This document shows, piece by piece, positions 1 through 64,000 of a stretch of 64,000 nt of DNA; the stretch's first letter is position 1; every line of letters begins with the position of its first letter. Made by a program: the position numbers and the translations under genes. The stretch covers positions 802-64,801 of the forward strand of contig CAYMPG010000003.1 of NCBI GenBank assembly GCA_964392455.1. The letters run 5' to 3'. Source of the DNA: an uncultured Clostridium sp. (lineage in GTDB: Bacteria; Bacillota; Clostridia; Christensenellales; CAG-138). A model generated the notes under the pieces. It ran no database searches. It saw only the letters and a program-made list of their open reading frames with translations, and was not told the origin of the DNA.

Positions 1-1
1 T

Positions 2-337
2 GAAGGAGATCAGCCCCGGGTGCGCCCCTTTGGCACGGCGCACATATTCGAGGGCAGGCTGTACATTCAGACGGGCAAAGTAAAGCCCGTATCAAAGCAG
101 CTTGCTGCAAACCCCAAGGCTGAGATATGCGCCTTTAAGGATGGCGCCTGGCTGCGCCTTTGCGGAGAGCTGGTGGAGGATGACCGCCCTGAAGCCCGCA
201 AGTCCATGCTGGATGCTTACCCTGAGCTGCGCGCCATGTATAATGAAAATGACGGCAATACTCAGGTGCTGTATTTCAAGCACGCCATTGCCACTTTTTC
301 CTCCTTTACCACCCCTGCGGAAACCATCGAATTCTAA
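2..337 (+). CDS. Pyridoxamine 5'-phosphate oxidase-like (FMN-binding split-barrel) family protein; 5' end cut by the window edge
   Basis: The frame is open from base 2. The translation '..GDQPRVRPFGTAHIFEGRLYIQTGKVKPVSKQLAANPKAEICAF..' matches the pattern I recall for small PNPOx-like proteins (QPRVRPFG..F.g.lYf.T...K.vykQL..NPkvEIca). Confidence 0.6.
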   Translation, partial: EGDQPRVRPFGTAHIFEGRLYIQTGKVKPVSKQLAANPKAEICAFKDGAWLRLCGELVEDDRPEARKSMLDAYPELRAMYNENDGNTQVLYFKHAIATFSSFTTPAETIEF

Positions 338-451
338 TATGATCACCTTAAAGCCCTCCCATTGTCCGGGAGGGCTTTGTACCATTACAGCCTGCGGGCT
401 ATTATCATGCGGCACATTCTAATAATACTGCCGCCGCAATGGAGACAAGCT

Positions 452-1225
452 ATGACACAGGAAGAAAGACGCATATACCTTATAAAGGCGCTGCTCAGCG
501 AAAAGCCCGAGTACCGCAAAACAGAGCTGCCCTCCCATGAAAGCGGACAAAGGCAGCTCCTCCGCTCCCTTATGAACCTCCGGGAGGCGGCTCCCCTCTC
601 ACCTGAGCTAATCCGCATACAGGATGCATACCTTCAGGAGGATATACGCTCCATCGGCATCACGGCGCTGGATGACCTTGCACCTATGGCCGATGGGCTG
701 TACCTGTGGCAGGGAGATATAACCACGCTGAAATGCGATGCCATCGTAAACGCCGCCAACAGCGGCATGACCGGCTGCTATCTGCCCTGCCATAACTGCA
801 TAGACAACTGCATCCATACCTATGCCGGCATGCAGCTAAGGCTTGCCTGCGCCGAGCTTATGGAGCGGCAGGGCCATGAGGAGCCTACCGGCACAGCAAA
901 GCTCACCCCGGCATACAATCTGCCCTGCCGTTACGTGCTCCACACGGTAGGCCCCATAGTTGACAGTCAGGTGACCCCACAGGACGAGGCGCTGCTGGCC
1001 TCCTGCTACCGCTCCTGCATGGAGCTTGCCGTAGAAAACGGCCTTAAGAGCGTTGCCTTCTGCTGTATTTCCACAGGCGTATTCTGCTTTCCAAACCACA
1101 GAGCAGCAGAGATAGCCATAGCAACCGTAAGACAATTCCTTAAGGATACCGGCAGCGACATAAAGGTCATTTTTAATGTGTTCAAGGATGAGGACTATGA
1201 CATCTATCGTAGCCTGCTCTCATGA
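452..1225 (+). CDS. Macrodomain protein-ADP-ribose hydrolase (SirTM-associated type)
   Basis: The core 'WQGDITTLKCDAIVNAANSGMTGC..CIDNCIHTYAGMQLRLAC..YVLHTVGP..VAFCCISTGVFCFP' is a macrodomain. It closely resembles the Staphylococcus/Streptococcus sirtuin-linked macrodomain proteins. ATG at 452 is preceded by GGAG. The long ORF start at 362 lacks an RBS. Confidence 0.85.
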   Translation: MTQEERRIYLIKALLSEKPEYRKTELPSHESGQRQLLRSLMNLREAAPLSPELIRIQDAYLQEDIRSIGITALDDLAPMADGLYLWQGDITTLKCDAIVNAANSGMTGCYLPCHNCIDNCIHTYAGMQLRLACAELMERQGHEEPTGTAKLTPAYNLPCRYVLHTVGPIVDSQVTPQDEALLASCYRSCMELAVENGLKSVAFCCISTGVFCFPNHRAAEIAIATVRQFLKDTGSDIKVIFNVFKDEDYDIYRSLLS

Positions 1226-2069
1226 GCTTGCCCGCCTTCGCCATGAGCTTGACACGGCTGATGCCATAGTCATAGGCGCCGGGGCCGGGCTCTCCGCATC
1301 GGCCGGATTAAGCTACAGCGGCCAGCGCTTTATGCAGTATTTTTCGGATTTTTATCAGAAATACGGCATTACCGATATGTATTCAGGGGGCTTTTATCCC
1401 TTTGACACCAACGAGGAATACTGGGCCTGGTGGAGCAGGCATATTTACTGCAATCGATATATGGCTGCCCCCGGTGCCGCCTACCGTGACCTGCTGGCGC
1501 TTGTGCAGGATAAAAACTACTTTGCGCTGACCACCAATGTGGATCATCAATTTCAGCTGGCCGGCTTTAATAAGAAGCGCCTGTTTTACACCCAGGGGGA
1601 CTATGGCCTTTGGCAATGCAGCAAGCCCTGCCATCAGGCCACATATGACAATGAAGCCCAGGTGCGCCGTATGCTGGAGCTTCAAAAGGATATGAAGATT
1701 CCCCATGAGCTTATCCCCCGCTGCCCCAAATGCGGCCGCCCAATGACCATGAACCTCAGGAGCGATGACACCTTTGTGCAGGATGAGGGTTGGTACGCTG
1801 CGGCGGAAAGATACAGGCAGTTTCTTTCGGATAATAGCGGCAGGCATATTCTGTTTATGGAGCTGGGCGTAGGAGGCAATACCCCGGTTATAATCAAATA
1901 TCCCTTCCTGCGAATGACCCTTCACAATGACCGTGCTGTCTATGCCTGTATAAACCTTGGGGAGGCCATGACCCTTCCTGAGCTCAGCAGCAGATCCATA
2001 CTGATAGATGGGGATATAAGCGAAGCACTTGATGCGCTGCTTTCCATAGGCTGCCCCGCTAAGCCCTGA
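1197..2069 (+). CDS. SIR2-family protein, macrodomain-linked (SirTM-like) sirtuin
   Basis: It has 'IVIGAGAGLSASAGLSYSG', 'TTNVDHQF' and a CPKCG zinc-ribbon element. It overlaps the end of the macrodomain gene, which suggests translational coupling. The start codon is uncertain (1176 or 1197). Confidence 0.8.
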   Translation: MTSIVACSHELARLRHELDTADAIVIGAGAGLSASAGLSYSGQRFMQYFSDFYQKYGITDMYSGGFYPFDTNEEYWAWWSRHIYCNRYMAAPGAAYRDLLALVQDKNYFALTTNVDHQFQLAGFNKKRLFYTQGDYGLWQCSKPCHQATYDNEAQVRRMLELQKDMKIPHELIPRCPKCGRPMTMNLRSDDTFVQDEGWYAAAERYRQFLSDNSGRHILFMELGVGGNTPVIIKYPFLRMTLHNDRAVYACINLGEAMTLPELSSRSILIDGDISEALDALLSIGCPAKP

Positions 2070-2112
2070 TGTCGCACACAGTTATCCCTGCACGCCGCCT
2101 TATTTTTTCACT

Positions 2113-2157
2113 AAAAAACCGCAGCTACCTTTTTGGCAAACTGCGGTTATGTTTTTA
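2113..2157. terminator. Bidirectional rho-independent terminator between convergent genes
   Basis: Stem AACCGCAG (2117-2124) pairs with CTGCGGTT (2141-2148). An A-run lies upstream and a T-rich run downstream. Confidence 0.6.
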
Positions 2158-2175
2158 TTGTAGAAAAGTAATGTA

Positions 2176-2925
2176 CTATTTGCTAACGGCTGTGTTTTTC
2201 TTTGCCTTTTTAGCTATCTCCCAGGGCAGATACATTATCAGCCATACCACAGCAAGCATTGGGAATGCACCGAGTATGTACCACGGCCTGCCCCACATAC
2301 CCTCAAATATGGAAAGAGGATTGCCCACATCTGCCCAGTTAAGGAACATAAAGTTGCTATTGAGCAGCTTATTGAGGAAATACAGCGGTATTGCCAGCAG
2401 CACCACCGTCAGCAGGCACTTGGGCAGCAGCTTATAATTTGGCCTGTATCCTCCCGCAAGAAGGAGTATGGGATACAGCACTATGAGTATATGGGTAATG
2501 AAGCTCTGTATATGGTGGAAATTCCAGAAGGGCAGCATTGTCCAATTGCAGAACAGCAGCGCCATGAGAGCCCCTATGAAGGACAGGGAATACAGCAGCT
2601 CTGAATTGAGCCTGTTTGGCTTAAAGGCGTGCCATACGGAGAAGTATATGCTGAAGCTGCAAAGCTGAAGGGGCAGATAATTTGGCCGCCATACGCCTGT
2701 AGCCACGAGCACGGTCTGCTTGACTATTTCCGTACCAAGCATGGCAAGGGCAACTATCTTGAGGCAACGCCGCCTGGTGGCCTCATCCTGCTTTTTGTAC
2801 CAGAACCACATTATGACATATACGGCAACAGAGACTGCGAGCCATCCAAGATGCAGCGGGCCAAAAAGCTTAAAGCCCACGCCATCGGGTATGGTTTCCT
2901 TGGCATCGAAAAAGTATTGAAGCAT
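2176..2925 (-). CDS. Polytopic membrane protein, TIGR02206/YwaF-like family
   Basis: The 249-aa product is highly hydrophobic with multiple predicted TM helices. The N-terminus 'FF...F.LFGPLHLGWL' is typical of this family as I recall it. Confidence 0.55.
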   Translation of the reverse strand: MLQYFFDAKETIPDGVGFKLFGPLHLGWLAVSVAVYVIMWFWYKKQDEATRRRCLKIVALAMLGTEIVKQTVLVATGVWRPNYLPLQLCSFSIYFSVWHAFKPNRLNSELLYSLSFIGALMALLFCNWTMLPFWNFHHIQSFITHILIVLYPILLLAGGYRPNYKLLPKCLLTVVLLAIPLYFLNKLLNSNFMFLNWADVGNPLSIFEGMWGRPWYILGAFPMLAVVWLIMYLPWEIAKKAKKNTAVSK

Positions 2926-3010
2926 TCGTCAATTCCTCCGAATTTTCTCAGGAGATTTTACTATATTTTTGTCCTAATTAAAAGAGAAACTTCTTCCACT
3001 GCCATAAGCA

Positions 3011-4345
3011 TCAGTAATGATACTTTTTCCGTTTTATCACGAGGAATGTGGCAGAAAGCATCACTGCCATCACCTCTGCCGCCACTATGGATATCCATAC
3101 CCCCTGAATACCCCACATGATTGGCAGCAGAATTACTGCCGCCACCTGAAATACCAGCGTGCGTAGGAATGAGATTATCGCAGAGGTCACTCCGTCATTA
3201 AGGGCGGTGAAAAAGCCGGAAGCATATATGGCAAAGCCCATAAACAAAAACGATAGGGCAAACACTCTGAAGCCGGATACCGTAAGCTCAAGCAGCTCAG
3301 CATCATAGCCTACGAATATCTTTGAGAGGGGCGCCGCCATAAGCTCCGCCACCCCCGTCATGCACAGGCCGAATATGCCTATCATGGTAAGGCTTTTTCT
3401 CAGGAGGCTTTTCAGCTCGGCGTGATTCTCTGCGCCGAAATGGTAGCTGACTATGGGTGCAGTGCCTATGGAATAGCCTATGAATGCCCCTGAGAATATC
3501 ATGCTCACGTACATCATAACGCCATATGCTGCAATGCCGTTTTCCCCTGCATACTTTATGAGCTGAATATTATACAGCATACCCACCACGCTCATGGATA
3601 CATTGCTCATGAATTCAGATGAACCATTTGCACAGGCCTTCAGCACTGCCTTCGCGCTCCTGGCCGCCCTGCCAAGGCGCAGTATGCTGTCATTTTCGCT
3701 GAAGAAATAATACAGCGGCAAAATTCCACCGACTGCCTGGCTCATTGCCGTAGCCACCGCAGCGCCCGCCAGCTTATGCTCCTGGGGCAGCAGCAGCACC
3801 AGCACGGCATCCAGTATCATATTTGTCACTCCGGACAGCACCGTGATGGACAGGCCCAGCTTTGGCCGCTCCGCCGTTATCAGGAAGCTCTGAAACATTA
3901 GCTGAAGCACGTAAAAGGGCAGCGCTGCAAGGTTGATGCGGGCATATATCACGCAGTTTTCCAGCAGCTCCCCATCTGCGCCAAGCAAAGCGGATATGGG
4001 CCGAATGAATACTATGCCCAGCACTGCAAACACTACGCCCAGTATAAATGCCACATATACAAACAGCGAAAAATACTCATTCGCCTTTTCGTTATCTCCC
4101 TCGCCCAGCGTCTTTGCTACGATTGCAGAGCCGCCGGTGCCAAACATGAAGCCCACAGTGGCCACTATCATCAGGAAGGGCATAATGAGGTTTACCGCCG
4201 CAAATGGTGTCTTCCCTGCAAAATTTGACACAAAGAAACCATCCACCACGCCGTAGATGGATGTAAATATCATCATGGCGATGGAAGGCAGTGTAAAGCG
4301 TATGAGCCGCCTGTAGGTAAAGTGATCAGAAAGCTGTATCCTCAT
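3011..4345 (-). CDS. MATE family efflux transporter
   Basis: About 12 TM segments, with 'LIRFTLPSIAMMIFTSIYGVVDGFFVSNFAGKTPFAAVNLIMP' typical of MATE/NorM. ATG at 4345 is preceded by GGGAG at 8 nt spacing. Confidence 0.85.
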   Translation of the reverse strand: MRIQLSDHFTYRRLIRFTLPSIAMMIFTSIYGVVDGFFVSNFAGKTPFAAVNLIMPFLMIVATVGFMFGTGGSAIVAKTLGEGDNEKANEYFSLFVYVAFILGVVFAVLGIVFIRPISALLGADGELLENCVIYARINLAALPFYVLQLMFQSFLITAERPKLGLSITVLSGVTNMILDAVLVLLLPQEHKLAGAAVATAMSQAVGGILPLYYFFSENDSILRLGRAARSAKAVLKACANGSSEFMSNVSMSVVGMLYNIQLIKYAGENGIAAYGVMMYVSMIFSGAFIGYSIGTAPIVSYHFGAENHAELKSLLRKSLTMIGIFGLCMTGVAELMAAPLSKIFVGYDAELLELTVSGFRVFALSFLFMGFAIYASGFFTALNDGVTSAIISFLRTLVFQVAAVILLPIMWGIQGVWISIVAAEVMAVMLSATFLVIKRKKYHY

Positions 4346-4734
4346 GGGTATTCTCCCTATTATCATAGTAAGCATCCTGTGACGCACGCCGCCTATTATA
4401 CATCATAAAAGCGGATATGTATAATACTTTTTCCCATGCTGAGGCCCAGCTTCAGGCTGCCACCATCCGCAGTACAGTTTCTCACTAAATACACAATACC
4501 CTGCACACGGTATTGCGCCGGCTGCAGGATATTATGCTATCTATCCGTACTTACGTTACAGCTCCTCTATATATGCCATGCCGGGCATGGTTCTGAGGGC
4601 CCGTATTATTTCGTTGTGGGTCACCTCGCGGGATTTAAGCGTCACACTGGAGGCGACCACGCCGGGATTATATGCATCCTTTGCCTGCATTTAAAAGCTG
4701 CTGGCAGCTTCTGTACACAGGATTTCTTTTTCAC

Positions 4735-4780
4735 ATAAAAAAGCTGACCTCCCATAAGAGAGCGTCAGCTTATTTTTTTG
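4735..4780. terminator. Bidirectional rho-independent terminator downstream of the SDR gene
   Basis: Stem AAGCTGAC (4741-4748) pairs with GTCAGCTT (4764-4771), flanked by an A-run and a T-run. Confidence 0.65.
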
Positions 4781-4788
4781 CGGCAGGC

Positions 4789-5553
4789 CTACTTTTTGCC
4801 CTGCTGCCTGCACCATATGTTCATTATCCACTCCACAGGCAGCAGCTTTACCATGCGTACCTGCATACGCACAGGGAAGCCCAGTATGGATACCTTCTTT
4901 CTCTTTTTAAAATCCTTCATGGCCTTGTCTATTACCTCTCTGGCAGTATACCAGCGGTCATAATAGCTGATGGTATTATCATGCACGGCCCTGTCCATAA
5001 ACTCGGTCTTTATCCATCCGGGGCAAACGCACATTACGAATATGCCCCTTTCCTTCAGCTCCCTGCCTATGGCACGGCTGAAGCTCAATACATACGCCTT
5101 GCTGGCACCGTATACCGAAAGATACGGCACAGGCTGCCAGCTTGAATTTGAGCCCATATTGATTATGGAATCTCCCTTTTGCATATATGGCAGGCTCATC
5201 AGGCACATGGCAGTCAGGGCCTTGTCATTAAGGTCGATTATGCCGAGCTGGTTTTCCAGCTCCATATTTTCAAATGTACCAAAAAGGCCGTATCCGGCAG
5301 CGTTTATCAGCATATGTATCTGGGGCTGCTCTGCCTCAAGAAGCTCTCTGTACATTGCAAAGCTCCCGCCGTCGGTAAGATCCATTGATATGGGGCGCAC
5401 AGGAGTTTTGCACTGCGCCTTCAGCTCCTCCAGCCGCTCCTTTCGCCGGGCTATTACCCATATTTCATCCAGCTCAAATTCCCTGTCCACGGCGTATACG
5501 AATTCCCTGCCCATGCCGGAGGATGCCCCGGTGATAACGGCTATCTTTTTCAT
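4789..5553 (-). CDS. Short-chain dehydrogenase/reductase (SDR) family oxidoreductase
   Basis: 'KKIAVITGASSGMGREF' (TGxxxGxG) and 'YGASKAYV' (YxxxK) are present. Confidence 0.9.
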   Translation of the reverse strand: MKKIAVITGASSGMGREFVYAVDREFELDEIWVIARRKERLEELKAQCKTPVRPISMDLTDGGSFAMYRELLEAEQPQIHMLINAAGYGLFGTFENMELENQLGIIDLNDKALTAMCLMSLPYMQKGDSIINMGSNSSWQPVPYLSVYGASKAYVLSFSRAIGRELKERGIFVMCVCPGWIKTEFMDRAVHDNTISYYDRWYTAREVIDKAMKDFKKRKKVSILGFPVRMQVRMVKLLPVEWIMNIWCRQQGKK

Positions 5554-5674
5554 ATGCAATATTCTCCCCTTCTATTGATGCTACAGTAAGATATTATCCC
5601 TTTGCCGAAAATAAATCAACACAATATGCATCAGGGCCGCCTTATACGTGGCAGCCCTGTGGATATTTCGTCAG

Positions 5675-6370
5675 CTATTTCAGCTCCATGCTGTCTCCGC
5701 AGCGTCTTCGTAGCGCATCCATCCTCACATCCAGCGCAGCGCTCATCTCAGCACAGGCAAGCAGCTCCTGCTCCATATCCTCAGTAAATGATACATCCTT
5801 CTTATAATGCATCTGATGCTCCAGGCTTGCCCAGAAATCCATGGCGATCGTTCTTAGCTGCACCTCCACCTTCATCTCCCGCCGCTCGCTTGCAAGGAAT
5901 ATGGGAATTGCCACTATGAGATGAAGGCTGCGGTAGCCATTTGCCTTTGGCGAAGCTATGTAGTCCTTTTTGCGAATGAGCTGTATATCATCCTGCCTCA
6001 AAAACGCCTCTGACAGCGTATACACATCCTGAGGAAATGCACATATTACCCGCACGCCCGCTATGTCGTTTATCTCCCGCTCCAACGTTTCCAGCTTGAG
6101 GGGCAGGTCACGGCTCTGCATTTTTTCGATTATGCTGGGCACCCGCTTGAGCCTTGACTTTATGCTGCTAATGGGATTACGGTCGTGTATGAGGGCATAT
6201 TCCTCATTGAGCACGTTAAACTTTGTTTCTATTTCCATCATGGCGCACTTATAGTAGCACATCAGCCTGAGGAATTCCTTTGACTTTTCCTCAAGCCAGC
6301 CAAATGTACCATTTTCCTGCGCCGCCGCAAGCTGCCCCATTATGCTCTGGTTATCCCATTCATATTGCAT
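5675..6370 (-). CDS. Small alarmone synthetase (RelP/RelQ-type GTP pyrophosphokinase)
   Basis: 'IAGVRVICAF..', 'GYRSLHLIV' and 'VEVQLRTIAMDFWASLEHQMHYK' are RelA/SpoT synthetase-domain motifs. At 231 aa it has no hydrolase domain. AAGGAG lies 6 nt before the ATG. Confidence 0.9.
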   Translation of the reverse strand: MQYEWDNQSIMGQLAAAQENGTFGWLEEKSKEFLRLMCYYKCAMMEIETKFNVLNEEYALIHDRNPISSIKSRLKRVPSIIEKMQSRDLPLKLETLEREINDIAGVRVICAFPQDVYTLSEAFLRQDDIQLIRKKDYIASPKANGYRSLHLIVAIPIFLASERREMKVEVQLRTIAMDFWASLEHQMHYKKDVSFTEDMEQELLACAEMSAALDVRMDALRRRCGDSMELK

Positions 6371-6523
6371 ATTGTTCTCCTTGGTATTTACAGTTTCATC
6401 TATATGATAAGCGGCAAATATAAAGCCAGTATGAACATCAGTGCAACTTTCTGTTGCAAAAGGGCGTGGTCAGCATATGATGATCACGCCCTTTATATTA
6501 TGGTATTTCAGGCAAATATGCGG

Positions 6524-8311
6524 CTATGCCTGCTGCTCCGCCTCACCGGTATCCAGCCTGTCCAGAGCATCGCAGTATTTTTTTACATTGGCTGCAAGGC
6601 GTATGCTGTACTCCTCGCTGTTGACCTGCTTGAAGGTGCGAAGGTATTTATGGGATTCCATCTGCCCGGCGTATGCTTCAAGCACAGCCACGGCAAGGTT
6701 TGAGCAGTGGTCAGCAGTACGCTCAAAGTTATGCACGCAGTCATTAAGTATAAAGCCCAGCTCCAGAGTACACTTTCCCGACTGAAGGCGCTGAATGTGC
6801 CGCTCCTTTATCTTATCGGTAAGGGCATCTATTACCTCCTCAAGGGGCTCCACCATGCCGGCACGCTCTATATCGTTTTCAATTACGGCCTGCTGGGTGA
6901 TATCCAGTATTTCACGAACGGCATCGGCGCAAATGGTCAGCTCCTTCACTGCCTGGTCTGAGAAGAATATCTTCTTTTCATCAAGCTCCTGTGCAAGCTC
7001 GGAAAGGTTCACCGCATGGTCAGATATGCGCTCCAGGTTGCTGAGGCTGCTGAGATAGCGGGCGGCTATACGGGTCTCCTCCACGGTAAGCTCCTGTGCA
7101 TTAAGCTGCACAAGGTATTCGCCCAGCTCGTCCTCGTAGCGGTCTACCTTTTCCTCGCGGCGCTGCACCTTCTGGAAGCCCTCCGGGCTGTAATCTCCGA
7201 TAAGCTCTATGGACTTTCTCAGGTTTTTGAACGAAGTCTCGGTCATCATCCTGAGGGTCTGGCGGCACTGCTCCAGGGCAAGGGAGGGATAGCTTAGGAA
7301 GCGCTCATCCAGCAGATTATCCTCAGCCTCCAGATCCTCATCGCCTGCCCGCTCTTTGACGATGGAGCAAACCAGCCTTTCAATGCTGCCCGCGAAGGGT
7401 ATGAGCAGTATAGTGGCAGCCACCTTGTATACAGTATTGAATACCGCTATGCCCATGCTGCTTGCAGCAGTGGACATAAAGCTGAACTTTACAAATGCGT
7501 TTATAATATAGAAAGGTATGAGCAGCACCACAGTGCCTATCACATTGAACAGCAGATATACCAGCGCGGTTCTCTTACCACCCACATTTGCCCCTATGGC
7601 AGAAATGAGCACCGGCACGCAGGCACCTATGCACATACCCAGCACCATGGGAATGGCTATCTCGTAGCTTATTACCCCCGTGACCGACAGGGCCTGCAAT
7701 ATACCTATGGAGGCTGAGCAGCTCTGCAGCACGGCAGTAACCACTATGCCCACGCCTATTGATACTATGGGATTTGATACGGCGGATATAAAGCCGAGAA
7801 ATGCCTCGCTCTCCTTAAGGGGGGCCATTGCGCCGCTCATGGACTGCATGCCGCTCATAAGCACAGACAGGGCAAGCAATATCATGCCCACATTGCGGGT
7901 GGTATTCTTTTTGCAGAAGAAATAAAGTATTATGCCGATAAATGCGATGAGCGCAAATATCGTGGCGGAGGAAAATGCAGCCTCCCCCTCTACCCCGGCC
8001 AGAACCAGTATCCAGCCGGTGGCGGTGGTGCCGATGTTAGCGCCCATGATAATGCCGATGGCATTTGTAAGCTTCATAAGGCCGGAGTTTACAAAGCCCA
8101 CCACCATCACAGTAGTGGCGGAGGAGGACTGTATCACAGCCGTGACAACCGTGCCCAGCAGTACGCCCCTGAGAGTGGTGGAGGTAAGCCTGCCAAGTAT
8201 TACCTCCAGCTTTTTCCCTGCTACCCTCTTAAGCCCCTCTCCCAGCAGGCTCATGCCAAACAGGAAAAAAGCCAGCCCGCCAAGCAGCGATATGGTATTT
8301 GCTATGTCCAT
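6524..8311 (-). CDS. Na/Pi cotransporter family protein with C-terminal PhoU-like domain
   Basis: The N-terminus 'LLGGLAFFLFGMSLLGEGLKRVAG', the motif 'VIQSSSATTVMVVGFV' and a duplicated membrane module point to this family. The helical cytoplasmic C-terminus is PhoU-like. The start at 8311 was chosen over the extended ORF start at 8395. Confidence 0.85.
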   Translation of the reverse strand: MDIANTISLLGGLAFFLFGMSLLGEGLKRVAGKKLEVILGRLTSTTLRGVLLGTVVTAVIQSSSATTVMVVGFVNSGLMKLTNAIGIIMGANIGTTATGWILVLAGVEGEAAFSSATIFALIAFIGIILYFFCKKNTTRNVGMILLALSVLMSGMQSMSGAMAPLKESEAFLGFISAVSNPIVSIGVGIVVTAVLQSCSASIGILQALSVTGVISYEIAIPMVLGMCIGACVPVLISAIGANVGGKRTALVYLLFNVIGTVVLLIPFYIINAFVKFSFMSTAASSMGIAVFNTVYKVAATILLIPFAGSIERLVCSIVKERAGDEDLEAEDNLLDERFLSYPSLALEQCRQTLRMMTETSFKNLRKSIELIGDYSPEGFQKVQRREEKVDRYEDELGEYLVQLNAQELTVEETRIAARYLSSLSNLERISDHAVNLSELAQELDEKKIFFSDQAVKELTICADAVREILDITQQAVIENDIERAGMVEPLEEVIDALTDKIKERHIQRLQSGKCTLELGFILNDCVHNFERTADHCSNLAVAVLEAYAGQMESHKYLRTFKQVNSEEYSIRLAANVKKYCDALDRLDTGEAEQQA

Positions 8312-8682
8312 GCCCAAAGTAATCCTTTCTCTGGCAAACCCCACATATGGTTTGCATATCCTGTCGAATTTTTGTATATATGGTAAGTATACCACCAGCC
8401 CGCCGTGAAATACAAGGCATTAAGGAAACACCGGCTCAATACAGTGTCATTATTGCCCAAAAAACTCTGCTCCCGGGCAAAGGCAGCAGCATTTTTTTGC
8501 ATGATTTTGGCGCAAAAATACGATATAATCTAATCGTAGCAAAGCTACCACGAGAGTGTATCTCGGCAGGTACTCCGGCGGCAGCCGCCGTATCAACAGC
8601 CTCATGTTTGGTTCGAGCATCTCTCTGCATTATGGGTCGCATATTTCTGCCGTAATGTATCAGACCAAAAGGAGGTGTTACC

Positions 8683-8931
8683 GTGAAGCGTGTTAAAGCT
8701 GCATGCATTTTTCAAACGCTGGTTTTCTCCCAGAAGCCTGAAATGGGCTACAGCAGGGAGCGTGCGCTGGAAATAAACCGTGCCGACATAGAGCATTATA
8801 AGGCCACTCTGGATCGTACCAGAACCAGATACCAGATCACCGATACCGCTGAGCAGGAAGATGGCTCTATCCTTCTCCGGGTGAGAAAGCAGTATAATGA
8901 CAAGGCCGATGTTTCCGAATATTTTGAGTAA
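8683..8931 (+). CDS. Small conserved hypothetical protein (82 aa)
   Basis: A GTG start lies 7 nt after AAGGAGG. The gene sits directly upstream of veg. I do not recognise a function. Confidence 0.55.
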   Translation: MKRVKAACIFQTLVFSQKPEMGYSRERALEINRADIEHYKATLDRTRTRYQITDTAEQEDGSILLRVRKQYNDKADVSEYFE

Positions 8932-8989
8932 CCCTGAAGCCGCCTGACCTTTCAGGCGGCTTTCGCTGTACGGCAGTAAGGAGGCCGCC

Positions 8990-9256
8990 ATGACTTCATT
9001 AGACAGCATAAAAAACAACATCAGGAGGCTGTATAATACCCATCCTGATATACACATAAACGTATCCCTTTCCAGCCCCAGAATAAGCCTTACGGATGAG
9101 CCGGTGGTCATAACAGGGGTGTACCCCCATGTTTTTCAGATAGAGGAGCAGGGTTCTTCCCTTCCCCGCAGACGCCATACCCTGCAATATACAGATGTCT
9201 TAACAAGGCGCATTACCATAGCCGAGCTTGATGACGCAGAGGCTGCACATAAATAG
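8990..9256 (+). CDS. veg: Veg family protein
   Basis: 'LDSIKNNIRRL..', 'VITGVYPHVFQIEE' and 'HTLQYTDVLTRRITI' parallel B. subtilis Veg ('..ETYPSVFVIQLD..SYSYADILTETVEL'). AAGGAGG precedes the ATG. Confidence 0.8.
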   Translation: MTSLDSIKNNIRRLYNTHPDIHINVSLSSPRISLTDEPVVITGVYPHVFQIEEQGSSLPRRRHTLQYTDVLTRRITIAELDDAEAAHK

Positions 9257-9420
9257 CACCGCATTTCTGATAACGCCTGTGATAAAGATGATTCATATAA
9301 TGCCCTTCATTATAATATTGGGCCAGGCAATGATTATGTGCTTTGATGGAAAAAAGCAAGTATCAGTTCCCAATGCTGTTCAGCTATGCACAGAAATTGC
9401 TCAAACAGCAACAATTAAAG

Positions 9421-9460
9421 AATCCCACCCGGTTTTAAAATGGGTGGGATTCTTTTTTTA
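9421..9460 (+). terminator. Rho-independent terminator
   Basis: AATCCCACCC (9421-9430) pairs with GGGTGGGATT (9442-9451), followed by a T-run. Confidence 0.8.
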
Positions 9461-9670
9461 AAAAAGCAAACAGAGATATTTCTGCTCAGGATATGTTATT
9501 GTAGAAAACGAATGGAATTTCGTTCAGAATCGGGTAAAAGCACATTTAAATAAGTGTGATACATGAGTCGATTCCTGTTCTTGGAAAACATTACACAACT
9601 AAACGCTATAAATAATCCTAATAATATCCAGGGCAAAGCCAAAAGAACTCAACCATTTCCCATATTACGC

Positions 9671-10222
9671 CTATTCCTTATGAACCGATTTATAATACTT
9701 CCAGTATGAAATTGCGAATGAGATAAAAATCCCTAAATACATTACAAACATAATGCAGAAGAATATCATTAAGCCATGGCTAAAGGGCGTGCCAATTGAG
9801 CTCTGCCGAATCATTTGCGGTATGATTATCAGAAAGAAAACTATCAAAAGGGGAATCATGCGCCCTTTAATAATCCGCTTCATCATATCTAAACGTGAGA
9901 CGTCATCACAGAATATTTCTTCTATTCCTTTCATTTCAGAAGCTGCCTTGCGAAAATAGCTGTAGCCCGCATAATCCTGCAAATATTCCCAGCCGCAATC
10001 GCTGAACATTTTCACGTATTCTTCCTTGTGGTCAAGCCCTTCCTGATTATAATCAAGCTGATAAATAACATCTTCCGGAACGCACTTTTCAAAATGGTAG
10101 GTACAAAACCCGGATACCCTGACAAATCTCCAGCCATTTTTGTGCTGTTCTCTTAAATATGCTTCCTCTTTTTTCCATTCGGGAACGGAAAAAAACCTCA
10201 ACTCCGTTTTCGTATTATTCAT
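9671..10222 (-). CDS. DUF2812-type membrane protein (PadR partner)
   Basis: 'ELRFFSVPEWKKEEAYLREQHKNGWRFV' plus C-terminal TM helices. The ATG overlaps the PadR stop (ATGAATAA). Confidence 0.75.
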   Translation of the reverse strand: MNNTKTELRFFSVPEWKKEEAYLREQHKNGWRFVRVSGFCTYHFEKCVPEDVIYQLDYNQEGLDHKEEYVKMFSDCGWEYLQDYAGYSYFRKAASEMKGIEEIFCDDVSRLDMMKRIIKGRMIPLLIVFFLIIIPQMIRQSSIGTPFSHGLMIFFCIMFVMYLGIFISFAISYWKYYKSVHKE

Positions 10223-10538
10223 ATTGTTTTGCCTCCACCATGCTTTTATATAGTCGCTCAATTCTTTTCATTTCCAGCTCAAGCACCTCCGTGCCGAGTT
10301 CCGTAATGGAATATATCTTGCGCTTATCTTCCTCTTTTATAAATTTGATTAGGCCATCCTTTTCCATTTTGGATAGGCTGCCGTATAGTGTACCGGGGCT
10401 GATTTTTATTTCTCCATCAGTCAACAGTTCCGTTTGTTTCACAATGCCATATCCGTGTGATTCTTCTCTAAGGCACAGTAAAATATAAAACCCTGTTTCA
10501 GTCATTGGTACATATACTTTTTTAATATGATTATTCAC
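10215..10538 (-). CDS. PadR family transcriptional regulator
   Basis: 'FYILLCLREESHGYGIVKQ..GTLYGSLSKMEKDGLI' is the PadR winged-helix signature. The GTG start is preceded by GAGGTGA. Confidence 0.9.
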   Translation of the reverse strand: MNNHIKKVYVPMTETGFYILLCLREESHGYGIVKQTELLTDGEIKISPGTLYGSLSKMEKDGLIKFIKEEDKRKIYSITELGTEVLELEMKRIERLYKSMVEAKQYE

Positions 10539-10583
10539 CGTATCACCTCACTGAGCACTGCGATGTATCGCACCTCGATATAG

Positions 10584-10612
10584 ACTATAGCACTGCGATA
10601 TAGTTATGTCAA
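10584..10612 (-). promoter_or_regulatory. Sigma-A-type promoter of the padR operon
   Basis: On the minus strand, TTGACA (10612-10607) is followed by a 17-nt spacer and TATAGT (10589-10584). Confidence 0.6.
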
Positions 10613-10738
10613 GAACAAATAAAAATGATTTATTGCATACGTTTAAATAGGTATAAAAATCCGACCTGTGATGATTATCACAGGCCGAATCGGTTGTTTT
10701 ACGCCCCCAAAGATAAGAGTGGGCATTTTTTATATCAA

Positions 10739-11848
10739 TTACTGTTCATCTGCCTCTGTTATCGGCAGGCCAAGCTGCTTTGCCTTTATAAGAAGCTCAT
10801 GATTTCTTTTATTCATTGAGCCGTATTCACTGAGGCAGTTTATCACCCTTTTGCAGCGCAAAAGCTGCCGCTCTGCCGCTTTATAGGCTTCATCCGATAT
10901 GGGCTCAAAGGCAGCCTCGGATATTACCTCCATAGCAAGCCCCCTTGCGGCAATATAATCAAGGTCATTTTCATGGATTATCCCTGTGATGAATGGTATG
11001 CCGCTTTTTTGCAGCTCCCTGTATACAGGCGTTGCCCTGCCTCCGCCGCCAATGACGAATATCTCTATCTCGCCCTCCGGCCTTTGCAGCTCCACAGTGC
11101 CAAATAGCTGATTATAGCTGCCGCCATGTATGCCATACAGCTCCTGAATAAGCTCCTTTTTGAATATCTGCCCTGTAGGGCCATAGTGGGAGATATATTC
11201 GCCCTTTACGCACATCACCTCATCCGATACCCGCTCAGCCATATCCAGCTCATGCAGCGACATGAGCACGGCTATATTGCGGCTGTGCGCCATGCTGCGG
11301 AGGGTATTCAAAAATTCCAGCTTGTACCGTATATCAAGGTATGACGTGGGCTCATCCAGCACTATCACCTGGGGTTGCTGGCATATGGCCCGGGCCAGCA
11401 GCACCCGCTGACGCTGCCCGTCACTTATCTGGGAAAAATCCCGCTGGGCTATCCGGCTCACATCCACCAGCTCCATGGCCTCGCTTACCTGCCGCTTATC
11501 CTCCTCTGAAAGTATCCCAAGCATCCCCGTATAGGGATAGCGGCCGGTAGCTACCACATCCCGGCAGGTCATAAGCTCGGTTCTCACAGGCTGCGTCAGC
11601 ACCACGGATACGTTCCTTGCAAGGTCACGGCCTCCCATGGAATCAAAGGAGTGCCCATCAATAAGCACCGTGCCGCCTATGCTTTTCAGTTGCTTTGTTA
11701 TGGTTTTTAGTATGGTGGATTTTCCCGCGCCGTTTGGCCCTATAAGGGTGAGTATGCGGCCCTTTTTCAGCCTTATCTCAATGTCCCGTATGAGGGGCTT
11801 CCCATCATAGCCCACGGTAAGCTGCTTTGTTGAAAAGAAATGCTCCAT
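10739..11848 (-). CDS. Iron/corrinoid-type ABC transporter ATP-binding protein with an extra ~110-aa C-terminal domain
   Basis: Walker A 'GPNGAGKST', signature 'ISDGQRQRV' and Walker B 'VIVLDEPTSYLD' are present. Unassigned sequence follows after about aa 255. Confidence 0.9.
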   Translation of the reverse strand: MEHFFSTKQLTVGYDGKPLIRDIEIRLKKGRILTLIGPNGAGKSTILKTITKQLKSIGGTVLIDGHSFDSMGGRDLARNVSVVLTQPVRTELMTCRDVVATGRYPYTGMLGILSEEDKRQVSEAMELVDVSRIAQRDFSQISDGQRQRVLLARAICQQPQVIVLDEPTSYLDIRYKLEFLNTLRSMAHSRNIAVLMSLHELDMAERVSDEVMCVKGEYISHYGPTGQIFKKELIQELYGIHGGSYNQLFGTVELQRPEGEIEIFVIGGGGRATPVYRELQKSGIPFITGIIHENDLDYIAARGLAMEVISEAAFEPISDEAYKAAERQLLRCKRVINCLSEYGSMNKRNHELLIKAKQLGLPITEADEQ

Positions 11849-11853
11849 TTTTT

Positions 11854-12876
11854 TCAGCTTTCCCTCCGCCTTTTCATCATTATGGCTATGACTATCGGTG
11901 CGCCGAATACCGCCGTAACCGAGCTGATGCTAAGCTCACTGGGGGCGAACACCGTTCTTGCTATCAGGTCGCACCCAAGACAGAATATGGCTCCCCCAAG
12001 AAAGCAGCCCGGTATTACCAATATTGGCTTTGACGATTTTATCAGGGATTTTACTATATGGGGCACCGCAATGCCCACAAAGGATACCGGCCCTGCGAAG
12101 GCCGTAACACAGGCCGACAAAAGGCTGGAAAGCAGCACCAGCCCAAGCCTGAAGGCCCGTATATTCACGCCCATATTCTGTGCGTAGCTTTCGCCAAGCT
12201 GATATGCGCCCATGGGCTTTGAAAGGAGGAACACCGCCAGCGATGCAGCGGTTATCACCGCCGCCATGACCTTCACGTCTCCCCATGCTATTCCCGAAAA
12301 GCTGCCGCGGGACCAGTTGTGCAGGTTTACTATGCTGGCATCGTCCGCAAAGGCGATGATAATATCCGTAACGGCTGAGCATATATACCCTATCATCACT
12401 CCGCTCACAATAAGCATGGAATTATGATGCACCTTCTGGGATACCAGCAGCACAAAGCCCATGGATACCATGGCCCCCACAAAGGCCGCCCCTATCAGCA
12501 TGGCAGAACTTACGGAGCGATGAGCCCCCAGCACTATTACCATCACCACTGCCACCGCAAGCTTTGCGCCGGAGGATATGCCCAGCACATACGGCCCTGC
12601 AATGGGATTATTAAAAAAGGTTTGCAGCAAAAAGCCAGATAGAGCCAGCCCGCCCCCCAGGAATACCCCTGCAAGCATACGCGGGAGCCTTATCTTCCAG
12701 ATAATATCCTGAGACATATCGCCGCTGCTCCCATGCAATACTGCATCCCATACCTGAGATGGAGCTACCCTTACGCTGCCAAGGCCCATATTCATCATCA
12801 TCAGCAGCAGGGTCAGCGCCGCCATAATGAGCATTACGGTAATATATCGTGCTGTTCTGTTGTTTTCAGCTTCCAC
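11854..12876 (-). CDS. FecCD/BtuC-family ABC transporter permease
   Basis: The 340-aa polytopic protein has 'RLPRMLAGVFLGGGLALSG..LQ..F.NPIAGPYVLGISSGA' typical of FecCD/BtuC. Confidence 0.9.
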   Translation of the reverse strand: MEAENNRTARYITVMLIMAALTLLLMMMNMGLGSVRVAPSQVWDAVLHGSSGDMSQDIIWKIRLPRMLAGVFLGGGLALSGFLLQTFFNNPIAGPYVLGISSGAKLAVAVVMVIVLGAHRSVSSAMLIGAAFVGAMVSMGFVLLVSQKVHHNSMLIVSGVMIGYICSAVTDIIIAFADDASIVNLHNWSRGSFSGIAWGDVKVMAAVITAASLAVFLLSKPMGAYQLGESYAQNMGVNIRAFRLGLVLLSSLLSACVTAFAGPVSFVGIAVPHIVKSLIKSSKPILVIPGCFLGGAIFCLGCDLIARTVFAPSELSISSVTAVFGAPIVIAIMMKRRRES

Positions 12877-12906
12877 CTTGTATTCCTCCGCTTTTTACAG
12901 GCTGCA

Positions 12907-14046
12907 TCAGCTCAGCTTATGCAAAAACTCCAGCTCATCCAAAGCAGGGTCCTCATTGGTGAGCATCTGATGAATATCCTTTATCATGCTGCCGAGCTGT
13001 GTAGTCTCCTGAAACAGGTTTTTCCCGGTACACCACACATTGCCGTCCTTTACCGCCTTAAAATCTCCCAGCAGCTCGTTTTTTTTCAATAGCTCCTCAA
13101 GGGTGTATATCTCGCCGCCAATGGTGCTATTGTAAATGATATAATCCGCATCCCGCGCGGTCTGGTAGAATTTCTCCATTTCCAGCGTTACGGTGGAGGT
13201 GGCAGTACCCGGGTCTCCAAGGTCTTTAAAGATATACTCGCCCCCCGCAAGCTCTATCATTTTGGTAACATAGTCTCCGGATTTACGGGCCACGGCATAG
13301 CCCGAGCTGCTGATATGGAAAAAGGCCACGGTTTTCCCCGTTGGCTCAATATCTGCCATCTCCTCCACATATGCAGTCTGCCGGGCAAACAGCTCCTCTG
13401 CCCTGTCATCCTTACACAGCAGCGCACCATACAGCCTTATCCACTCGGTTCTGCCAAGAGGGTGTGTCTCAAGGCTGGAAAGATCCACCAGCACAGGTAT
13501 ACCAAGCTCCTCCAGCTTTTCCTTCACCTCGGGGGCATGGCTTATCATCATGGACTGTATGGCCAGCTCGCAGCCCGCTGAAAGCATAAGCTCATAGTCA
13601 GGCTCGCTGTATTTTCCTGCATATTGTATTACTCCAGCCTCCATTGCAAGGCGGGCATTTTCATTATACCAGCCATCTGCCCTGGTTCCCGACAGGGCTA
13701 TGCTGCCCAGCGAATCCAGCCCATCAAACAGGCACATGGCGGATGTGGCTGCAAGGTATATGTTTTTCACCGGCCCATACAGCAGGATAATATCCTTATC
13801 TATGCCCTCCGGCGCCTGCATCCCCTCCGGCACCACAAGATACCGGCTGCCATCAGAAAGCATTATAAGCCTGTAGCCATCCTGATAGTAATCCACGGCA
13901 AACTGGGTAGCATAGGCGGTGTCCATGCTACTCATGGGCTCCCAGCCGTTTCCCAGGCCGCTCTTTATTCCAGAAGCTTCCACGCCACAGCCCGTAAGGA
14001 TAAGCAGCAGCACGGCACATATCAGCGAAAGAACTCTGCGCTTCAT
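12907..14046 (-). CDS. ABC transporter substrate-binding lipoprotein (BtuF/FhuD-like periplasmic binding protein)
   Basis: The lipobox is 'LLLILTGCG'. The gene lies in the operon with the FecCD permease. Its start ATG overlaps the upstream stop (ATGA). Confidence 0.8.
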   Translation of the reverse strand: MKRRVLSLICAVLLLILTGCGVEASGIKSGLGNGWEPMSSMDTAYATQFAVDYYQDGYRLIMLSDGSRYLVVPEGMQAPEGIDKDIILLYGPVKNIYLAATSAMCLFDGLDSLGSIALSGTRADGWYNENARLAMEAGVIQYAGKYSEPDYELMLSAGCELAIQSMMISHAPEVKEKLEELGIPVLVDLSSLETHPLGRTEWIRLYGALLCKDDRAEELFARQTAYVEEMADIEPTGKTVAFFHISSSGYAVARKSGDYVTKMIELAGGEYIFKDLGDPGTATSTVTLEMEKFYQTARDADYIIYNSTIGGEIYTLEELLKKNELLGDFKAVKDGNVWCTGKNLFQETTQLGSMIKDIHQMLTNEDPALDELEFLHKLS

Positions 14047-14531
14047 TTTGCTTTCCTCTGCCTTCTGTATGCGAGAACAACTACAGCCGCTGCCGCTGCG
14101 GATACAATGGCAGCCGCATACGGCCAAATTGCGCCGCTGTCAACTGGCTTTATCGTGGCCGAATCCAGCCGCAGAGTGTATTCTATCTCGTGGGGCTCGC
14201 TCATGGCCACAGTAAGAGCCGCCACTGGTATATCCTCATCCAGCGTTACAGGTATCTCAAAGGTGGCATTTCCTTCCTCCTGTATTGGCTCGTACCTTAC
14301 CCCATCAATGCTCATGTATTCATAGTACGGGCTGCTCCACACCACCACCAGGGTGCAGACACCCTTCTCCACCCTGAGCAGGGCGGGAGATTCAACCCCT
14401 GCCCGGCCCGAGCCGCCGGTTAGCACAGCCTCTATGCTGTACTCTCCATCCTCAGGCAGCTCTGCCGCCATGGACATAGCAGGCAGTATAAGCAGCAGGG
14501 ATAATATTATTGCGGCGATAAAACGCTTCAC
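14043..14531 (-). CDS. Secreted protein with C-terminal membrane anchor, unknown function (paralogue of 14536..15054)
   Basis: GTG start, signal peptide 'FIAAIILSLLLILPAMSMA', a beta-rich ~110-aa domain and a C-terminal 'AAAIVSAAAAAVVVLAYRRQRKAK' anchor. Confidence 0.6.
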   Translation of the reverse strand: MKRFIAAIILSLLLILPAMSMAAELPEDGEYSIEAVLTGGSGRAGVESPALLRVEKGVCTLVVVWSSPYYEYMSIDGVRYEPIQEEGNATFEIPVTLDEDIPVAALTVAMSEPHEIEYTLRLDSATIKPVDSGAIWPYAAAIVSAAAAAVVVLAYRRQRKAK

Positions 14532-14535
14532 GCCT

Positions 14536-15054
14536 CTACTCCTCCGTAATAACGCCATCAGGCAGCATATCCGATTCAAACACCAGCACCCTGTCATACC
14601 ACTTTTCCTTGCGTATGCTCCATGCTGCACAATTCGTATCCACATTCAGCACCTCCACAGGCACTGTAAATGTCTTTGCACCATCCTCATCCAGCACAAA
14701 TGGAATATAAGTATCCTCAGTGTCTGCAAGAGCCTGCTCTCCTGTACCCATATAAAGGAAGCCATACCCCTGCCCGCTCATGGTCATGCATACCTCCATG
14801 CTGCCATTCTCCACGGTGAGCACGGCCTTTATCGGGCGAAACATGGATGAGCTTGAATCCACCTCTATATCATAGCTGCCCTCTGCTATCATATTGGCAT
14901 ACACTTGCTTGGGCGGCTCAGGCGTAGGCTCTGGCGTGGCCTCAGCAACAGCCTCCGCATCAGCTTCCAAGGCAGCGTCCTTTGCCCCGCACCCGCACAG
15001 CAGCACCACAAGCAGCATAATTGCAGCAATCAGACGCCAGTTTTTCCCCATCAT
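14536..15054 (-). CDS. Lipoprotein, unknown function (paralogue of 14043..14531)
   Basis: Lipobox 'VVLLCGCG', a Pro/Glu/Ala linker and then a domain alignable by eye with the neighbour ('EGSYDIEV..LTVENGS' versus 'DGEYSIEA..LRVEKGV'). GGAGG lies 7 nt before the ATG. Confidence 0.6.
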   Translation of the reverse strand: MMGKNWRLIAAIMLLVVLLCGCGAKDAALEADAEAVAEATPEPTPEPPKQVYANMIAEGSYDIEVDSSSSMFRPIKAVLTVENGSMEVCMTMSGQGYGFLYMGTGEQALADTEDTYIPFVLDEDGAKTFTVPVEVLNVDTNCAAWSIRKEKWYDRVLVFESDMLPDGVITEE

Positions 15055-15145
15055 AATATTGCCTCCATATAAATGGCTTCTGTGCATATAAATATACTGC
15101 TTATATGCACAGAAGCGCAGTAATTGCCTAATTATTCTTTGCAGA

Positions 15146-16030
15146 TCATTCTGCGGCAGCAGCATGCTCCACGATTATCTGGCGCACGCCCTCATACTCG
15201 CCCAGGCCCTTAAGTACACATTCTACCTCATAGCCCTCGGCAATAAAGGCAGTCTTCCAGGAATCTTCCTCATCGCCTGCCATGTCGTTGGTGGCATGGT
15301 CGCCTGCAACTATCATCAGGGGCAGCAGCACTACCTTCTTGGCACTGCTTGCCTTTACCATTTCTATCACCTGCTCAAGGGAGGGCTCAGCCTCTACGGT
15401 GCCGATAAAGTAATTTGCATACCCTGCTTCAGCAAGCTTATCCTGAAGGGTGGCATACACGGCATTCTGCTCATGGTGAGTGCCATGGCCCATGAATACT
15501 ATGGCAGTATCCTCGGTATTATAGGAGGCGGTCTCCTCGGTGATGGCGGCTATGAGCTTTGCATAGTCCTCATCGGCAGTAAGTATGGCCTTGCCGATCT
15601 TCATGCTGTCAAACTTGTCAACAAATTCAGATACTTCGTTTACCATGTCATCATATTCAAAGCCGTTCATAACGTGGGTGGGCTGGATGAGCACATCCTT
15701 TACCCCGTCTGCAACCAGCCTTTCCATGGCCTCGGTCACGTTGTCGATCTCAAGGCCCCTTTCAGCCTGTATGTCGATTACTATCTGGCTGGTAAATGCA
15801 CGGCGCACCTCATACTCCGGATAAGCCTCTGCAAGGGCAGCCTCAACGGAGCCAATGGATGCATCAAGGTTATCATAGCTGGTGCCAAAGCTTACAGCAA
15901 GCAGCACAGGCTTTGTTTCCACAGCATCTGCGGCAGGTTCTTCTGCGGCGGGCTGAGCGGCGCAGCCCACTGCACCCAGTACCATTGCCAATACAAGCAG
16001 CATGCTGAAAAGTACTTTTACGTTTTTCAT
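15146..16030 (-). CDS. CbiK-family chelatase homologue with lipoprotein signal peptide (extracytoplasmic)
   Basis: 'MKNVKVLFSMLLVLAMVLGAVGCA' is a lipobox. It is followed by 'LLAVSFGTSY', 'IQPTHVMNGFEY' and 'VFMGHGTHH', which are typical of sirohydrochlorin cobaltochelatase CbiK. AGGAGG precedes the ATG at 16030. Confidence 0.8.
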   Translation of the reverse strand: MKNVKVLFSMLLVLAMVLGAVGCAAQPAAEEPAADAVETKPVLLAVSFGTSYDNLDASIGSVEAALAEAYPEYEVRRAFTSQIVIDIQAERGLEIDNVTEAMERLVADGVKDVLIQPTHVMNGFEYDDMVNEVSEFVDKFDSMKIGKAILTADEDYAKLIAAITEETASYNTEDTAIVFMGHGTHHEQNAVYATLQDKLAEAGYANYFIGTVEAEPSLEQVIEMVKASSAKKVVLLPLMIVAGDHATNDMAGDEEDSWKTAFIAEGYEVECVLKGLGEYEGVRQIIVEHAAAAE

Positions 16031-16075
16031 TGTGTTCCTCCTGAGATTATGGTTAATATGGATACGCATTTGCGC

Positions 16076-16118
16076 TCCAAAAAATAAATACCGTCTGCAT
16101 TCAGCCTTGCAGACGGTG
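16076..16118 (-). terminator. Intrinsic terminator, probable expression platform of the minus-strand cobalamin riboswitch
   Basis: On the minus strand, ACCGTCTGCA-loop-TGCAGACGGT is followed by ATTTATTTTTT. It sits between the aptamer and the cbiK-like start. Confidence 0.7.
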
Positions 16119-16224
16119 AAAACCAAACCCCGGGGCAACACAAAAAAAGCATAGCCACCTGTCACCATCCATTGCTCCGGAAGTCCGCAGAGCTGAATGA
16201 GCCGCAATTACTACACATTGCGGC

Positions 16225-16390
16225 GAGGATACAGGCAAGTATTCTGGCTTATCGTGCGGAAGGGATGACCCTGCCCGCCGGAACGCCTTCCCGGAAAAAG
16301 CTCCAGTGACATAATGCTCCGGCTTCACGAATCACAGCAACGGCCTTGCGAGGGAATTACACCCTGCTTCCAGTACCTGTTCCCGGATAT
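16225..16390 (-). promoter_or_regulatory. Cobalamin (AdoCbl) riboswitch aptamer
   Basis: The minus strand reads 'GGAAGCAGGGTGTAATTCCCTCGCAAGGCCGTTGCTGTGA..GAAGCCGGAGC..GTCACTGGAGCTTTTTCCGGGAAGGCG'. This contains the GGTG.AA.TCC core, the B12-box AGCCGGA and the CACTGG..GGGAAGGC element. Confidence 0.85.
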
Positions 16391-16481
16391 TCTGTTGCGT
16401 ATAATAGGATAATACTTTATCCGTCTTTTGTCCACATGAAATTTTTTATGATAACAGCAGAGGCACACTCTCCTCCTCCGC

Positions 16482-16511
16482 TTGACAAGGCTCGTAGCCT
16501 GGATGTATCCT
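16482..16511 (+). promoter_or_regulatory. Candidate promoter of the cob operon leader
   Basis: TTGACA (16482-16487), an 18-nt spacer, then TATCCT (16506-16511). Confidence 0.4.
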
Positions 16512-16514
16512 TAA

Positions 16515-16655
16515 GAAAATAAGATGGGGAAGCAGGGTGAAATTCCCTCGCAAGTGCGTTACCGTTACAGCCGGATTGCCATGTTGCATATTCCTTTGCG
16601 GACACCGAAGGATATGTGTTGCTGTATACCTTAATGTATAAGTATACCTCCTCAC
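16515..16655 (+). promoter_or_regulatory. Cobalamin riboswitch aptamer (second copy, divergent)
   Basis: 'GGGGAAGCAGGGTGAAATTCCCTCGCAAGTGCGTTACCGTTACAGCCGGATTGCC' shares the same core as the minus-strand copy and has the B12-box AGCCGGA. It lies upstream of cbiD. Confidence 0.75.
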
Positions 16656-16682
16656 ACCACGGTTCCGTTCCGTGGTTTTTTG
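16654..16682 (+). terminator. Intrinsic terminator of the plus-strand riboswitch expression platform
   Basis: ACCACGG (16656-16662) pairs with CCGTGGT (16670-16676), followed by a T-run, about 20 nt before the cbiD RBS. Confidence 0.75.
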
Positions 16683-16702
16683 TGTTTTGGGGAGGTAAGA
16701 TT

Positions 16703-17836
16703 TTGCAGGAATTCAGGCTGGTTAATCAAAGGCTGCTGCGCTGCGGCTATACCACAGGCAGCTGCGCTGCCGCCGCCGCAAAGGCAGCGGCACATATGCT
16801 GCTTACCGGTGAATACATAAACAGCATCCCCCTTACCACCCCAAACGATACCTTACTAACGCTGGACATACTGGAGCCTGAAATAGCCGATTCATCCGCA
16901 AGCTGCGCCGTAAAAAAGGACTCCGGCGATGACCCTGACGTGACCAACGGCATACTCGTATACGCCCGGGTCACAAGGGCCGAGGGTGGCATTACCATAC
17001 AGGGCGGTGTGGGCGTAGGCCGTGTAACAAAGCCGGGGCTGGATCAGCCTGTGGGGGAGGCCGCAATAAACTCCACCCCCCGCCGCATGATAACAGAGGC
17101 CCTGGAAGAAATATGCTTAAAATGCGGCTATGTCGGCGGCCTGACCGTAATCATATCCATACCCGAAGGCGAAGCCCTGTCAGGGCGCACCTTTAATCCA
17201 CGAATGGGCATTGAGGGGGGCATTTCTGTAATAGGCACCACGGGCATAGTGGAGCCCATGAGCAACAGGGCCGTGATAGACACCATACGGCTGGAGCTCA
17301 GCCAGCTTGCAGCCTCAGGCGAGCGCAGCGTAATACTCACCCCCGGCAACTACGGCGAGAGCTTTATCCATAGCAGCCTGCTGCCCGAAGCCCATCCCGT
17401 CCTCTGCTCAAACTTTATAGGCGACAGCATTGATATGGCTGTGGAGCTGGGCTTTTGCAGCATATTTCTTGTGGGCCACATAGGCAAGCTCGTAAAGCTC
17501 GGCATAGGCGTTACGAATACCCACTCCTCCTTTGGCGATGGCCGCATGGAGACCCTTATGGCCTGCGCTTTGGAGGCAGGCGGGGATATCCCCCTGCTGA
17601 AGGAAATAATGGGCTGCATTACCACGGATGCTGCCATAGAGCTTCTTTCTGCCGCAAACATTTTGGATAAGACCATGACCATACTTGGCCGCAGGATAGA
17701 TGCCTGTCTTACTCGCCGCATACCCGGCGGAGTAACGGCGGGATACATAATGTTTACCAATCTTGAAGGACATAAGGGAATACTTTGCAGCAGCGAAAAT
17801 GCAGACGAGCTGCTGGATATATGGAGGAAAAGCTAA
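16703..17836 (+). CDS. cbiD: Cobalt-precorrin-5B (C1)-methyltransferase CbiD
   Basis: 'LRCGYTTGSCAAAAAKAA' and 'DDPDVTNG' are present. The TTG start at 16703 lies 7 nt after GGAGG. The longer ORF from 16616 would run through the terminator. Confidence 0.9.
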   Translation: MQEFRLVNQRLLRCGYTTGSCAAAAAKAAAHMLLTGEYINSIPLTTPNDTLLTLDILEPEIADSSASCAVKKDSGDDPDVTNGILVYARVTRAEGGITIQGGVGVGRVTKPGLDQPVGEAAINSTPRRMITEALEEICLKCGYVGGLTVIISIPEGEALSGRTFNPRMGIEGGISVIGTTGIVEPMSNRAVIDTIRLELSQLAASGERSVILTPGNYGESFIHSSLLPEAHPVLCSNFIGDSIDMAVELGFCSIFLVGHIGKLVKLGIGVTNTHSSFGDGRMETLMACALEAGGDIPLLKEIMGCITTDAAIELLSAANILDKTMTILGRRIDACLTRRIPGGVTAGYIMFTNLEGHKGILCSSENADELLDIWRKS

Positions 17837-18591
17837 TGATACACTTTGTGGGAGCAGGCAGCGGAGCCCCGGATCTTATCACGCTGCGTGGCGCAAAGCT
17901 TGTGAGCCAGGCTGACGTTATAATATACGCAGGGTCTCTGGTGAATCCGGAGCTGCTGACCATGGCAAAAAAGGATGCCGAAATACACAACAGCGCCCTT
18001 ATGACGCTGGATGAAATAATCGCCAAAATGGAGCAGGCCGAAGCACGTGGGCTTACCACAGTGCGGCTTCATACGGGCGACCCTTGCCTCTATGGTGCCA
18101 TACGTGAGCAGATGGACAGGCTGGATGAGCTTGGCATACCATACGATATTTGCCCCGGAGTATCCAGCTTTTGCGGGGCGGCTGCAACACTTCGGGCCGA
18201 ATATACCCTGCCCGGCGTAAGCCAGAGCGTGATAATAACCCGCATGCCCGGAAAAACCCCCGTGCCTGAGCGGGAAAGCATGGCTTCCCTTGCAGCCCAC
18301 AGCTCCACCATGGTGATATTTTTAAGCACCGGCCTTCTCCATGAGCTTTCTGCCGAGCTTATAAAGGGCGGCTATGATCCCTGCACCCCTGCCGCCATAG
18401 TGTACAAGGCCACCTGGCCGGAAGAAAAAGTCATACGCTGCACGGTAGCTTCCCTTGAAGCTGCCTCAAAGGAAAACGGCATAACCAAAACGGCCCTCGT
18501 GGTCGTAGGGGGCTGCCTTGGTGATAATTATGACCTTTCCCGCCTGTATGCGGCTGACTTTTCCACGGAATTCAGGCAGGCCAAGGTATGA
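17836..18591 (+). CDS. cbiF: Cobalt-precorrin-4 C11-methyltransferase CbiF
   Basis: 'MIHFVGAGSGAPDLITLRGAKLVSQADVIIYAGSLV' is the CbiF/CobM signature. The start overlaps the cbiD stop (TAATG). Confidence 0.9.
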   Translation: MIHFVGAGSGAPDLITLRGAKLVSQADVIIYAGSLVNPELLTMAKKDAEIHNSALMTLDEIIAKMEQAEARGLTTVRLHTGDPCLYGAIREQMDRLDELGIPYDICPGVSSFCGAAATLRAEYTLPGVSQSVIITRMPGKTPVPERESMASLAAHSSTMVIFLSTGLLHELSAELIKGGYDPCTPAAIVYKATWPEEKVIRCTVASLEAASKENGITKTALVVVGGCLGDNYDLSRLYAADFSTEFRQAKV

Positions 18592-19583
18592 AGATAGCTG
18601 CAATAGCCTTCACAGAGCGTGGTATGCAGCTTGGCAGGCAGCTATGCGCCGCCACGAATGAAGTAACCCTTGAGCGGTGCGGGAATGGTATGCTTTCAGG
18701 CTGGACAGAGGCCGCCTTTCAGTCTGCCGATGCAATATTGTTCATAGGTGCCGCGGGCATAGCAGTTCGTGCCATAGCCCCTTTTATAAAGAGCAAAGCT
18801 GCCGATCCGGCAGTTATAGTTATTGATGAAGCCGGGCGGTACGCTATCCCCCTCCTCTCAGGCCATATTGGCGGGGCAAATGACCTTGCCATACGCCTTG
18901 GAGGGCTTATGGGGGCGCAGCCCGTTATTACCACTGCCACCGATATAAATCACACTTTTGCAATAGACACCTGGGCCAAAAAGCAGGGCCTTATCATAGC
19001 CGAGCCGGAGCGCATAAAAAACGTATCCTCAAGGCTCCTCTCAGGCGACAGCATAGGCATACATTCAGCTTATCCCATACACGGCGCTCCTCCCGAGGGC
19101 GTATCGCTGCAAAGCCGGCCATGTGATGCTGACGTACTCATCTCGCATCTTGCGGATAGCGGCAGTGCGCTTCACCTTATTCCCCCGGCTGTTACCCTGG
19201 GCATCGGCTGCCGCCTGGGCAGCAGCGCCCATATGATAGAGGAAGCATTTCAGCTTGCCCTGAAGAAGTCCAATTGCCATCAGGCCGCCATTTGCGGCGT
19301 GGCCAGCATAGACATAAAGCAAGACGAGCCTGGCATAAATGAATTCTGCGTAGCCCGTTCTCTGCCCTTTAGCACCTTTTCTGCAAAAGAGCTTGAAAGA
19401 ACTCAGGGTGAATTTACCCCCTCCCCTTTCGTTAAAAGCGTTACCGGGGTGGATAATGTATGCGAGCGGGCGGCTGTGCTGTCATCCGGCGGTAATCTTA
19501 TTATGAGTAAGATGGCCCATAATGGGGTGACCATGGCGCTGGCAATAAAGGAACCATTATTGTATTTTCAGGAGGACGCATGA
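18588..19583 (+). CDS. cbiG: Cobalt-precorrin-5A hydrolase CbiG
   Basis: 331 aa, with 'IAVRAIAPFIKSKAADPAVIVIDEAG..IPLLSGHIGGAN' and a C-terminal 'LGIGCR' module typical of CbiG. Confidence 0.85.
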   Translation: MKIAAIAFTERGMQLGRQLCAATNEVTLERCGNGMLSGWTEAAFQSADAILFIGAAGIAVRAIAPFIKSKAADPAVIVIDEAGRYAIPLLSGHIGGANDLAIRLGGLMGAQPVITTATDINHTFAIDTWAKKQGLIIAEPERIKNVSSRLLSGDSIGIHSAYPIHGAPPEGVSLQSRPCDADVLISHLADSGSALHLIPPAVTLGIGCRLGSSAHMIEEAFQLALKKSNCHQAAICGVASIDIKQDEPGINEFCVARSLPFSTFSAKELERTQGEFTPSPFVKSVTGVDNVCERAAVLSSGGNLIMSKMAHNGVTMALAIKEPLLYFQEDA

Positions 19584-20311
19584 GCAGGCTGTACGTTGTA
19601 GGCATAGGCCCGGGAGAGCCGGGCGGCATGACGGAAAATGCCCGCAGGGCCCTTGCTGTCTCGGATATTATAGTGGGCTACAAAAAATACGTTGAGCTGG
19701 TGCGCCCCATTATGCCGGATAAGGAATATATGGATTCCAATATGCTTCAGGAAGTAGAGCGCTGCAAGGCTGCCCTTTCCCTTGCCCGCTCCGGCAAATG
19801 CGTATCCCTCATATGCAGCGGCGATGCAGGCGTATACGGTATGGCGGGTCTTGTATATGAGCTTTCGGAAGGTGACCGGACGGTAGAAATAACCATCATA
19901 CCGGGAGTTACCGCAGCACTTAGCGGCGCTGCGCTTCTTGGCGCACCCCTTGGGCATGATTTTGCAGTAATAAGCCTATCAGACCTGCTTACCCCATGGG
20001 AGCTGATAGAAAAGCGTCTCAGATGCTCCGCAGAGGCAGGGCTGTGCATATGCCTTTATAACCCTGCCAGCCACAAGCGGCGGGATCATCTGAAAAAAGC
20101 CTGCGATGTGCTGCTTGAGCTCATCAGCGAAGATACACCCTGCGGCATGGCAAAAAATATAGGCCGTGAAGGCGAAAGCTGCCAGCTTATGAGCCTTGCA
20201 GAGCTCAGGGATGCAGAGGCGGATATGTTTACAACGGTATTCATAGGCAATTCCTCCACGCTGAATATTGGCGGCAAGCTTGTTACCCCCAGGGGGTATC
20301 GCAATGTATGA
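19580..20311 (+). CDS. cbiH: Cobalt-precorrin-3B C17-methyltransferase CbiH
   Basis: 'LYVVGIGPGEPGGMTENARRALAVSDIIVGYKKY' and 'SGDAGVYGMAGL' are present. Confidence 0.9.
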   Translation: MSRLYVVGIGPGEPGGMTENARRALAVSDIIVGYKKYVELVRPIMPDKEYMDSNMLQEVERCKAALSLARSGKCVSLICSGDAGVYGMAGLVYELSEGDRTVEITIIPGVTAALSGAALLGAPLGHDFAVISLSDLLTPWELIEKRLRCSAEAGLCICLYNPASHKRRDHLKKACDVLLELISEDTPCGMAKNIGREGESCQLMSLAELRDAEADMFTTVFIGNSSTLNIGGKLVTPRGYRNV

Positions 20312-21056
20312 CGTGATACTCTTTGGCGGTACCACCGAGGGGCGGCTGCTGGGCGAATTCCTGTGCGATAAGGGCATCCCTGCCCTGGTTTGCGTGGCTA
20401 CTGCCTATGGGGACAGCCTGCTTGACCTCAGGCCCCCCGTGGAAATACGCACCGGCCGCATGGATCAGGAGGAAATGCGCCAGCTCTTTCGTAAGGAACG
20501 TCCCCGGCTCGTGCTTGACGCCACCCACCCCTATGCGGACATAGTCAGCAAAAACATACAAGCCGCCTGCTCCCTTGAGGGCTGCCGCTATCAGCGAATA
20601 AGGCGAGAAGCCACCTGTGCAGAGGGCTGCCTGTTTTTTGACACCATGGATGAGCTTGTGGCCTGGCTGAATAAAACCCATGGCGTAATATTCTCCGCCA
20701 TGGGCGCAAAGGAGGCCGCCGCCCTGTGCAGCGTATCCGATTATAAAAGCAGAATATACCTCCGCCTGCTTCCCTCCCCCGAGGGAATAGCCCATTGCCT
20801 TGAGCTTGGATACCCTACAAAGCACCTTTACTGCATGCAGGGGCCATTTTCTGAGGAATTCAATGTGGCCCAGTTCAGGCAGGCAGGGGCCGCAATCCTT
20901 ATCACCAAGGAATCCGGCCTCCATGGAGGCTTTCCTGAAAAGGCCGCTGCCGCCAGAGCCTGCGAAATGCAGATAGCAGTGCTGAAGCGTCCGCTGGATG
21001 CTGACGGCATTTCCCCACAAGCAGCCATGGAACTTTTACAGGAGATATGCCTATGA
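20304..21056 (+). CDS. cbiJ: Cobalt-precorrin-6A reductase CbiJ
   Basis: 'MYDVILFGGTTEGR', 'DATHPYA' and 'ITKESG' are CobK/CbiJ motifs. Confidence 0.85.
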   Translation: MYDVILFGGTTEGRLLGEFLCDKGIPALVCVATAYGDSLLDLRPPVEIRTGRMDQEEMRQLFRKERPRLVLDATHPYADIVSKNIQAACSLEGCRYQRIRREATCAEGCLFFDTMDELVAWLNKTHGVIFSAMGAKEAAALCSVSDYKSRIYLRLLPSPEGIAHCLELGYPTKHLYCMQGPFSEEFNVAQFRQAGAAILITKESGLHGGFPEKAAAARACEMQIAVLKRPLDADGISPQAAMELLQEICL

Positions 21057-22246
21057 AAAAAATATCCATAATAGGCGCAGGCGTGGGCCCTGCTACCATT
21101 ACCCGGGAGGCCGAAGATGCCATACAGGCCGCAGAGGTGCTGCTTGGGGCAAGGCGCATGCTGGATATGTTTTCTATGCCTGATAAGCAGGCCATAGCTG
21201 CATTTTCTCCGGATGAGGTGCGCCGGGCCATTGATGAAAGCTCCGCCTCTCGCTTTGCCATAATAGTTTCGGGGGATACGGGCTTTTACAGCGCAGCAGA
21301 GGGCCTTTGCAGCGCCCTTTGCAGGGATGAGTACCAGCTAAGGGTGCTTCCCGGCATTTCCTCCCTGAGCTGCCTTTTTGCAAGACTGCGGCGGCCCTGG
21401 CAGGATGTCGCACTTATAAGCTGCCACGGGCGGGATACAAACATCGTGGATACCGTGCGAAGAAACCGGCTCACCTTTGCCCTTACCGGCGCAAATGCCA
21501 ATGAACTGGCAAAAAAGCTCACCGATGCAGGCTTTGGCAGCCTTTCTGCAACAGTGGGAGAAAACGTTGGCGCAGATAACGAATGTATATACACCCTCTC
21601 TGTAGCGGAAATGGAGCATACGGCTATAGCTCCCCTGTGCGTTGTGCTGGTGGACAATCCCCGCTTTGACAGCAGGACACCAACAGGCATACCAGACACC
21701 AGCTTTATCCGCAGCGATATACCCATGACCAAGTCCGAGGTACGTGCAGTCATAATGAGCAGGCTGGCCATACACCCCCATGACATCTGCTGGGACATAG
21801 GCTGCGGCACAGGCTCGGTAACTGTGGAAATGGCGCTCTCCGCCTATCGTGGACACGTATACGCCATAGATAAAAATGAGGCCGCAGCAGCACTCACGCA
21901 GGATAACTGCGCCGCATTTCACATTGGCAATGTTACCGTGCAGACCTGCAGCGCACCCTCAGCCCTCAGCAGCCTACCCATGCCGGATGTGGTATTCATA
22001 GGCGGCAGCGGCGGCAGTATGCAGGCTGTGATAAAGCACGTAGCTGCCATAAACCCAAAGGCCCGCATAGCCGTCACAGCCATCGCCCCCGAAAGCCTTT
22101 GCGCTGCCCTTACAGCCCTTGAGGAATGTGGCATAAAGGCAGATGCCGTTCAGGTATCCATAGCAAGGGCTCAGAAAGCAGCAGGGCTGCATATGCTGAT
22201 GGCCCAGAATCCCATATTTGTAATTACCGGAGGCTGCAATGGGTAG
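21047..22246 (+). CDS. cbiET: Fused CbiE/CbiT precorrin-6B C5,15-methyltransferase/decarboxylase
   Basis: The N-terminal tetrapyrrole methylase half has 'ISIIGAGVGP'. The C-terminal SAM-methyltransferase half has 'MTKSEVRAVIMSRL..WDIGCGTGSVTVE'. The start could be 21047 or 21053. Confidence 0.85.
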   Translation: MPMKKISIIGAGVGPATITREAEDAIQAAEVLLGARRMLDMFSMPDKQAIAAFSPDEVRRAIDESSASRFAIIVSGDTGFYSAAEGLCSALCRDEYQLRVLPGISSLSCLFARLRRPWQDVALISCHGRDTNIVDTVRRNRLTFALTGANANELAKKLTDAGFGSLSATVGENVGADNECIYTLSVAEMEHTAIAPLCVVLVDNPRFDSRTPTGIPDTSFIRSDIPMTKSEVRAVIMSRLAIHPHDICWDIGCGTGSVTVEMALSAYRGHVYAIDKNEAAAALTQDNCAAFHIGNVTVQTCSAPSALSSLPMPDVVFIGGSGGSMQAVIKHVAAINPKARIAVTAIAPESLCAALTALEECGIKADAVQVSIARAQKAAGLHMLMAQNPIFVITGGCNG

Positions 22247-23570
22247 AGTGCTTATCGCCGGCACAAATTCCGGCTGCGGCAAGACCACCGTATCAACAGG
22301 GCTCATGTGCGCCCTAAAGGGCCGTGGGCTTAATATTTCTGCCTTTAAGTGCGGCCCGGATTATATCGATCCCATGTTTCACAGGGAGGCCATAGGCATC
22401 CCCTCCTGCAATCTTGATGTCTTCTTTTCATCGGATACCCAGCTTCGCCGTCAGCTCGCAGAAAGCCCCGGGGATATATCCATAATAGAAGGAGTCATGG
22501 GCTACTATGACGGCATCGGCACAGAGGGCCAGGCCAGCACCTATACCATAGCCCGGGCCACAGATACCCCTGCCATACTGGTAGTAAATGCCAGAGGCAT
22601 GTATACCTCCGCAGGGGCAATAATACAGGGCTTTTTAAATTTCAAGAAAAACAGCGGCATACGTGGAGCAGTATTCAATGGCATATCCAAGGGTACTTAT
22701 TCCGGCCTTTATCAGATAGCAAAGGATGCAGGCATTGCCCCGCTGGGCTTCCTGCCCAATTGTGAGGATATTCATATCGGCAGCCGTCATCTTGGGCTGA
22801 TAACCGCCCCTGAGCTTGCCGACCTTCAGGATAAGCTTGCAGCCCTCGGGCGCATGGTAGAGGATAATATCGATATAAGCGGCATACTGTCCATTGCCTC
22901 CACTGCCCCAAATATAGCCACGCAGCCCACATCCATAAGAAATATATCCGATGTTTCCATCGCCGTAGCCAGGGACAGGGCCTTCTGCTTTATGTACGAT
23001 GAAAATCTGCGGCTGCTCAAGGCCCTTGGCGCAAGGATAATACCCTTCAGCCCCCTTGAGGATGCAGCGCTTCCGGAGGGTATAGGCGGGCTGTACCTTT
23101 GCGGCGGATACCCGGAGCTTTATGCAAAGCAGCTCTCCGGCAACAGCTCAATGCTCCATTCAATACGCACTGCCATAAATAGCGGCCTGCCCACCATAGC
23201 AGAATGTGGCGGATACCTTTACCTTCACGACCTGCTGGATGGGCTGCCCATGGCAGGCGTTATCCACGGGAGTGCCTGCCGTGCAGACAGCCTTCAGCGC
23301 TTTGGCTATGCTACCATTACTGCAAGCGGCGATAATCTCCTTTGCAATGGCGGCGATAGCATCCCGGTTCATGAATTTCACTACTATAAAAGCACATTTG
23401 AGGGCAGCGGCTTCATCGCCAAAAAGGCCGGCAATGGCCGGGAATACCCCTGCGTTTACGCCACGGCGTCTCTGTATGCGGGCTTTCCCCACCTTTATCT
23501 GCCGGCAAATCCCCGCTTTGCAGAATCCTTCATAAGAAAGGCAGCCGCATATGCTTCAGGAGCTTATTAA
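22239..23570 (+). CDS. cbiA: Cobyrinate a,c-diamide synthase CbiA
   Basis: 'IAGTNSGCGKTTVSTGLM..FKCGPDYIDP' and a C-terminal glutamine amidotransferase region 'AECGGYLYL' are present. Confidence 0.9.
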   Translation: MGRVLIAGTNSGCGKTTVSTGLMCALKGRGLNISAFKCGPDYIDPMFHREAIGIPSCNLDVFFSSDTQLRRQLAESPGDISIIEGVMGYYDGIGTEGQASTYTIARATDTPAILVVNARGMYTSAGAIIQGFLNFKKNSGIRGAVFNGISKGTYSGLYQIAKDAGIAPLGFLPNCEDIHIGSRHLGLITAPELADLQDKLAALGRMVEDNIDISGILSIASTAPNIATQPTSIRNISDVSIAVARDRAFCFMYDENLRLLKALGARIIPFSPLEDAALPEGIGGLYLCGGYPELYAKQLSGNSSMLHSIRTAINSGLPTIAECGGYLYLHDLLDGLPMAGVIHGSACRADSLQRFGYATITASGDNLLCNGGDSIPVHEFHYYKSTFEGSGFIAKKAGNGREYPCVYATASLYAGFPHLYLPANPRFAESFIRKAAAYASGAY

Positions 23571-24600
23571 TAAAATCCACCCGGCAGACAGTGCCATATA
23601 TGACGACTGCATCGGGGTATTTAACAGCATCGCCAAGCCCATAGGCGGCCTCGGCAGGCTGGAAGGGCTCATAGCCCGCATAGGCGCTGCATCAGGCAGC
23701 ACCCGTATAGACATAGCTGAAAAATGCGTGCTGGTATTCTGCGCGGATAATGGAGTAGCTGCCCAGGGCGTGGCCCAGTGCTCACCCTCCGTTACCGCCT
23801 CCATTGCCCGCATGATGGCAGAGGGAAACTCCAGCGTATGCGTCATGGCAGCGGCGGCAGGGGCTGACATTATCCCTGTAGATATCGGCATAAACGGCCC
23901 TGCGCCCGGACTTATGGACTGTAAGCTCATGCCAGGCACAGGGGATATCTCCACCGGCCCCGCCATGACGGCCCAATGTGCCATGGATGCAATACTTATC
24001 GGCATAAGCCTTGCAGAGCGGCAGAAAAAGGCAGACTATAAGCTGATTGCCACGGGGGAAGCAGGCATAGGCAATACCACCACCGCAGCCGCCATGGCAA
24101 GCCTTTTGCTGCATATACCTCCCGAGCAGGCCGCAGGCCGCGGCGCAGGGCTTTCTGATGAGGGCCTGAAAAGAAAGATAGCGGCCATACGCCGGGCTCT
24201 GGAGGTCAACAGGCCGGATGTTAACGACCCTCTGGATGTGCTCGCAAAGGTCGGCGGGCTGGATATAGCCGCAATGACAGGCGTTTTTCTTGGCGGCGCG
24301 CTGCACCATATACCTGTGGTGATAGATGGAATAATATCCTCCGTTGCAGCGCTGACGGCAGTGCGGCTATGCCCCCATGCAAGGGATTATATGCTGCCCT
24401 CCCACCTGAGCTCAGAGCCTGTGGGGCCGCTGCTCATGGATGAGCTGGGCTTCTCCCCCATGCTCCATGGGGAAATGCACCTTGGGGAGGGCACAGGGGC
24501 AGTTGCCCTTTTCCCGCTGCTGGATATGGCCGCAGCAGTATACCACAGCGGCGCAAGGTTTCACGAAATCTCTCTGGAGGCATACAGCGTAGACCCATGA
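23551..24600 (+). CDS. cobT: Nicotinate-nucleotide--dimethylbenzimidazole phosphoribosyltransferase CobT
   Basis: 'KPIGGLGRLE', 'ADNGV', 'GEAGIGNTT' and 'GEGTGA' motifs are present. Confidence 0.9.
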   Translation: MLQELINKIHPADSAIYDDCIGVFNSIAKPIGGLGRLEGLIARIGAASGSTRIDIAEKCVLVFCADNGVAAQGVAQCSPSVTASIARMMAEGNSSVCVMAAAAGADIIPVDIGINGPAPGLMDCKLMPGTGDISTGPAMTAQCAMDAILIGISLAERQKKADYKLIATGEAGIGNTTTAAAMASLLLHIPPEQAAGRGAGLSDEGLKRKIAAIRRALEVNRPDVNDPLDVLAKVGGLDIAAMTGVFLGGALHHIPVVIDGIISSVAALTAVRLCPHARDYMLPSHLSSEPVGPLLMDELGFSPMLHGEMHLGEGTGAVALFPLLDMAAAVYHSGARFHEISLEAYSVDP

Positions 24601-25115
24601 TGATGCTTATACTGGGCAAAAATGGCAGTGGAAAAAGCCTTTATGCCGAAAACGCCGCCTGCCGCCTTTCTGATGGCGCACTTTACTATATTGCCACCAT
24701 GATACCCTATGGCAGCGAGGGCGCCAATCGCATTGAGCGGCACAGGGCGCAGCGCAGCGGCAAGGGCTTTATTACCATAGAAGCCCCATATGGAGAAGCC
24801 ACAGGCATCTCCGGCACGGTGCTGCTGGAGGATGTATCAAACCTTGCGGCAAACCTGATGTTTGATAAGAAACTGCCCTCCCCCGAAGACCAAGCTGTTG
24901 AGCGGATAAGCAGGCTGAATAGCGTATCTGCTAACCTTATCGCAGTAAGCATCAGCGGCCTCGATGGGCAGGGCTGCTCGGATGAGGATACCTTATCTTA
25001 CATAAGGCTTATGAATAACGTGAATCGTCGGCTTGAACTCATGGCCGATGTGGTAATAGAAATGGCAAGCGGCATTGCCACCATAAAAAAAGGAGGCTCA
25101 TTATGGCCGTATTAA
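24597..25115 (+). CDS. cobU: Adenosylcobinamide kinase/adenosylcobinamide-phosphate guanylyltransferase CobU
   Basis: 172 aa with the P-loop 'ILGKNGSGKSLYAE'. It sits between cobT and cobS. Confidence 0.8.
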   Translation: MMMLILGKNGSGKSLYAENAACRLSDGALYYIATMIPYGSEGANRIERHRAQRSGKGFITIEAPYGEATGISGTVLLEDVSNLAANLMFDKKLPSPEDQAVERISRLNSVSANLIAVSISGLDGQGCSDEDTLSYIRLMNNVNRRLELMADVVIEMASGIATIKKGGSLWPY

Positions 25116-25870
25116 GGGCAATATGCATTGCTTTTTCCACATATTCCGCCATCCCCATGCCACGGGTAGAATGGAGCGGCCAGGGCAGACGCTATGCAAT
25201 CTGCGCCCTGCCATTGGTGGGCATTATAATAGGCATCCTGCTGCTTGTGTGGTATAGAATATGTGCCCTGCTCAATATAGGCCAGGCGTTATTCTCCGCA
25301 GTGGCCTCTGCCCTGCCGCTGATGATAAGCGGCGGCATACATATGGATGGCTTCTGCGATACCGTGGATGCGCTGTCCTCCCATCAATCAAAGGAGCGCA
25401 AGCTGGAAATACTCAAAGATCCCCATACAGGGGCCTTTGCCGTTATATATGCTATCGTATATATGCTAATATGCTTCGGAGCATACACAGAGCTGTATGA
25501 TATGCGCTGCATTTCAGTAATCTGCACAGGGTTTGTGCTTTCCCGCAGCCTGTGCGTGCTTACGGTGCTTACCACCCCAAATGCCCGCAGGGGCGGCATG
25601 CTCTCAGCCCTTACTGAGGACATGGCCCGTGGGCTAATATGGGGGATAACAGCCGTTTTTCTTCTTGGGGCAATGGCCTGCATGGCGGCCCTCTTTCCTG
25701 CCGCTGGCTGTCCCTCCATACTGCTGTGCTGGTGCTGGTTTTTCCTTTACCGGGCCATGACGCTCAGAGAATTTGGCGGGGTGACCGGAGATACCTCAGG
25801 GTTTTTCCTGCAAATATCAGAGGCACTTATACTGCTTGGCTGCGTGGGAGGCAGCGCCGTTTTATCATGA
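25103..25870 (+). CDS. cobS: Adenosylcobinamide-GDP ribazoletransferase CobS
   Basis: A polytopic membrane protein with 'HMDGFCDTVDAL' and 'GGVTGD'. Confidence 0.9.
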   Translation: MAVLRAICIAFSTYSAIPMPRVEWSGQGRRYAICALPLVGIIIGILLLVWYRICALLNIGQALFSAVASALPLMISGGIHMDGFCDTVDALSSHQSKERKLEILKDPHTGAFAVIYAIVYMLICFGAYTELYDMRCISVICTGFVLSRSLCVLTVLTTPNARRGGMLSALTEDMARGLIWGITAVFLLGAMACMAALFPAAGCPSILLCWCWFFLYRAMTLREFGGVTGDTSGFFLQISEALILLGCVGGSAVLS

Positions 25871-26433
25871 AAAGGCTATGGCTAATACGCCACGGGGAAA
25901 CCGATGGCAACAGCAGAAAAAAATACATAGGCATTACAGATGAGCCGCTGAATGACACCGGGCGCAGACAGGCAGCCGCCCTATGCGCCATTGAAGCGGA
26001 TGAGGTTTTCACAAGCCCCCTGATGCGCTGCATTGAAACAGCGCAGCTCGCCTTTCCAAATATGCAGCACAAGATATGCGCTGGCCTTGCCGAATGTAAC
26101 TTTGGCATATTTGAAGGGAAAAGCGCCGATGAGATGGCATCACTGCCTGCCTACAGGCACTGGGTGGATACAGGCTGCCTTGAAGCCATACCCGGCGGCG
26201 AAAGCGTATCCGGCTTTAAGGAGCGGTGCTGCGCTGCCTTCCTTGAGGCGCTGGGCTCATCCTCTGCACGGTGCCCCGCCTTTGTAATACACGGCGGCTG
26301 CATAATGGCCATAATGGAGCGCCTTGAGGGCAGCAGAAGCTTTTATGATTATCACATCGATAACGGCGGCGCTGTCCTTTGTGAATATGACGACCAGGGC
26401 AGGCTCCGCATACTTGGAGGTTTTCCATGGTGA
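25867..26433 (+). CDS. cobC: Alpha-ribazole phosphatase CobC (histidine phosphatase family)
   Basis: 'LWLIRHGETDGN' is the RHG motif. The ATG overlaps the cobS stop (ATGA). The longer ORF from 25639 lies out of context inside cobS. Confidence 0.8.
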   Translation: MKRLWLIRHGETDGNSRKKYIGITDEPLNDTGRRQAAALCAIEADEVFTSPLMRCIETAQLAFPNMQHKICAGLAECNFGIFEGKSADEMASLPAYRHWVDTGCLEAIPGGESVSGFKERCCAAFLEALGSSSARCPAFVIHGGCIMAIMERLEGSRSFYDYHIDNGGAVLCEYDDQGRLRILGGFPW

Positions 26434-27413
26434 TATACTCTGCCGGAGCAATGCTGCTTGGCTTCATTCTGGATATGCTGCTGGGAGACCCCCGTGGTAT
26501 ACCCCATATAGTCATCGCCATGGGCAGGCTGATAGCCCTGCTTGAAAATAAGCTGCGGGCCGCCTTCCCAAAATCGGCAAGGGGCGAGCTTTTATCAGGC
26601 CTTACGTTGGTGCTTATAATGCTGCTTGCATGGAGCGCACTGCCACTGCTGGTATTGTATTCGCTTTACAGAGTCTCGCCATGGGCCGGCGTAATCATGG
26701 AAGGGGTGCTGTGCTGGCAGCTCATAGCGGCAAGGGACCTTAAGGACGAAAGCATGGCCGTATATGAAAGGCTGGCTGCCAATGACCTTTCAGGTGCCCG
26801 CAAGGCAGTTTCCATGATAGTTGGCCGGGATACCATGGCTCTTGATGAGGCGGGCGTTACAAGGGCTGCTGTGGAAACAATAGCCGAAAATACCTCCGAT
26901 GGCGTGATTGCCCCAATGTTCTATATGCTGCTGGGCGGCGGTGTGCTGGGCTGCGTATACAAGGCGGTAAACACCATGGATTCCATGGTGGGGTATAAAA
27001 ACGAAAAGTACCTCTACTTTGGCCGTGCCGCTGCAAGGCTGGATGACGTATTGAATTTTATCCCCGCCCGGCTGTCAGCGGAGCTTATGATACTATCCAG
27101 CCGCATCATCGGCCTTAACAGTAAAAACGCCAGACGAATATACCTTAGGGACAGGCGCAAGCATCCCAGCCCAAACTCTGCCCATACCGAGGCAGTCTGT
27201 GCCGGGGCTCTTGAGGTACGCCTGGCAGGAAACGCATGGTACTTTGGCCAGCTTTACAAAAAGCCGTACATCGGTGATGATATACGTCCTATTGAGCCTG
27301 AGGATATCCCCCGGGCAAACCGGCTCATGCTTACCACGTCTGTGCTTATGCTGCTGCTTTGCCTGGCTGTACGCATTATCATAGCAGGAGGAATGTACTA
27401 TGGAGCGCTATGA
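26427..27413 (+). CDS. cbiB: Adenosylcobinamide-phosphate synthase CbiB
   Basis: A membrane protein with 'LGDPRGIPHIVIAMG' and 'AENTSDGVIAPMFY'. Confidence 0.9.
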   Translation: MVIYSAGAMLLGFILDMLLGDPRGIPHIVIAMGRLIALLENKLRAAFPKSARGELLSGLTLVLIMLLAWSALPLLVLYSLYRVSPWAGVIMEGVLCWQLIAARDLKDESMAVYERLAANDLSGARKAVSMIVGRDTMALDEAGVTRAAVETIAENTSDGVIAPMFYMLLGGGVLGCVYKAVNTMDSMVGYKNEKYLYFGRAAARLDDVLNFIPARLSAELMILSSRIIGLNSKNARRIYLRDRRKHPSPNSAHTEAVCAGALEVRLAGNAWYFGQLYKKPYIGDDIRPIEPEDIPRANRLMLTTSVLMLLLCLAVRIIIAGGMYYGAL

Positions 27414-28437
27414 CCATGGCGGGAACAGGTTTTCCTGTGAAAACATACGGCTGGATTTTTCCGTAAGCCTCAACCCTCTGGGTATGCCTCCAGAAGTAAA
27501 GGAAGCAGTATCCTCCGCCATTGCAGAATATGAAACATATCCCGATACCCGCTGCCGTAGGCTGTGCAGTGCCATTGCCGCCCGGGATGGGGTGCAGCCT
27601 GACGACGTGCTGTGTGGAAACGGCGCATCGGAGCTAATATACCGCCTGTGCCTTGTAACACAGCCCAAGACCACCCTGCTGCTGGCCCCCACCTTCTCGG
27701 AATACGAGCGGGCGGCGCTGCTATATGGCAGCAGCATACGCTATCACTATCTGGATGAATACAATGGGTTTGCCCTCACTGAAAGCATACTTAAGGACAT
27801 TACCCCTGAGATAGACCTTTTTTTCCTGTGCAATCCCAACAACCCCACAGGCCAGCTTGTGGATATAAACCTTATGGAGGCCATCGCCCACCGATGCCAC
27901 GCCACCGGTACACAGCTAATGGTGGATGAATGCTTCCTTTCCCTCACAGAGGGCACCTCCTGCCGGGCGCTGCTGGATAAATACCACAATATGCTGCTGC
28001 TGGATGCCTTCACCAAGAGATATGCCATGGCCGGGCTAAGGCTCGGGTATGGCGTTTCAAAGAATCATGCCCTCATGGAAAAGCTTGCAGATGCCGGGCC
28101 ATGCTGGAATGTATCAGCAGCGGCACAGGCCGCCGGGCTTGCCGCCCTTGAATGCGGCGAATATGAGCAGCAGGCAAAGGCCCTTCTCAGCTCTGAGCGC
28201 AGCTTTCTTACCGGCGCACTGAAGGAGCTGGGGCTAAAGGTATACCCCTCTCAGGCAAACTATCTGCTGTTTTCCTGTGAAAAGGAGCTTAAGGAGCCGC
28301 TGATGAGCAAAGGGATGCTCATACGCTCCTGCGAAAACTTTGAGGGGCTGGATCGGCGCTATTACCGGGTATGCATAATGAAGCATCAGTACAATTGCGA
28401 GCTTGTCGCAGCACTCAGGGAGGTACTTAATGGCTAA
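27400..28437 (+). CDS. cobD: Threonine-phosphate decarboxylase CobD (class I/II aminotransferase fold)
   Basis: 'DFSVSLNPLGMP', 'NPNNPTG' and 'FTKRYAMAGLRLGY' (PLP lysine context) are present. Confidence 0.85.
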   Translation: MERYDHGGNRFSCENIRLDFSVSLNPLGMPPEVKEAVSSAIAEYETYPDTRCRRLCSAIAARDGVQPDDVLCGNGASELIYRLCLVTQPKTTLLLAPTFSEYERAALLYGSSIRYHYLDEYNGFALTESILKDITPEIDLFFLCNPNNPTGQLVDINLMEAIAHRCHATGTQLMVDECFLSLTEGTSCRALLDKYHNMLLLDAFTKRYAMAGLRLGYGVSKNHALMEKLADAGPCWNVSAAAQAAGLAALECGEYEQQAKALLSSERSFLTGALKELGLKVYPSQANYLLFSCEKELKEPLMSKGMLIRSCENFEGLDRRYYRVCIMKHQYNCELVAALREVLNG

Positions 28438-29914
28438 GCCTATCATGATACAGGGCACCATGTCCAATGCTGGCAAAAGCCTGCTGTGTACAGGGCTTTG
28501 CAGGGTATTCAGGCAGGATGGGTACAGGGTAGCCCCATTTAAAAGCCAGAATATGGCCCTTAATTCCCACATCACCGCCGATGGGCTGGAAATGGGCCGT
28601 GCCCAGGCAGTGCAGGCAGAGGCCTGCGGCCTGGAGCCCTCCGTACATATGAATCCAATACTTCTAAAGCCCGTTACGGACATGGGCTCCCAGGTGATAG
28701 TAAATGGCCGGGTATTGGGCAACATGAAGGCCGCCGATTATTTTGCCATGAAAAAGAGCCTGATACCTGATATTATGAGCGCATATGATGCACTTGCGGC
28801 GCAAAATGATATAATCGTAATAGAAGGCGCAGGGAGCCCCGCAGAGATAAACCTCAAGCAGGATGACATCGTAAATATGGGCATGGCCCGCATGGCCGGG
28901 GCACCTGTGCTGCTGGTTGGAGATATTGACCGTGGCGGCGTATTCGCCCAGCTTGCAGGTACGCTTATGCTGCTAAATAAGGATGAGCAGGCCATGGTAA
29001 AGGCCACCGTGATAAACAAATTCCGTGGGGATGTTGAGCTGCTGCGCCCCGGCCTTGATATGCTGTACGGCATTACCGGCAAGCCCGTGGCAGGGGTACT
29101 GCCTTACCTTAAGGTGAATATCGAGGCAGAGGACAGCCTGTCCCAGCCCTCATCAAAGGGACATGAGGCCATAGATATTGCGGTAATACGGTTTCCCCGC
29201 ATTTCAAATTTTACCGACCTTGCGCCCCTTGAGGCCACGCCCGGCGTGGGCGTAAGATATATATCCTCCCCCCTTGAGCTGGGTACGCCGGATATGCTGG
29301 TGCTGCCCGGCACCAAGAATACCATATCCGATCTGCTGTGGCTTAGAAGCTCCGGCCTTGAGGGCAGTATAAAAGCGCTGTCACATGGCAGCACGCTTAT
29401 CGTTGGCATATGCGGCGGCTACCAGATGCTGGGCAGGAGCATTAAAGACCCTGAAGGCGTTGAGGGCGGCGGCGAAATAACAGGGCTGGGGCTGCTTCCC
29501 GTTCATACGACATTCCGGCGGCAAAAGCACCGTACCCGCACCACAGGCAGCATAATCTGCTCAGGCGAGCTGCAGCCCCTTAACGGCCTATCGATATACG
29601 GTTACGAGATACACATGGGCAGCACTTCCCCCGAGCCCGGAGCCCAGCCCCTTTTGCTGCTGGACAATGGCCTTACTGACGGCTGCATTTCAGGGAATGT
29701 TTTAGGGAGCTATCTGCATGGCTTTTTCGATAGCGCCGAATGTCGCCAAGGCATAATAAACCTGTTATGCCAGCGAAAGGGTATAGACCCCTCCGCCTAT
29801 GCAGCCTTTGACTACACCCTATACAAAGAACAGCAATACGACCTGCTGGCAGATGCGCTAAGGAGCAGCCTTGATATGAGCATGATATACCGTATACTTG
29901 AGGAGGGCATATGA
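28430..29914 (+). CDS. cobQ: Cobyric acid synthase CobQ/CbiP
   Basis: 'IMIQGTMSNAGKSLL..APFKSQNMALNS', 'EGAGSPAEINL' and a C-terminal GATase region 'GICGGYQMLG' are present. Confidence 0.9.
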   Translation: MAKPIMIQGTMSNAGKSLLCTGLCRVFRQDGYRVAPFKSQNMALNSHITADGLEMGRAQAVQAEACGLEPSVHMNPILLKPVTDMGSQVIVNGRVLGNMKAADYFAMKKSLIPDIMSAYDALAAQNDIIVIEGAGSPAEINLKQDDIVNMGMARMAGAPVLLVGDIDRGGVFAQLAGTLMLLNKDEQAMVKATVINKFRGDVELLRPGLDMLYGITGKPVAGVLPYLKVNIEAEDSLSQPSSKGHEAIDIAVIRFPRISNFTDLAPLEATPGVGVRYISSPLELGTPDMLVLPGTKNTISDLLWLRSSGLEGSIKALSHGSTLIVGICGGYQMLGRSIKDPEGVEGGGEITGLGLLPVHTTFRRQKHRTRTTGSIICSGELQPLNGLSIYGYEIHMGSTSPEPGAQPLLLLDNGLTDGCISGNVLGSYLHGFFDSAECRQGIINLLCQRKGIDPSAYAAFDYTLYKEQQYDLLADALRSSLDMSMIYRILEEGI

Positions 29915-30435
29915 ACGGCCTGATACACATCTACACCGGCGACGGCAAAGGCAAGACCACCGCAGCCCTCGGGCTGGCCATTCGGGCTGCAGGCTGTGGC
30001 AAGAGGGTGCTTATTGTGCAGTTTTTCAAGGGCAGAGATTGCGGAGAGCTGCACTCGCTGGAGCTGATTAAAAACATTTCCCTCCTCCGCCCCGAGGCCT
30101 GCCACGGCTTCTATAAGTACATGACCGACGACCAGCGAAAGGAAATATATCAGGAGCATACCCGGCTCCTTTCTCTTGCCCTGGAGCAGGCCCACAGCGG
30201 CACATTGGATATGCTCATACTGGATGAGGTAATGTCTGCCTATCAGCACGACGCAGTGGATACGACCATGGTAGACGCTCTGCTGCAAAGCAAGCCCGCC
30301 ACCCTTGAGCTTGTGCTGACAGGCCGTGATGCCCCTCCCCACTTCATAGCCATGGCTGACTATGTAACAGAAATGCACAAGGTAAAGCACCCCTACGATA
30401 GGGGCATTTCCGCAAGGGAGGGAATAGAATTTTGA
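29911..30435 (+). CDS. cobO: Cob(I)yrinic acid a,c-diamide adenosyltransferase (CobO/BtuR type)
   Basis: 'IHIYTGDGKGKTTAALGLAIRAAGCGKRVLIVQFFKG', 'LDE' and 'TGR.AP' are present. Confidence 0.9.
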   Translation: MNGLIHIYTGDGKGKTTAALGLAIRAAGCGKRVLIVQFFKGRDCGELHSLELIKNISLLRPEACHGFYKYMTDDQRKEIYQEHTRLLSLALEQAHSGTLDMLILDEVMSAYQHDAVDTTMVDALLQSKPATLELVLTGRDAPPHFIAMADYVTEMHKVKHPYDRGISAREGIEF

Positions 30436-31064
30436 CCCATAATATTGACAATATCTCCCCCGGAGATATTGAAAAGCGCAGCTTTGAGATCATCCAATCA
30501 GAGCTGCCCCATCCCCTGGACCCTGAGCTTGCCCCGATCATAAAGCGGGTGATACACGCCTCAGCGGATTTTGACTATGCCGATAATATGTATTTTTCCG
30601 ATAACGCCGTAAAGCACGCCCTTAGCGCCATACTTGAGGGCGCATGCATAGTTACCGATACAAACATGGCTAAGGGGGGAATAAATAAAAAAGCTTTGTC
30701 CAGGCACGGCGGAGAGGTATTCTGCTTTATGGCAGATGAGGACATACAGCTTTCTGCAAAGGCCAACGGCACCACCCGGGCAGCGGCCTCCATGGACAAG
30801 GCCTGCGCCATAGACCGGCCGCTGATATTCGCCATAGGCAATGCACCCACGGCGCTGATACGGCTGCACGAGCTGATTTCCGATGGCCGTATTTCCCCCC
30901 GGCTCATAATCGGCGCACCTGTTGGCTTTGTAAATGTCATTCCGGCGAAGGAGCTCATCATGGAGCTGGATACGCCCTGCATAGTTGCCCGGGGACGCAA
31001 GGGCGGCAGCAATATCGCCGCCGCAATATGCAATGCCCTGCTGTATATGCTGGGCCGGGAATAG
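30432..31064 (+). CDS. cbiC: Cobalt-precorrin-8 methylmutase CbiC
   Basis: TTG start. 'IEKRSFEII', 'VIHASADFDY', 'IGNAPTAL' and 'IIGAPVGFV' are present. Confidence 0.9.
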   Translation: MTHNIDNISPGDIEKRSFEIIQSELPHPLDPELAPIIKRVIHASADFDYADNMYFSDNAVKHALSAILEGACIVTDTNMAKGGINKKALSRHGGEVFCFMADEDIQLSAKANGTTRAAASMDKACAIDRPLIFAIGNAPTALIRLHELISDGRISPRLIIGAPVGFVNVIPAKELIMELDTPCIVARGRKGGSNIAAAICNALLYMLGRE

Positions 31065-31155
31065 CACAGCCTGCCGCTAAATTACATTCATCAGTGAAAT
31101 TTAGAACATTTTCCGCATATATTTAGCATACCAACTTGACGGAGGTGTTTAAATT

Positions 31156-31388
31156 TTGCGTATATTGGTGATCAGTAAGCGCACGCTCATAATTGCTGCC
31201 ATAGTTCTTCTGGTGCTCATCGTTGCCATCCTGCTGCTGCTCAGCTTCGCCCCCGATGCGGCTGCCGCCAGCTCACGCCCCATTGAGGAATACGAGCTGG
31301 AAGTCCTTGCAGGGCAAAAAAAAGAGCTGCCCATCTACAGCGTAGACCGCAGCGATAAAAAAATAGCCCTTACCATTGATGCAGCATG
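31156..31388 (+). pseudogene. 5' fragment (codons 1-77) of a split NodB-type, PdaB-like polysaccharide deacetylase gene
   Basis: The TTG start lies 8 nt after GGAGGTG. An N-terminal TM anchor is followed by 'PIYSVDRSDKKIALTIDAA'. After 31388 the frame continues into unrelated sequence for 7 codons and stops (31408-31410). The missing remainder is found at 43770..44345. Confidence 0.85.
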
Positions 31389-31407
31389 TGCTGCGGCTCA
31401 AATGTGG
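31368..31407. other. attL junction of the inserted element (crossover at or near TG 31387-31388)
   Basis: The host half is 'ccattgatgcagca', then TG, then the element half 'TGCTGCGGCTcaAATGTGG'. The 7 bp CAGCATG (31382-31388) is repeated at 43765-43771. Confidence 0.8.
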
Positions 31408-31424
31408 TAACCGCCGCCCATTAC

Positions 31425-31458
31425 AAAACCCCGCCGAATATCGGTGGGGGTATTTTTC
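31425..31458. terminator. Bidirectional hairpin terminator just inside the element's left end
   Basis: CCCCGCCGA (31429-31437) pairs with TCGGTGGGG (31441-31449). A T-run follows on the plus strand, and TTTTG follows on the minus strand. Confidence 0.6.
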
Positions 31459-31516
31459 TTTCCCTCGTCAAAGCACCTCTGCCCCAGCGTAAGGCCACTA
31501 ATGTGTCATCAAAATC

Positions 31517-32212
31517 GTTTAAGACCCCTCTGGAATTACACAGCTCTCAAACGCGGCGGCGTTCATGGCGTAGTATTCTACGGTTTAAGACCCCTCTGGA
31601 ATTACACAGCTCTCAAACATGACAAGCTCTTTCATGCGGACTTGCTTTGTTTAAGACCCCTCTGGAATTACACAGCTCTCAAACAGACGCTGGAAGAAGC
31701 AAGGGCACGCTTCGGTTTAAGACCCCTCTGGAATTACACAGCTCTCAAACTGCCGAGCCTTATGTTATCGAGAAAGATGAGTTTAAGACCCCTCTGGAAT
31801 TACACAGCTCTCAAACGGTGGCTGAGGCCGCTCCTCTTTCTCCGGTGTTTAAGACCCCTCTGGAATTACACAGCTCTCAAACGGAGCCATCCTTCCAAGC
31901 GAGCTTGACCCGGTTTAAGACCCCTCTGGAATTACACAGCTCTCAAACAAGAACTGAATATAACGAGCCTTAAAGAAAGTTTAAGACCCCTCTGGAATTA
32001 CACAGCTCTCAAACTATTTTTTATGCATTTTCTTTTTCTTATTTGTTTAAGACCCCTCTGGAATTACACAGCTCTCAAACAACCCCCCAAAGCACCTTCC
32101 GCATAGGCTCGTTTAAGACCCCTCTGGAATTACACAGCTCTCAAACGAGCCGACCTCTCAAAGGCTATCCGTGATGGTTTAAGACCCCTCTGGAATTACA
32201 CAGCTCTCAAAC
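31517..32212 (-). CRISPR. CRISPR array: 11 identical 36-bp repeats and 10 spacers of exactly 30 bp
   Basis: The plus-strand repeat is GTTTAAGACCCCTCTGGAATTACACAGCTCTCAAAC at 31517, 31583, 31649, 31715, 31781, 31847, 31913, 31979, 32045, 32111 and 32177. In the transcribed (minus) orientation it is GTTTGAGAGCTGTGTAATTCCAGAGGGGTCTTAAAC, a type II-A-like repeat. Confidence 0.98.
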
Positions 32213-32301
32213 CTCAAATTTGAAAATCGGCCCAGCCAGCCGTGTGTACTTCCAAAGGAACACCTGTGTCTTTATTATACTGTAAAACCATTCTTTTGCA
32301 A
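32213..32301 (-). promoter_or_regulatory. CRISPR leader with candidate promoter
   Basis: This is the 89-bp interval between the csn2 stop and the first repeat. On the minus strand, TTGCAA (32301-32296) is followed by a 16-nt spacer and TATAAT (32279-32274). Confidence 0.6.
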
Positions 32302-32967
32302 CTATATTTCACATAAATCCCTGTCTATAATTGTGCGCCGCTCACCGCTCAGCAGCGGATGCTCACTCCCCTCTATCATAAGTATTCTATGCTTGCGGGG
32401 GCATGTGGTATAAAAGAAATCTGTCAGCTCCTCATCTGAAAAATAGCTTCTTAAATTAACAAAGATAAACAGCTTTTCCCGCTCAAATTCTGCCACCATA
32501 TCCATATAGCTTATTATTGCATCAATATCATTTTCAGGTGCTTCCTCCACAGCAAGGTTTGCCTGTTTTAAAAAGGATGCTATGGTCAGCTTATCGCTAT
32601 CAAAGGTAAGCGGGTATTCTCCGCACAGCTCTGTCAGCAATTGCTCTATACCTGATAATACCAGGTGGTAGCGCTCAAAGTATTCGGATTCCATGGCCCT
32701 GCTCTCTATTTGGGATATTATACGGGTAAGCAGCGTCTTTTTATTGCAGGGGAAGGGAACTATCTCTGTAAACATTTCAGCGTGCTTTGAAATGCTCAGC
32801 AGCTTGCCTTCTGATGAAAGCACGCAGGTTCCCGGTTCATCACAAAGCTGACGGCGTATGTCCTTTATGAGGCTGCGGAAGGCACTTTGATTTTCAATCA
32901 CTATCGAGCAGGCGCAGCCTTCCTCAAGGGGTACAGGCGGGCTATATTGAGAAAAAAGCAGCTTCAA
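32302..32967 (-). CDS. csn2: Csn2 (type II-A adaptation protein)
   Basis: 221 aa, positioned after cas2 and before the array. 'KLFIFVNLRSYFSDEEL' parallels S. pyogenes Csn2 'KLLIFINSGAFLTKDEV'. Confidence 0.85.
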   Translation of the reverse strand: MKLLFSQYSPPVPLEEGCACSIVIENQSAFRSLIKDIRRQLCDEPGTCVLSSEGKLLSISKHAEMFTEIVPFPCNKKTLLTRIISQIESRAMESEYFERYHLVLSGIEQLLTELCGEYPLTFDSDKLTIASFLKQANLAVEEAPENDIDAIISYMDMVAEFEREKLFIFVNLRSYFSDEELTDFFYTTCPRKHRILMIEGSEHPLLSGERRTIIDRDLCEI

Positions 32968-33284
32968 AGAATCACCAGCCTTTCATCGCTAGTTACCACA
33001 TCTGTTTCAAGCCTGCCCACCAGATATTCCATGCCTGCGAATTGCTTTTCCGTAACGGTGAGCATCTGTACCAGGCCTGCCGGCGGCCTGTTTTTGCGTA
33101 CGGTATCCATTGCCGCCTTGCCTGCACCGGCATTTATCAGCAGGCGGCAGTATACCGACTCCTGCATCATTATAAACCCATTGCTTATCAGCGCCTTGCG
33201 AAAGCGCCGATAGTTTCGCCTGTCATCCGGCGTTTCTGTAGGCAGGTCAAAAAATACCAATACACGCATAAATCTGTAGCTCAT
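32964..33284 (-). CDS. cas2: Cas2
   Basis: 'MRVLVFFDLPTETPDDRRNYRRFRKALISNGFIMMQESVY' is typical of Cas2. It overlaps the cas1 stop and the csn2 start. Confidence 0.95.
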   Translation of the reverse strand: MSYRFMRVLVFFDLPTETPDDRRNYRRFRKALISNGFIMMQESVYCRLLINAGAGKAAMDTVRKNRPPAGLVQMLTVTEKQFAGMEYLVGRLETDVVTSDERLVIL

Positions 33285-34153
33285 AGCAGTGGAAACTTTA
33301 TTGCTTCAATGTCATCGCCGTTCAGTGCATCGAATACGCTCTTTGTGTATATCTTTATCGAATTGAGCACGGTCTGTTCGCTGCCATTTATGCTTACTGT
33401 ATCATTAAGCACAGCAATTACCCTGTGCTTTTCCTCAGGGCTAAAATCCCATAGCTCCATGGACAGCACCCTTTTATCTATTAGCGGCCGATATGGCTCC
33501 ATAAGGTCACAGCTCAGATTAAACTGATTGAACACATTGTCATGAAACAGCCCAAATTGCGTTAGATACCCATTTGCCGTCACCTCCCTGTTAAATACAG
33601 AAAGGATTATCCCGTAGCCATAATCCAGCGCCGCATTTATCGGATCCGGCGAAGCCCTTCTAACAAAGTCCATTCCAAACAGCCCATTGAAATAAACCTT
33701 CGCTGCATGGCCCTCCCTGTTTGTCACATCGCCAAATTCAATCTCCCCAATATATCTGGTCAGCTTATCCGCCTCGTTTTCCCTGCCGGCAGCCCGCAAT
33801 ACGCCTGCCTGGTTTTTAATCTTTTCTGTAACTATGGCCGTCCATACGTGGCCCTTGGTCAGGTCTGTCCACTGCATTTGCTGCTTTACCTTGCGTGAAG
33901 TATCGTGGCTGCCATAATACGGGCAAAGCTCTGCGGTGGGATTTCTTTTCCCATCGCAGAACACCACCCTTATCTTTTTATTCACCAGCTCGGATAACAG
34001 ATACCCCGTCATGGATACCGCAGTGCTTTCTATCATCAGCAGAGCAATCTCATCCATAAACACCCGCCTGGTCTCCTCGCCCCGTACCACAAGGTAGCCC
34101 ATTTTATAGTCCAGCTTGCATCTGCTGGAAATCACCACCGTGCGCCAGCTCAT
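33281..34153 (-). CDS. cas1: Cas1 (type II)
   Basis: 290 aa with 'GYLVVRGEE', 'NAALDYGYGIL' and 'HDNVFNQFNLSCDLMEPYRPLID'. Confidence 0.95.
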   Translation of the reverse strand: MSWRTVVISSRCKLDYKMGYLVVRGEETRRVFMDEIALLMIESTAVSMTGYLLSELVNKKIRVVFCDGKRNPTAELCPYYGSHDTSRKVKQQMQWTDLTKGHVWTAIVTEKIKNQAGVLRAAGRENEADKLTRYIGEIEFGDVTNREGHAAKVYFNGLFGMDFVRRASPDPINAALDYGYGIILSVFNREVTANGYLTQFGLFHDNVFNQFNLSCDLMEPYRPLIDKRVLSMELWDFSPEEKHRVIAVLNDTVSINGSEQTVLNSIKIYTKSVFDALNGDDIEAIKFPLL

Positions 34154-34157
34154 ATCT

Positions 34158-37100
34158 TTACAGCAGCGTCAGCAGGTTTATCGACGCCTTCTCATACAGA
34201 CCCGATGGCGATTGATCTATTATGCGAACGTCTGAGTAGCTCTTCTTCCAGTTCGAAAGGCTTGAGCTTAATGTAGGCACCCCTGCCTTTCCAACACCGC
34301 CTATGGCTGTAAAGTCACTTCCACCGCCATTCCTGCTGAATACAACAAGTATTTCAGACAGGATTTTAATTTGCTCATCAGGAGCTAAGCCAATAAACTT
34401 CTTCCGTCCGTTCACGAGCGTATCTATCACGTTGCTGACTGCAGGCCGCTTGTTGAATGGATATGCCGACAGCTTCTGCGTGAGCACATCGTATAGCTCT
34501 ATATTCTTTTCAGGTGTCAGCTTATCATAATCGGCATTCAGCTTGAGCTGCTGATTATCCCTGCGTTTATTCTGGAATGACTCTATGCGCTTAATGTATC
34601 TCTCATCCTCCGGCTCCAGCCGCAGCGGCATCAATGGTGATACAAGCAGCAGCTTTCCGCCGCTGGCTTTTCCGGACAGAGCCACACGGAAGCCGTCCAG
34701 CGACAGAATGGTATTTACCCTGAGTATGCGGGCTTCCATCGGCAATTCCACGCTATCAACAGCCTTGCCGATGACTTTTTCTATGGCCGCCCTGGTAACC
34801 TCTCTGGCTGCCGCATAGCTTTCAGCAAACTTTGCTGCCATTATCAGCTCAATAGGAACTATCATCAGCTCGCTTTTTTTACCCAGATAATACTTTGCCA
34901 GCACGAAGAACGTGGCTGTAGGCTTTCTGTATCCACCATACTTCTCAGGTGGCAGGTTGTTTTTGCGGGGCAGCAGTTCGCTTTTTAATGTAGCGCCCAT
35001 TGGCTGCTGATCATACAGCGAGCCTTTGCGGCAGAATGCATACCGTGTTACGTGGATATGGTTCTTCTGCACTATTCGCTTGACCCTGCCGATATCTGCC
35101 TCTCCGCGCCATACGCATCCGTTTTTCCCTACCGGATGGTCAAATATCTCCTTTGTCTTCATGCTGTATTTCTGATCCAGCCTGAAGTAGTTTTTATTGA
35201 ATTTTTCATGGTATACGTTGCCTACCACCACATTCAGGTAAGCATCCTTGGCATGGTGCAAATCATTCACCGTGCGGCATTTCAGCATTTCAAATTCATG
35301 ACGAAAATCAGCTACCAGCCCAGCCTTTACGTACACTATCTCGGTATCAGGATAACGCTCCTTAAGGATAGATGTGACTGCCTTGGTGGACTGTCGGGTC
35401 TCTACCAGCTGGCGCTGTATAAAGCCCATCAGCTCATCATCGGTAAACTGCGTGGTTCTGGTAAGCCTGCGATACTTTTCTTCGGTAATAAGATTCTTAT
35501 CATGCAGCTTTTTCCAGAACACGCCCATGCGGCTTCTTATATCCGCCTTAATCGGGTATTTGTCCCCTTTATCTCCGTTACACTCAGAACGACACAGCAC
35601 CTTGTTGTTGAGTATACTGTCATCCTTTACCTTGCACTGGGGATAAATGTGATCCACGTCATAGATTTTTTGATCCGATAAATGTTCCAGCGCAATAGGC
35701 TCCCCGCTATACATACACTTGCCCAGCTGCATAAAGTAAAGGTACAGCTTGTCGCTTTGCAGGGCGTTATCGTCCTTTGTCTCCAGCAGGTTTTTCAGTT
35801 CACGTACTTCGCTCTCACTAAACTCCTTATACGCTTCCAGTATCTGAGTGCGGCGTGACTTTGTGCGCTTTCCCTTTTGTTCCTCGTTGGCTCCCCGTGC
35901 CATTTCTACAAATATCCTGCTGGGTGGCGCTCCCAGGGCTTTCACAACGTCCTTTACCACATCAAGCGTGCGATATATCTGACGCCGTACCGTATTGGAT
36001 AAATACAGCTCATCCATCCGTTTGGACAGGCTCTTTGGGTTTTCTCTATAATACTCGGTTACTTCATTTTTGATATTATCTGCAAATGTGAACTTATCCG
36101 TCAGCAGCTCCATGATGGTATAGTTGGTTTCCCACATAGCCTGCAGCATGGTGAATACCTGGCCCGTACCCGAATTCCTTTCCATTCCTTCAATTTCACA
36201 GAGGAGTCTGCGTGAAAGCCTCCCGAAGTCCTTAAACTTCTGATTGGAAAGGTATTTGGCATCTTCCGTGCATATATTGGGAAATTCTTTTGATATCCAT
36301 CGGATAAAGCGTGCCTTGTCCTCGGTGCAGGTGATGCGCTCTATAATCTGCTCCGCCTGATCCACCGTTAGCATTCCTGCATCCAGGAGCTTCCGGAAAG
36401 CATGCCATGGTTGCAATGAAGACTTTATGCCCTCAGTATCCACTCCGCTCAGTATATCGGAGCTGAGCATGTATCCTTCGCTTATGCAGAACTCCTTCAG
36501 TGCTTTAAAGGTTACACGTTTTTTTCTTTCAAATAGCTCACGGTATATGCTTTGCTTCTGTTCTACAGTGATTGGGATGCCATTTATTTTTATAGGATTG
36601 ATTTCATTAAGAACAGTAAACTTTGTATAATACAGCGAATTCTTGGGCAATACATACTCCGAAGGGAGATATGTACAGCGGCCAATCATATTATGAATAA
36701 ACCTATCCTCGCTCTTGTCCAGATCCACCATATCCTCAAAATTCCACGGGTATATCCTGCCTGCCTTTCTTTCCAGCCAGGCATAGCTGCTGCGATTATT
36801 CAGCGGCCCTACATAGTATGGAATTCTAAACCTGAATACGGATATTATCTTTTCAGATACAGTAAGCCCGTCGCTATCCCTTTCCCTGAGAAATGGTAGA
36901 TATTGCTCTGCATTTTCCAGTATTTTCTTCAGCTCCACCAGATAAAGCTGATATGGTATGACACGGTTGTCTGTGTCCTTCTGCTTCGGCATAAATGTAT
37001 ACATCTCCAGCCGGGCAAGCATATCATCATATTCTGCTTTGTCAGCCTGCTGCACATCAATATTCTTTACTATTTTCTTTATATAATCGCAAAAGTCCGT

Positions 37101-38243
37101 TTTTTTCGCATATTTGTCCGTCTTCTTTCCTTTGCCAGAGGAATGGTGCGAATATGCACAGTAATTCTTTTCTGTTGCGTCATTAAACACTTCATCGTAT
37201 TTACCCGGTGCGTATTTTTTAACAAAGCCTTTTAGGTAAGCAAGGTCGGCTTTATGCTGCTGGTATATTTTTACCTTGGCGCTGGATATATACTTTTCCT
37301 CCTGAAGAACATCGGTAAGCACAGACCAATCGTACAATTCCTTCAGCTTGCGTACCAGCTCTGCATCATCGCCCAGCTGCATAAGTACAGACTCCAATTT
37401 CCCTTCATCGCCGCCGAGATCTATGGACTCAGCACTTGCATACTCGTCCGCCTTATGCGGGAAAAGCTTTCCCGGCATCACCTTGCCCCCGCACAAAAGC
37501 GATATCATGCCTGAGCGAGATATTATCGGAGCCGCCTTATCCTCATCATCAAGGTGCATATCGGTCGGCTTTTTGCCATCAAATAAAAGCTCATTAAATG
37601 CTTTCACCTTATCGCTTATGCGAAGCTTTGTTTTGAGTATGCGGGCAAAGTCCTCTACGTTACAATACCAGGGCTTTTCCCCATCAAACCAGTTTATAAA
37701 GCCATCATATATTTCGGATATATCAGTAGCAGCCTCTACGTTATCCTCGCTGACCGAGCTGAGAAAATGCCCTCTATGAGCCACCAGCCATGCACAAGCA
37801 ATATATACCAGCCTCACATCATGGGGTTCGTGTGATTCCATCAGGTCAACGATAAGGTGGTGAATAGTTGGATAGGCCTTATAATAGTCCTTTTCACTAT
37901 AGTCAGCATCATTAAAGTACACACCCTCAGAGCCGGTTGTGGACTTGTCCTCCTGCCATAATGCACTTTCGCGTATGCGGATGAAAAATTGCGGATCTTT
38001 AGCCGTTATCGGTACAGCTAACAATTCCTGAATAAGCTGTACCCGCTGCTTACGCCTATCAACACGCCGCCGTGCGGTACGATTTGCGCGGCGTTCTTCC
38101 GAAAGGGCGGCACTATCAAAAGTCATGACACCAGCCATGGGCTCTCCTTTAAATTTTTGGAGGTTGTATTCCGTATCGGTAACAGCATAGCCTACAGAGT
38201 CAGTGCCACAATCCAATCCCAGATAGTATTCTTTGTTTTTCAT
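34158..38243 (-). CDS. cas9: Cas9 (type II-A, 1361 aa), nuclease motifs intact
   Basis: RuvC-I is 'YYLGLDCGTDSVGYAV'. HNH is 'DVDHIYPQCKVKDDSILNNKVLCRSECNGDKGDKYP'. The RuvC-III region is 'NDLHHAKDAYLNVVVGN'. 'IPYYVGPL' is also present. Confidence 0.97.
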   Translation of the reverse strand: MKNKEYYLGLDCGTDSVGYAVTDTEYNLQKFKGEPMAGVMTFDSAALSEERRANRTARRRVDRRKQRVQLIQELLAVPITAKDPQFFIRIRESALWQEDKSTTGSEGVYFNDADYSEKDYYKAYPTIHHLIVDLMESHEPHDVRLVYIACAWLVAHRGHFLSSVSEDNVEAATDISEIYDGFINWFDGEKPWYCNVEDFARILKTKLRISDKVKAFNELLFDGKKPTDMHLDDEDKAAPIISRSGMISLLCGGKVMPGKLFPHKADEYASAESIDLGGDEGKLESVLMQLGDDAELVRKLKELYDWSVLTDVLQEEKYISSAKVKIYQQHKADLAYLKGFVKKYAPGKYDEVFNDATEKNYCAYSHHSSGKGKKTDKYAKKTDFCDYIKKIVKNIDVQQADKAEYDDMLARLEMYTFMPKQKDTDNRVIPYQLYLVELKKILENAEQYLPFLRERDSDGLTVSEKIISVFRFRIPYYVGPLNNRSSYAWLERKAGRIYPWNFEDMVDLDKSEDRFIHNMIGRCTYLPSEYVLPKNSLYYTKFTVLNEINPIKINGIPITVEQKQSIYRELFERKKRVTFKALKEFCISEGYMLSSDILSGVDTEGIKSSLQPWHAFRKLLDAGMLTVDQAEQIIERITCTEDKARFIRWISKEFPNICTEDAKYLSNQKFKDFGRLSRRLLCEIEGMERNSGTGQVFTMLQAMWETNYTIMELLTDKFTFADNIKNEVTEYYRENPKSLSKRMDELYLSNTVRRQIYRTLDVVKDVVKALGAPPSRIFVEMARGANEEQKGKRTKSRRTQILEAYKEFSESEVRELKNLLETKDDNALQSDKLYLYFMQLGKCMYSGEPIALEHLSDQKIYDVDHIYPQCKVKDDSILNNKVLCRSECNGDKGDKYPIKADIRSRMGVFWKKLHDKNLITEEKYRRLTRTTQFTDDELMGFIQRQLVETRQSTKAVTSILKERYPDTEIVYVKAGLVADFRHEFEMLKCRTVNDLHHAKDAYLNVVVGNVYHEKFNKNYFRLDQKYSMKTKEIFDHPVGKNGCVWRGEADIGRVKRIVQKNHIHVTRYAFCRKGSLYDQQPMGATLKSELLPRKNNLPPEKYGGYRKPTATFFVLAKYYLGKKSELMIVPIELIMAAKFAESYAAAREVTRAAIEKVIGKAVDSVELPMEARILRVNTILSLDGFRVALSGKASGGKLLLVSPLMPLRLEPEDERYIKRIESFQNKRRDNQQLKLNADYDKLTPEKNIELYDVLTQKLSAYPFNKRPAVSNVIDTLVNGRKKFIGLAPDEQIKILSEILVVFSRNGGGSDFTAIGGVGKAGVPTLSSSLSNWKKSYSDVRIIDQSPSGLYEKASINLLTLL

Positions 38244-38280
38244 ATTGACATCCTCCGGAAAGATATGGTATTTTGGTCAT

Positions 38281-38399
38281 GTAAGAACAGTCCCCTCTGG
38301 ACTTACACAGCAAGTTCAAATAAGATTTCATCGAAATCGTCAGCTTGTCTGACCGTACAAGAGTACGACTTAAAGATGCCCGATTGGGTGTCTTTTTTT
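38281..38399 (+). ncRNA. tracrRNA (divergent from cas9)
   Basis: The anti-repeat 'CCCCTCTGGACTTACACAGCAAGTTCAAATAAG' is complementary to the crRNA repeat with the usual bulge. It continues like the Sp tracrRNA 'AGCAAGTTAAAATAAGG'. It ends in the hairpin GCCCGATTGGGTG plus T7 (38392-38398). Upstream are TTGACA (38245-38250) and TGgTATTTT. Confidence 0.75.
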
Positions 38400-38698
38400 G
38401 TTTGTTTTCGCAGGGGTTCTTTCAGATAGACGGTTAATTCTTTTTTCGATATGGTAAGATGTGTGTTGATTATACTCTATTTTTCTCCATATCGCAACAA
38501 ATTATCTTGTGGCAGCTCGTATAATTTTGCTTTTATTTTACTCCTGTACATTTTTTCCTGTTCGGATGCATTTTATCAACAATTATAATGTATTTTTGTC
38601 AGGTAAGCACACAGCCCTAAAGCCGAACCCGAGCAGCCTATTTATGTGCCTTGAAAGGCGCTCCCCGCCATAACCATATTTTCCCTGTACTCCGGGCT

Positions 38699-40204
38699 TT
38701 ATTCGCCCCACCTGTAGCGTATTTGGACAACGCCATTTGGAAATACCTTTACACAATCAAGTATTATGCCTATCGTTGCCCGGTCCAGCTTTATAATGGC
38801 TCTTTCATTCGCCAGCCTGTTCAGCCACTGTGCTGTACAGGGAGCGCTTTCTTCTTCGCAGATGGTCTGCCGCAGCTTCTCCATGCGATGCTCCAGGGCT
38901 GCCTGAATTTCTGTAAATTCATTACGGTTCAGCTTATTATTCTTATATCTCTCATAGGCATACCGCTTATCCATGGCAAGGCCGGACATGGCAAGCGCCA
39001 GCGCTGCGAGGCTTTTCTCTTTTCTGCGCCGTGCGTCCTCTGCCATACTGCCGCATATACCGGCTACGTCTGCTTTTTCAATTAGGCGATTTACATCCTC
39101 CAGCACAATGCGGCTCAGCTTTGCTTCATATATTCTGTGGCTGCCGCAGGCACATGGCCCGCCAGTTTTATACCGTGTACAGAAATATGCCCCTCTACCA
39201 TGGTAATTTACCAGCTTCATCCTGCCGCCGCAGGCTCCGCAGTATATCAGCCCAGCGAAAAGGCTGCCTGACCCACGAAATGCCCTGCCAGTGCTGCGCC
39301 CGGCAAGCATTGCCTGCGCCTGCTCCCATTCCTGCCGCCCGATGATTGCGGGATGAGTATCCCGATGGATGATCCATCGCTCCCGTGGAATGGAGAAAGC
39401 CCTATCATGCATGCTGCTCTTTCTGCTTTTGCCTTCAGGCGTATCCCCTGCATATACAGGGTCACGCAGCAGCCTATCCACGGAAAATATGCTCCACGCC
39501 CAGTTTTTTGTATTGGGTGCAGCCCTTTTATAAAACCCGCTTTCTGCCCGCCTTACCCCCGGGCAGGGTATTTCCCGCCGGTTCAGTTCGCTTGCAATGG
39601 CGGTTTTGCCCATGCCCCCAAGATACATGGCGTATATCTGCCTTACAGTTTCGCTGTCGCCATTTGGAATAAGGCTGCCATCTCCACCGGCTGCTTTGTC
39701 ATAGCCATACGGCGGCGATGGGCAAAGGTACTTCCCCTGGGCTCTGCGGGTGCTTAAGGCCGTACGCACCTTTTTTGAAATATCCTCTGCATACTGGGCA
39801 TTCATAAGGTTAACAACTGGAAGCCTTATGCCATCATATGGGCTCGTGACGCTATCCATATTGTCATTGATGGCGATAAAGCGCACGCCAAGGCGGGGAA
39901 ATACCCGCTCAAGATATTCACCCGCCAGTATAAGGTCGCGGCCAAAGCGGCTAAGGTCCTTTACCACCACGCAATCTATGCAGCCCGCCTCGATATCCCG
40001 AATCATCTCATTAAAGGCAGGCCGGTCAAAGCATACGCCGGAATAGCCATCATCGGAATAATGCCCTGCTATGCTCAGCTCTTCGCTGCGGAGGCAATAC
40101 TCCTCCAGTAGCTGCCGCTGCACCCGTATGCTTTCGCTGGGCGCATCCTCCCCATCCTCCCTGGATACCCTTTCATACAGAGCCGCCCTGTATACCTTCT
40201 GCAT
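38699..40204 (-). CDS. Large serine recombinase (501 aa)
   Basis: The N-terminal resolvase domain has 'AALYERVSREDG..SIRVQRQLL..DDGYSG' and 'VVVKDLSRFGRD'. A recombinase domain and the zinc ribbon 'CGACGGRM..FCTRY..CACGSHRI' follow. The C-terminal coiled-coil tail is TnpX/TndX-like. Confidence 0.9.
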   Translation of the reverse strand: MQKVYRAALYERVSREDGEDAPSESIRVQRQLLEEYCLRSEELSIAGHYSDDGYSGVCFDRPAFNEMIRDIEAGCIDCVVVKDLSRFGRDLILAGEYLERVFPRLGVRFIAINDNMDSVTSPYDGIRLPVVNLMNAQYAEDISKKVRTALSTRRAQGKYLCPSPPYGYDKAAGGDGSLIPNGDSETVRQIYAMYLGGMGKTAIASELNRREIPCPGVRRAESGFYKRAAPNTKNWAWSIFSVDRLLRDPVYAGDTPEGKSRKSSMHDRAFSIPRERWIIHRDTHPAIIGRQEWEQAQAMLAGRSTGRAFRGSGSLFAGLIYCGACGGRMKLVNYHGRGAYFCTRYKTGGPCACGSHRIYEAKLSRIVLEDVNRLIEKADVAGICGSMAEDARRRKEKSLAALALAMSGLAMDKRYAYERYKNNKLNRNEFTEIQAALEHRMEKLRQTICEEESAPCTAQWLNRLANERAIIKLDRATIGIILDCVKVFPNGVVQIRYRWGE

Positions 40205-40206
40205 GG

Positions 40207-41778
40207 CTATGCATCATCCCGAGAGCAGGCCCCGGCAATATCCGAAAAGCGATAGCATATCTTTACACAGTCATCATTGTACACATATATGCCCTCCACC
40301 GTTGCAGCAAGCGTCACCCGGTCCAGCGATTCTATTCGCCTCTGCTCAATGAGCTGTCCTGCCCATTTTTTACTTGGCAGGGCTTGCTGCTCCACAATCT
40401 CATTCTCCACCTGTAGCTGCCGCCTGAGGGCTTCCTCGCCTGCCTCATACTCTGCCCTGTATGAAATATAATCCTCGCCGGAAAGCAGCCCGGCCTTATA
40501 ATCCTCATAAAGGCTGCGGCGCAGTCTCTCCATTCGCTCAATGGATTTTTGTATCCGCTCTTTTTCTGCCGTGTGCCGGGTGGGCGGCACTGTCTTTGGT
40601 ATTCTTATGCTGCTCATATCAGGTATGGCTTCAAGCATGGAGTTCAGATCGCCAAGTAATATGGCCGCCACAGTGCTGCGCCATATCCTGCTGCCGGAAC
40701 AGGCCCCTGTGCCATATCGCTCATAGCTGCCGCAGGAATATTTCGCCTTTTCCCCCTTGCCACGGGACACCATGCTCCGGCCGCACAGCCCGCATTTTAT
40801 AAAGCCCCTGAGCGGATCCTCCAGCACGGGGCCATGGCTCCTCTCCCTCACCTTAAGCAGCCGCTGTACCCTCTCCCACTGTTCAGCCGAGACCACCGGG
40901 TCATGGGTGTTTTGCTTAACTATCCATTTATCCCGCTCCTGCAGCCGGGCTTTGCCATGCATGGCTGGCCGGCAGTACTTTCCCTGCACCATGTGGCCTG
41001 CATATACGGGATTGCACAGTATCCTGTGAATGGTGGAATACGTCCAGTAGGTGGTACCATCCAGCTTAAGTCCGTTTTTATAGTTTTCCCCCATAAGCCG
41101 CTTGTATTGGCTGGGGCAGGGTATACCCTCATCATTCAGTCGACGGGCAATGGCATCCTTGCCCTGGCCCCCTTCAAACATATCGTATATCCTCCTCACC
41201 ACCCCTGCTGCCCCCTCGTCAATCACAAGATGGCTATGGGCCTCAGGGTCACGGCAATAGCCATAGCTGCAAAACGCCCCTATAAACTCACCCCGTCTGC
41301 GCCTTGTGTCGAAGGAGCTCCTTATCTTCCCGGAAATATCCCTGGCGTATTGAGAATTGAATATATTCTTTATTGGCAGCATCATGTCATATGCTCCATT
41401 GATGCTGTCCACATTGTCATTTATGGCGATAAAGCGCACGCCCTTCTGGGGCAATATGCGCTCAAGATACCTGCCGGTATCTATATAATCCCTGCCAAAG
41501 CGGCTCAAATCCTTTACGATGATACAGTTTATCCTGCCTTCCTCCACAGCCTCCATCATCTGCCTGAATGCAGGCCGTTCAAAGCTGGTGCCGGTAAAGC
41601 CGTCATCCACATAGTGGCAGGCTATCTCCATATCCTCCGCCTGATGGCAGTAGCTTTCCAGCATATTTAGCTGGCTGGTAATGCTGTCGCTCTCCGCCTT
41701 ATCCCCATCCTCACGGGAGAGCCTTGCGTACAATCCGCATCTGTAAATCTGCCGCCCGGGCTTTGCCATATCCTGCAC
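40207..41778 (-). CDS. Large serine recombinase (523 aa), tandem paralogue
   Basis: 'CGLYARLSREDGDKAESDSITSQLNML..DDGFTG', 'IIVKDLSRFGRD' and the zinc ribbon 'CGLCGRSM..YSCGSY..GACSGSRI' are present. Its stop is 2 nt before the downstream recombinase start. Confidence 0.9.
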   Translation of the reverse strand: MQDMAKPGRQIYRCGLYARLSREDGDKAESDSITSQLNMLESYCHQAEDMEIACHYVDDGFTGTSFERPAFRQMMEAVEEGRINCIIVKDLSRFGRDYIDTGRYLERILPQKGVRFIAINDNVDSINGAYDMMLPIKNIFNSQYARDISGKIRSSFDTRRRRGEFIGAFCSYGYCRDPEAHSHLVIDEGAAGVVRRIYDMFEGGQGKDAIARRLNDEGIPCPSQYKRLMGENYKNGLKLDGTTYWTYSTIHRILCNPVYAGHMVQGKYCRPAMHGKARLQERDKWIVKQNTHDPVVSAEQWERVQRLLKVRERSHGPVLEDPLRGFIKCGLCGRSMVSRGKGEKAKYSCGSYERYGTGACSGSRIWRSTVAAILLGDLNSMLEAIPDMSSIRIPKTVPPTRHTAEKERIQKSIERMERLRRSLYEDYKAGLLSGEDYISYRAEYEAGEEALRRQLQVENEIVEQQALPSKKWAGQLIEQRRIESLDRVTLAATVEGIYVYNDDCVKICYRFSDIAGACSRDDA

Positions 41779-41781
41779 AGA

Positions 41782-41913
41782 TTATGCCTCCGGCTGCCTG
41801 TCCTGGTGGGCCTTTATCAGCTCTATCACCACCTGCTCAGGGCTCTTTTCGCCGGAAAAAAACCTTACCACCTTTATGCCGCCTTCCATTTCATCGTTTG
41901 CCCGGGTATCCAT
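41782..41913 (-). CDS. Small ORF (43 aa) immediately upstream of the recombinase pair; possible directionality/accessory factor
   Basis: The product is 'MDTRANDEMEGGIKVVRFFSGEKSPEQVVIELIKAHQDRQPEA'. GGAGGAGG lies about 7 nt before the ATG, and the stop is 3 nt before the recombinase ATG. It is below the ORF-track length cutoff and was found by hand translation. Confidence 0.45.
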   Translation of the reverse strand: MDTRANDEMEGGIKVVRFFSGEKSPEQVVIELIKAHQDRQPEA

Positions 41914-42014
41914 AGAGCGCCTCCTCCTTTTTTCTTTTATAAATCTCTATTTCGCCCATACGGCCCATATGAATGGTTTCACAAATAAAATCCCTGGCCT
42001 GTGCTGTTTATATG

Positions 42015-42050
42015 CAAAAACCCCACGGGCTGCATTTGCACCCATGGGGC
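42015..42050 (-). terminator. Rho-independent terminator after the cNMP-binding genes
   Basis: On the minus strand, CCCCATGGG-loop-CCCGTGGGG is followed by TTTTTG. Confidence 0.65.
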
Positions 42051-42085
42051 TTTGCTAAATTCAATGGGCTGTCTACGGGCTGGGG

Positions 42086-42586
42086 TCAGTATATGCGCCC
42101 ATTGATGTATGTATCCGATATGGCCTCCACATAGTCGTTTATAAACTTGCCAACCTTTTCCCAGAACATTCCCTCCCGGGGCTTATCTTCCTCCTCCTTC
42201 TTTACGGCCTCTGCCACCGCCCGGCAGGTCTCCAGGTAATCTCTGGTAAGCTCCCGCGTGCGCCGGCTCAGGTTTTTCATAATGCACAGCAGCGCCTCAG
42301 GGTCATCTCCAAAGTAATCTGCAAAGGCCTCCCCGGTGACCAGCCTGGTTTCAACATCATCCAGCGCAACTGCCGTGGCAGATCGGCGCATGGAGTCCAC
42401 CAGGCCAATTATGCCCACAGTGGCGCCGGGGCCGCCCTTTACCTCGGTAAGCTTGAATTCATCCGGCATGCCGTAGTTTTTATATATGCCCACCGTGCCG
42501 CTTCGCAGGTCATACATCCACATTTCGAAGCTGCCCTCTTTATATATGACATCGCCCTTTTTAAACAGGCGGGTGGTATCTTCCAT
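42086..42586 (-). CDS. Cyclic-nucleotide-binding-domain protein without a DNA-binding domain (166 aa)
   Basis: 'FKKGDVIYKEGSFEMWMYDLRSGTVGIY..VGIIGLVDSMRRSATAVAL' is a Crp-like beta-barrel. It is followed only by a helical tail. ATG at 42586 lies 1 nt after the upstream stop. Confidence 0.75.
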   Translation of the reverse strand: MEDTTRLFKKGDVIYKEGSFEMWMYDLRSGTVGIYKNYGMPDEFKLTEVKGGPGATVGIIGLVDSMRRSATAVALDDVETRLVTGEAFADYFGDDPEALLCIMKNLSRRTRELTRDYLETCRAVAEAVKKEEEDKPREGMFWEKVGKFINDYVEAISDTYINGRIY

Positions 42587-42587
42587 T

Positions 42588-43013
42588 TTACTTTTCCTCC
42601 ACTGCCTTTTCCCCTTGTGAGCTAAGAGCCTCTGCAAGGGCACTGCGGGCCTCCATGTAATCTCTGGTGATATCACGGATGCGCCTGCACATATTCTGTA
42701 TAATATCCACCACCCTCTCAGGCCGCTCATTCAGATAAAACCTGAAGGTCTCTCTTGTGATTATCTCAAGCCTCGTTTCCCCATCCATGGCTATTGCCGT
42801 GGCGCTGTGAGGCACCTGATCCACAAAGCTCATTTCTCCAAACACCTCATCGCCACGGCGCAGAGCCAGCATTTTTTCATTCTCCGTGCCGTAGTCCACA
42901 TATATGCCCACGCTGCCCCAGCGTATATCATACATACACTCGGCAGGCTCTCCCTGCCTGAATATTATCTCTCCCTTTTTATAGGTTCTATATTCCCTGC
43001 TTGATGCTGCCAC
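42588..43013 (-). CDS. Cyclic-nucleotide-binding-domain protein without a DNA-binding domain (141 aa), paralogue
   Basis: 'YKKGEIIFRQGEPAECMYDIRWGSVGIYV..FGEMSFVDQVPHSATAIAM' is present. It shares the helix 'RRIRDITRDYMEA' (versus 'RRTRELTRDYLET') with its paralogue. The GTG start is uncertain. Confidence 0.7.
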   Translation of the reverse strand: MAASSREYRTYKKGEIIFRQGEPAECMYDIRWGSVGIYVDYGTENEKMLALRRGDEVFGEMSFVDQVPHSATAIAMDGETRLEIITRETFRFYLNERPERVVDIIQNMCRRIRDITRDYMEARSALAEALSSQGEKAVEEK

Positions 43014-43058
43014 CCTGCAAATTCCTGCCTTTCATAATGCTGCCTGTCAAATGCCCTT

Positions 43059-43592
43059 TTACACGCGCCTGCCCATATCATAGGCATCCGCCATGGCCTT
43101 TGTACCCTTTATTTCTCCCTTTTCATAAACGCCCATGCCGCATATCACGCCCATTTCCCTTGCGCCCTCTATGCAGTCAGCATAGCCTCTCAGGCAGGCC
43201 AGCGGCGTATCCGCAGAAGCCAGCTCCTCATCCGCCGCAGTCACTATATAATACAGATCCTTGTCCTTTACCTCAGTCCAGCGGGCGACAGTTCTATCAA
43301 TAAGTGCCTTAAGCTGGGCGCTGATGGAATAAAAGTAGACGGGGCTTGCAAGCAGGATAACATCTGCATCTATCATCTTTTGCAGCACCTGACCCATATC
43401 GTCATCTATAACGCAGCTTCCTTTTTTACAGGCATAGCAGCCCCTGCAAAACCCTATATTTTTCTCGGCCACCCTTATCTTCTCCACGGTATGGCCCATT
43501 TCCATTGCACCCCGCATAAATTCATCGCAGAGCATATCAGAATTGCCGCCCTTTCGGGGACTGCCGGACAGTATCAATACATTTTTACCCAT
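43059..43592 (-). CDS. Flavodoxin-like fold NAD(P)H-dependent FMN reductase/iron-sulfur flavoprotein family protein
   Basis: 'KNVLILSGSPRKGGNS' and 'DADVILLASPVYFYSISAQLKALIDR' are present. GGAGG lies 8 nt before the ATG at 43592. Confidence 0.8.
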   Translation of the reverse strand: MGKNVLILSGSPRKGGNSDMLCDEFMRGAMEMGHTVEKIRVAEKNIGFCRGCYACKKGSCVIDDDMGQVLQKMIDADVILLASPVYFYSISAQLKALIDRTVARWTEVKDKDLYYIVTAADEELASADTPLACLRGYADCIEGAREMGVICGMGVYEKGEIKGTKAMADAYDMGRRV

Positions 43593-43661
43593 TTTATTGC
43601 CTCCACTTATCATACTGGCTGCATCACACAGCCTCTGCCCCCATAGCTCGAGCGCACCTTA

Positions 43662-43691
43662 AATATACAATGAAACGCCTCTGCATTTCAA
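43662..43691 (-). promoter_or_regulatory. Candidate promoter for the flavodoxin/cNMP operon, just inside attR
   Basis: On the minus strand, TTGAAA (43691-43686) is followed by an 18-nt spacer ending in TG and then TATATT (43667-43662). Confidence 0.5.
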
Positions 43692-43744
43692 CAGTCTTCC
43701 GTCTGAAGCCTGTCTTAAAATGCCCCATATTCCATACATGCTTT

Positions 43745-43785
43745 TCCATCCACATTATCAGCCTCAGCATGGGAAGACGACAAGA
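43745..43785. other. attR junction of the inserted element (crossover at or near TG 43770-43771)
   Basis: The element half is 'CCACATTatcAGCCTCAGCA', then TG, then the host half 'ggaagacgacaag', which resumes the deacetylase reading frame. Confidence 0.8.
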
Positions 43786-44345
43786 CTCCATTCATACTGG
43801 AAACGCTGGATAAATACGGCATAAAGGCCACATTCTTCCTCTGCGGTTTTTGGGTGGAGGCATACCCCGATGAGGTAAAGCAGATATTCGAGGCCGGCCA
43901 CCAGCTTGGCAATCATACCTCCACTCACCCTCACATGAACCAGCTCTCGGTCTCCGAGATAAAAAAGGAGCTCACCCATTTTGACGACATGGTGGAAAAG
44001 CTCACCGGCCAGCGCACCACCGCCTTTAGAGCCCCCTACGGCGAATATAACGACACCGTTATCACCACCGTAAGGGATATGGGGTATGAAGTATACCAGT
44101 GGAGCATTGACACCATCGACTGGCGGGAGGAGCGCAGCGCACAGACCATACTGGATACGGTGCTGCCAAAGCTGCACGATGGCTGCATAATCCTCTGCCA
44201 CAACAATGGCTATAAAATAAAGGAGTATCTTCCTGCGCTCATTGAAGCAGCCCAGGGACAGGGATACAAATTCGTTACGGTAAGCGAGCTCACGCTCAGC
44301 GGCAATACCATAATAGATGTAAACGGGGTGCAGAAGGCGGCATAA
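43770..44345 (+). pseudogene. 3' fragment (191 codons) of the split PdaB-like polysaccharide deacetylase gene
   Basis: The frame reads 'WEDDKTPFILETLDKYGIKATFFLCGFWVEAYPDEV..GHQLGNHTSTHPHM..RAPYGEYN..WSIDTIDW..ILCHN'. These are NodB motifs 2-5. The in-frame stop upstream at 43704-43706 lies inside element sequence. The ORF-track ATG at 43854 is internal. Confidence 0.85.
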
Positions 44346-44731
44346 TAGTCTCCCCCACTATATCGTCCAAACGCAGTCACATTATTGCTGCAAAGTAGCC
44401 TGTTTGTCACTTTATAGGAAGGGGCTGGAATACTCTTCCAGTCCCTAGATATGTTCTTAAATAAATCTGCGGCCAGTCATGGGCTGCCTCCCACCTCAGA
44501 TTATCCACAACATTATCCGGAGCTTTACCTTGTCTTTATACTAATAAACAGAGAACGTCATGTCTTTTTTCGGCAGCATGCACAAATAATCTTCTAACGG
44601 CAGCTTCGAAATACGCATATAGCCAGCAATGCCTATTACCACATATATCTGAACAAACTCAAAAGGAGCGTCCCTTTATGACACTCCTTTTTTATTTCTA
44701 ACTGTCAGCACATGGTCTAATAATAATATCC

Positions 44732-45682
44732 TTACATCTCCGCCCATCCATGCAGCTTCTTTAATCCACACTCTGCCACAGCCGCACCACCCATAAGACC
44801 GCCAAACTGGCCAAACCGGGTAGGCTGAATGACTAGATGACGATTTGCATTTTTGTAAATGGACTGATCAATCTTTTGCAGCATGGCCTCTTTAAACAAA
44901 TCAAATGACAGGCTCACACCTCCGCCTATTATCACCTTGCTGGGATTTAATATATTGCATGCCGCAGCCAACGCCTTGCCAATATAGTATCCCTCCAGGC
45001 GATACGTTTCCAGCGCTGTTTCATTGCCTCTACGTGCAAGGCCAGCTATAAGCTCTGCATTTGCCGGTATACCATCTATCAGCTCAGGGCCACCCAGCTC
45101 AATAAAGTTTCTCGCAATGGCAGGCCCGGCAGCATACATTTCCAGGCAGCCCCTTGCGCCGCAATTGCATCGTCTCCCGCCATCCACTACAGTAACGTGG
45201 CCAAGCTCGCCTGCATTTCCCGCCATACCGTAGTATATTCTGTCTTTCATAAACACTGCGCCGCCGCAGCCATTTGAAACAGTAAGATATACAAAGTCCG
45301 TTACATCGCGGCATTGGCCATACAGTCTTTCTGCCAAAGCGCATGCCTGACCATCATTGTCAATATAGGCCGGCAGATTAAATGCCTCCGTGAGTTCGGC
45401 TGCCACGTTTATGCCTCCCACACCTGAAAAACACGCCTCTACCCATACGCCATTGGCCGGGTCTGCCAGGCCCGGGATAGTTACCCCTATTGCCACAGGC
45501 AGCAGTTCACCATGTATTTTCAAAAGCTCTTTGGCAGAGGCTATTATGCTGTGCATTATTCCTCTCCCTGTAAGCTCTTTCCATTCGCCTCTGATACTGT
45601 CCACGATGTTTCCATAGCCATCCACCAGCCCAACAATATATTTTGAGCCGCCTATGTCTATAGATAATACAACATCTCTCAT
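44732..45682 (-). CDS. ROK family sugar kinase
   Basis: 'VLSIDIGGSKYIVGLVD', 'DNDGQACALAE' and 'GHVTVVDGGRRCNCGARGCLE' are present. There is no N-terminal HTH. Confidence 0.85.
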   Translation of the reverse strand: MRDVVLSIDIGGSKYIVGLVDGYGNIVDSIRGEWKELTGRGIMHSIIASAKELLKIHGELLPVAIGVTIPGLADPANGVWVEACFSGVGGINVAAELTEAFNLPAYIDNDGQACALAERLYGQCRDVTDFVYLTVSNGCGGAVFMKDRIYYGMAGNAGELGHVTVVDGGRRCNCGARGCLEMYAAGPAIARNFIELGGPELIDGIPANAELIAGLARRGNETALETYRLEGYYIGKALAAACNILNPSKVIIGGGVSLSFDLFKEAMLQKIDQSIYKNANRHLVIQPTRFGQFGGLMGGAAVAECGLKKLHGWAEM

Positions 45683-45775
45683 GTACTCTCCCCCCACCCA
45701 TTAAGACACGCAAGCCCCGGTATGCCCGAGGCTTGCAAACCTGTTCTGTAATTTTTATTCTTTCACAATTTACCC

Positions 45776-46765
45776 TTATTCTGTTTTTAGGGCCGAATCG
45801 AATGCGATATCAGAGGGTTCAAAGTTTATCTTTTTTGTAAACTCATAAGCCTCAGTAGCTCCAAAGGTGCGCTCCATTCCACTATCCTCCCATTCCACAG
45901 AAAGGGGACCATGATAGCCCATCTGGTTCAGTTCGCGAATGATGCCATCAAAATCCACATTGCCATGGCCCAGAGACACAAAGTTCCAGCCGCGGCGGGT
46001 ATCGCCAAATTCTATATGGCTGCCCAGTATACCTGCCCGTCCGTCCAAAGTGACCTTAACATCTTTCATATGTACATGATATATCCTGTTTGAAAAATCG
46101 CGCAGGAATACGCAGGGATTTACCCCCTGCCATACAAGATGAGAGGGATCAAAATTAAGTCCCAGGGTAGGACGGTGATCAAACACTTCAAACAGCTTCT
46201 GTGTGCTGTAATAATCAAATGCTATCTCCGTAGGATGCACTTCCAACGCAAACTTCACGCCACATCTGTCAAATTCGTCAAATATGGGAGTCCACAGCTC
46301 TTTTATCTTCGCAAAGCCGGCATCTACCATACTCTGGGGGGTCTGCGGGAAAGAATACCAATAATACCATATGGGAGAGCCCAAAAAACCGGTAACTACC
46401 TTTATGCCCAATTTATGTGCGGCCCTTGCTACCACCTTCATTTCCTCTATAGCCCATTCCCTTATGGCCTCTGGCTTGCCCGAAAGAGCCGCAGGGGCAA
46501 AATTATCCAGGCGTTCATCCCAGTTATCACCCACGCACTGTCCTACAAGATGTGCACCAAGTGCCCAGCACTGTAAGCCATATTTTGCCAGGGTAGCCTT
46601 AAAGCTTTCAGCATAGCCGTCATCATCCACGACCTTATGTACGTCCAGATGGGCATGACATGCTATCTCCAGCCCGTCATAACCGATCTCACTTGTAAGC
46701 TTACAAAGTTCCTCCAGGGACATATCGCCAAACTGTCCTGTTGTTATGGTGATGGGTCGTTTCAT
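45776..46765 (-). CDS. Sugar phosphate isomerase/epimerase (xylose isomerase-like TIM barrel)
   Basis: 329 aa with 'FALEVHPTEIAFD' and 'IYHVHMKD' typical of the AP endonuclease 2/TIM-barrel family. Confidence 0.8.
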   Translation of the reverse strand: MKRPITITTGQFGDMSLEELCKLTSEIGYDGLEIACHAHLDVHKVVDDDGYAESFKATLAKYGLQCWALGAHLVGQCVGDNWDERLDNFAPAALSGKPEAIREWAIEEMKVVARAAHKLGIKVVTGFLGSPIWYYWYSFPQTPQSMVDAGFAKIKELWTPIFDEFDRCGVKFALEVHPTEIAFDYYSTQKLFEVFDHRPTLGLNFDPSHLVWQGVNPCVFLRDFSNRIYHVHMKDVKVTLDGRAGILGSHIEFGDTRRGWNFVSLGHGNVDFDGIIRELNQMGYHGPLSVEWEDSGMERTFGATEAYEFTKKINFEPSDIAFDSALKTE

Positions 46766-46775
46766 GAGTGCCTCC

Positions 46776-47816
46776 TTACTTTATCTCTACCGCTCTGCCG
46801 GTTCTTGCAGATTCCTCGTTGGCAAAAATCACCTTCATGGCATGCATTGCACTCTCGCCGCTGATGGCAGGAGGAGTATTGGTAACTATGCTGTCCACAA
46901 ATGCATCTATGACACCAGTAGAAGTACGGCCACCGGTAGTCTGCTCCTTGTTAGACGTAAGCAAATCCAGCTCGTAGGGTATCACCTCTCCATCCTTCTT
47001 TTCCACTATGAGGGAATACCGAGGATCATCGTAGAGGCGCAGCACGCCACCCTCCATGAATATCTTAGTGGAATTATCCTCTGCACCATAATTGGTCCAG
47101 CTTACATGCATGGTACCCACTACGCCATCCTCCATTGTATAGATGGCATAAGCATTGTCATCCACGCTTATGGGAGTACCATCTGACATGGTCTTATGAA
47201 GCGTAGCCAGCACAGCGCTGGTCTTAACAATTCGCTTGCCAGTGAGGTAATGGATAAGGTCTGTTTTATGTACGCCAAGGTCTGCCATTACGCCAAAGAA
47301 AGCCACCTTTTTATCAAAAAACCATGAATCCTTCTTGCCAGTCCACCCTTCAGGGCCTGGATGAGCGAAGTGGGTAGCAAAGGTTATGACACGGCCCATC
47401 TCTCCGCTCTGGATTATGTCATGAGCCTTTACATGTGCCTTTGCGAGGCGCTGATTCTGGCCTATCATAAGGAACTTACCCGCTTCCTTTGCAGCCTGTA
47501 CCATAGCTTCACAATCTTCAGGAGTAGTAGCCATAGGCTTTTCACACAGAACATGCTTGCCAGCCTTCAAAGCCTGTATGGCAGTCTGTGCATGATATGC
47601 GTTGGCAACGCATACACTCACCGCATCCACATCAGAAGCCAGCAGCTCCTCTATGGAGCCATATGCTTTTGCGCCATACTGCTTTGCCATTGCCTCGGCC
47701 TTTTCCGGCACTACATCGAAAAAGGCAGCCAGCTCACAATTCGGGTTTTCTGCATACTCAGGAGCATGCCTTACCTCAGTAATCTTTCCGCAGCCAATTA
47801 TACCAACCTTCAGCAT
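46776..47816 (-). CDS. Gfo/Idh/MocA family oxidoreductase
   Basis: 'MLKVGIIGCGKITEVRHAPEY' and 'VLCEKPMA' are present. Confidence 0.9.
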   Translation of the reverse strand: MLKVGIIGCGKITEVRHAPEYAENPNCELAAFFDVVPEKAEAMAKQYGAKAYGSIEELLASDVDAVSVCVANAYHAQTAIQALKAGKHVLCEKPMATTPEDCEAMVQAAKEAGKFLMIGQNQRLAKAHVKAHDIIQSGEMGRVITFATHFAHPGPEGWTGKKDSWFFDKKVAFFGVMADLGVHKTDLIHYLTGKRIVKTSAVLATLHKTMSDGTPISVDDNAYAIYTMEDGVVGTMHVSWTNYGAEDNSTKIFMEGGVLRLYDDPRYSLIVEKKDGEVIPYELDLLTSNKEQTTGGRTSTGVIDAFVDSIVTNTPPAISGESAMHAMKVIFANEESARTGRAVEIK

Positions 47817-47859
47817 ATCTTTATATCCTTTCTCGTATTTTAGAGTTTACTTTCGTACT

Positions 47860-48846
47860 TTAGTGTTTGCGGTTCTGGAAATTCTGCAGCAGTACAGCAA
47901 CTATGATTATAGCACCGCTTATCGCACCATTGAGGAAGGTGGAAACATCTGCAGCAGTAAGTATGTTGCTTATCATCTTAAACATCAGCACACCAGCAAA
48001 GGTGCCAAGTATCTTGCCACGCCCGCCGCTCATTGCAGTGCCGCCGATGGCTACGGAAGCTATGGCCTCCATTTCGTACCCATTTGCCGCAGAGGCCGCT
48101 GCAACGGCGGTCATACGGGAACCATAGATAAACGCAGCTATGCCACAGAGCACACCGGTAATCATGAAAGTGAGGCACTTTACCAAATCAACATTAATAC
48201 CTGACAGGCGTGCGGATACCTCATTGCTACCCACGGCATATACATGCTTACCCAGTTTAGTATTCTTCATGATATTATCGAAGATGATAACAGCGGCAAT
48301 AAATATCAGCATCAGATAGGGAATCTTGAAGTTTTCGCCTATCTTTATGCCGCCCACGGCAAGCTGACGGAATGACTCATAATAATTGGTATCAACTGTG
48401 AAGGGGCCGCCAGACCCAAAATGATTGATAATGGAACGGCAGGCACTCTGCATTGCCATGGTAGCAATCATCGGAGGCATACCGCCCTTTGTTACCAGCA
48501 GGCCGTTTATGCTGCCCAGTATGAGACCTGCAACACAGCAGAACAGCAGCATTATCATCGCAGAACCAGTAGCATTGAGCACCAGAATTCCAAAGCCGCC
48601 TATAAATGCAACCTGAGAACCAACAGATATGTCTATCATACCTGCAGATATAATCATGCTCATACCCATGGCTATAAGGCCTATCATGGTACTCTGAACG
48701 AATATATTGGAAATATTCGTCCAAGTGAAAAAGTTTTTGTTAACGATAGCCGCTATTATTACCAGCAGTATAAACGAAAAGACGAAGCTGTATTCGGATA
48801 CCAGTTTCTTGAATACATCCTTAAAGTTGATTTTGGTGTTAGTCAT
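47860..48846 (-). CDS. Monosaccharide (ribose-type) ABC transporter permease
   Basis: A polytopic 328-aa protein resembling RbsC/AraH. It overlaps the ATPase stop. Confidence 0.85.
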   Translation of the reverse strand: MTNTKINFKDVFKKLVSEYSFVFSFILLVIIAAIVNKNFFTWTNISNIFVQSTMIGLIAMGMSMIISAGMIDISVGSQVAFIGGFGILVLNATGSAMIMLLFCCVAGLILGSINGLLVTKGGMPPMIATMAMQSACRSIINHFGSGGPFTVDTNYYESFRQLAVGGIKIGENFKIPYLMLIFIAAVIIFDNIMKNTKLGKHVYAVGSNEVSARLSGINVDLVKCLTFMITGVLCGIAAFIYGSRMTAVAAASAANGYEMEAIASVAIGGTAMSGGRGKILGTFAGVLMFKMISNILTAADVSTFLNGAISGAIIIVAVLLQNFQNRKH

Positions 48847-50344
48847 TCTTTTCCCCCTCCAAATTTGCGCCTGTGGAATAATACATCACGTTTTTCTCGG
48901 TAAGCTGTTCACGATTCAGCACAGCGTTTATATTTCCCTTATACAGCACCATGCAGCTATCTGCCACCTTGTATATCTCAGGGAACTCCTGACTGAACAC
49001 TATTACGGATTTTCCCTGCTTTGCCAATCTTAGTATGAGATGGTAAATCTCAAACTTCGTGCCTACATCTATACCCTGAGTAGGATTGTCAAAAAGCAGA
49101 ATATCCGCATTAGCTTCCAGCCACTTGCCAAGTATCACTTTCTGCTGATTGCCGCCTGAGAGCGAAGTTATGGGGTTTCTTGGGGTGCCAACCTTAATGG
49201 ACAGGGCCTTCTTTTGTCTTTCAAACCGGTTGCTCACGTCCTTCTTTGTAATCATAAGGCTGTTAAAATCGGTATTCAGATAGGCCATATAAAGGTTGTC
49301 ATAAATGGAGAGGTCATTATGTATGCCTCTCTCCTTACGCATACGAGGAACCAGCGCCACACGATTCTGCATGAACGCTTTAATGCCAGCACCTGGACGC
49401 ATAACATTATCGCCCACCTTCAAGGTTCCCGTATAAGGTATTACGCCAAACAGGGCATCTGCCAGGGCATCGCGTCCGCTGCCCTGAAGGCCGGTTATGG
49501 CAAGTATTTCACCTTTGTGAAGCTCAAAGTTTATATCGTTGAAGCCTTCGCCGCTAATGTTCTTTGCGGACATGGCCACCTTGTCCTCCGCAACACAAAC
49601 ATGGTGAGAAAAGTCGTCATCTGCAAGCTGCCGGCCTATCATAAGCTCGGTTATGCCGTTTTCATCAATATCGGCAAAATTACCATTTGCCACGAGCTTG
49701 CCATCCCTGAGGACATAATACGAATTACATATCTCAAAAAGCTCCGGCATTTTGTGGGAGATGTAAATAAAGCTTACGCCTTCTTCATGCAGCTGGCGCA
49801 TAATACGGAAAAGGCTCTCTATTTCCCTGGTTGAAAGGGCGGTAGACGGCTCATCCATGATTATAAGCTCGCTCTTGAACAGCAGCGCTTTGGCAATTTC
49901 TACGAGCTGCTTCTCTGCCGCAGGAAGTTTTTCAACATGCTCCATGGGGTCTATCTTTACCTCCATGCGCGCAAAAACCTCCTGACAACGTTCAATCATG
50001 CGCTTTTTATCCAGCATGCCATTTTTCTTGACGATTTCATCACCAAGAAACATGTTTTCAAACACACGCAGGTCGTTACAGAGGTTCAGCTCCTGGTGTA
50101 TAAAGCGTATACCAAGCTGATTAGCCGCTCTGGCATTGGGTATGTTTACCTTTTTCCCGTCAATGAATATTTCGCCTGCGGTTGCTGAATATGTGCCTGC
50201 AAGCACATTCATCAGGGTAGACTTTCCTGCTCCGTTTTCACCAAGCAGGCCCACTATGTCGCCAGGTTCCACGGTAAAATCCACGTGATCTACAGCGCGC
50301 ACAGGGCCAAAGTCCATTACTATGCCCTTCATTTCTACGAGCAT
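48839..50344 (-). CDS. Sugar ABC transporter ATP-binding protein (duplicated ABC domains, RbsA-like)
   Basis: 'GENGAGKSTLM', 'IIMDEPSTAL' and a second half with 'LSGGNQQKV' and 'LLFDNPTQGIDV' are present. Confidence 0.9.
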   Translation of the reverse strand: MLVEMKGIVMDFGPVRAVDHVDFTVEPGDIVGLLGENGAGKSTLMNVLAGTYSATAGEIFIDGKKVNIPNARAANQLGIRFIHQELNLCNDLRVFENMFLGDEIVKKNGMLDKKRMIERCQEVFARMEVKIDPMEHVEKLPAAEKQLVEIAKALLFKSELIIMDEPSTALSTREIESLFRIMRQLHEEGVSFIYISHKMPELFEICNSYYVLRDGKLVANGNFADIDENGITELMIGRQLADDDFSHHVCVAEDKVAMSAKNISGEGFNDINFELHKGEILAITGLQGSGRDALADALFGVIPYTGTLKVGDNVMRPGAGIKAFMQNRVALVPRMRKERGIHNDLSIYDNLYMAYLNTDFNSLMITKKDVSNRFERQKKALSIKVGTPRNPITSLSGGNQQKVILGKWLEANADILLFDNPTQGIDVGTKFEIYHLILRLAKQGKSVIVFSQEFPEIYKVADSCMVLYKGNINAVLNREQLTEKNVMYYSTGANLEGEKND

Positions 50345-50534
50345 ATATCGTCTATTCTCCCTTCAAAAAAATTCCATTGCATATACATTAGCGCCAGCTT
50401 GTCTGGCGTTGTATTCGATATTAATCCAAGTCTATATAATTGTAGGTATACTAAAGGCCGTATGCCTTTGACATGTTTTAAGAAAAACAGGCCGGCCGGC
50501 AATGGCCGGCCTGTCCTTTGAAAGAAAAACTTCT

Positions 50535-51626
50535 TTAGAAGTTACCGATGGAGTAACGCTCTGCATAGGTGTCAGATGCACGATAGGAATCGAAATCGTA
50601 ATCAGCACCGCCAGCATTGGAGACGGAGAAGGAGGGAATCAGGTACTGGCCATCGGTCAGAGGAGCACCGGTGAATTCCTCGCCATAGAGATGGGTTGCG
50701 CCAAGACGCATAGCCTCACGAATGAAGGAAGGAGCGAAGTAGAAAGTGGTGAACTGAACACCAGTCTGAGTGTTCTCAAACTTCTGCAGGGTAGCTTCAC
50801 GACCGCCAACAGAAGTGATGACCTTGATGTTAATCTCGCCGGTATAAGCGTCAAGAGCATTCATCAGACCGTCAACGATTTCGTCATCGTGGGTCACAAT
50901 CAGATCCAGAGCAGCTACTTCCTCAGCGGAGTGAGCATTGAGCCAGTCTTCCATCTGCTGCTGAGCAGTTTCGGTGGACCAGTTGGTTACAAAAGTCTCA
51001 GCAATCTGGTTGAACTTAGCATCGATAACAGCATCCATACCATCGGAACGCTGGCTGGTAACAGTGGAGCTATCGCCTACGAAGCGCAGATAGTCAACTG
51101 CCTCGTAGTCAGCATAGTAGGTGTTGAGCCATTCGCCCATCATGTTGCCTATGCCTACGTTGTCGCCCATGATTTCGCCTACAAGACCCTCAAAGTCATT
51201 GATCAGGCGGTCATAAACGATCAGCTCAATGCCAGCATCGATAATGGTCTGAGCGGCAGAACGGAGAGCTTCGCCCTCCATGGGCCACAGCATAACGAGA
51301 TCTACGTCGCCGCCGGCGATGAAGTTCTCAATGGAAGTAATCTGGTCGGAAGCCTCGAGACCATCAGCTACAACAACTTCCAGGCCATCGTACTTCTCCA
51401 TCAGGGCCTCAGCTTCCATCTTGCAGTGAGCAACGGACTCACCGGTAAAGCCGTGGTCACCAGAGGGGATAACGCAGGCGATCTTGTAAGATGCGGCTGC
51501 TTCCTCAGCGGGAGTTTCCTCTACAGGGGTCTCCTCAACGGGAGCTTCCTCAGCAGCGGGAGCGGCGCAAGCTACCAGAGACAGTGCCATTACGAGCACA
51601 AGCAGCATTGCAAAGAACTTCTTCAT
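50535..51626 (-). CDS. Sugar ABC transporter substrate-binding lipoprotein (RbsB-like fold)
   Basis: The lipobox 'LSLVACAAP' is followed by a Glu/Pro/Ala linker and a periplasmic-binding-protein type I domain. Confidence 0.8.
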   Translation of the reverse strand: MKKFFAMLLVLVMALSLVACAAPAAEEAPVEETPVEETPAEEAAASYKIACVIPSGDHGFTGESVAHCKMEAEALMEKYDGLEVVVADGLEASDQITSIENFIAGGDVDLVMLWPMEGEALRSAAQTIIDAGIELIVYDRLINDFEGLVGEIMGDNVGIGNMMGEWLNTYYADYEAVDYLRFVGDSSTVTSQRSDGMDAVIDAKFNQIAETFVTNWSTETAQQQMEDWLNAHSAEEVAALDLIVTHDDEIVDGLMNALDAYTGEINIKVITSVGGREATLQKFENTQTGVQFTTFYFAPSFIREAMRLGATHLYGEEFTGAPLTDGQYLIPSFSVSNAGGADYDFDSYRASDTYAERYSIGNF

Positions 51627-51692
51627 TACAACTTTCCTCCTTGGAAAATATTATATTTGATAATCGGCCGCTAAGCCGCATTATCCACTGTA

Positions 51693-52667
51693 TTACTCGA
51701 AAGTGATAACACCCTTGAGATAGCCATCACTCTTTTTGATGGACTTGATGAATATGTCATTCATTGCGTCCATATCTCCAAATTGAGCCGTATGTGTTAC
51801 GAGGCGCTTTGTGTCATATAGCCCGCGCGCTATAAGTGCGCCGGTAGGTACAGTTAAATCCCTGAAGCGCGGATTGGTCTTGGGTGCCACGTTCATTACG
51901 GTAAGCCCGGTAGTATGCCAGCGATTGCCATCTATCCTGCGCTCGCCCCTGTGCCATGCGCCAAATACCAGCTTGCCTCCCACGCCTGCAGTGAGCCGAT
52001 TTGCAAGGGCAAAAGTAGATTCTGCCGCTGCAAATTCTATTACTACATTTGCTCCGCCCGCTTCTTCAATTCCCTTTATGCGCGCCTGTCCTTCAGGGGA
52101 ATTTATATTGTAGCAATCGTGCGGGAAATACTCCCTGGCAATATCGAGATTATGGTCATTTATGTCGAGTATAGTCATCTGCCCATAGGCAGTGCCTCTG
52201 AGGCCCTGCACTGTCAACAGCCCCATATATCCTGCGCCTATCATTACCACACTGTCGCCAGGCTGTATATCCGCCTTTTGAAGGATATTTACTACGCATA
52301 CAGTAGGCTCACCCACCCATTTTACGAAATCTTCTTCGCCTTCGGGTATCTTGGCCACACAATCATACTGCACATTGAAATCGGCTGCCATCATTTCATC
52401 GCCGCCTGTGCCGACGAATATTTTATCGCCTATTGAAAAGCCTTTCACGCCTTCTCCCATAGCAGTGACCACACCCACGCCTTCATGGCCCAGCCTGTAG
52501 GGCAAAGGACCCGGTGCACTCATACCACGATACAGATATGAGTCCCAGGCGCAGATGCCTACTGCTTTGGTATGTATCTGAAGTTCATCATATCGAGGAG
52601 CTGGAAGCTCCACTTCACGAATCTCTATTTTTTCCGGTTCTGTTACCCAAAGCGCTCTGGTTTTCAT
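51693..52667 (-). CDS. Zinc-type medium-chain alcohol/polyol dehydrogenase (MDR family)
   Basis: 'GICAWD', 'GHEGVGVV' and 'VVMIGAGYMGLL' are present. Confidence 0.85.
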   Translation of the reverse strand: MKTRALWVTEPEKIEIREVELPAPRYDELQIHTKAVGICAWDSYLYRGMSAPGPLPYRLGHEGVGVVTAMGEGVKGFSIGDKIFVGTGGDEMMAADFNVQYDCVAKIPEGEEDFVKWVGEPTVCVVNILQKADIQPGDSVVMIGAGYMGLLTVQGLRGTAYGQMTILDINDHNLDIAREYFPHDCYNINSPEGQARIKGIEEAGGANVVIEFAAAESTFALANRLTAGVGGKLVFGAWHRGERRIDGNRWHTTGLTVMNVAPKTNPRFRDLTVPTGALIARGLYDTKRLVTHTAQFGDMDAMNDIFIKSIKKSDGYLKGVITFE

Positions 52668-52677
52668 TTTAATCCTC

Positions 52678-53685
52678 CTATATATTGCAGGTATCCAGCT
52701 TTCGTACCACTCCGTCTACTGTAGCCGTACCAGTGACGCCTATCTGCTTGATTACGATGCTGGAGCAGGCATTACCCACTACAGCAGCCTCTGCCAGCGG
52801 TATCCCCTTGGTAAGAGAAAACATCACACCGGCATTATAGGCATCGCCTGCACCGCATATATCTACCTGTCCCTCCACCTTGAAGGCTGGCGCATAATGC
52901 GATGCACCATCAAAGGTTACGCACCCCTGCTCTCCAAGAGTAACTATTACCGGTTTGCGGTTCTGGTCATATAGCCGTGCTGCCAGCTCTGCTGCACCAT
53001 CCACATCCACTCTGTCTGGATTTTCTCCAAAGATTGCAGCTATCTCTCGATGATTGCATTTCACCATCACGTTACTGAACAAGTCTATATGGCCTCTTGA
53101 ATCTGCATACCACAGGCCACTGTCAGCCATTTCACCTATCGCCCTGCGAACACGCCCTGTAACCGCCGCCATATCCGATTCCACATACTGATCGCAGATT
53201 ATAACTGCATCACTGTCCCGAGCTGCAAGCCTAAGGTTTTCTATCAGTGCATCCTCAACATCAGCCGGTGTGGCTGTAAAATTACGCATATCAATGCGGT
53301 TCAATTCTATTTCACAATCTTGATGGCCACGCATGGGCTTTATGTATGTGCATGTCTGCCGCTTATCAGTATGCACCATCCTGCTTACATCGGCCCCTAT
53401 ATCCCTGAGACACGCTTCCAGCTCATGGCCCTCGCCATCTTTGCCTATGATGCCTATGCACGTTACATCTGCTCCAAGTGCCCTGAGATTATTGGTTATG
53501 GTACCAGCAGCACCTGGATAGCATTTTGTATGAGTTACCTGATAGGCTGTAAGCCCCGTTTCGACAGACGGCTCATCCAGTGCAGGATCTATATAGAGAT
53601 ACTTGTCCAGGCAATAATCGCCAAATACGGTTATATGTGGCACCTTATCGCTGCACAACATTTTTTTCAATGCACCGATATTCAT
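52678..53685 (-). CDS. PfkB-family carbohydrate kinase resembling the HldE/RfaE heptose-7-phosphate kinase domain
   Basis: 'ITVFGDYCLDKYLYID..PGAAGTITNNLRALGADV..GIIGKDGEG' parallels HldE 'VVGDVMLDRYWYG..PGGAANVAMNIASLGA'. The C-terminal 'DICGAGDA' is also present. Confidence 0.7.
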   Translation of the reverse strand: MNIGALKKMLCSDKVPHITVFGDYCLDKYLYIDPALDEPSVETGLTAYQVTHTKCYPGAAGTITNNLRALGADVTCIGIIGKDGEGHELEACLRDIGADVSRMVHTDKRQTCTYIKPMRGHQDCEIELNRIDMRNFTATPADVEDALIENLRLAARDSDAVIICDQYVESDMAAVTGRVRRAIGEMADSGLWYADSRGHIDLFSNVMVKCNHREIAAIFGENPDRVDVDGAAELAARLYDQNRKPVIVTLGEQGCVTFDGASHYAPAFKVEGQVDICGAGDAYNAGVMFSLTKGIPLAEAAVVGNACSSIVIKQIGVTGTATVDGVVRKLDTCNI

Positions 53686-54653
53686 TACCTATCCTCCAGC
53701 ATTGCCAGCTTTGCAAGGCTGGGCAGGGTCTTGTGGTGCTGCCCCTGGACGTAGTAGCTCTTTCCCCCGTCTGCCACGGTACGCGCAAGTATTGTCTTCC
53801 ACGGGCGGAAATAGTAGCGAGGGTCAGTCTTCGGTGGAGTTACATCATAACCCTCGTCGGGCAGATCTTGCATATCAAATACAGCAGTAGTAAAGTGAGC
53901 AATGCACTCGCCCTTCTGATGCGCCACATTGCGTGCCATTGCAAGGGCCTTCAGATATACCTCCGGGCCTGCCACAGCCGAACCAAAATTCAGAAACAGC
54001 CCATTTTCAAGGTTTTTAACGGTGTAGGCATATATCAGAAAATCTCTGTAGGAAGCTTCACCAAGCACTGCCCCACTGGTATTTGGGTGCTCATGCAGAA
54101 TATCATTACCTACGCCAATATGTACCGTACATGGAACGTGCATATGGTATCCCTGGGCAAGCACACTATGCTCCCTGTATGGGAGATTCTGCTCCCATAT
54201 ATACCTACCTATAGCCTCTCCTGCGCCAAGACCATCCTCGACACCTTCCCTGAGGATATCGTTTATATATCCAGTCTCCTTCCAAAGCCCAAACTGCCCT
54301 TCACTCACATACCTGGCCACGGATTCACATGTATGCCCTATGAGTGAAAACTCAAAATCGTGTATGCTGCCTGCGCCATTAGTTGCGAAGTGGTTAACAA
54401 GGCCTCTACGCATCAGCTCTATCATATAATCTGCACAACCGGTACGTATCACATGGGCACCGTACATGAGCAGGGAAGCAGCTTCAGCCTTCTTTGCGGC
54501 AACCATTGCATTTGCCAGCGCTCTGAGCTTTGGATTATCCATTTCCGGGGGCGTACCATCCACAGGAATGAGAACTTTTTTTAAATCCACATCATGTATC
54601 CGCTCATCAAGGGACTTTATCAGCAGTTCCTCCCTGTTAAACATGGGAAACAT
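53685..54653 (-). CDS. Conserved protein of unknown function (322 aa)
   Basis: The reading frame is clean with operon-consistent overlaps. It has motifs such as 'GAHVIRTG' and 'ATNGAGSIHDFE', but I cannot assign a family with confidence. Confidence 0.5.
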   Translation of the reverse strand: MFPMFNREELLIKSLDERIHDVDLKKVLIPVDGTPPEMDNPKLRALANAMVAAKKAEAASLLMYGAHVIRTGCADYMIELMRRGLVNHFATNGAGSIHDFEFSLIGHTCESVARYVSEGQFGLWKETGYINDILREGVEDGLGAGEAIGRYIWEQNLPYREHSVLAQGYHMHVPCTVHIGVGNDILHEHPNTSGAVLGEASYRDFLIYAYTVKNLENGLFLNFGSAVAGPEVYLKALAMARNVAHQKGECIAHFTTAVFDMQDLPDEGYDVTPPKTDPRYYFRPWKTILARTVADGGKSYYVQGQHHKTLPSLAKLAMLEDR

Positions 54654-54659
54654 ACCCTT

Positions 54660-56045
54660 TTACCTCCCGAAAATATAATCCATCAGACGCCCGGTATTTG
54701 AAAAATCCGGTATAACACAATCCGCTCCTGCGGATATAAGCCTGTTACGTTTCCAGTAATTCACGGAATGATTCCGCTCCGCCTCACTGGTGGCCACGGC
54801 AACAGCATACCCGCCCGCCTGCTTTGCAAGCTCTATTTCAACATACCCATCTCCAAAGCCCACAAGGCCGGCTCCACTGAGATGTTTTTCCTCTATAAGC
54901 TGCCTGAGCACCACTTCCTTCGCACACACAGTGGAGTTTAGGTCAGTGGCACCATGAATGCTTTCAAATAAATCATGCACACCAAGCAACTTAGCTTCAT
55001 TTATGACATCAGCCTCGTCTGTGCCGCTGGTAAGATAGCATCTTACGCCACGCTCTTTCAGGGCCTTTAATGTATCTACTACCCCCGGTACAAGATACGG
55101 CTCCGGATTGGCGCCATTTTCCAGCGCCTCATGGCGCTCATTTATGCGTTCTCCAAGGCGCCTGAGATACTCTGCCTTGTATTCGAGAGGATTCTTTGCT
55201 GTGCCGCCAAGCTTTTCCACTTCTTCCGCAAGCCGCATACACTGGAAAATAGTCTGTTTTCCAGTAAGCATGTCCACGAAATCCATTACAAGCTTTCTGG
55301 TTTCTTCCTCTGTATTATGCTTTGGGCATGCCATCAGTTCCTCGGTAAAATATCCGTACATTATTGGCTGCCAGCCCTCCCTGAGAAGGCTCACAGTGCC
55401 ATCAAAGTCAAATATGGCAAACTCTGGATGCGCCGAAGGATAGTGTATCGTTTCAATATCCCATACATACCTGAGCCTGTCCCTGAGATGACATACCAGT
55501 GCATGCACATAAAACATATGAAGGTCTTCAAGCTGTTCCATGCTGTAGGTAGGCGCAAGAAGGCATATATCGCACAGAGGCTTCATGCTGCCTCCGTCCC
55601 GGCCTCCCATGCCTATTACTTTCATGCCCTTTTCACGTGCCACGGCACAGGCCCTTACTATATTGGCAGAATTGCCGCTGCCGCTGAATACTATGAGCAA
55701 ATCTCCCGGCCTCGCAAGGGTACGCAGCACTATCTCATACACTTCCGCATAGCTGAAGTCATTGGCAAGGCAGGTCACTACAGCATTTGGATCATTAAGA
55801 CAAATAGCCCTAAATCCCTCTCTGCCATCCACGCGGCATCCCTTCATCAGGTCGTTTATCATGTGGCTGGCGGTGGCAGCACTTCCTCCATTACCCGCTG
55901 TAAAGATGGTATTACCAGTCTCTTTGGTGGCAAGTATCGCTTTCGCTATATCCCTAAGGGCTGCGAAATCTGTCCTGCCCAGGGCTTCACATACTTCATT
56001 TGCATATATTTCAGGCTCGGGAGAGCCATTGCAATTGCAGCTCAT
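54660..56045 (-). CDS. Fusion protein: GmhA-like SIS (phosphoheptose isomerase-type) domain plus HAD-family phosphatase domain
   Basis: The N-terminal half 'FTAGNGGSAATASHMINDL..NDFSYAEV..GDLLIVFSGSGNSANIV..AREKGMKVIGMGGRDGG' follows the E. coli GmhA pattern. The C-terminal half has 'FAIFDFDGT', 'LTSGT' and 'GFGDG' (HAD motifs). GGGAGG precedes the ATG at 56045. Confidence 0.75.
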   Translation of the reverse strand: MSCNCNGSPEPEIYANEVCEALGRTDFAALRDIAKAILATKETGNTIFTAGNGGSAATASHMINDLMKGCRVDGREGFRAICLNDPNAVVTCLANDFSYAEVYEIVLRTLARPGDLLIVFSGSGNSANIVRACAVAREKGMKVIGMGGRDGGSMKPLCDICLLAPTYSMEQLEDLHMFYVHALVCHLRDRLRYVWDIETIHYPSAHPEFAIFDFDGTVSLLREGWQPIMYGYFTEELMACPKHNTEEETRKLVMDFVDMLTGKQTIFQCMRLAEEVEKLGGTAKNPLEYKAEYLRRLGERINERHEALENGANPEPYLVPGVVDTLKALKERGVRCYLTSGTDEADVINEAKLLGVHDLFESIHGATDLNSTVCAKEVVLRQLIEEKHLSGAGLVGFGDGYVEIELAKQAGGYAVAVATSEAERNHSVNYWKRNRLISAGADCVIPDFSNTGRLMDYIFGR

Positions 56046-56061
56046 TTTTTCCTCCCATACG

Positions 56062-57234
56062 TTACATTGCATTTTCTTCCGATTTAAATATCTCCATGGT
56101 GGATACATCGCCCTGATGCTCTATCATCAGCGGCGCAGCACCCCTTATTCTTGCATCCAGTGAAAAGGTCGCAGGGCACACCCGAACATTTTTGTGAAGG
56201 AACTTTCGCTGATTTATCTCTGCCTCAATTGGCCAACTCGACATATTCAGCAGCTCCGTGCCCCTATCGCCTATATAGATGCAGTCTACATCTACCACAT
56301 TTATCAGGTTTACCAGGCCACTCGTCAGGTATCTCCCCATACGGGACATAGCTGCCATAGCTATATCATCGCCACTGCGAGCATACTCGATTAGCTCGTC
56401 CCAGCTCACCTTATGAATGCCCCTGTAAGCGGAATACCACTCGCAGGCGGCCTGAGTAGATGCATACCGTTCAAGACAACCAAAATTGCCGCATTTACAT
56501 GGCAGGCCGCCATTTTCAATGGTCATATGGCCTATTTCTCCTGTAAAGCTATGCTTGGTACTGAATAGCGCTCCGCCTACCACCAGCCCTGTACCTACGC
56601 CCTCATCCACCTGAACGTATATAAAATTCTCAGGTGGATTTTCCCCGTAATACAGCTCCGCAAGGGCTGATACATTGGAATCATTTTCTGCAAATACCGG
56701 CAGGCCGTATTTTTTGCCCAGCCGCTCATTAAGGTCAGTTACCCTTCCCACCCGTGGGAGGAAGAATTCTAACTCGAGGATATTGTTCTGGGTATCCACG
56801 CAACCTAAGCTGGATACCGCTATCCCGGCAAAGCGCCCGCCGCCACCGATGATATGGTCTATCCCGGTGTATATCTTCTGGTAGAAGCTGTCAGTTGTTT
56901 CATTCGGATTCAGCTGGCATTCCCAAAGCTCGCTGTAGCTGCCATCCAATGCCACCGGCGCCACGTACAGGCCATGGTGGGTTATCATTATTCCTATGGT
57001 AACAGCCGCATCCGGCACAACCTCGATAAGCTCTGTCTTTCTCCCTACGCCATTACCCTCGTAGCCACACTGGCGCATTATGCCAGCCTCTATAAACTCT
57101 CCTACGAGGTTTGTCACCGTCATTTTACTCAGGCCGGTACGTCGATGCAGCTCCAGCCTGGAAATAGTGCCATTAATACATACCTGTCTGAATATGCTGG
57201 CCTTGTTTTGTGCTTTTGAATACTGACTGTTCAT
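56062..57234 (-). CDS. ROK family transcriptional regulator (NagC/XylR type)
   Basis: The N-terminal winged HTH is 'ISRLELHRRTGLSKMTVTNLVGEFI'. The ROK sugar-binding domain has 'GEIGHMTI..CKCGNFGCLE'. Confidence 0.85.
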   Translation of the reverse strand: MNSQYSKAQNKASIFRQVCINGTISRLELHRRTGLSKMTVTNLVGEFIEAGIMRQCGYEGNGVGRKTELIEVVPDAAVTIGIMITHHGLYVAPVALDGSYSELWECQLNPNETTDSFYQKIYTGIDHIIGGGGRFAGIAVSSLGCVDTQNNILELEFFLPRVGRVTDLNERLGKKYGLPVFAENDSNVSALAELYYGENPPENFIYVQVDEGVGTGLVVGGALFSTKHSFTGEIGHMTIENGGLPCKCGNFGCLERYASTQAACEWYSAYRGIHKVSWDELIEYARSGDDIAMAAMSRMGRYLTSGLVNLINVVDVDCIYIGDRGTELLNMSSWPIEAEINQRKFLHKNVRVCPATFSLDARIRGAAPLMIEHQGDVSTMEIFKSEENAM

Positions 57235-57896
57235 ATCACATCATCCGCAATAATGTGGCTTACACATCAAAAAAGAAATTTTTGTCCGCCGTCTATACTT
57301 TTTAAAAATGTTTTATTAATATGTTTATAATACTTCTTTGTCGTATTATTTGTCAATAGCTATGAACATAATCAAACCATATGCTCCGCCACTCCTGTAA
57401 ACCCATAAAAACTGAAATCATATCCTTTCATCCTGCGGCAAATTGCGCTTGTACACCTTTTTTCTTTAAACCATATCCACTCAAATGCCATAACTTCAGC
57501 CTATATCAAAAGCATCATTACCGCTGAAATGCATTTTTCTGCATTCTTCTGCCCATATCCATATAAAAAAGCCTCGATAGAGGTTTCCTCCATCGAAGCT
57601 GTTCGGTTTTCAGCCATTTTGCCTGTTTACCTGTCGATATAAATAATTATCAGTCATCCGTCACAATAAAACCTTCTTACGGTAAAAAATGATGTTTCGC
57701 AGCAATGACGCAATCCTGTGGAATATGATTATACACCACGTCTATTATGTATTTTTATCCCCTGAGCGCGTCTCCGTTCTACTATAGTGCGGAATTTTTT
57801 CACGGTTCTGTATTCAGGAATTACGGTATTGTAATCCCTGTTTGCACAGAATCGGCCCTGGCTTCCTTTTTTACCGCATTTTCGCCCCCACACATA

Positions 57897-57950
57897 AAAG
57901 CCCCCGTATTTCTCCGATACCTATGGGGCGGAAAAATACGGGGGACATAT
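57897..57950 (-). terminator. Hairpin terminator downstream of the phosphorylase gene
   Basis: CCCCCGTATTT (57901-57911) pairs with AAATACGGGGG near 57938-57948. A short T-run follows on the minus strand. Confidence 0.5.
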
Positions 57951-57961
57951 GCTGCCGGATA

Positions 57962-60127
57962 TCAGATATTGTACCAGCGTATCTCGTTGGCATCCATGTG
58001 GATATCAAAGCTGCCGGTATCGGTGTATACGGTGGTATCCTGGGACTCGTAGGTATTGTTGACTACGCAATACTTTCCGTTTTTAACGAAAGCGTGTACT
58101 TCCACATTGTAGTTGGTGGAATACCACTTATTGAGCTCATCCTCCCCATGGGCAGACCACAGTATGGCACGATACAGCACACGGCTGTTTTCAAAGGAAT
58201 AGGGCAGGCCGGAGATATACACGCTGCGGCCGTTGCCGTAGGCATTTGCAGCAAGCTGCACTTCTTTGTCAATCTGCACAAGCACATCTGTGCCCTCAAG
58301 AGCATAAATGCTCTTTTTGCCTTCTCCGAAATCCACCTGGTCGGCCACATCGGCAAGTATAAAGTGAGCACGGTTCTGCTCCCAGTTGTACTTATCGTAG
58401 TTAAGGGTAAAGCCCGTTTCCCTTTCCACGCCCAGCAGGGATGCAAGCTGCAAGTACCTGCCCTGATACTGGTGGCCTGAGGGCTCGCCCACGCCGATAA
58501 AGCCGCCGCCATTGTAAACGAACCTGCGGATGGCAGAGGAAATTGCAGGGTCTTCCCACTCTGCGCCGCCCGTATGTGCGGTATCGCCATCGCCCACGTT
58601 GATTATAACATCCACAGAATCCAGCACGGCGGGATCATTGCGGATATCGTCAAAGGAAATAAACCTTACATCAAAGGGCGCACCGGACAGGGCCTCTATT
58701 ACGCCTGCATAAGAGTAATTCTGCTTCTGATACAGGGCATGGTGTACCATATGGCAACCCCATGCACGCATCCTGCCCCAGCTATTCAGCACGGCAACAG
58801 TCTTTACACAATAGGGCGTGGTGCCCTTGATGTTTTCATACAGCTCACGGAACTCATTGCAGACGGACTCTATATAGTCTATAAACTCCGGAAACTGCAA
58901 TGCGAGCTTCAGATAGCCACCATAGCCTATTCTGTCTATGGGCTTTCTCAGTATGGCTCGCCTGGCTGTGACCCAGTTTTCCTTGGCCTCCTTTACAGGA
59001 TCCCCTCCCTCATGGAAGGTATCCGGGAAAAAGTAAGGCAGAAACCGGCCTTCGGTGTACTTTACACCCGGAATATCGGATATGAGCCGCAGTGTGGAGC
59101 CATTGCCCACGGAGCCTACCACTGCATCTATGCCTATGGACTTCCATTCATCCATGAAGGGCTCTGTGCCTATCCAGTGGTCTCCCAGGAACATCATAGC
59201 TTCCTTGCCCAGCTCGTGGGTAATGTCCACCATTTCCTTTGCAAGCTTTGCCACCTCACGGCGCTGGAAAGCCTGGAAATCCTTGAATTCCTTGCTGGGC
59301 ACACGATACTGGTTATTGTGATAGCCCTGATCCACAATGAACTCCGGACGGAACTTATAGCCCACTTCCTTTTCAAACTGCTCCAGTATGTAGGGAGAAA
59401 CAGAAGCTGAGTAGCCATACCAGTCCACAAATTTTTCCCGCTTCAGTTCGTCAAATACCAGGGTAAACTGATGGAAAAAGGTAGTATAGCGGATAACGTT
59501 TACATAGGGATGCTCAGCGATGAATTTGCGGAGCCGCTCCATGGTAAACTTGTGGGTCTTTGGCTGCCTTACATCAAAGGTTATCTGGTGCTCAAAGTTC
59601 TTCCAGCCGTTTGTAACGGCATTGTACATATGCACCGGATCCCATATGATATAGGTCAAAAAGGCAACAGTGTACTCATGGAATGGCACGGGCTGAGCTA
59701 TTACAACGCAGCCGCTTTCCTCGTCATAGCTCCATCCGTCGGCCTCAAGGGGCTGCCCGGTGGTTCTGTCCATAACCTCCCACCAGCGCTTGATATCATC
59801 CCTGGTATTCACCTGCATAAGCTCAGGGGAGATGCCCTTCATAAGCGGTATATGGAGGGGAGCATCCTTCGCAGTATGGAAGCCTGTCATGATATAGCAC
59901 TGCTGCACCTCGTCAGGGTTGGCCTTTGCCCAGGCGTTGTCCTTGCGGGTGGTGTAGTAGGTGGAGTATATTTTGGCGTTTTGATCCCTGAGCTCTGCGG
60001 GGAAATCCGTGCCATCGCAATCCCTTATGGCATCGGCGCCCCAACGCTTCATTATTTCCAGAGTTTCAGGCACCACATCCAGGTCTGTAGGTATGGTAAC
60101 ACGGCCTGTGTTGCGTATATCCTTCAT
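57962..60127 (-). CDS. lnpA: 1,3-beta-galactosyl-N-acetylhexosamine phosphorylase (lacto-N-biose/galacto-N-biose phosphorylase, GH112)
   Basis: There is long collinear similarity to the Bifidobacterium LNBP as I recall it: 'WGADAIRDCDGT', 'HEYTVAFLTYIIWDPVHMYN', 'GKEAMMFLGDHWIGTEP', 'DIPGVKYTEGRFLPYFFPDTF' and 'GRSVYISGLPYS'. Confidence 0.92.
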   Translation of the reverse strand: MKDIRNTGRVTIPTDLDVVPETLEIMKRWGADAIRDCDGTDFPAELRDQNAKIYSTYYTTRKDNAWAKANPDEVQQCYIMTGFHTAKDAPLHIPLMKGISPELMQVNTRDDIKRWWEVMDRTTGQPLEADGWSYDEESGCVVIAQPVPFHEYTVAFLTYIIWDPVHMYNAVTNGWKNFEHQITFDVRQPKTHKFTMERLRKFIAEHPYVNVIRYTTFFHQFTLVFDELKREKFVDWYGYSASVSPYILEQFEKEVGYKFRPEFIVDQGYHNNQYRVPSKEFKDFQAFQRREVAKLAKEMVDITHELGKEAMMFLGDHWIGTEPFMDEWKSIGIDAVVGSVGNGSTLRLISDIPGVKYTEGRFLPYFFPDTFHEGGDPVKEAKENWVTARRAILRKPIDRIGYGGYLKLALQFPEFIDYIESVCNEFRELYENIKGTTPYCVKTVAVLNSWGRMRAWGCHMVHHALYQKQNYSYAGVIEALSGAPFDVRFISFDDIRNDPAVLDSVDVIINVGDGDTAHTGGAEWEDPAISSAIRRFVYNGGGFIGVGEPSGHQYQGRYLQLASLLGVERETGFTLNYDKYNWEQNRAHFILADVADQVDFGEGKKSIYALEGTDVLVQIDKEVQLAANAYGNGRSVYISGLPYSFENSRVLYRAILWSAHGEDELNKWYSTNYNVEVHAFVKNGKYCVVNNTYESQDTTVYTDTGSFDIHMDANEIRWYNI

Positions 60128-60158
60128 AGCATGGTTCTCCTTGAGAAGATGTTTACGG

Positions 60159-60344
60159 TTATTTTTTATATGCGGCATTGTATACCAGCAGCGCAGTCAG
60201 CAGGAACACCATGCCTATCAGCATTATGCCCAGCCCAAGGAGCTTGCCGGTCATTTTCCAGCCAACAAAGGTAAGCACTATGCCTATGATAAAAAACAGG
60301 GTGATAAGTATGGTGCGGAGCTTTTCGTGATTTTTCCAGTTCAT
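60159..60344 (-). CDS. Small two-TM membrane protein (61 aa)
   Basis: AAGGTGA precedes the ATG. It fits exactly between the permease stop and the phosphorylase RBS. Two hydrophobic helices are apparent. Confidence 0.55.
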   Translation of the reverse strand: MNWKNHEKLRTILITLFFIIGIVLTFVGWKMTGKLLGLGIMLIGMVFLLTALLVYNAAYKK

Positions 60345-60353
60345 GATATCACC

Positions 60354-61244
60354 TTATCCTTTCAGGCCGCCCACAGTCATGCCCTTGGTAAGGTTTTTCT
60401 GTACGCAGCAGTAAAGTATCAGCGTGGGCAGCATGACCAGCACAAGGCCCGCATACATGGGGCCGTAGTTTGCCGCAGACTGCTGGGCCTGCATAAGGTT
60501 CAGCAGGCCTACCGGCAAAGTCTTTGCCCCGTTTGCCGAGGTCATAAGGGTCATGGAGATAATGTACTCATTCCAGAAGGACAGGAAGTTAAACAGTATC
60601 ACCGTGATTATGGAGGGCTTTGCCATGGGGAATATTACCTGCACCATTGTGCGGAAATACCCTGCGCCGTCAATATACGCAGCCTCCTCATAATCATGAG
60701 GCAGGGTGGCAAAATAGCTGGACAGCAGGTATATGGTAAAGGGCAGCGCCGTGGAGGCATATACCACCGCCAGCACCACAAGGTTATTGAGCAGGAAGCC
60801 CTCGCCTATTACGCTCTTGAGCCATACATCTCCATCCCGCAGCATCAGGAATATGGGCACCACAATGTAGTTTACATTGATGAACAGGCCCGCCATAAAG
60901 GCAGTATTCAAAAACTTTTTGCCAAAGAACTTGAAGCGGGAAAGACAGTATGCAGCAGGCAGCGCCACCACCAGCAGCAGGGCGAGGCCCAGCGCAGTGA
61001 CCATGACGGAATTGAGCATATAGTCGCCCATTTTTGCCGTTTCCCAGGCCTCCACGAAATTCTGGAAATAAAAGCCCTTGGGAAGATTCCACGGATTTGT
61101 ATAAAACTCGGGATTTTCCTTGATAGAAGCCATGAATACCCATGCCACGGGCACTATTATGAGCAAAGCCAACAGCCCCAGCACAAGGTAAATAAATGTC
61201 TTATAAAGCCGTTCTCCGGAGGATGCTTTTTTATTCTGCTTCAT
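60354..61244 (-). CDS. Carbohydrate ABC transporter permease (MalG-like)
   Basis: 296 aa with six TM segments. The EAA-type loop is 'EEAAYIDGAGYFRTMVQVIFPMAKP'. Confidence 0.9.
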   Translation of the reverse strand: MKQNKKASSGERLYKTFIYLVLGLLALLIIVPVAWVFMASIKENPEFYTNPWNLPKGFYFQNFVEAWETAKMGDYMLNSVMVTALGLALLLVVALPAAYCLSRFKFFGKKFLNTAFMAGLFINVNYIVVPIFLMLRDGDVWLKSVIGEGFLLNNLVVLAVVYASTALPFTIYLLSSYFATLPHDYEEAAYIDGAGYFRTMVQVIFPMAKPSIITVILFNFLSFWNEYIISMTLMTSANGAKTLPVGLLNLMQAQQSAANYGPMYAGLVLVMLPTLILYCCVQKNLTKGMTVGGLKG

Positions 61245-61256
61245 GTTTCTTCCTCC

Positions 61257-62141
61257 TTAGAATTCCAGAGTTTCCCGCTCGGTGACCTTATTTACCAGCG
61301 CAGACAGCGCAAAGGACAGCAGGAATATTACCACGCCTATGGCCATGCAGTAGCCATAGAGGCCATTGTTCTTCTGGCTGTACATATAGCCAAGCACCAC
61401 CTCGGAGGCGCCGTTCGGGCCGCCGCCTGTCATGGCCTTTACAAAAAGGAACGCCATGTTTATGGTGGAGATTATGAAGAAGGTAAGGGTGGTGCGGATG
61501 TTTGTCCAAATTAGGGGTATGGTTATCTTGAAGAACTGGGTCAGTCTGCCAGCCCCATCCAGTGATGAGCTTTCATACAATGAGCCCGGGACGGCGGACA
61601 TTGACGCCATGTACATTACCATATAGTAGCCTATGGCCTGCCATACCATGGCGATGATTATGCTCACCATTACCAGCTTTTCGCCCTTCCACAGTATGGC
61701 CTGCTCAAGGTTTGCAAAGGCTTCGATTATGGAATTGAGCATACCGTTCTCAGTCTGGTAAACGGCAGAAAATATACCGGAAATTACAACAACGGACAAA
61801 ATATTGGGTATATAGAATACTACCCGGAAGAAATTCTGCCCCTTGATTTTTTCTCTTGTTAAAATGCCTGCGAATATCAGTGCCAGTGACATGGTAATCA
61901 CCGTGACCACCACTATAAGCAGCAGAGTGTTTTGCATTGAACGAATGAAGGCCGTATCTGTCAGCAGCATTTTAAAGTTGCTCAGGCCAACAAAGTTCTC
62001 CTTTGCGGAGAAGGCGCTCCTCTCGTAAAGAGACATGCGGAATACATTGACGGTAGGCAGTATCATAAAGATAGTGAAAAGAATCACTGCCGGTGCAATG
62101 CAGGTTATCAGGAATGCGATGCGGCGCTTATTGCTCCTCAT
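61257..62141 (-). CDS. Carbohydrate ABC transporter permease (MalF-like)
   Basis: The EAA loop is 'YESSSLDGAGRLTQFFKITIPL'. The start at 62141 (MRSNKRR) has an upstream GAAAGGAG. Confidence 0.88.
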   Translation of the reverse strand: MRSNKRRIAFLITCIAPAVILFTIFMILPTVNVFRMSLYERSAFSAKENFVGLSNFKMLLTDTAFIRSMQNTLLLIVVVTVITMSLALIFAGILTREKIKGQNFFRVVFYIPNILSVVVISGIFSAVYQTENGMLNSIIEAFANLEQAILWKGEKLVMVSIIIAMVWQAIGYYMVMYMASMSAVPGSLYESSSLDGAGRLTQFFKITIPLIWTNIRTTLTFFIISTINMAFLFVKAMTGGGPNGASEVVLGYMYSQKNNGLYGYCMAIGVVIFLLSFALSALVNKVTERETLEF

Positions 62142-62264
62142 TTTTGTAAGCGCTCCTTTCTTTTGTGGGGTAAAGCGCATTGGGAAAAAATAGTGAAAAA
62201 GGATGGCAGCGGCGGCTGCCGCTGCCATCTTATATGTTTTGCTAAGAACTAAGCCCTAATGGAA

Positions 62265-63623
62265 TTAGCCCAGCAGGTTGGCGCGCATCTGCTCATTGGC
62301 AGCTTCGATGTTTGCCTGATACTCCTCGATGGTCAGAGTGCCTGCTACCAGGGAGTTGATGGGATCATAGTATACGGTGGTGGAATCTACACCGGGAATG
62401 GCTTCGAATGCAGCCCAGCCGCCCATAGCAGCCTTAGCACCGTTGTCATAGATGGAGTAGAACAGAACGTTGTCGCCCTCCAGCATATCGGCAATGCCCA
62501 GCACAGGCTGAATAGCGCCGCCAGCGGTAAACAGCTCGCAAGCCTTATCGGAGTACAGGTATGCAATGAACTGCTTAGCAGCGTCAACATTGGCAGCACC
62601 TGCGGGGATCCAAGCCTGCTCGAACCAGCAGAAAGCATACTGGTCATCACCCTCGGAAACGGCGGGGATGGCGGTCATGCCCCACTCAAAATCATTGGTC
62701 AGAGTGGCTTCGGCATCAGCCATTTCGCCTACGATCCAGGTACCGTTGGGCATGAACAGGGCGTCATTGGTCATAACCATGAGCTGGTTCTTGGTGAAGT
62801 CCTGATTGTTAGCCTGAGCGGGAGTGGTGGGGTTGGTGTAATCAGCCAGCTTGTCCAGAATCTGCATGAAGGTCTGACCAGCCTCGGTCTGCCAGATGCC
62901 TTCCTCGTAGCGGCAGGCAGCATCAAAGAACTCGGGGCCGCCAGCAGCATACATCAGAGCGTACATGAAAGCGTCAAAGTAGCCGGCGGTGGGGTAAGTG
63001 AACAGAGCGATACCCTCGGCAGCAGCCTTGTCGCCCAGCTCCCACATCTGATCCCAGGTGGTGGGAACTTCCCAGCCTTTTTCCTCAAACAGCTTGGCGT
63101 TGTAGAACAGGCCGCAGGGAGAATAGAACATGGGAGCAAGATAGGTCTTGCCATCGGCATAGGGGTTGGTCAGGGAAGTGTCGGTGAAACCGGCAGCGAT
63201 CTTGTCGCTTACCAGAACTTCCTCGCCAGGAACGGTCATGGAGAGAACGTCGGTAATATCGGTGAGAGCCTGGTCCTTGATGAACTGCTCAGTCAGGCCA
63301 GCGGGACGGCCGGTAGCCAGATGGATAACATCGGGATACTCGCCACCCTGCATGGAAGCAGAGATAACATCCTCAAGGTTCTTATCGGTGATAAGGTCTA
63401 CCTTGATGCCGGTGGTCTCGGTGAAAGCAGCGCATACGTTCTGCCATACCTCGGAGCCGTAAGCGGTCTCGATGGCGGCGACCTGAATGGTCACATCCTC
63501 GGCAACCTCAGCAGCGGGAGTCTCCTCGGCGGGAGCTTCTACAGCAGGCTCCTCAGCAGCGGTGCAGGCTACCATGGACAGAGCCATAGCCAGAACCAGC
63601 AGCATTGCAATAAGCTTCTTCAT
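62265..63623 (-). CDS. Extracellular solute-binding lipoprotein of the GNB/LNB-type ABC importer
   Basis: The lipobox is 'LAMALSMVACTAA'. It belongs to the family-1 solute-binding proteins. AGGAGG lies 8 nt before the ATG at 63623. Confidence 0.85.
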   Translation of the reverse strand: MKKLIAMLLVLAMALSMVACTAAEEPAVEAPAEETPAAEVAEDVTIQVAAIETAYGSEVWQNVCAAFTETTGIKVDLITDKNLEDVISASMQGGEYPDVIHLATGRPAGLTEQFIKDQALTDITDVLSMTVPGEEVLVSDKIAAGFTDTSLTNPYADGKTYLAPMFYSPCGLFYNAKLFEEKGWEVPTTWDQMWELGDKAAAEGIALFTYPTAGYFDAFMYALMYAAGGPEFFDAACRYEEGIWQTEAGQTFMQILDKLADYTNPTTPAQANNQDFTKNQLMVMTNDALFMPNGTWIVGEMADAEATLTNDFEWGMTAIPAVSEGDDQYAFCWFEQAWIPAGAANVDAAKQFIAYLYSDKACELFTAGGAIQPVLGIADMLEGDNVLFYSIYDNGAKAAMGGWAAFEAIPGVDSTTVYYDPINSLVAGTLTIEEYQANIEAANEQMRANLLG

Positions 63624-63890
63624 TCGTATTTCCTCCTGATTAATTTGCATTTTAGGGGTGCTTCCCCTTCTATATCCTTAAGTATACCTTGCACAAAATT
63701 TTTCTCAACGTGTTTATTGTGATTAATTTTAGATATATTGCTATACATTTATTGTGTATCGACTCCGGACTTTTGCATGATATTCATTTAAATCCCTCCT
63801 ATGCACACTAAAATCTGTTGTCAAGGCCACTGCGGTGCAATATAATGGGCATAAGAACAATATGTATAAAATTGTCCCGGGAGCCTTAAC

Positions 63891-64000
63891 ATGAGCAATC
63901 AGCGCTATGCTCTGGATATTTCCAAAGAAAACGACATACGTTCAAATACCAGGCTGCTGAATGTTGGCAGCGCAAAGTATACTGGCGACTGGCATTCTGT
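63891..64000 (+). CDS. AraC-family regulator, N-terminal fragment cut by the window end
   Basis: 'MSNQRYALDISKENDIRSNTRLLNVGSAKYTGDWHS' resembles the effector-binding N-terminus of AraC/XylS regulators. It is divergent from the sugar locus. Only 36 codons are visible. Confidence 0.45.
   Translation, partial: MSNQRYALDISKENDIRSNTRLLNVGSAKYTGDWHS

What the first reader, a model, noticed from the sequence alone, without database searches (positions are those of the whole stretch)
31156..44345. A PdaB-like polysaccharide deacetylase gene is cleanly split by a 12.4-kb insertion
- The ORF starting at 31156 encodes a membrane anchor followed by 'PIYSVDRSDKKIALTIDAA'. It then runs into unrelated sequence and stops after 7 codons.
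- About 12.4 kb further on, on the same strand, the frame beginning at 43770 reads 'WEDDKTPFILETLDKYGIKATFFLCGF...NHTSTHPHM...'. This is the rest of a NodB-fold deacetylase.
- Joining 31388 to 43772 restores one 268-codon gene.
- The break falls inside catalytic motif 1 ('TIDAAW|EDD', equivalent to TFDD).
- Everything between the two halves is therefore an insertion. The host gene looks otherwise undamaged, with no other frameshifts or stops. That argues for either a recent insertion or a reversible one.
Basis: seen in the sequence. Interest (0 to 1): 0.9.

Follow-up and report, generated by a model that had tools for sequence, protein, structure and literature searches.

The report
CRISPR-Cas9 island splitting a sporulation gene
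A spore-wall deacetylase gene of an uncultured gut Clostridia bacterium is cut in two by a 12.4-kb mobile element that carries its own cut-and-paste enzymes and a complete CRISPR-Cas9 immune system; the evidence suggests it is cut out precisely to rebuild the gene, probably during spore formation.

Summary
A PdaB-like NodB deacetylase gene is split at 31388|43772. Joining the halves gives a 268-aa protein that aligns end to end with intact orthologues.

The 12,383 bp in between form one large-serine-recombinase (LSR) element:
- Its two ends make a quasi-palindromic attP around a TG crossover.
- It carries a complete type II-A CRISPR-Cas9 system: 11 repeats, csn2, cas2, cas1, cas9 and a tracrRNA.
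- It also carries two tandem LSR genes, a conserved 43-aa ORF, two cNMP-binding proteins and an FMN reductase. There are no phage genes.

The same junctions occur in at least four other samples. One lineage there is ~5% diverged, yet both gene halves show strong purifying selection (20 synonymous versus 3 non-synonymous changes). The insertion is therefore old, and the gene must still be used, which implies precise excision.

Orthologues carry a conserved mother-cell (sigmaE/K-type) promoter box and often sit near spoIIID and a sigK-like gene.

Relatives of LSR-B sit next to deacetylase genes broken at the same Trp codon in 16 further contigs. This is a family of pda-intervening elements, apparently undescribed. 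Only this member carries CRISPR-Cas9.

Excision, and its timing in sporulation, are inferred and not shown.

The parts
31095..31123 (+). Putative mother-cell (sigmaE/K-type) promoter of the deacetylase gene: -35-like TGAAATT (31095-31101), 14-nt spacer, -10 CATATATT (31116-31123)
   Evidence: GCATAWA lies 37-57 nt upstream of the start codon in 34 of 45 orthologues, and CATA in 45 of 45. Background is 1.6% per 55-nt window. It matches the shared sigmaE/sigmaK -10 box described in PMC3789822. Assignment to a particular sigma factor is inferred.
31156..31388 (+). 5' part of the PdaB-like deacetylase gene (77 codons plus TG of the Trp78 codon): membrane anchor, linker and start of the NodB domain
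   Evidence: The identical 84-aa truncated ORF is found in four other samples.
31382..31410 (.). attL: shared core CAGCATG (31382-31388), crossover dinucleotide TG (31387-31388), then element arm P' TGCTGCGGCTCAAATGTGGTAACC
   Evidence: Conserved in L013-L016.
31425..31458 (.). G+C-rich hairpin with T/A runs on both sides. Likely bidirectional terminator for the truncated 5' transcript and for the pre-crRNA.
   Evidence: Read from the sequence. Function is inferred.
31517..32212 (-). CRISPR array: 11 identical 36-nt repeats (crRNA sense GTTTGAGAGCTGTGTAATTCCAGAGGGGTCTTAAAC) and 10 spacers of 30 nt. The leader is at 32213-32301.
   Evidence: No self-targeting spacer. No protospacer found.
32302..32967 (-). 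csn2 (221 aa)
   Evidence: TIGR01866, 149 bits against a cut-off of 35.
32964..33284 (-). cas2 (106 aa)
   Evidence: TIGR01573, 66 bits against a cut-off of 24.5.
33281..34153 (-). cas1, type II (290 aa)
   Evidence: TIGR03639, 294 bits against a cut-off of 120.
34158..38243 (-). cas9 (1361 aa) with bridge helix, REC, HNH, RuvC and PI domains
   Evidence: TIGR01865, 901 bits; Pfam domains. dN/dS 0.135 against the variant strain.
38285..38399 (+). Candidate tracrRNA: anti-repeat, three hairpins and a U-tract, divergent from cas9
   Evidence: The duplex with the repeat scores -42.9 kcal/mol. Conserved in L011 and L012. Rfam gave no match.
38699..40204 (-). LSR-A, large serine recombinase (501 aa)
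   Evidence: Resolvase, Recombinase and Zn_ribbon_recom domains; phrog_95 integrase; dN/dS 0.23.
40207..41778 (-). LSR-B, large serine recombinase (523 aa). Orthologue of the single LSRs of the sibling pda-splitting elements, so the likely integrase for this att site.
   Evidence: dN/dS 0.13.
41782..41913 (-). orf43, a small ORF with a strong RBS immediately upstream of LSR-B. Candidate accessory or directionality factor.
   Evidence: Homologues (..FSGE+SPEQV..ELIKAH..) precede LSR-B-like genes in L006, L008 and L019. No family match. The role is speculative.
42086..43013 (-). Two stand-alone cNMP-binding domain proteins (42086-42586, 166 aa; 42588-43013, 141 aa)
   Evidence: PF00027. Homologous to L003 12756-14266, where they lie outside the intact gene.
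43059..43613 (-). Flavodoxin-like NAD(P)H-dependent FMN reductase (177-184 aa)
   Evidence: PF03358. In the same L003 block as the cNMP-binding genes.
43695..43771 (.). Right end of the element: arm P (..CCACATTATCAGCCTCAGCA) and attR core CAGCATG (43765-43771, crossover TG 43770-43771). This stretch is absent from L003.
   Evidence: The junction is exactly conserved in L009 and L010.
43770..44345 (+). 3' part of the deacetylase gene (Trp78 to the stop, 191 codons): the rest of the NodB domain
   Evidence: 17 synonymous and 3 non-synonymous changes against the variant strain.
44574..44580 (.). Third CAGCATG site (S3) downstream of the gene. Possible secondary attachment site.
   Evidence: It aligns with the point in L003 where the cNMP/FMN-reductase block abuts the ROK region. 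The evidence is weak on its own: the 7-mer occurs 26 times in the window.

Best explanation
The 12,383 bp between 31388 and 43772 are a non-phage gene-intervening element, mobilised by a large serine recombinase. It sits at the Trp78 codon of a PdaB-like spore-cortex deacetylase gene that is read from a mother-cell-type promoter.

Contents: two tandem LSR genes with a small upstream ORF, three accessory genes, and a complete, apparently working type II-A CRISPR-Cas9 system placed between LSR-A and attL.

Proposed working:
1. In growing cells and in the germ line (forespore), the gene stays split and the element, with its immune system, is inherited vertically.
2. An LSR, most likely LSR-B with a directionality factor, recombines attL with attR at the shared TG.
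3. This releases a 12.4-kb circle carrying attP and restores the 268-codon gene.
4. The most likely place is the terminally differentiated mother cell during sporulation, as for skin, SPbeta, vfbin, gin and yin.

Shown: the anatomy, the att sites, the in-silico reconstitution, conservation across strains, selection on both halves, and the wider element family.
Inferred: that excision happens, who catalyses it, and when.
For: Element boundaries.
- The ends form an LSR-type attP: 17 of 20 positions dyad-symmetric around a non-palindromic TG, with 0 of 5000 shuffles as good.

Recombinases.
- Both LSRs have the three LSR domains and are under purifying selection.

The joined gene is complete.
- It aligns with intact orthologues over 100% of its length.

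Conservation of the split state.
- The junctions are identical in at least four other samples, including a lineage 5-6% diverged in both element and flanks.
- Across that divergence the two halves changed at 20 synonymous and 3 non-synonymous sites, with no stop or frameshift (P = 1.1e-10).
- No intact allele of this species exists among 15 billion proteins. The element therefore looks fixed, yet the gene is kept.

Sporulation context.
- Orthologues share a GCATAWA box at a fixed distance upstream, in 34 of 45. This is the mother-cell sigmaE/K -10 type (PMC3789822).
- B. subtilis pdaB (spoVIE) is in the sigmaE regulon and is needed for sporulation (PMC4703394).
- spoIIID lies 3-7 kb from the gene in 22 relatives, and a sigK-like gene lies nearby in about 9.

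A wider family.
- 15 of 80 metagenomic loci with LSR-B relatives carry a deacetylase 3' part starting at the same Trp codon.
- Four complete siblings of 6.9-9.8 kb were delimited by the same att logic.
- L008 has the same tandem LSR pair next to a pda 5' half, with similar att arms and no CRISPR-Cas.
Against: - No excised circle (attP) and no rejoined site (attB) of this species was seen in any collection searched. These hold assemblies, not reads.
- No conserved sporulation-type promoter was found upstream of the LSR operon. A GCATATA box there is not conserved in the variant strain.
- No recognisable directionality factor was found. orf43 has no family match, and its few substitutions give dN/dS about 1.
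- The joined protein scores below the PdaB equivalog cut-off (201 against 237 bits).
- The 64-kb window holds no other sporulation gene, so the sporulation ability of this particular organism is inferred from relatives.
- An LSR integrates site-specifically. Independent acquisition of related elements by the two strains could in principle mimic vertical co-inheritance.
Confidence: 0.65

Rival explanations
1. The element is excised reversibly, but excision is not tied to the mother cell. It happens stochastically or on some signal in growing cells. The element then acts as a heritable on/off switch for the deacetylase ('active lysogeny' style) and as a vehicle for horizontal spread of CRISPR-Cas9, and cells that lose it lose the immune system.
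For: - No sporulation promoter was found for the LSR operon.
- The block order in sister species L003 is a circular permutation of that in the window. This suggests past excision and re-integration in the germ line.
- The C. botulinum yin element is found excised at all growth stages (PMC10747680).
- SCCmec-borne CRISPR-Cas is excised in growing staphylococci (PMC10434264).
Against: - All five samples of the species show the occupied site, and no intact allele is on record. Frequent germ-line loss should leave empty-site strains.
- The target gene carries a mother-cell-type promoter, so it needs to be rebuilt only in the mother cell.
Confidence: 0.17
2. This is a plain disruptive insertion. 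A site-specific mobile element has knocked out a dispensable deacetylase gene. There is no programmed excision, and the halves look intact because the insertions are recent.
For: - No excision product was observed.
- LSR integration is normally stable without a directionality factor, and none was identified.
- Bacillota usually have several NodB deacetylases, so one could be dispensable (general knowledge).
Against: - The 20:3 ratio of synonymous to non-synonymous changes in the halves, between two lineages that both carry the insertion.
- Element divergence (dS 0.06-0.33) matches flank divergence (dS 0.02-0.19). This argues for one old insertion inherited vertically.
- The same site is occupied in many distant deacetylase genes whose 3' parts remain open reading frames.
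Confidence: 0.12
3. The two fragments work while split: as separate polypeptides or by complementation, or the 3' part is expressed from a promoter in the element. No DNA rejoining would then be needed.
For: - In the variant strain an in-frame ATG in the element arm extends the 3' ORF to 208 aa (P0243).
Against: - That extension is out of frame in the window because of a 1-nt indel, so it is not conserved.
- The 3' part lacks the membrane anchor or export signal and the first strand with the catalytic Asp.
- The 5' part ends in 7 unrelated codons.
Confidence: 0.03
4. Assembly or binning artefact: a chimeric contig joins a CRISPR-Cas island to a deacetylase gene.
For: - The source is a metagenome-assembled contig (104.5 kb, NCBI).
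Against: - Both junctions recur in independent assemblies from four other sequencing runs, in register to the base.
- The two ends form a matched attP.
Confidence: 0.01

Closest known systems
Sporulation gene-intervening elements: skin in sigK (B. subtilis, C. difficile), SPbeta in spsM, vfbin in spoVFB, vrin in spoVR, yin in yabG. The closest is the non-prophage gin element in gerE of B. cereus ATCC 10987 (PMC5595907, PMC4191935, PMC5025042, PMC10747680).
   Same: - The element sits inside the coding sequence of a mother-cell sporulation-type gene.
- It encodes large serine recombinase(s).
- Its att sites have a short shared core and inverted arms.
- Precise excision would restore the ORF.
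- Like gin, it has no phage genes and more than one serine recombinase gene.
   Different: - The target gene, a PdaB-like deacetylase, is not among the targets listed in those papers.
- The host is an uncultured gut Clostridia lineage.
- The cargo is a complete CRISPR-Cas9 system; those papers mention no CRISPR.
- Excision and its developmental timing are not demonstrated here.
SCCmec-type cassettes of staphylococci carrying type III-A CRISPR-Cas or other defences, moved by CcrAB/CcrC large serine recombinases (PMC10434264, PMC11470126)
   Same: - An adaptive immune system rides on a non-phage cassette.
- The cassette is excised and integrated by large serine recombinases; in SCCmec with CcrAB, a pair.
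   Different: - SCCmec integrates at the 3' end of rlmH (orfX) without splitting a gene that must be rebuilt (general knowledge).
- The CRISPR type is III-A, not II-A.
- The LSRs here score far below the Ccr equivalog cut-offs (76-113 bits against 700-900).
Heterocyst-specific excision of the fdxN element by XisF in Anabaena (NCBIfam NF041201)
   Same: - A large serine recombinase removes an element from a gene that is needed only in a terminally differentiated cell.
   Different: - A cyanobacterial system with a different target gene.
- LSR-A and LSR-B score 104-106 bits against a cut-off of 375, so they are not XisF orthologues.
Chromosomal type II-A CRISPR-Cas9 loci of Clostridia, such as the nearest Cas9 relatives L098 (71% identity) and L099 (63%)
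   Same: - The same gene order cas9-cas1-cas2-csn2.
- The same domain set.
   Different: - Those loci are not flanked by serine recombinases or split genes.
- Here the module has lower G+C than its surroundings (46.5% against 53-54%) and lies inside an excisable unit.

Membership tests
Sporulation gene-intervening element (skin / SPbeta / gin class) | The element interrupts the coding sequence of a host gene, and joining the flanks restores one complete ORF | tested here: met
   The joined ORF has 268 codons and aligns with intact orthologues over 100% of its length.
Sporulation gene-intervening element (skin / SPbeta / gin class) | The interrupted gene is a sporulation gene expressed in the mother cell | tested here: inconclusive
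   For:
- The best NCBIfam hit is PdaB.
- Orthologues share a conserved sigmaE/K-type -10 box.
- The gene lies near spoIIID and a sigK-like gene in relatives.
- B. subtilis pdaB is in the sigmaE regulon.
Against or unknown:
- The score is below the equivalog cut-off.
- No expression data exist.
- The sporulation ability of this organism has not been verified.
Sporulation gene-intervening element (skin / SPbeta / gin class) | The element encodes its own site-specific (serine) recombinase | tested here: met
   Two LSRs with Resolvase, Recombinase and Zn_ribbon_recom domains.
Sporulation gene-intervening element (skin / SPbeta / gin class) | attL and attR share a short core and have inverted-repeat arms | tested here: met
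   A 7-bp core CAGCATG; the reconstructed attP is 17 of 20 dyad-symmetric, with 0 of 5000 shuffles as good.
Sporulation gene-intervening element (skin / SPbeta / gin class) | Excision occurs in vivo, is specific to sporulation, and is controlled by a recombinase or directionality factor under sigmaE/sigmaK | not testable with these tools
   No reads or cultures are available. The promoter search upstream of the LSR operon was inconclusive. No directionality factor was recognised.
Type II-A CRISPR-Cas | cas9, cas1, cas2 and csn2 in one operon | tested here: met
   All four score above the NCBIfam cut-offs.
Type II-A CRISPR-Cas | A repeat-spacer array and a tracrRNA with an anti-repeat | tested here: met
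   11 repeats and 10 spacers. An anti-repeat duplex of -42.9 kcal/mol followed by hairpins and a terminator. Rfam's tracrRNA model did not match.
PdaB (TIGR02764 equivalog) | A whole-protein score above the curated cut-off | tested here: not met
   201.2 bits against a cut-off of 237.4, although 190 of 191 model positions are covered. It is filed as 'PdaB-like CE4/NodB deacetylase', not as PdaB.
SCCmec cassette / Ccr recombinases | CcrA/CcrB/CcrC equivalog recombinases | tested here: not met
   Scores of 40-113 bits against cut-offs of 700-900.
Prophage or defective prophage | Phage structural, packaging, lysis or replication genes | tested here: not met
   Only the two LSRs match a PHROG (the integrase family). 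csn2 and the remaining non-cas ORFs have no PHROG match; cas9, cas1 and cas2 were not scanned against PHROGs.

The most novel reading that the evidence does not exclude
A whole adaptive immune system (CRISPR-Cas9, with its array and tracrRNA) is part of a developmentally eliminated DNA segment.
- At every sporulation the mother cell would cut out its CRISPR-Cas9 locus as a 12.4-kb circle to rebuild a spore-cortex gene, while the spore keeps it.
- When the mother cell lyses, the circle (attP, integrase and immune system) would be released next to relatives that all carry the conserved attB in their own deacetylase gene.
- The sporulation switch would then double as a dispersal route for CRISPR-Cas9.
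- The element belongs to a widespread, so far undescribed family of elements that split pdaB-like genes in gut Clostridia. Some of these genes are split at two sites.
Probability: 0.25. Interest if true: 0.85.

Novelty: new variant of a known kind. Interest (0 to 1): 0.68.

Why it matters
- It adds a new target gene to the small set of bacterial genes rebuilt by programmed DNA excision. The target is a PdaB-like cortex deacetylase, cut at one conserved Trp codon.
- It adds a large new host range: uncultured gut Clostridia. The elements are numerous in human-gut metagenomes, not single-strain curiosities.
- It is, to my knowledge, the first case in which the excised segment carries a complete CRISPR-Cas9 system. 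This links immune-system inheritance and mobility to a developmental switch.
- In practice it provides a family of large serine recombinases with a defined, conserved natural attB and matched attP sites. It also provides a compact Cas9 with its tracrRNA.
- It warns annotators that 'pseudogenised' sporulation genes in MAGs may be split by design.

Tried and rejected
Searches that found nothing.
- The 40-nt virtual junction had no exact match in the GTDB representative genomes.
- Shorter attB and attP junctions had no match in IMG/VR.
- The exact joined protein is not among 15 billion proteins.
- The ten spacers had no match in INPHARED phages. Three spacers had none in IMG/VR. No spacer targets the window or the fetched loci.
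- Rfam gave no match in 31000-44600 at E up to 0.1; the tracrRNA was found by hand.
- The right half of the element shares only short stretches with plasmids.
- LSR-B alone found no relative in IMG/VR.

Ideas tested and dropped.
- A sporulation promoter for the LSR operon. A GCATATA box at 42015 (- strand) is not conserved in the variant strain, and nothing else was convincing.
- The cNMP-binding proteins as a Pycsar-like defence. There are only weak matches to the shared cNMP domain, so this was rejected.
- Linkage of CRISPR-Cas9 to LSRs in the nearest Cas9 relatives. It is absent there, so the association is specific to this lineage.

Left open.
- I tried to derive the order of events that put the cNMP/FMN-reductase block inside the element. 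Several one-step recombination schemes fail.
- Only 'excision, then re-integration at a second site' fits the circular permutation. It needs extra deletions in L003 and stays speculative.
- The third CAGCATG site is weak evidence by itself, because the 7-mer occurs 26 times in the window.

Full report
**1. The observation**

The ORF at 31156 has a TTG start and the RBS GGAGGTG at 31141-31147. It encodes a membrane anchor and ...PIYSVDRSDKKIALTIDAA, then runs into 7 unrelated codons and a stop at 31410. The frame at 43770 continues WEDDKTPFILETLDKYGIKATFF...NHTSTHPHM... to the stop at 44345.

Joining 31388 to 43772 gives an 807-nt ORF of 268 codons. The same 7 bases, CAGCATG, lie at both junctions (31382-31388 and 43765-43771), so the insert is 12,383 bp.

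The joined protein:
- matches Pfam Polysacc_deac_1 (2e-38);
- covers 190 of 191 positions of the PdaB model TIGR02764, at 201 bits. This is the best hit but is below the curated 237 bits;
- aligns best among solved structures with CE4 deacetylases, with TIDA in place of TIDD/TFDD. The break is three codons after that motif;
- has intact relatives of 84-87% identity covering 100% of its length. The DNA of the intact allele in L003 is colinear across the junction.

**2. What lies between the halves**

Everything lies on the minus strand, apart from the tracrRNA:
- a CRISPR array of 11 identical 36-nt repeats and 10 spacers of 30 nt (31517-32212);
- csn2, cas2, cas1 and a 1361-aa cas9, all above their NCBIfam cut-offs;
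- a divergent tracrRNA candidate (38285-38399, plus strand). Its anti-repeat pairs with the repeat at -42.9 kcal/mol and is followed by three hairpins and a U-tract;
- two adjacent large serine recombinase genes, LSR-A (501 aa) and LSR-B (523 aa);
- a 43-codon ORF with a strong RBS just upstream of LSR-B;
- two stand-alone cNMP-binding proteins;
- a flavodoxin-like FMN reductase.

Only the recombinases match a phage protein family, the integrase family. The element is therefore not a prophage. The CRISPR-Cas module has 46.5% G+C, against 53% for the LSR genes and 54.5% for the left flank.

**3. The ends are real recombinase sites**

Putting the right end and the left end of the insert together gives CCACATTATCAGCCTCAGCA-TG-TGCTGCGGCTCAAATGTGG. 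The two arms are reverse complements at 17 of 20 positions around a non-palindromic TG, and none of 5000 shuffles does as well.

This is the normal anatomy of an LSR attP (established knowledge of the family). The flanks form a less symmetric attB inside the gene. The whole 12.4 kb is therefore one recombinase-delimited unit. Recombination of attL with attR at the TG would rebuild the Trp78 codon exactly.

**4. It is not an artefact and not recent**

- The 84-aa truncated 5' ORF, including its read-through into the element, occurs in four other sequencing runs.
- The attR side (LSR-B, the cNMP genes, the FMN reductase and the 3' gene part) occurs in two runs. The cas9-csn2/LSR-A part also occurs in two.
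- One sample is nearly identical to the window. The others are a lineage 5-6% diverged at DNA level, in the element (92-98% per gene) and in the flanks (94-95%) alike.
- The junction sequences are identical to the base.

Between the two lineages:
- the 5' part has 3 synonymous and 0 non-synonymous changes;
- the 3' part has 17 and 3 (dN/dS 0.044), with no stop or frameshift;
- under neutrality, 3 or fewer non-synonymous changes out of 23 has probability 1.1e-10;
- cas9 (0.135), LSR-B (0.13) and LSR-A (0.23) are also constrained.

No intact allele of this species is among 15 billion proteins. The closest intact one is 87% identical and comes from another species.

A gene that stays split for this long and still evolves like a working gene must be expressed in rejoined form. 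An upstream in-frame ATG that extends the 3' ORF in the variant strain is out of frame in the window. Independent expression of the 3' part is therefore unlikely.

**5. The target is a mother-cell-type sporulation gene**

- Upstream of 45 orthologues, all have CATA and 34 have GCATAWA, 37-57 nt before the start codon. Random 55-nt windows have it in 1.6% of cases. In the window the box is CATATATT (31116-31123), with TGAAATT 14 nt upstream.
- Saujet et al. report that sigmaE and sigmaK promoters share such a -10 box (for example CATATAAT). They also report that three C. difficile polysaccharide deacetylases are sigmaE-controlled (PMC3789822).
- B. subtilis pdaB (spoVIE) is in the sigmaE regulon, and its loss cuts sporulation to 5% (PMC4703394).
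- In 22 of the relatives' loci, spoIIID lies 3-7 kb from the gene. In about nine a sigK-like gene is nearby.
- One complete Christensenellaceae-labelled chromosome has, next to these, an LSR followed by only the C-terminal half of that sigma gene. This arrangement looks like skin.

The clade therefore sporulates and already uses this kind of rearrangement. For the window's own organism this is inference: the 64 kb hold cobalamin, transport and sugar genes but no other sporulation gene.

**6. A family of such elements**

A profile of LSR-B relatives retrieved 80 metagenomic loci, with 35-53% identity.

- Fifteen carry a NodB deacetylase 3' part of 36-43% identity that begins at the same Trp codon (...|TGG GGN AAY GAR GAY). 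It lies either directly downstream of the LSR or, as in the window, on the other strand with cargo in between.
- Using the expected dyad symmetry of attP, I located the other junction in four loci. This gave complete elements of 6,852 bp (L147), 7,508 bp (L107), 9,662 bp (L115) and 9,834 bp (L106). In each the 5' part ends ...SFDAA|W.
- Their cargo is non-phage and varied: a GT8 glycosyltransferase, a sulfatase-domain protein, TrkH/TrkA, AAA ATPases, DUF4869, and a YgjP-like peptidase. None has cas9.
- L008 is the closest sibling. It has the same tandem pair (58% and 43% identity), the same small upstream ORF, and a 78-aa pda 5' half just beyond LSR-A in the same orientation. Its att arm (AGCTGAGGGCTGATTGCGGTAATAA) resembles the window's. 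Helicase and ParB genes take the place of the cNMP/FMN-reductase genes, and nothing lies between LSR-A and attL.

Two conclusions follow. LSR-B is the likely integrase for this site. The CRISPR-Cas9 module is an add-on specific to this lineage. In agreement, the nearest Cas9 relatives (71% and 63% identity) sit in ordinary contexts without recombinases.

**7. An unresolved twist**

In the sister species (L003, with the syntenic cobalamin operon at 73% DNA identity) the gene is intact. It is followed by three xanthine-dehydrogenase-like genes, the two cNMP genes, the FMN reductase gene and the ROK region.

In the window the cNMP/FMN-reductase block lies inside the element, and the 3' gene part lies between it and the ROK region. 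The order between cbiC and ROK is thus a circular permutation.

- Homology of the block to L003 ends 77 bp before attR. Those 77 bp are the attP arm.
- The point where the block abuts the ROK side in L003 (..CAACAGCATGTGCAAAT..) aligns with a third CAGCATG in the window, at 44574-44580.

One reading is that the element once excised and re-integrated at a secondary site just downstream of the gene, and then decayed there in the L003 lineage. The reverse direction, capture of host genes, is also possible. The 7-mer is common in this window (26 copies), so this remains a hypothesis.

**8. Mechanism, and what is shown**

Shown:
- the split gene, the att sites and the exact in-silico reconstitution;
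- the gene content;
- recurrence in independent samples;
- purifying selection on the halves and on the recombinases;
- the conserved mother-cell-type promoter box;
- the wider family with the same target codon.

Inferred:
- that LSR-B, perhaps with LSR-A and a small factor such as orf43, excises the element;
- that this happens in the mother cell, so that the spore keeps the element and its CRISPR-Cas9.

I found no conserved sporulation promoter for the LSR operon and no recognisable directionality factor. I also found no attB or attP product in any assembly collection.

**9. Comparison with what is known**

The kind is known: skin, SPbeta, vfbin, vrin, gin and yin (PMC4191935, PMC5595907, PMC5025042, PMC10747680). 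The closest is gin, which is non-phage and has several serine recombinases.

The papers I could read list sigK, spsM, spoVFB, spoVR, gerE and yabG as targets. They mention neither a deacetylase nor CRISPR. Full-text searches linking polysaccharide deacetylase with attB or serine integrases found nothing relevant.

CRISPR-Cas carried on a cassette moved by serine recombinases is known from SCCmec (type III-A; PMC10434264, PMC11470126). There it is without gene reconstitution, and the recombinases here are not Ccr orthologues.

I therefore rate this a new variant of a known kind. It has a new target, a new and apparently large family in gut Clostridia, and an unprecedented cargo.

**10. Verdict**

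- An LSR element carrying CRISPR-Cas9 is inserted in a PdaB-like gene: about 0.95.
- The gene is functionally rebuilt by excision: about 0.75.
- This is mother-cell specific: about 0.55.
- Interest: 0.68.

Noticed in passing
window 44347-57873: A 13.5-kb block (ROK regulator/kinase, sugar-phosphate isomerase-type, oxidoreductase and transporter-like genes, 47.7% G+C) starts right after the deacetylase stop codon. It is absent from the variant strain, whose contigs continue at window 57874 (L009, L010). The part compared (window 44499-47165) is more similar to L003 (86.5%) than the surrounding backbone is (73-80%), which suggests a separately exchanged island.
   Followed up: partly
window 44574-44580; L003 about 14380-14405: The block order between cbiC and ROK is a circular permutation between the window (element - cNMP/FMN-reductase - pda 3') and L003 (pda 3' - XDH genes - cNMP/FMN-reductase). 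A third CAGCATG lies at the permutation breakpoint. It may be a secondary attachment site.
   Followed up: partly
L100 4346-4400, L102 14998-15040, L106 12517-12560, L107 12284-12330, L115 12522-12560: There is a second insertion hotspot in the same deacetylase family. Homology stops inside the W-D-V-D-S-L-D-W motif in five loci. L106 and L107 carry a distant LSR (24-26% identity) about 4 kb further on. L100 and L101 are 99% identical up to that point and differ by this second insertion. Some of these genes are thus split into three pieces.
   Followed up: partly
L055 480-1141 (MAG JAZNUG01, contig 212): In another species (85% protein identity) a different element is inserted within 15 bp of the same site (..AAG|ATTGATGCGGCCTGGGAGG..). 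Its end carries a fragment of a Y-family DNA polymerase gene. The same MAG bin also holds an intact allele (L017, 90.8% DNA identity), so two strains are mixed in it.
   Followed up: partly
L097 (= L033) 911-2904 and 6685-6942: This is a complete chromosome labelled Christensenellaceae (OY762936.1). A 472-aa large serine recombinase is followed by a 164-aa ORF with only regions 3-4 of a sigma-70-family (sigK-like) factor, 4 kb from spoIIID and 7 kb from the deacetylase gene. It looks like a skin-type split sigK.
   Followed up: no
L008 7100-7400: Between the stop of the LSR-A homologue and attL there are six copies of an ATTAACATGATTTT-like motif, spaced about 40 bp apart. The function is unknown; they might be protein-binding sites. 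The window has the CRISPR-Cas module at the equivalent position.
   Followed up: no
window 41782-41913; L006 9842-9979; L008 3874-4008; L019 417-545: A conserved 43-45-aa ORF (..R.FSGE.SPEQV..ELIKAH..) always lies directly upstream of LSR-B-type recombinase genes. It matches no Pfam, PHROG or PADLOC family.
   Followed up: partly
window 31517-32212: All 11 CRISPR repeats are identical, including the leader-distal one, which is usually degenerate. The array abuts attL with only about 130 bp in between.
   Followed up: no
L019 1-2400 and 9897: In a species with an intact deacetylase gene, an LSR-B homologue (73% identity) lies 10 kb upstream of the gene, with its small ORF and cargo shared with L006 (84% DNA identity). 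Synteny with L001 begins only 100 bp before the gene's start. Where that element is integrated was not worked out.
   Followed up: no
window 42086-43013: The two cNMP-binding proteins give weak PADLOC matches (E 1e-4 to 6e-9) to Pycsar/TIR effector models, confined to the cNMP-binding domain. I do not take this as evidence for a defence role.
   Followed up: yes
window 15146-31064: A long cobalamin biosynthesis cluster (cbiK and cbiD at 15146-17836; cobB, cobT, cobU, cobS, cbiB, cobD, cobQ, cobO and cbiC from 22239 onwards) ends 92 bp before the deacetylase gene. This is context only.
   Followed up: yes

Follow-up and report, generated by a model that had tools for sequence, protein, structure and literature searches.

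A serine-recombinase element with a TG-centred attP splits a PdaB-like deacetylase gene at Trp78 in uncultured Clostridia and is probably removed by programmed excision

The window, a stretch of 64,000 nucleotides from a contig of an uncultured Clostridium sp., carries the gene for a PdaB-like polysaccharide deacetylase in two pieces on the forward strand. The 5' segment (31156..31388, +) holds codons 1-77 plus the TG of Trp78, and the 3' segment lies at 43772..44345 (+). Between the two segments an element of 12,383 bp is integrated (31389-43771). Joining position 31388 to position 43772 gives an in-frame PdaB-like polysaccharide deacetylase of 268 aa, in which an N-terminal membrane helix precedes the NodB polysaccharide-deacetylase domain. 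The rejoined protein aligns without gaps over 100% of its length with uninterrupted homologues, at identities of up to 87%. The junction is located inside the invariant I-D-A-A-W motif, where TG opens the codon of Trp78. The top NCBIfam model for the deacetylase was TIGR02764 (PdaB) with 201 bits, which is below the cutoff of 237. No intact deacetylase of the same species was found among 5.8 billion protein clusters, in which the top match was 87% identical.

Apart from CRISPR-Cas, the ORFs of 31389-43771 are those of two recombinases, two cNMP-binding proteins and an FMN reductase, together with one ORF of 43 aa; no gene for virion structure, lysis, replication or conjugation is among them. 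Just inside the left end, a hairpin with a T-run (31425..31457, +) has the appearance of a terminator and may function as one. In L091 and L092, two of the related contigs described below, a G-to-A change in its stem still pairs with the opposite T. The CRISPR array (31517..32212, -) consists of 11 repeats of 36 nt and 10 spacers. It is followed by a type II-A cas operon (32302..38243, -) assigned with Pfam and NCBIfam, which comprises csn2 (32302-32967, -), cas2 (32964-33284, -), cas1 (33281-34153, -) and cas9 (34158-38243, -). Between cas9 and the recombinase genes, a repeat-like sequence without assigned strand (38289..38311, 21/23 match) is the presumed tracrRNA anti-repeat. With cas9, cas1, cas2, csn2, the array and this presumed anti-repeat the type II-A set is complete. 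The CRISPR-Cas system is cargo placed between the recombinases and the left end. Two large serine recombinases were identified with Pfam, LSR-A of 501 aa (38699..40204, -) and LSR-B of 523 aa (40207..41778, -), the ORFs being 2 nt apart. The 43-aa ORF (41782..41913, -), whose product contains ..RFFSGEKSPEQVVIELIKAH.., lies directly upstream of LSR-B. Towards the right end, a host-derived cargo operon (42016..43694, -; Pfam) has 75.5% nucleotide identity to chromosomal genes of the locus L003. It contains a terminator (42016-42053, -), cNMP-binding gene 1 (42086-42586, -), cNMP-binding gene 2 (42588-43013, -), an FMN-reductase/flavodoxin-like gene (43059-43592, -) and an upstream region designated u1 (43590-43694, -).

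The preliminary description of this DNA had proposed that the joined element ends form a near-perfect palindromic attP of a large serine recombinase, with the symmetry axis on a TG dinucleotide. Both junctions carry the heptamer CAGCATG (31382-31388 and 43765-43771), and these 7 bp are the entire identity between them. When the right end is joined to the left end, CCACATT (43750-43756), ATC, AGCCTCAGCA (43760-43769), TG, TGCTGCGGCT (31389-31398), CA and AATGTGG (31401-31407) follow one another. The inner arms match at 9/10 positions and the outer arms at 7/7, as had been proposed. The outer spacers differ by 1 bp (3 nt vs 2 nt), and this offset reduces the ungapped symmetry to merely 12/20. 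Nevertheless the axis is confirmed to fall on the TG, since axes moved by 1-4 bp within the window gave at most 6/20 arm matches. The attL (31368-31410) joins a B half-site (31368..31388, +), which includes the core CAGCATG (31382-31388) and ends in the TG crossover at 31387-31388, to the P' half-site of the left element end (31389..31412, +). The latter reads TGCTGCGGCT-CA-AATGTGG-TAACC, with a TG(C/T)GG motif 14 nt from the TG. The attR (43749-43790) contains the P half-site of the right end (43749..43771, +), which reads (T)CCACATT-ATC-AGCCTCAGCA plus the TG crossover at 43770-43771. The predicted junction sequences are CCACATTATCAGCCTCAGCATGTGCTGCGGCTCAAATGTGG for attP and CCTTACCATTGATGCAGCATGGGAAGACGACAAGACTCC for attB. 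The attP is 41 bp long, with imperfect inverted repeats around the TG, and its identity to attB is limited to CAGCATG. The attB is less symmetric, with approximately 3/11 arm matches counted directly from the sequence, in line with the asymmetry originally noted.

For comparison, 100,000 random joins of two window positions were evaluated. In 37 of them the inner arm reached 9/10 or better at one of the 8 allowed centres, and one join combined this with a 7/7 outer arm. The native window contains four inner palindromes of such quality, and outer arms were seen in 0/4. The palindrome at the joined element ends is genuine and beyond chance. Neither the empty site (attB) nor the circular junction (attP) of the element was present in any collection searched. 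A degenerate 42-nt pattern covering attP, attB, attL and attR of the element had no match in JGI metagenomes or IMG/VR, and attP and attB forms were likewise absent from the related loci retrieved.

A metagenome scan with an alignment of LSR-B yielded 80 loci with recombinases of 39-53% identity, to which L094 (58%) was added, giving 81 loci. In 33 of these, the relative of the 523-aa recombinase lies beside a deacetylase gene that is split at ..DAA|W... Related elements with ends elsewhere were looked for and not encountered; these 33 loci are cut in the same codon as the gene of the window. Both ends are contained in ten related loci, where the elements measure 5.6-10.2 kb. Their attPs show 13-19/20 arm matches with the axis on the TG and at most 8 with shifted axes, so that, with the window, the axis lies on the TG in 11/11 elements with both ends. 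The half-site consensus is CCGCA-N14-TG-N14-TGCGG in the family and CCACA-N15-TG-N14-TGTGG in the window. In L094, which derives from a distant host, a small ORF is accompanied by homologues of LSR-B (58% identical) and LSR-A (43% identical). A deacetylase 5' fragment ending in ..KIALTIDAA lies 345 bp from this recombinase pair, and the junction reads ACCATCGATGCGGCA-TG-AGCTGAGGGCTGATTGCGGTAAT.

That the symmetry is coincidental, or that the crossover takes place elsewhere in the 7-bp repeat, is very improbable. The identity of 7 bp between the junctions cannot by itself locate the cut. However, about one in 100,000 random joins reproduces the architecture, and the attL/attR common cores vary among the members (CAGCATG, CGTGGGG, CATGGGG and CATGGGGGAATG). 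These cores overlap around the TG alone, which places the crossover at the TG, where the axis falls in all 11 members. The proposal of a large-serine-recombinase attP is strengthened by the Resolvase, Recombinase and Zn_ribbon_recom domains of both recombinases and by the homologous half-sites of the relatives. We consider the reading of the element ends as att sites served by an encoded recombinase to be highly probable. A half-site scan allowing at most 3 mismatches gave no match in L007, L008 and L011, the closest single-recombinase relatives, which indicates that their targets differ. Other members of the family carry transporters, glycosyltransferases and regulators as cargo. The turnover of cargo, together with the varied contexts, marks the family as mobile now or in the past.

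The same element was recovered from other samples. Exact-sequence matches to LSR-B, the flavodoxin and the cluster representative P0121 were not found; near-identical cluster members led to contigs from three other sequencing runs with 94-98% identity to the window. L091, L092 and L093 contain cob genes, the deacetylase 5' fragment and attL. L089 contains the deacetylase 3' fragment, attR, the cargo operon and LSR-B, and L090 contains the recombinases and the cas operon. The attL shows no difference among the four genomes as far as nt 24 of the P' arm; the first substitution is at 31413. The P arm of L089 is unchanged over its 23 nt, and 15 changes are found in the 133 aligned nt directly upstream; on its own, this conservation of the P arm is no more than suggestive (p ~0.06). 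Three further samples share the attL and one shares the attR, so the claim that the boundaries are defined to the base held up. These contigs also bear on the possibility that the split gene is an assembly chimera. The window does come from a metagenome-assembled contig, and CRISPR repeats break assemblies. Against this stands the presence of attL or attR in four further independently assembled contigs from three other runs at 2-6% divergence, and a chimera can practically be dismissed.

The element was present in 4/4 sampled genomes. Between the window and the 94% lineage, dS was 0.15-0.19 for genes of the host flanks and 0.13-0.27 for genes of the element. The equal divergence of element and flanks indicates that the insertion is older than the split of these lineages, and we infer that the element has co-diverged with its host and has been inherited vertically. 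Independent site-specific insertions of diverged copies could in principle produce equal divergence as well.

Both recombinases contain PF00239, PF07508 and PF13408, all above the Pfam gathering scores. In LSR-B the residues R19-L20-S21 (..YARLSRED..) are invariant in the alignment with eight relatives, and the corresponding catalytic-serine motif of LSR-A is ..YERVSRED... The top match among solved structures was the TnpX catalytic domain for both proteins (2MHC; E 1e-29 and 1e-27), followed by SprA of SPbeta (E ~1e-14, low identity). No relative above 38% identity was found in the phage and plasmid collections, and a scan of species-representative genomes with LSR-B alone returned no relative. 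Judged from sequence comparison, LSR-B and not LSR-A probably acts on this attP/attB. This assignment follows from the 33 elements at the same deacetylase codon, 27 of which have one recombinase only, of the LSR-B type, and from the near-symmetric attP, which fits a homodimer. LSR-A is probably accessory.

A joint requirement for LSR-A and LSR-B, like that for CcrA and CcrB on SCCmec, would be suggested by their adjacent ORFs and by the state of the two genes, which are both intact and under purifying selection (dN/dS 0.13 for LSR-B and 0.23 for LSR-A). The pair also recurs, though outside the window lineage only in L094, as a decayed relic in L008 and probably in two short contigs. The 27 elements that carry the LSR-B type alone and the near-symmetric arms argue against joint action, as do the scores with the CcrA/B/C models, which reached at most 113 bits (CcrB) and 89 bits (CcrC) where the cutoffs are 700-900. 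Moreover, two of the three recombinases of the gin element are dispensable (PMC5595907). Joint action is therefore improbable, and LSR-B is retained as the probable recombinase of the site. The 43-aa ORF is kept upstream of the LSR-B relatives in L007, L011, L089 and at least 31 of 71 metagenome loci, and in L094 a 44-aa ORF was called at the equivalent position. It had no Pfam family match. From its conserved position it is a candidate for a directionality factor or regulator.

A mechanism can be proposed on this basis. Dimers of LSR-B would bind the half-sites, with the recombinase domain on the inner ~10 bp and the zinc-ribbon domain on the TG(C/T)GG motif further out, 14-15 bp from the centre. 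LSR-B would cut both strands at the TG, leaving 2-nt overhangs, and subunit rotation would be followed by religation. Recombination of attP with attB would give the integrated state. Recombination of attL with attR, together with a directionality factor for which the 43-aa ORF (41782-41913) is the candidate, would release a 12.4-kb circle and restore the gene. CRISPR-Cas9, LSR-A and the flavodoxin/cNMP operon would be carried as cargo.

The state of the deacetylase gene suggests that such excision takes place. The 3' segment shows 17 synonymous and 3 nonsynonymous changes against L089. For both halves together, comparison of the window with the 94% lineage gave 20 synonymous and 3 nonsynonymous changes (binomial p ~1e-10), where ~77% nonsynonymous changes are expected under neutrality. 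No stop codons or frameshifts were gained in either half in the same comparison. The split gene is under strong purifying selection in lineages that already carry the element. A gene that is selected though permanently split must be re-joined, which calls for precise excision, and fixation of the element in 4/4 genomes together with constrained gene halves points to excision as a regular, programmed event. The deacetylase gene is thus probably re-joined by programmed excision. When the element is removed in silico, the codon-78 junction is in frame in 10/10 related two-ended loci. Of the rejoined ORFs, three end at a natural stop, that of L172 continues past the edge of the locus and five stop at a second insertion; the rejoined ORF of L133 is truncated ~30 residues past the junction. 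Taken together, we estimate a probability of roughly 80% that a 12,383-bp serine-recombinase element with a TG-centred attP splits the deacetylase gene at Trp78 and is excised in a regular and programmed manner.

An ordinary integrative island that inactivated a dispensable deacetylase gene, with sporadic excision linked to transfer, is unlikely but is the most serious competitor. It would account for the fact that attB and attP forms were seen nowhere, for the lack of sporulation genes in the window among the 20 flanking proteins, and for the turnover of cargo in differing contexts, by which the family is or was mobile. It does not fit the intact halves with their excess of synonymous changes, the presence of the element in 4/4 genomes and its co-divergence with the flanks, or the in-frame junction in 10/10 two-ended loci, where, L133 excepted, the ORF then continues as far as its natural end, the locus edge or a second insertion. 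Programmed excision is therefore preferred.

The region upstream of the deacetylase start was compared among homologous loci. A GCATATA box (31114..31120, +), ~36 nt upstream of the start, is a candidate for the -10 element of a promoter read by a sporulation sigma factor of the sigmaE/sigmaK type. Between -37 and -57, the motif GCATA[TA][AG] (GCATAWR) is present in 47 of 66 homologous loci, compared with 4.9% of random 80-nt windows. We infer from the sequence that the box may belong to a sigmaE/sigmaK-type promoter; sigmaE and sigmaK promoters share a common -10 element that resembles it (PMC3789822). In B. subtilis, pdaB belongs to the sigmaE regulon (PMC4703394), and in C. difficile three polysaccharide deacetylases are controlled by sigmaE (PMC3789822). 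By analogy with skin in sigK, SPbeta in spsM and gin in gerE, excision may occur in the terminally differentiating mother cell during sporulation, a timing that we favour by a small margin. Excision confined to the mother cell would explain both the fixation of the element and its vertical inheritance. The PdaB score below the cutoff, the lack of sporulation genes in the window and the failure to find attB or attP forms speak against a role in sporulation.

Several known systems resemble the element. In skin (sigK; SpoIVCA) and SPbeta (spsM; SprA/SprB), a large serine recombinase excises the intervening DNA precisely and rebuilds a mother-cell sporulation gene, and inheritance is vertical because the mother-cell genome alone is edited. 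They differ in being prophages or prophage relics of 14-134 kb, whereas phage genes are missing from the window element. In Bacillus cereus ATCC 10987, the gin element (GirC/GirX), which splits the small conserved gene gerE, is likewise of non-phage type (PMC5595907). It has three serine recombinases of which one is in use, compared with two and one probable in the window element (PMC5595907). Its att sites share a short core of 9 bp that ends, on the 3' side, in the predicted crossover dinucleotide, and gin further has an imperfect inverted repeat (27 bp) and an asymmetric attB (PMC5595907), all of which have counterparts in the window element. In contrast to the latter, gin measures 28.6 kb, resides in a Bacillus host, targets gerE and lacks CRISPR-Cas. 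Excision of gin and its directionality factor were demonstrated experimentally, while the excision of the window element is deduced and its hosts are uncultured Clostridia.

SCCmec of S. aureus (CcrAB/CcrC) is another small cassette of non-phage type with CRISPR-Cas on board, released in circular form by serine recombinases (PMC10434264), and it too has a tandem pair of recombinase genes. SCC differs in that it inserts at the 3' end of orfX/rlmH without destroying the gene. The CRISPR system of SCCmec is of type III-A and that of the window element of type II-A, and the recombinases of the window lie outside the Ccr families. TnpX of the clostridial transposons Tn4451/Tn4453 has the best-matching catalytic-domain structure and excises a circular intermediate. 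Transposition by TnpX uses many different target sites that contain GA, with the crossover at the GA. The window element differs from it in having one highly specific target codon and a TG crossover. In its site the element is unlike those of the TnpX, TndX and CcrAB types, with which the preliminary description had proposed a comparison; the sporulation-gene intervening elements, a group comprising skin, SPbeta, vfbin, gin and yin, come closest.

The att architecture of large serine recombinases is textbook knowledge, and excisable elements that split genes have been described. A 2023 paper gives sigK, spsM, spoVFB and gerE as split genes and added yabG. Full-text literature searches for a link between a deacetylase and such elements or attB sites returned nothing relevant. 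A polysaccharide deacetylase as the target gene of excisable splitting elements is new, as is the breadth of the family in uncultured Clostridia of human-gut, animal-gut and other metagenomes. A complete type II-A Cas9 system as cargo is also new, its nearest precedent being type III-A on SCCmec (PMC10434264). The locus provides a defined recombination system with base-exact attL, attR, attP and attB, a TG crossover and LSR-B as the candidate recombinase. The related elements add ten more natural attP/attB pairs, and large serine recombinases with known sites are wanted as tools for genome integration. The two defined junctions make the idea of excision directly testable.

The window also shows how such elements take up neighbouring host genes. 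L003 is a syntenic relative with 73-80% nucleotide identity and an intact deacetylase gene. There the deacetylase gene is followed by xanthine-dehydrogenase genes, a cNMP/cNMP/flavodoxin trio and a ROK gene. The trio thus lies in the chromosome adjoining ROK in L003, and inside the element in the window. A 'ghost' of the promoter, RBS and ATG of the resident flavodoxin operon, designated u2 (44478..44576, -), is located outside the element between the deacetylase 3' end and ROK. It is a remnant after deletion of the chromosomal copy of the trio and of the xanthine-dehydrogenase genes. The trio has a dS of 0.9-2.1 to L003, compared with 1.27 for the deacetylase gene, and u1 and u2 are each nearer to L003 (z 6.6 and 7.3) than to each other (z 2.2). 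Trio divergence like that of the deacetylase gene and the proximity of u1 and u2 to L003 identify the trio as captured host-lineage DNA, and the z-scores rule out that the cargo operon is a recent in-situ duplicate. The earlier view that the CRISPR-Cas side and the flavodoxin side belong to one mobile unit stands with respect to excision, where they form one unit; in origin the element is composite, the flavodoxin/cNMP side being captured host DNA. CRISPR-Cas is absent from L094, the closest paired-recombinase relative, where LSR-A is 345 bp from the P' end. In L111 the corresponding position is occupied by a Cas2 gene together with a truncated Cas1.

Two candidate sites connected with the cargo did not rise above chance. 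At the flavodoxin-ROK intergenic site of L003, TTTCAA-CAGCATGTGC-AAAT, a 10-nt match to the attP core is found where the homology to the element cargo ends; as an ancestral or secondary attB, the site had an alignment score no higher than shuffled controls can reach. The cargo operon was also inspected for a second, nested pair of att sites around it, and the best match was 11/20 in a hand count, which is at chance level.

A wider reading, which we offer tentatively and rate slightly below even, would join these elements into a widespread, undescribed family of serine-recombinase 'gene switches' in Clostridia of the gut and other habitats. Its members would sit in a catalytic-motif codon of a PdaB-like spore-cortex deacetylase, be inherited vertically and be excised only in the mother cell. 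They would serve as platforms for cargo, including a complete Cas9 system, which the germ line (the spore) would retain and the terminal mother cell would either lose or carry on a circle. Some genomes would carry two such switches in the same gene, the second at ..QWDVD|SLDW...

The second break of the same deacetylase gene, at ..PIQWDVD|SLDW.., was observed in eight related loci, and in three of these eight a different serine recombinase lies downstream of the break. The deacetylase gene may be a hotspot for such elements.

The chromosomal surroundings of the deacetylase gene were compared between lineages. In L089, a 94% identical relative, the deacetylase stop codon directly abuts the homologue of window 57874 onwards (window 44347-57873 compared with L089 1-1377). 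Because this homologue follows immediately after the stop codon, the 13.5-kb block at window 44347-57873, which encodes a ROK protein, a sugar ABC transporter and isomerases, is an indel between close lineages. The chromosomal place of the deacetylase gene itself also differs among lineages. Where the deacetylase protein is 85-86% identical, as in L010 (3353-8357) and L009 (721-2209), its gene does not follow the cobalamin operon; it is flanked instead by homologues of the genes at window 4789-5626 and 5716-6378. A truncated second deacetylase copy beginning ..IDAAWEDDKT was observed at L041 1-1141, in the same metagenome-assembled genome as the intact gene of L009. It is preceded by an unrelated stretch of about 50 bp and by a truncated gene for a DinB-like protein, and the 3.6-kb contig shows no recombinase.

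Window 44478-44576, which separates the 3' end of the deacetylase gene from ROK, retains a "ghost" of the region upstream of the flavodoxin operon: the RBS, the ATG and the promoter region are there, but no gene follows them. Its counterpart was located at 12277-12387 of L003, the syntenic relative with an intact deacetylase gene; at the equivalent place L003 holds xanthine-dehydrogenase genes together with the cNMP-binding/cNMP-binding/flavodoxin-like trio. The resident copy of the flavodoxin operon has been deleted from the chromosome, and a diverged copy is carried by the element. The flavodoxin-ROK intergenic region of L003 reads TTTCAA-CAGCATGTGC-AAATAATCC at about 12378-12400. Ten nucleotides of it are identical to the attP core (CAGCA-TG-TGC), and this match coincides with the end of homology to the element cargo (..TTTCAACAG|; window 43686-43694). 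An ancient or secondary att site may be present here, but the alignment score falls inside the range of shuffled controls.

A further break in the deacetylase gene, at ..PIQWDVD|SLDW.., was observed in eight related loci (L095, L098, L104, L105, L106, L108, L115 and L121; for example L105 at about 12510-12550). Past CAGTGGGATGTGGA, these loci lose homology to the intact genes used for comparison (L113, L116 and L096). A distinct serine recombinase with 26-27% identity to LSR-A, the 501-aa recombinase of the element, was found 4-7 kb downstream of the break in L105, L106 and L108. The breaks may represent a second family of intervening elements within one gene.

Directly upstream of recombinases of the LSR-B clade lies a conserved small ORF, roughly 45 aa long, whose product shares the motif R-x-F-x-G-x-x-[ST]-x-E-x-[LV]-x-x-E-L-I-x-A-H. 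It was found at window 41782-41913 (minus strand), L007 9842-9979, L011 about 400-540 and L094 3874-4008, as well as in many of L099-L174, and matched no Pfam family. Elements within the deacetylase gene and elements elsewhere both carry it.

In L111, genes for Cas2 and for a truncated Cas1 (406-1183, minus strand) adjoin the P' (left) end of a related element whose recombinase is 48% identical, in the position and orientation of the window cas operon. No CRISPR array was found alongside them in L111, and the pair looks like a relic of former CRISPR-Cas cargo.

Several features were observed near the element ends. Between LSR-A and the P' end of L094, the closest paired-recombinase relative, an AT-rich tract (about 7100-7330) contains about six spaced TTAAC(A/G)(T/C)GATTTT-like units, three of which match exactly at 33-bp spacing. 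The 13-mer GGTAACCGCCGCC in the outer flank of the window P' arm (31406-31418) also occurs at L129 16575-16587 on the minus strand, abutting the TG of the P (right-end) arm; the match could be coincidental or could reflect a past rearrangement of the arms. Window 31458-31516, from the end hairpin to the last CRISPR repeat, is nearly unalignable with the close-lineage contigs L091 and L092, with indels of 3, 6 and 7 nt, whereas these lineages are 94% identical elsewhere.

Follow-up and report, generated by a model that had tools for sequence, protein, structure and literature searches.

Why should both halves of an interrupted polysaccharide deacetylase gene remain conserved when a 12,383-bp segment encoding a CRISPR-Cas9 system stands between them? 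This arrangement occurs in the window analysed here, a 64-kb stretch of DNA (64,000 nucleotides) from an uncultured gut Clostridia bacterium. The interrupted gene and the borders of the intervening segment are composed as follows.

31092–31125, plus strand: predicted sigmaE/K-type promoter of the split deacetylase gene (position weight matrix, PWM), with its −10 element GCATATATT at 31115–31123
31141–31147, plus strand: ribosome-binding site GGAGGTG of the split gene
31156, plus strand: TTG start of the split gene
31156–31388, plus strand: 5′ fragment of the PdaB-like NodB deacetylase gene, codons 1–77 and the first two bases of Trp78
31382–31388, no strand: attL core CAGCATG
31389–43771, no strand: intervening element of 12,383 bp, delimited by the attL and attR cores; its joined ends give a palindromic attP
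31389–31407, no strand: P′ arm of attP, TGCTGCGGCTCAAATGTGG, inverted repeat of 43750–43769
43750–43769, no strand: P arm of attP, CCACATTATCAGCCTCAGCA, conserved in L090
43765–43771, no strand: attR core CAGCATG, 7 bp, matching the attL core
43770–44345, plus strand: 3′ fragment of the deacetylase gene, Trp78 to the stop codon

The interruption falls exactly between codons 77 and 78, in the conserved motif-1 region (TIDAA/WEDD). The 5′ fragment encodes the transmembrane anchor and extends to motif 1 (TIDAA), ending in ...KKIALTIDAA; as it stands, its open reading frame reads on past the junction to a stop codon at 31410, within the element. The 3′ fragment begins WEDDKTPF..., contains the H-S/T-x-x-H motif and lacks a conserved in-frame start codon. 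The earlier note on this DNA had described the interruption as precise and in frame, and this is confirmed: the halves share one reading frame, and joining them yields a full-length protein of 268 aa in which Pfam recognises a single complete Polysacc_deac_1 domain (E 2e-38). Thousands of intact homologues match this protein end to end (100% coverage), the best at 87% identity. By blastn, both break points fall on the same 7 bases of an intact relative, L003 (window 31388 = L003 9474; window 43765 = L003 9468). In a second genome, L048, the same gene is broken at the same codon. NCBIfam models scored the joined protein at 201 bits for PdaB, below that family's equivalog cut-off of 237, and at 153 for YlxY, 143 for PdaA and 125 for PgdA. 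Based on these scores, the protein appears to group closer to sporulation deacetylases than to vegetative ones, with PdaB as the best family, in agreement with the assignment proposed before.

When the ends of the element are joined, the reconstructed attP is an inverted repeat matching at 18 of 21 positions around a central TG; 5000 centres drawn at random from the window all scored lower. The att sites are thus intact, as had been claimed. The crossover dinucleotide is probably the TG at 31387–31388. A large serine recombinase placed the 12.4-kb segment in the gene for a membrane-anchored PdaB-like deacetylase, at codon 77/78. Its interior is organised as follows.

31517–32212, minus strand: CRISPR array, 11 identical 36-nt repeats and 10 spacers of 30 nt
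32213–32301, minus strand: CRISPR leader
32302–32967, minus strand: csn2 (Pfam Cas_Csn2, E 3.7e-23)
32964–33284, minus strand: cas2, an open reading frame whose L093/L094 homologue has a CRISPR_Cas2 domain
33281–34153, minus strand: cas1, an open reading frame whose L093/L094 homologue has a Cas_Cas1 domain
34158–38243, minus strand: cas9, 1361 aa (Pfam Cas9_REC, Cas9_PI, HNH_4, Cas9_RuvC and bridge helix)
38289–38320, plus strand: tracrRNA anti-repeat, divergent from cas9, matching the repeat at 27/32 aligned columns with one 2-nt gap
38699–40204, minus strand: large serine recombinase rec501, 501 aa (Resolvase, Recombinase and Zn_ribbon_recom domains)
40207–41778, minus strand: large serine recombinase rec523, 523 aa (the same three domains)
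41782–41913, minus strand: orf43, 43 aa, candidate recombination directionality factor, 3 nt upstream of rec523
42014–42057, minus strand: terminator-like hairpin followed by UUUUU (−31.5 kcal/mol over a 91-nt stretch, z −2.55)
42086–42589, minus strand: cNMP-binding-domain protein, 167 aa (Pfam cNMP_binding)
42588–43013, minus strand: cNMP-binding-domain protein, 141 aa (Pfam cNMP_binding)
43059–43592, minus strand: NADPH-dependent FMN reductase/flavodoxin-like protein, 177 aa counted from the ATG after GGAGG (Pfam FMN_red; gene call from L090)
43662–43691, minus strand: sigma-70-like promoter TTGAAA-18-TATATT of the FMN-reductase operon, a consensus match only

The CRISPR-Cas9 system of the element is of type II-A and complete. 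Its module has a G+C content of 43–49%, lower than the 53–56% of the left flank, which suggests a foreign origin. Searches of the element with Pfam and PHROGs found no phage or conjugation genes, the only PHROGs matches being integrases, and replication and transfer functions are missing from its gene content. The terminator-like hairpin separates the cNMP/FMN-reductase operon from orf43-rec523-rec501. In the nearest relative, the cNMP/FMN-reductase genes sit outside the deacetylase gene.

The two recombinases, which have full domain sets, are 37% identical to each other, with dN/dS between strains of 0.23–0.25 for rec501 and 0.13 for rec523. The earlier note had likened them to SpoIVCA and SprA. 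They are of the large serine type as it supposed, but the closest match is a different one: among relatives of solved structure, rec523 comes nearest to the catalytic domain of TnpX (E 2.8e-29, vs 1e-14 for SprA (YokA)). Relatives of rec523 on viral contigs are at most 43% identical, vs 50–64% on other metagenome or genome contigs. The small orf43 matches no Pfam or PHROG family, and its conserved motif V[IV]R.FSGE[KR]SPEQV..ELIKAH also precedes the rec523 homologues of L090, L009 and L012. TnpX is not known to need a directionality factor for either excision or insertion.

A PWM trained on orthologues from other genomes was used to scan the whole window on both strands, and the promoter of the split gene was its top site, at 22.9 bits vs 14.0 for the runner-up. 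Of 74 orthologues, 50 have GCATAnnnT about 40 nt upstream, between −37 and −44 (expected, 3.2), and the full orthologue motif, G-n-A-A-w-A-w-T N13-14 GCATA[T/G]A[T/A]T, agrees with the −10 element common to sigmaE and sigmaK, for example CATATAAT. The split deacetylase gene is therefore predicted to have a sigmaE/K-type, that is mother-cell, promoter. In C. difficile, three polysaccharide deacetylases are sigmaE-dependent (PMC3789822). A similar site, ranked third by the PWM in its locus, precedes spoIIID in the relative L008, and SpoIIID scores above its equivalog cut-off in a relative whose deacetylase orthologue is 72% identical. The window itself contains no sporulation gene apart from the deacetylase. 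The earlier note had also proposed a search for promoter elements of this type before the small open reading frame; the PWM found no convincing site upstream of orf43-rec523, the best reaching 8.2 bits (rank 24), where about 0.06 such sites would be expected by chance in the 300-bp stretch.

The split occurs in four other sequencing runs, five datasets in all. Independent assemblies contain attL (L092, L175, L176 and L177, with the same junction), attR (L090) and the interior (L093 and L094); this recurrence of both junctions rules out an assembly artefact. Nucleotide identity between strains is 94–98% inside and outside the element alike. Genes of the element have dS values of 0.06–0.33, the 3′ fragment of the deacetylase gene has 0.15, and the LNBP gene in the flank has 0.19. 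These comparisons indicate that the element was kept at one site and co-diverged with the chromosome while the host strains diverged by about 5–6% at the nucleotide level. It could be argued instead that diverged copies entered the same attB recently, strain by strain, and that selection on the gene predates them; the attB motif is conserved, a different sequence occupies the site in L048, and the CRISPR-cas module is foreign by its G+C content. Such a history is very improbable given that divergence between strains is equal in the element and in both flanks (about 94–95% nucleotide identity, dS 0.15–0.25), that the junctions are identical across strains, that 5.8 billion protein clusters include no intact deacetylase allele, and hence no empty site, of this species, and that the element has no transfer genes. 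Improbable, too, is plain insertional inactivation, in which a CRISPR-Cas9 island is stuck in a dispensable or redundant gene that is dead and never reassembled. Conserved coding sequence is a frequent target of large serine recombinases, the gene is broken at the same codon in L048, and only mild defects have been reported for pdaB mutants of B. subtilis. Against this, the split gene shows 20 synonymous vs 3 non-synonymous changes between strains that all carry the element, with no frameshift or stop codon (binomial P about 1e-10 against neutrality; the test comprises 23 substitutions and in effect compares two strain lineages). For the 3′ fragment, again between two element-carrying strains, the changes are 17 synonymous and 3 non-synonymous (dN/dS 0.044). 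The 70 nt before the start show 0 differences between strains 94% identical overall, and the 5′ fragment shows 4 in 231 nt, both better conserved than the flanking cobalamin genes (5.7%); rec523, rec501 and orf43 are all still intact. The split gene thus appears to be under strong purifying selection, which would be hard to explain unless excision reassembles it; reassembly is therefore probable.

Reassembly might also proceed apart from sporulation, by a reversible or stochastic switch: in growing cells, recombinases of the TnpX type would remove the element at some frequency and put it back. Some cells would then have an intact deacetylase gene, and re-integration would retain the element, much as in "active lysogeny" or with circular intermediates of the Tn4451 type. 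This accounts equally well for the purifying selection, and it is consistent with the nearness of rec523 to TnpX among relatives of solved structure, with a recombinase operon that has no strong sporulation promoter and with the yin element of C. botulinum, which is excised in all growth phases (PMC10747680). We consider such a switch possible, though not likely. The promoter of the interrupted gene is of the mother-cell type, and the deacetylase would therefore be required only in cells that can lose the element without penalty. Moreover, all five datasets show the element fixed at its site and diverged in step with the chromosome, whereas repeated germ-line excision should lose an element without replication or transfer functions.

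Among known systems, the closest analogue is gin, in gerE of Bacillus cereus ATCC 10987, with three recombinases, GirA/B/C, and a directionality factor, GirX, of 42 aa (PMC5595907). Both are non-phage elements in a sporulation gene, with several large serine recombinase genes, a tiny actual or candidate directionality factor (42 aa in gin, 43 aa here) and a short common att core in an imperfect inverted repeat (9 bp in gin, 7 bp here). They differ in target (gerE vs a PdaB-like deacetylase gene), in host (Bacillus vs an uncultured gut Clostridia bacterium) and in the type II-A cargo and TnpX-like recombinases found here, and sporulation-specific excision is demonstrated for gin (PMC5595907) but inferred for the Cas9 element. 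The earlier note had invoked skin (sigK; SpoIVCA, or CD1231 and CD1234) and SPbeta (spsM; SprA and SprB). The gene-intervening type holds: a mother-cell gene is interrupted in frame by a large serine recombinase element, which is vertically retained and whose excision reconstitutes the gene, as it would here. Unlike these prophages or prophage remnants of 14–134 kb, the present element has 12.4 kb and no phage genes, and rec523 is closer to TnpX than to SprA. The clostridial Tn4451/Tn4453 (TnpX) and Tn5397 (TndX) are excised as circles at a central dinucleotide. The Cas9 element resembles them in rec523, but it lacks a conjugation module and any gene for mobilisation or a relaxase, has two recombinases and a conserved small upstream open reading frame, and is fixed at one site. 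SCC elements insert into the 3′ end of rlmH and leave the gene intact. Staphylococcal SCCmec with type III-A CRISPR-Cas is likewise a chromosomal cassette with a pair of large serine recombinases (CcrA/CcrB) and an entire CRISPR-Cas system as cargo, excisable together with the cassette (PMC10434264). However, the recombinases described here reach at most 113 bits with Ccr equivalog models (cut-offs 700–900), the CRISPR-Cas type differs, and SCC is unconnected with sporulation.

In conclusion, the reading towards which we lean is a non-phage gene-intervening element of the gin/skin type, excised developmentally during sporulation. Wherever sequence analysis could test its predictions, the outcome was favourable, and none of the contrary findings named in the earlier note was made; promoter, persistence and purifying selection speak for developmental excision, while its core, excision in the mother cell, is what we infer from them. 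During sporulation, rec523, possibly with rec501, would recombine attL with attR at the TG dinucleotide, with orf43 as the directionality factor for excision; the element would leave as a circle and the reading frame ...ALTIDAAWEDDK... would be restored. Among sporulation gene-intervening elements, both a deacetylase target gene and a Cas9 cargo are probably new. Because the mother cell, where excision would occur, is terminally differentiated, the element and, with it, the Cas9 system would be retained on the chromosome of the spore.

In the window, a NodB-type polysaccharide deacetylase gene lies in two pieces, both on the plus strand, on either side of an intervening element:

31156-31388, plus strand: 5' piece, with the TM anchor and the beginning of the catalytic domain, last residues KKIALTIDAA
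31382-31388 and 43765-43771: 7-bp core CAGCATG, one copy at each junction
31389-43771: intervening element, 12,383 bp
within the element: CRISPR array, 11 identical 36-nt repeats and 10 spacers of 30 nt
43770-44345, plus strand: 3' piece, from WEDDKTPFILE... through the stop codon

The spliced deacetylase has 268 aa and a single full Polysacc_deac_1 domain, and thousands of intact proteins align with it over 100% of its length, the top identity being 87%. The break points of both halves map to the same 7 bases of the intact gene of L003, the nearest relative with an uninterrupted copy. Given the core at both junctions and a joined reading frame that aligns end to end, the interruption is precise, and excision would restore one open reading frame. 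The coordinates and the description in the earlier note were correct, and its view of a precise in-frame interruption is confirmed. A misassembly or chimera is ruled out since four other sequencing runs yielded both junctions and the interior again. Separate expression of the 3' fragment is likewise ruled out: a 1-nt indel puts the ATG that is in frame in L090, an assembly carrying the right junction, into another frame in the window. A product begun at the following start would have 163 aa and lack motif 1, which also counts against independent expression, and no start codon of the fragment's own is conserved between strains. The closest relatives with a name are MAGs labelled 'Clostridia bacterium', Christensenellaceae and Oscillospiraceae.

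Joining the right end of the element to its left end gives CCACATTATCAGCCTCAGCA-TG-TGCTGCGGCTCAAATGTGG. The attP reconstructed in this way is an inverted repeat (18/21) centred on a non-palindromic TG, and none of 5000 random centres in the window equalled its score. Judged from their sequence, the joined element ends show the anatomy of a large-serine-recombinase attP, in agreement with the intact att sites proposed in the earlier note. The predicted attB junction after removal of the element is ...CCTTACCATTGATGCAGCATGGGAAGACGACAAGACTCC..., and the predicted attP junction of the excised circle is ...CCACATTATCAGCCTCAGCATGTGCTGCGGCTCAAATGTGG.... Synteny with L003 had suggested a different element end at 42083, with the cNMP/FMN-reductase genes belonging to the chromosome. 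For this genome we discarded that end, since a palindromic attP arises from the outer ends only, which places these genes inside the element, and since the block lies inside the split in every strain. No look-alikes of the att arms were found in L009 and L012, two loci with rec523 homologues.

All element ORFs of at least 100 aa were accounted for. As the earlier note had stated, the element encodes large serine recombinases; by domain content there are two, rec501 and rec523, which are 37% identical. A 43-aa ORF, orf43, lies 3 nt upstream of rec523; three other loci show a conserved version of it upstream of their rec523 homologues. A terminator-like hairpin lies between orf43 and the second operon, in which the genes of an FMN reductase and two cNMP-binding-domain proteins are preceded by a sigma-70-like promoter. 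The type II-A CRISPR-Cas system is complete, with cas9, cas1, cas2, csn2, the repeat-spacer array and a tracrRNA anti-repeat oriented divergently from cas9. In the closest other locus, L178, Cas9 is 71% identical to that of the element and has no recombinase within 3.5 kb, and the G+C content of the element's cas module is below that of both the recombinase module and the left flank; the cas module is therefore captured cargo. The two newest spacers had no exact match in IMG/VR, and no spacer matched any of the fetched loci.

Phage, replication and conjugation genes were not found among the element's ORFs, nor was a relaxase or Mob domain. A prophage is ruled out by the absence of phage structural, packaging and lysis genes and by PHROGs matches to the two integrases only. 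Identity of rec523 is at most 43% to IMG/VR sequences and 50-64% to those of other metagenome and genome contigs. In a search for same-site insertions, none of 80 loci among the viral-contig relatives of rec523 contained a deacetylase fragment. The two cNMP-binding-domain proteins (42086-43013) gave weak domain-level PADLOC matches to the sensor domain of Pycsar TIR effectors (E 1e-4 to 6e-9) and have no effector domain. Their assignment to a defence system was rejected, the matches being weak and at the level of this domain only.

The earlier note had recognized the architecture of PdaB/cortex-type sporulation deacetylases in the interrupted gene. Among NCBIfam families, the joined protein scored highest with PdaB (201.2 bits), followed by YlxY (153), PdaA (143) and PgdA (125). 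The cut-off of the PdaB equivalog TIGR02764 (237.4 bits) was not reached, so that the protein is formally no member, yet PdaB is its top family. The ranking, with the vegetative PgdA types last, is in the proposal's favour. In 74 non-redundant orthologues drawn from many genomic contexts, the motif GCATAnnnT is present 37-44 nt 5' of the start in 50 (shuffles: mean 3.2, maximum 8). A further 13-14 nt upstream comes an A-rich -35-like element in which a G is conserved. The motif matches the -10 element common to clostridial and Bacillus sigmaE/sigmaK promoters, for example CATATAAT. It does not fit the sigmaG consensus -10, CATnnTA. Three polysaccharide deacetylases of C. difficile are sigmaE-dependent (PMC3789822).

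We built a PWM from this promoter motif, with the window and its closest kin excluded from the training set. The top site of the entire window, on both strands, lies directly upstream of the 5' fragment (22.9 bits; runner-up, 14.0). The third-best site (13.6 bits; 4665-4698, minus strand) is in the 400-bp intergenic region that precedes a MatE-family transporter gene (3011-4387). No other sporulation genes were found within the 64-kb window. The relative's locus L008 contains spoIIID above the equivalog cut-off and a sigG fragment, and the region upstream of its spoIIID has the third-best PWM site of that locus.

The attL junction is present in L092, L175, L176 and L177 (four SRA runs), the attR junction in L090, and the element interior in L093 and L094. 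The interior is 94-95% identical to the window, and flanks from strains of the same runs are 94.3% (left) and 95.2% (right) identical to it. Element genes have dS values of 0.06-0.33; the value is 0.15 in the deacetylase 3' fragment and 0.19 in the lacto-N-biose phosphorylase gene of the flank. The simplest reading of these sequences is one ancestral insertion, followed by co-divergence with the chromosome; recent independent insertions in the separate strains we consider highly improbable. The protein clusters searched contained no intact allele of this species, the intact members of the relevant cluster being of the L003 type only. Plain inactivation of the deacetylase gene can be set against the changes between the window and roughly 94%-identical strains, in all of which the element is present. 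In the 3' fragment, 17 changes are synonymous and 3 non-synonymous (dN/dS 0.044), and the 5' fragment has 3 synonymous changes and one start-codon change, with otherwise 0 non-synonymous changes. Overall, there are 20 synonymous versus 3 non-synonymous changes in both fragments, compared to a neutral expectation of 77% non-synonymous (binomial P 1e-10), and neither stop codons nor frameshifts occur in the split gene across strains. The 70 nt 5' of the deacetylase start are invariant, and the neighbouring cobalamin genes differ by 5.7%. This pattern indicates indirectly that the composite gene remains functional despite being split in the germ line. Such conservation should not be expected of a gene permanently destroyed for so long, and we regard plain inactivation as unlikely.

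A further alternative is a reversible switch of the TnpX type that operates independently of sporulation. The closest solved relative of rec523 is the catalytic domain of TnpX, a clostridial transposon recombinase, and SprA of SPbeta is more distant. The element shares this catalytic-domain similarity with Tn4451-type mobilisable transposons but is without a Tn4451-type mobilisation protein. The earlier note had recommended examining the region upstream of the small ORF for sporulation-type promoters with a PWM. This gave no strong site, the best sigmaE/K-type match upstream of orf43-rec523 being weak (8.2 bits, rank 24 in the window), and the regions upstream of the orf43-rec523 relatives in L009 and L012 share no clear motif. 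We consider such a switch unlikely, if the least improbable of the three alternatives, and favor excision during sporulation. The element integrated at the TG within motif 1 and has been in long-term vertical residence, with selection retained on the gene. For excision during sporulation, we infer that with sigmaE active in the mother cell, rec523, perhaps together with rec501, would recombine attL with attR, and that orf43 may act as the directionality factor. Excision would restore GCA GCA TGG GAA (A-A-W-E) and release a 12.4-kb circle, and the forespore copy would remain split and retain Cas9. The skin/SPbeta-like excision put forward in the earlier note is partly supported: all testable predictions held, and excision in the mother cell is the part that we infer.

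Several loci differ in their organization around the deacetylase gene. In L177:1275-1489 (SRR19576314), just one CRISPR repeat stands between the 5' deacetylase fragment and csn2, which reflects either a much shorter array in that strain or an array collapsed by the assembler; the contigs L092, L093 and L094 all stop at the CRISPR array. A 13.5-kb sugar-utilisation block follows the deacetylase gene in the window (44347-57873; ROK kinase, AP_endonuc_2, GFO_IDH and ABC transporter genes, among others). L090 is without this block and has the lacto-N-biose phosphorylase gene directly after the deacetylase stop codon. The block is 88% identical to L003 at the nucleotide level (one protein, 98% aa identical), compared to 72-80% on the cobalamin side, which suggests a recent horizontal exchange of the block.

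The pair of cNMP-binding proteins, accompanied or not by the FMN reductase, occurs in three different contexts in three relatives (window 42086-43592; L003:13838-15348; L091:735-1689). L003 has the cNMP/FMN-reductase block not within but 3.7 kb downstream of its intact deacetylase gene, after three xanthine-dehydrogenase-family genes. In L091, the pair is flanked by an Na/Pi-PhoU gene and a full-length dinB-like gene. A second genome has a deacetylase broken at the same codon (L048:1-560; JAZNUG010000212.1), with homology from IDAAWEDD. Upstream of this point are the last 144 codons of a truncated Y-family (DinB-like) polymerase gene on the opposite strand, and the same MAG also has an intact deacetylase copy, L010, which is 91% identical at the nucleotide level. 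The shifted block in L003 and L091 and the break in L048 point to a hot spot of recombination and to a history more complicated than a single insertion.

Some 8 kb downstream from the intact gene, extra copies of the deacetylase 3' end occur (L001:18646-18858, L002:8990-9202 and L008:18839-19075) and bracket variable islands. The L001 island has TIR-domain genes, and L048 is without that island. In a buffalo-cecum MAG (L012:1-9896), an intact deacetylase gene is preceded, at a distance of about 9.6 kb, by a rec523-like recombinase (73% aa identity over its first 128 residues) and an orf43 homologue; the sequences of L012 and its near-identical relative L001 part some 100 bp before the start of the deacetylase. 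In the chromosome of a Christensenellaceae MAG (L008:911-2904, the same as L026; OY762936.1), a 164-aa ORF is directly preceded by a large serine recombinase of 472 aa. The ORF matches the SigG equivalog at residues 92-253 only (256 bits), and spoIIID is 4 kb away. This ORF looks like a 5'-truncated sigG beside a recombinase. Since sigG is a forespore gene, a split sigG would differ from every known mother-cell intervening element.

The element resembles the intervening elements skin, SPbeta, vfbin, vrin, gin and yin in having a large serine recombinase and a short att core within inverted repeats. The nearest analogue is gin, a non-phage element that encodes three serine recombinases as well as a directionality factor of 42 aa (PMC5595907). 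SCCmec similarly carries CRISPR-Cas on a cassette with paired serine recombinases, but of type III-A (PMC10434264) instead of II-A. The Ccr equivalog cut-offs were not reached by rec501 and rec523 (CcrB, 113 and 76 bits versus 900; CcrA, 40 and 53 versus 700). In the literature library searched, no paper ties a sporulation intervening element to a deacetylase gene, and a search on CRISPR and the skin element retrieved none in which CRISPR-Cas is the cargo of an intervening element.

In conclusion, the element described here is most likely a new sporulation gene-intervening element, which has a new target gene and carries Cas9. We consider it an even call whether it is, in full, the first such element with adaptive immunity, that is, a domesticated and non-transmissible cassette with serine recombinases and a complete, by appearance active type II-A CRISPR-Cas9 locus, removed in the mother cell to rebuild a sigmaE-type cortex/coat deacetylase gene and kept by the spore. 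Purifying selection on gene fragments across insertion-bearing strains provides a purely computational test for genes that are split but still used, and the compact module of att sites, recombinase and small ORF could serve genome engineering and can be tested in vitro. To our knowledge, sporulation gene rearrangements tested to date were all in cultured Bacillus, Geobacillus and Clostridium species, most of them with prophage remnants. Our results suggest that the rearrangement mechanism is also at work in uncultured gut Clostridia, that the gene of a cell wall-modifying enzyme can be its target, and that a whole CRISPR-Cas9 system can be the cargo, with immunity passed on via the spore and no cost to the gene that is interrupted. 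If this is true, the phenomenon would extend to uncultured gut Clostridia, and a pdaB-like gene would be the seventh target, after the published sigK, spsM, spoVFB, spoVR, gerE and yabG (PMC4191935, PMC5595907, PMC10747680). It would also mean that such elements can persist on account of host-beneficial cargo and not as decaying prophages.
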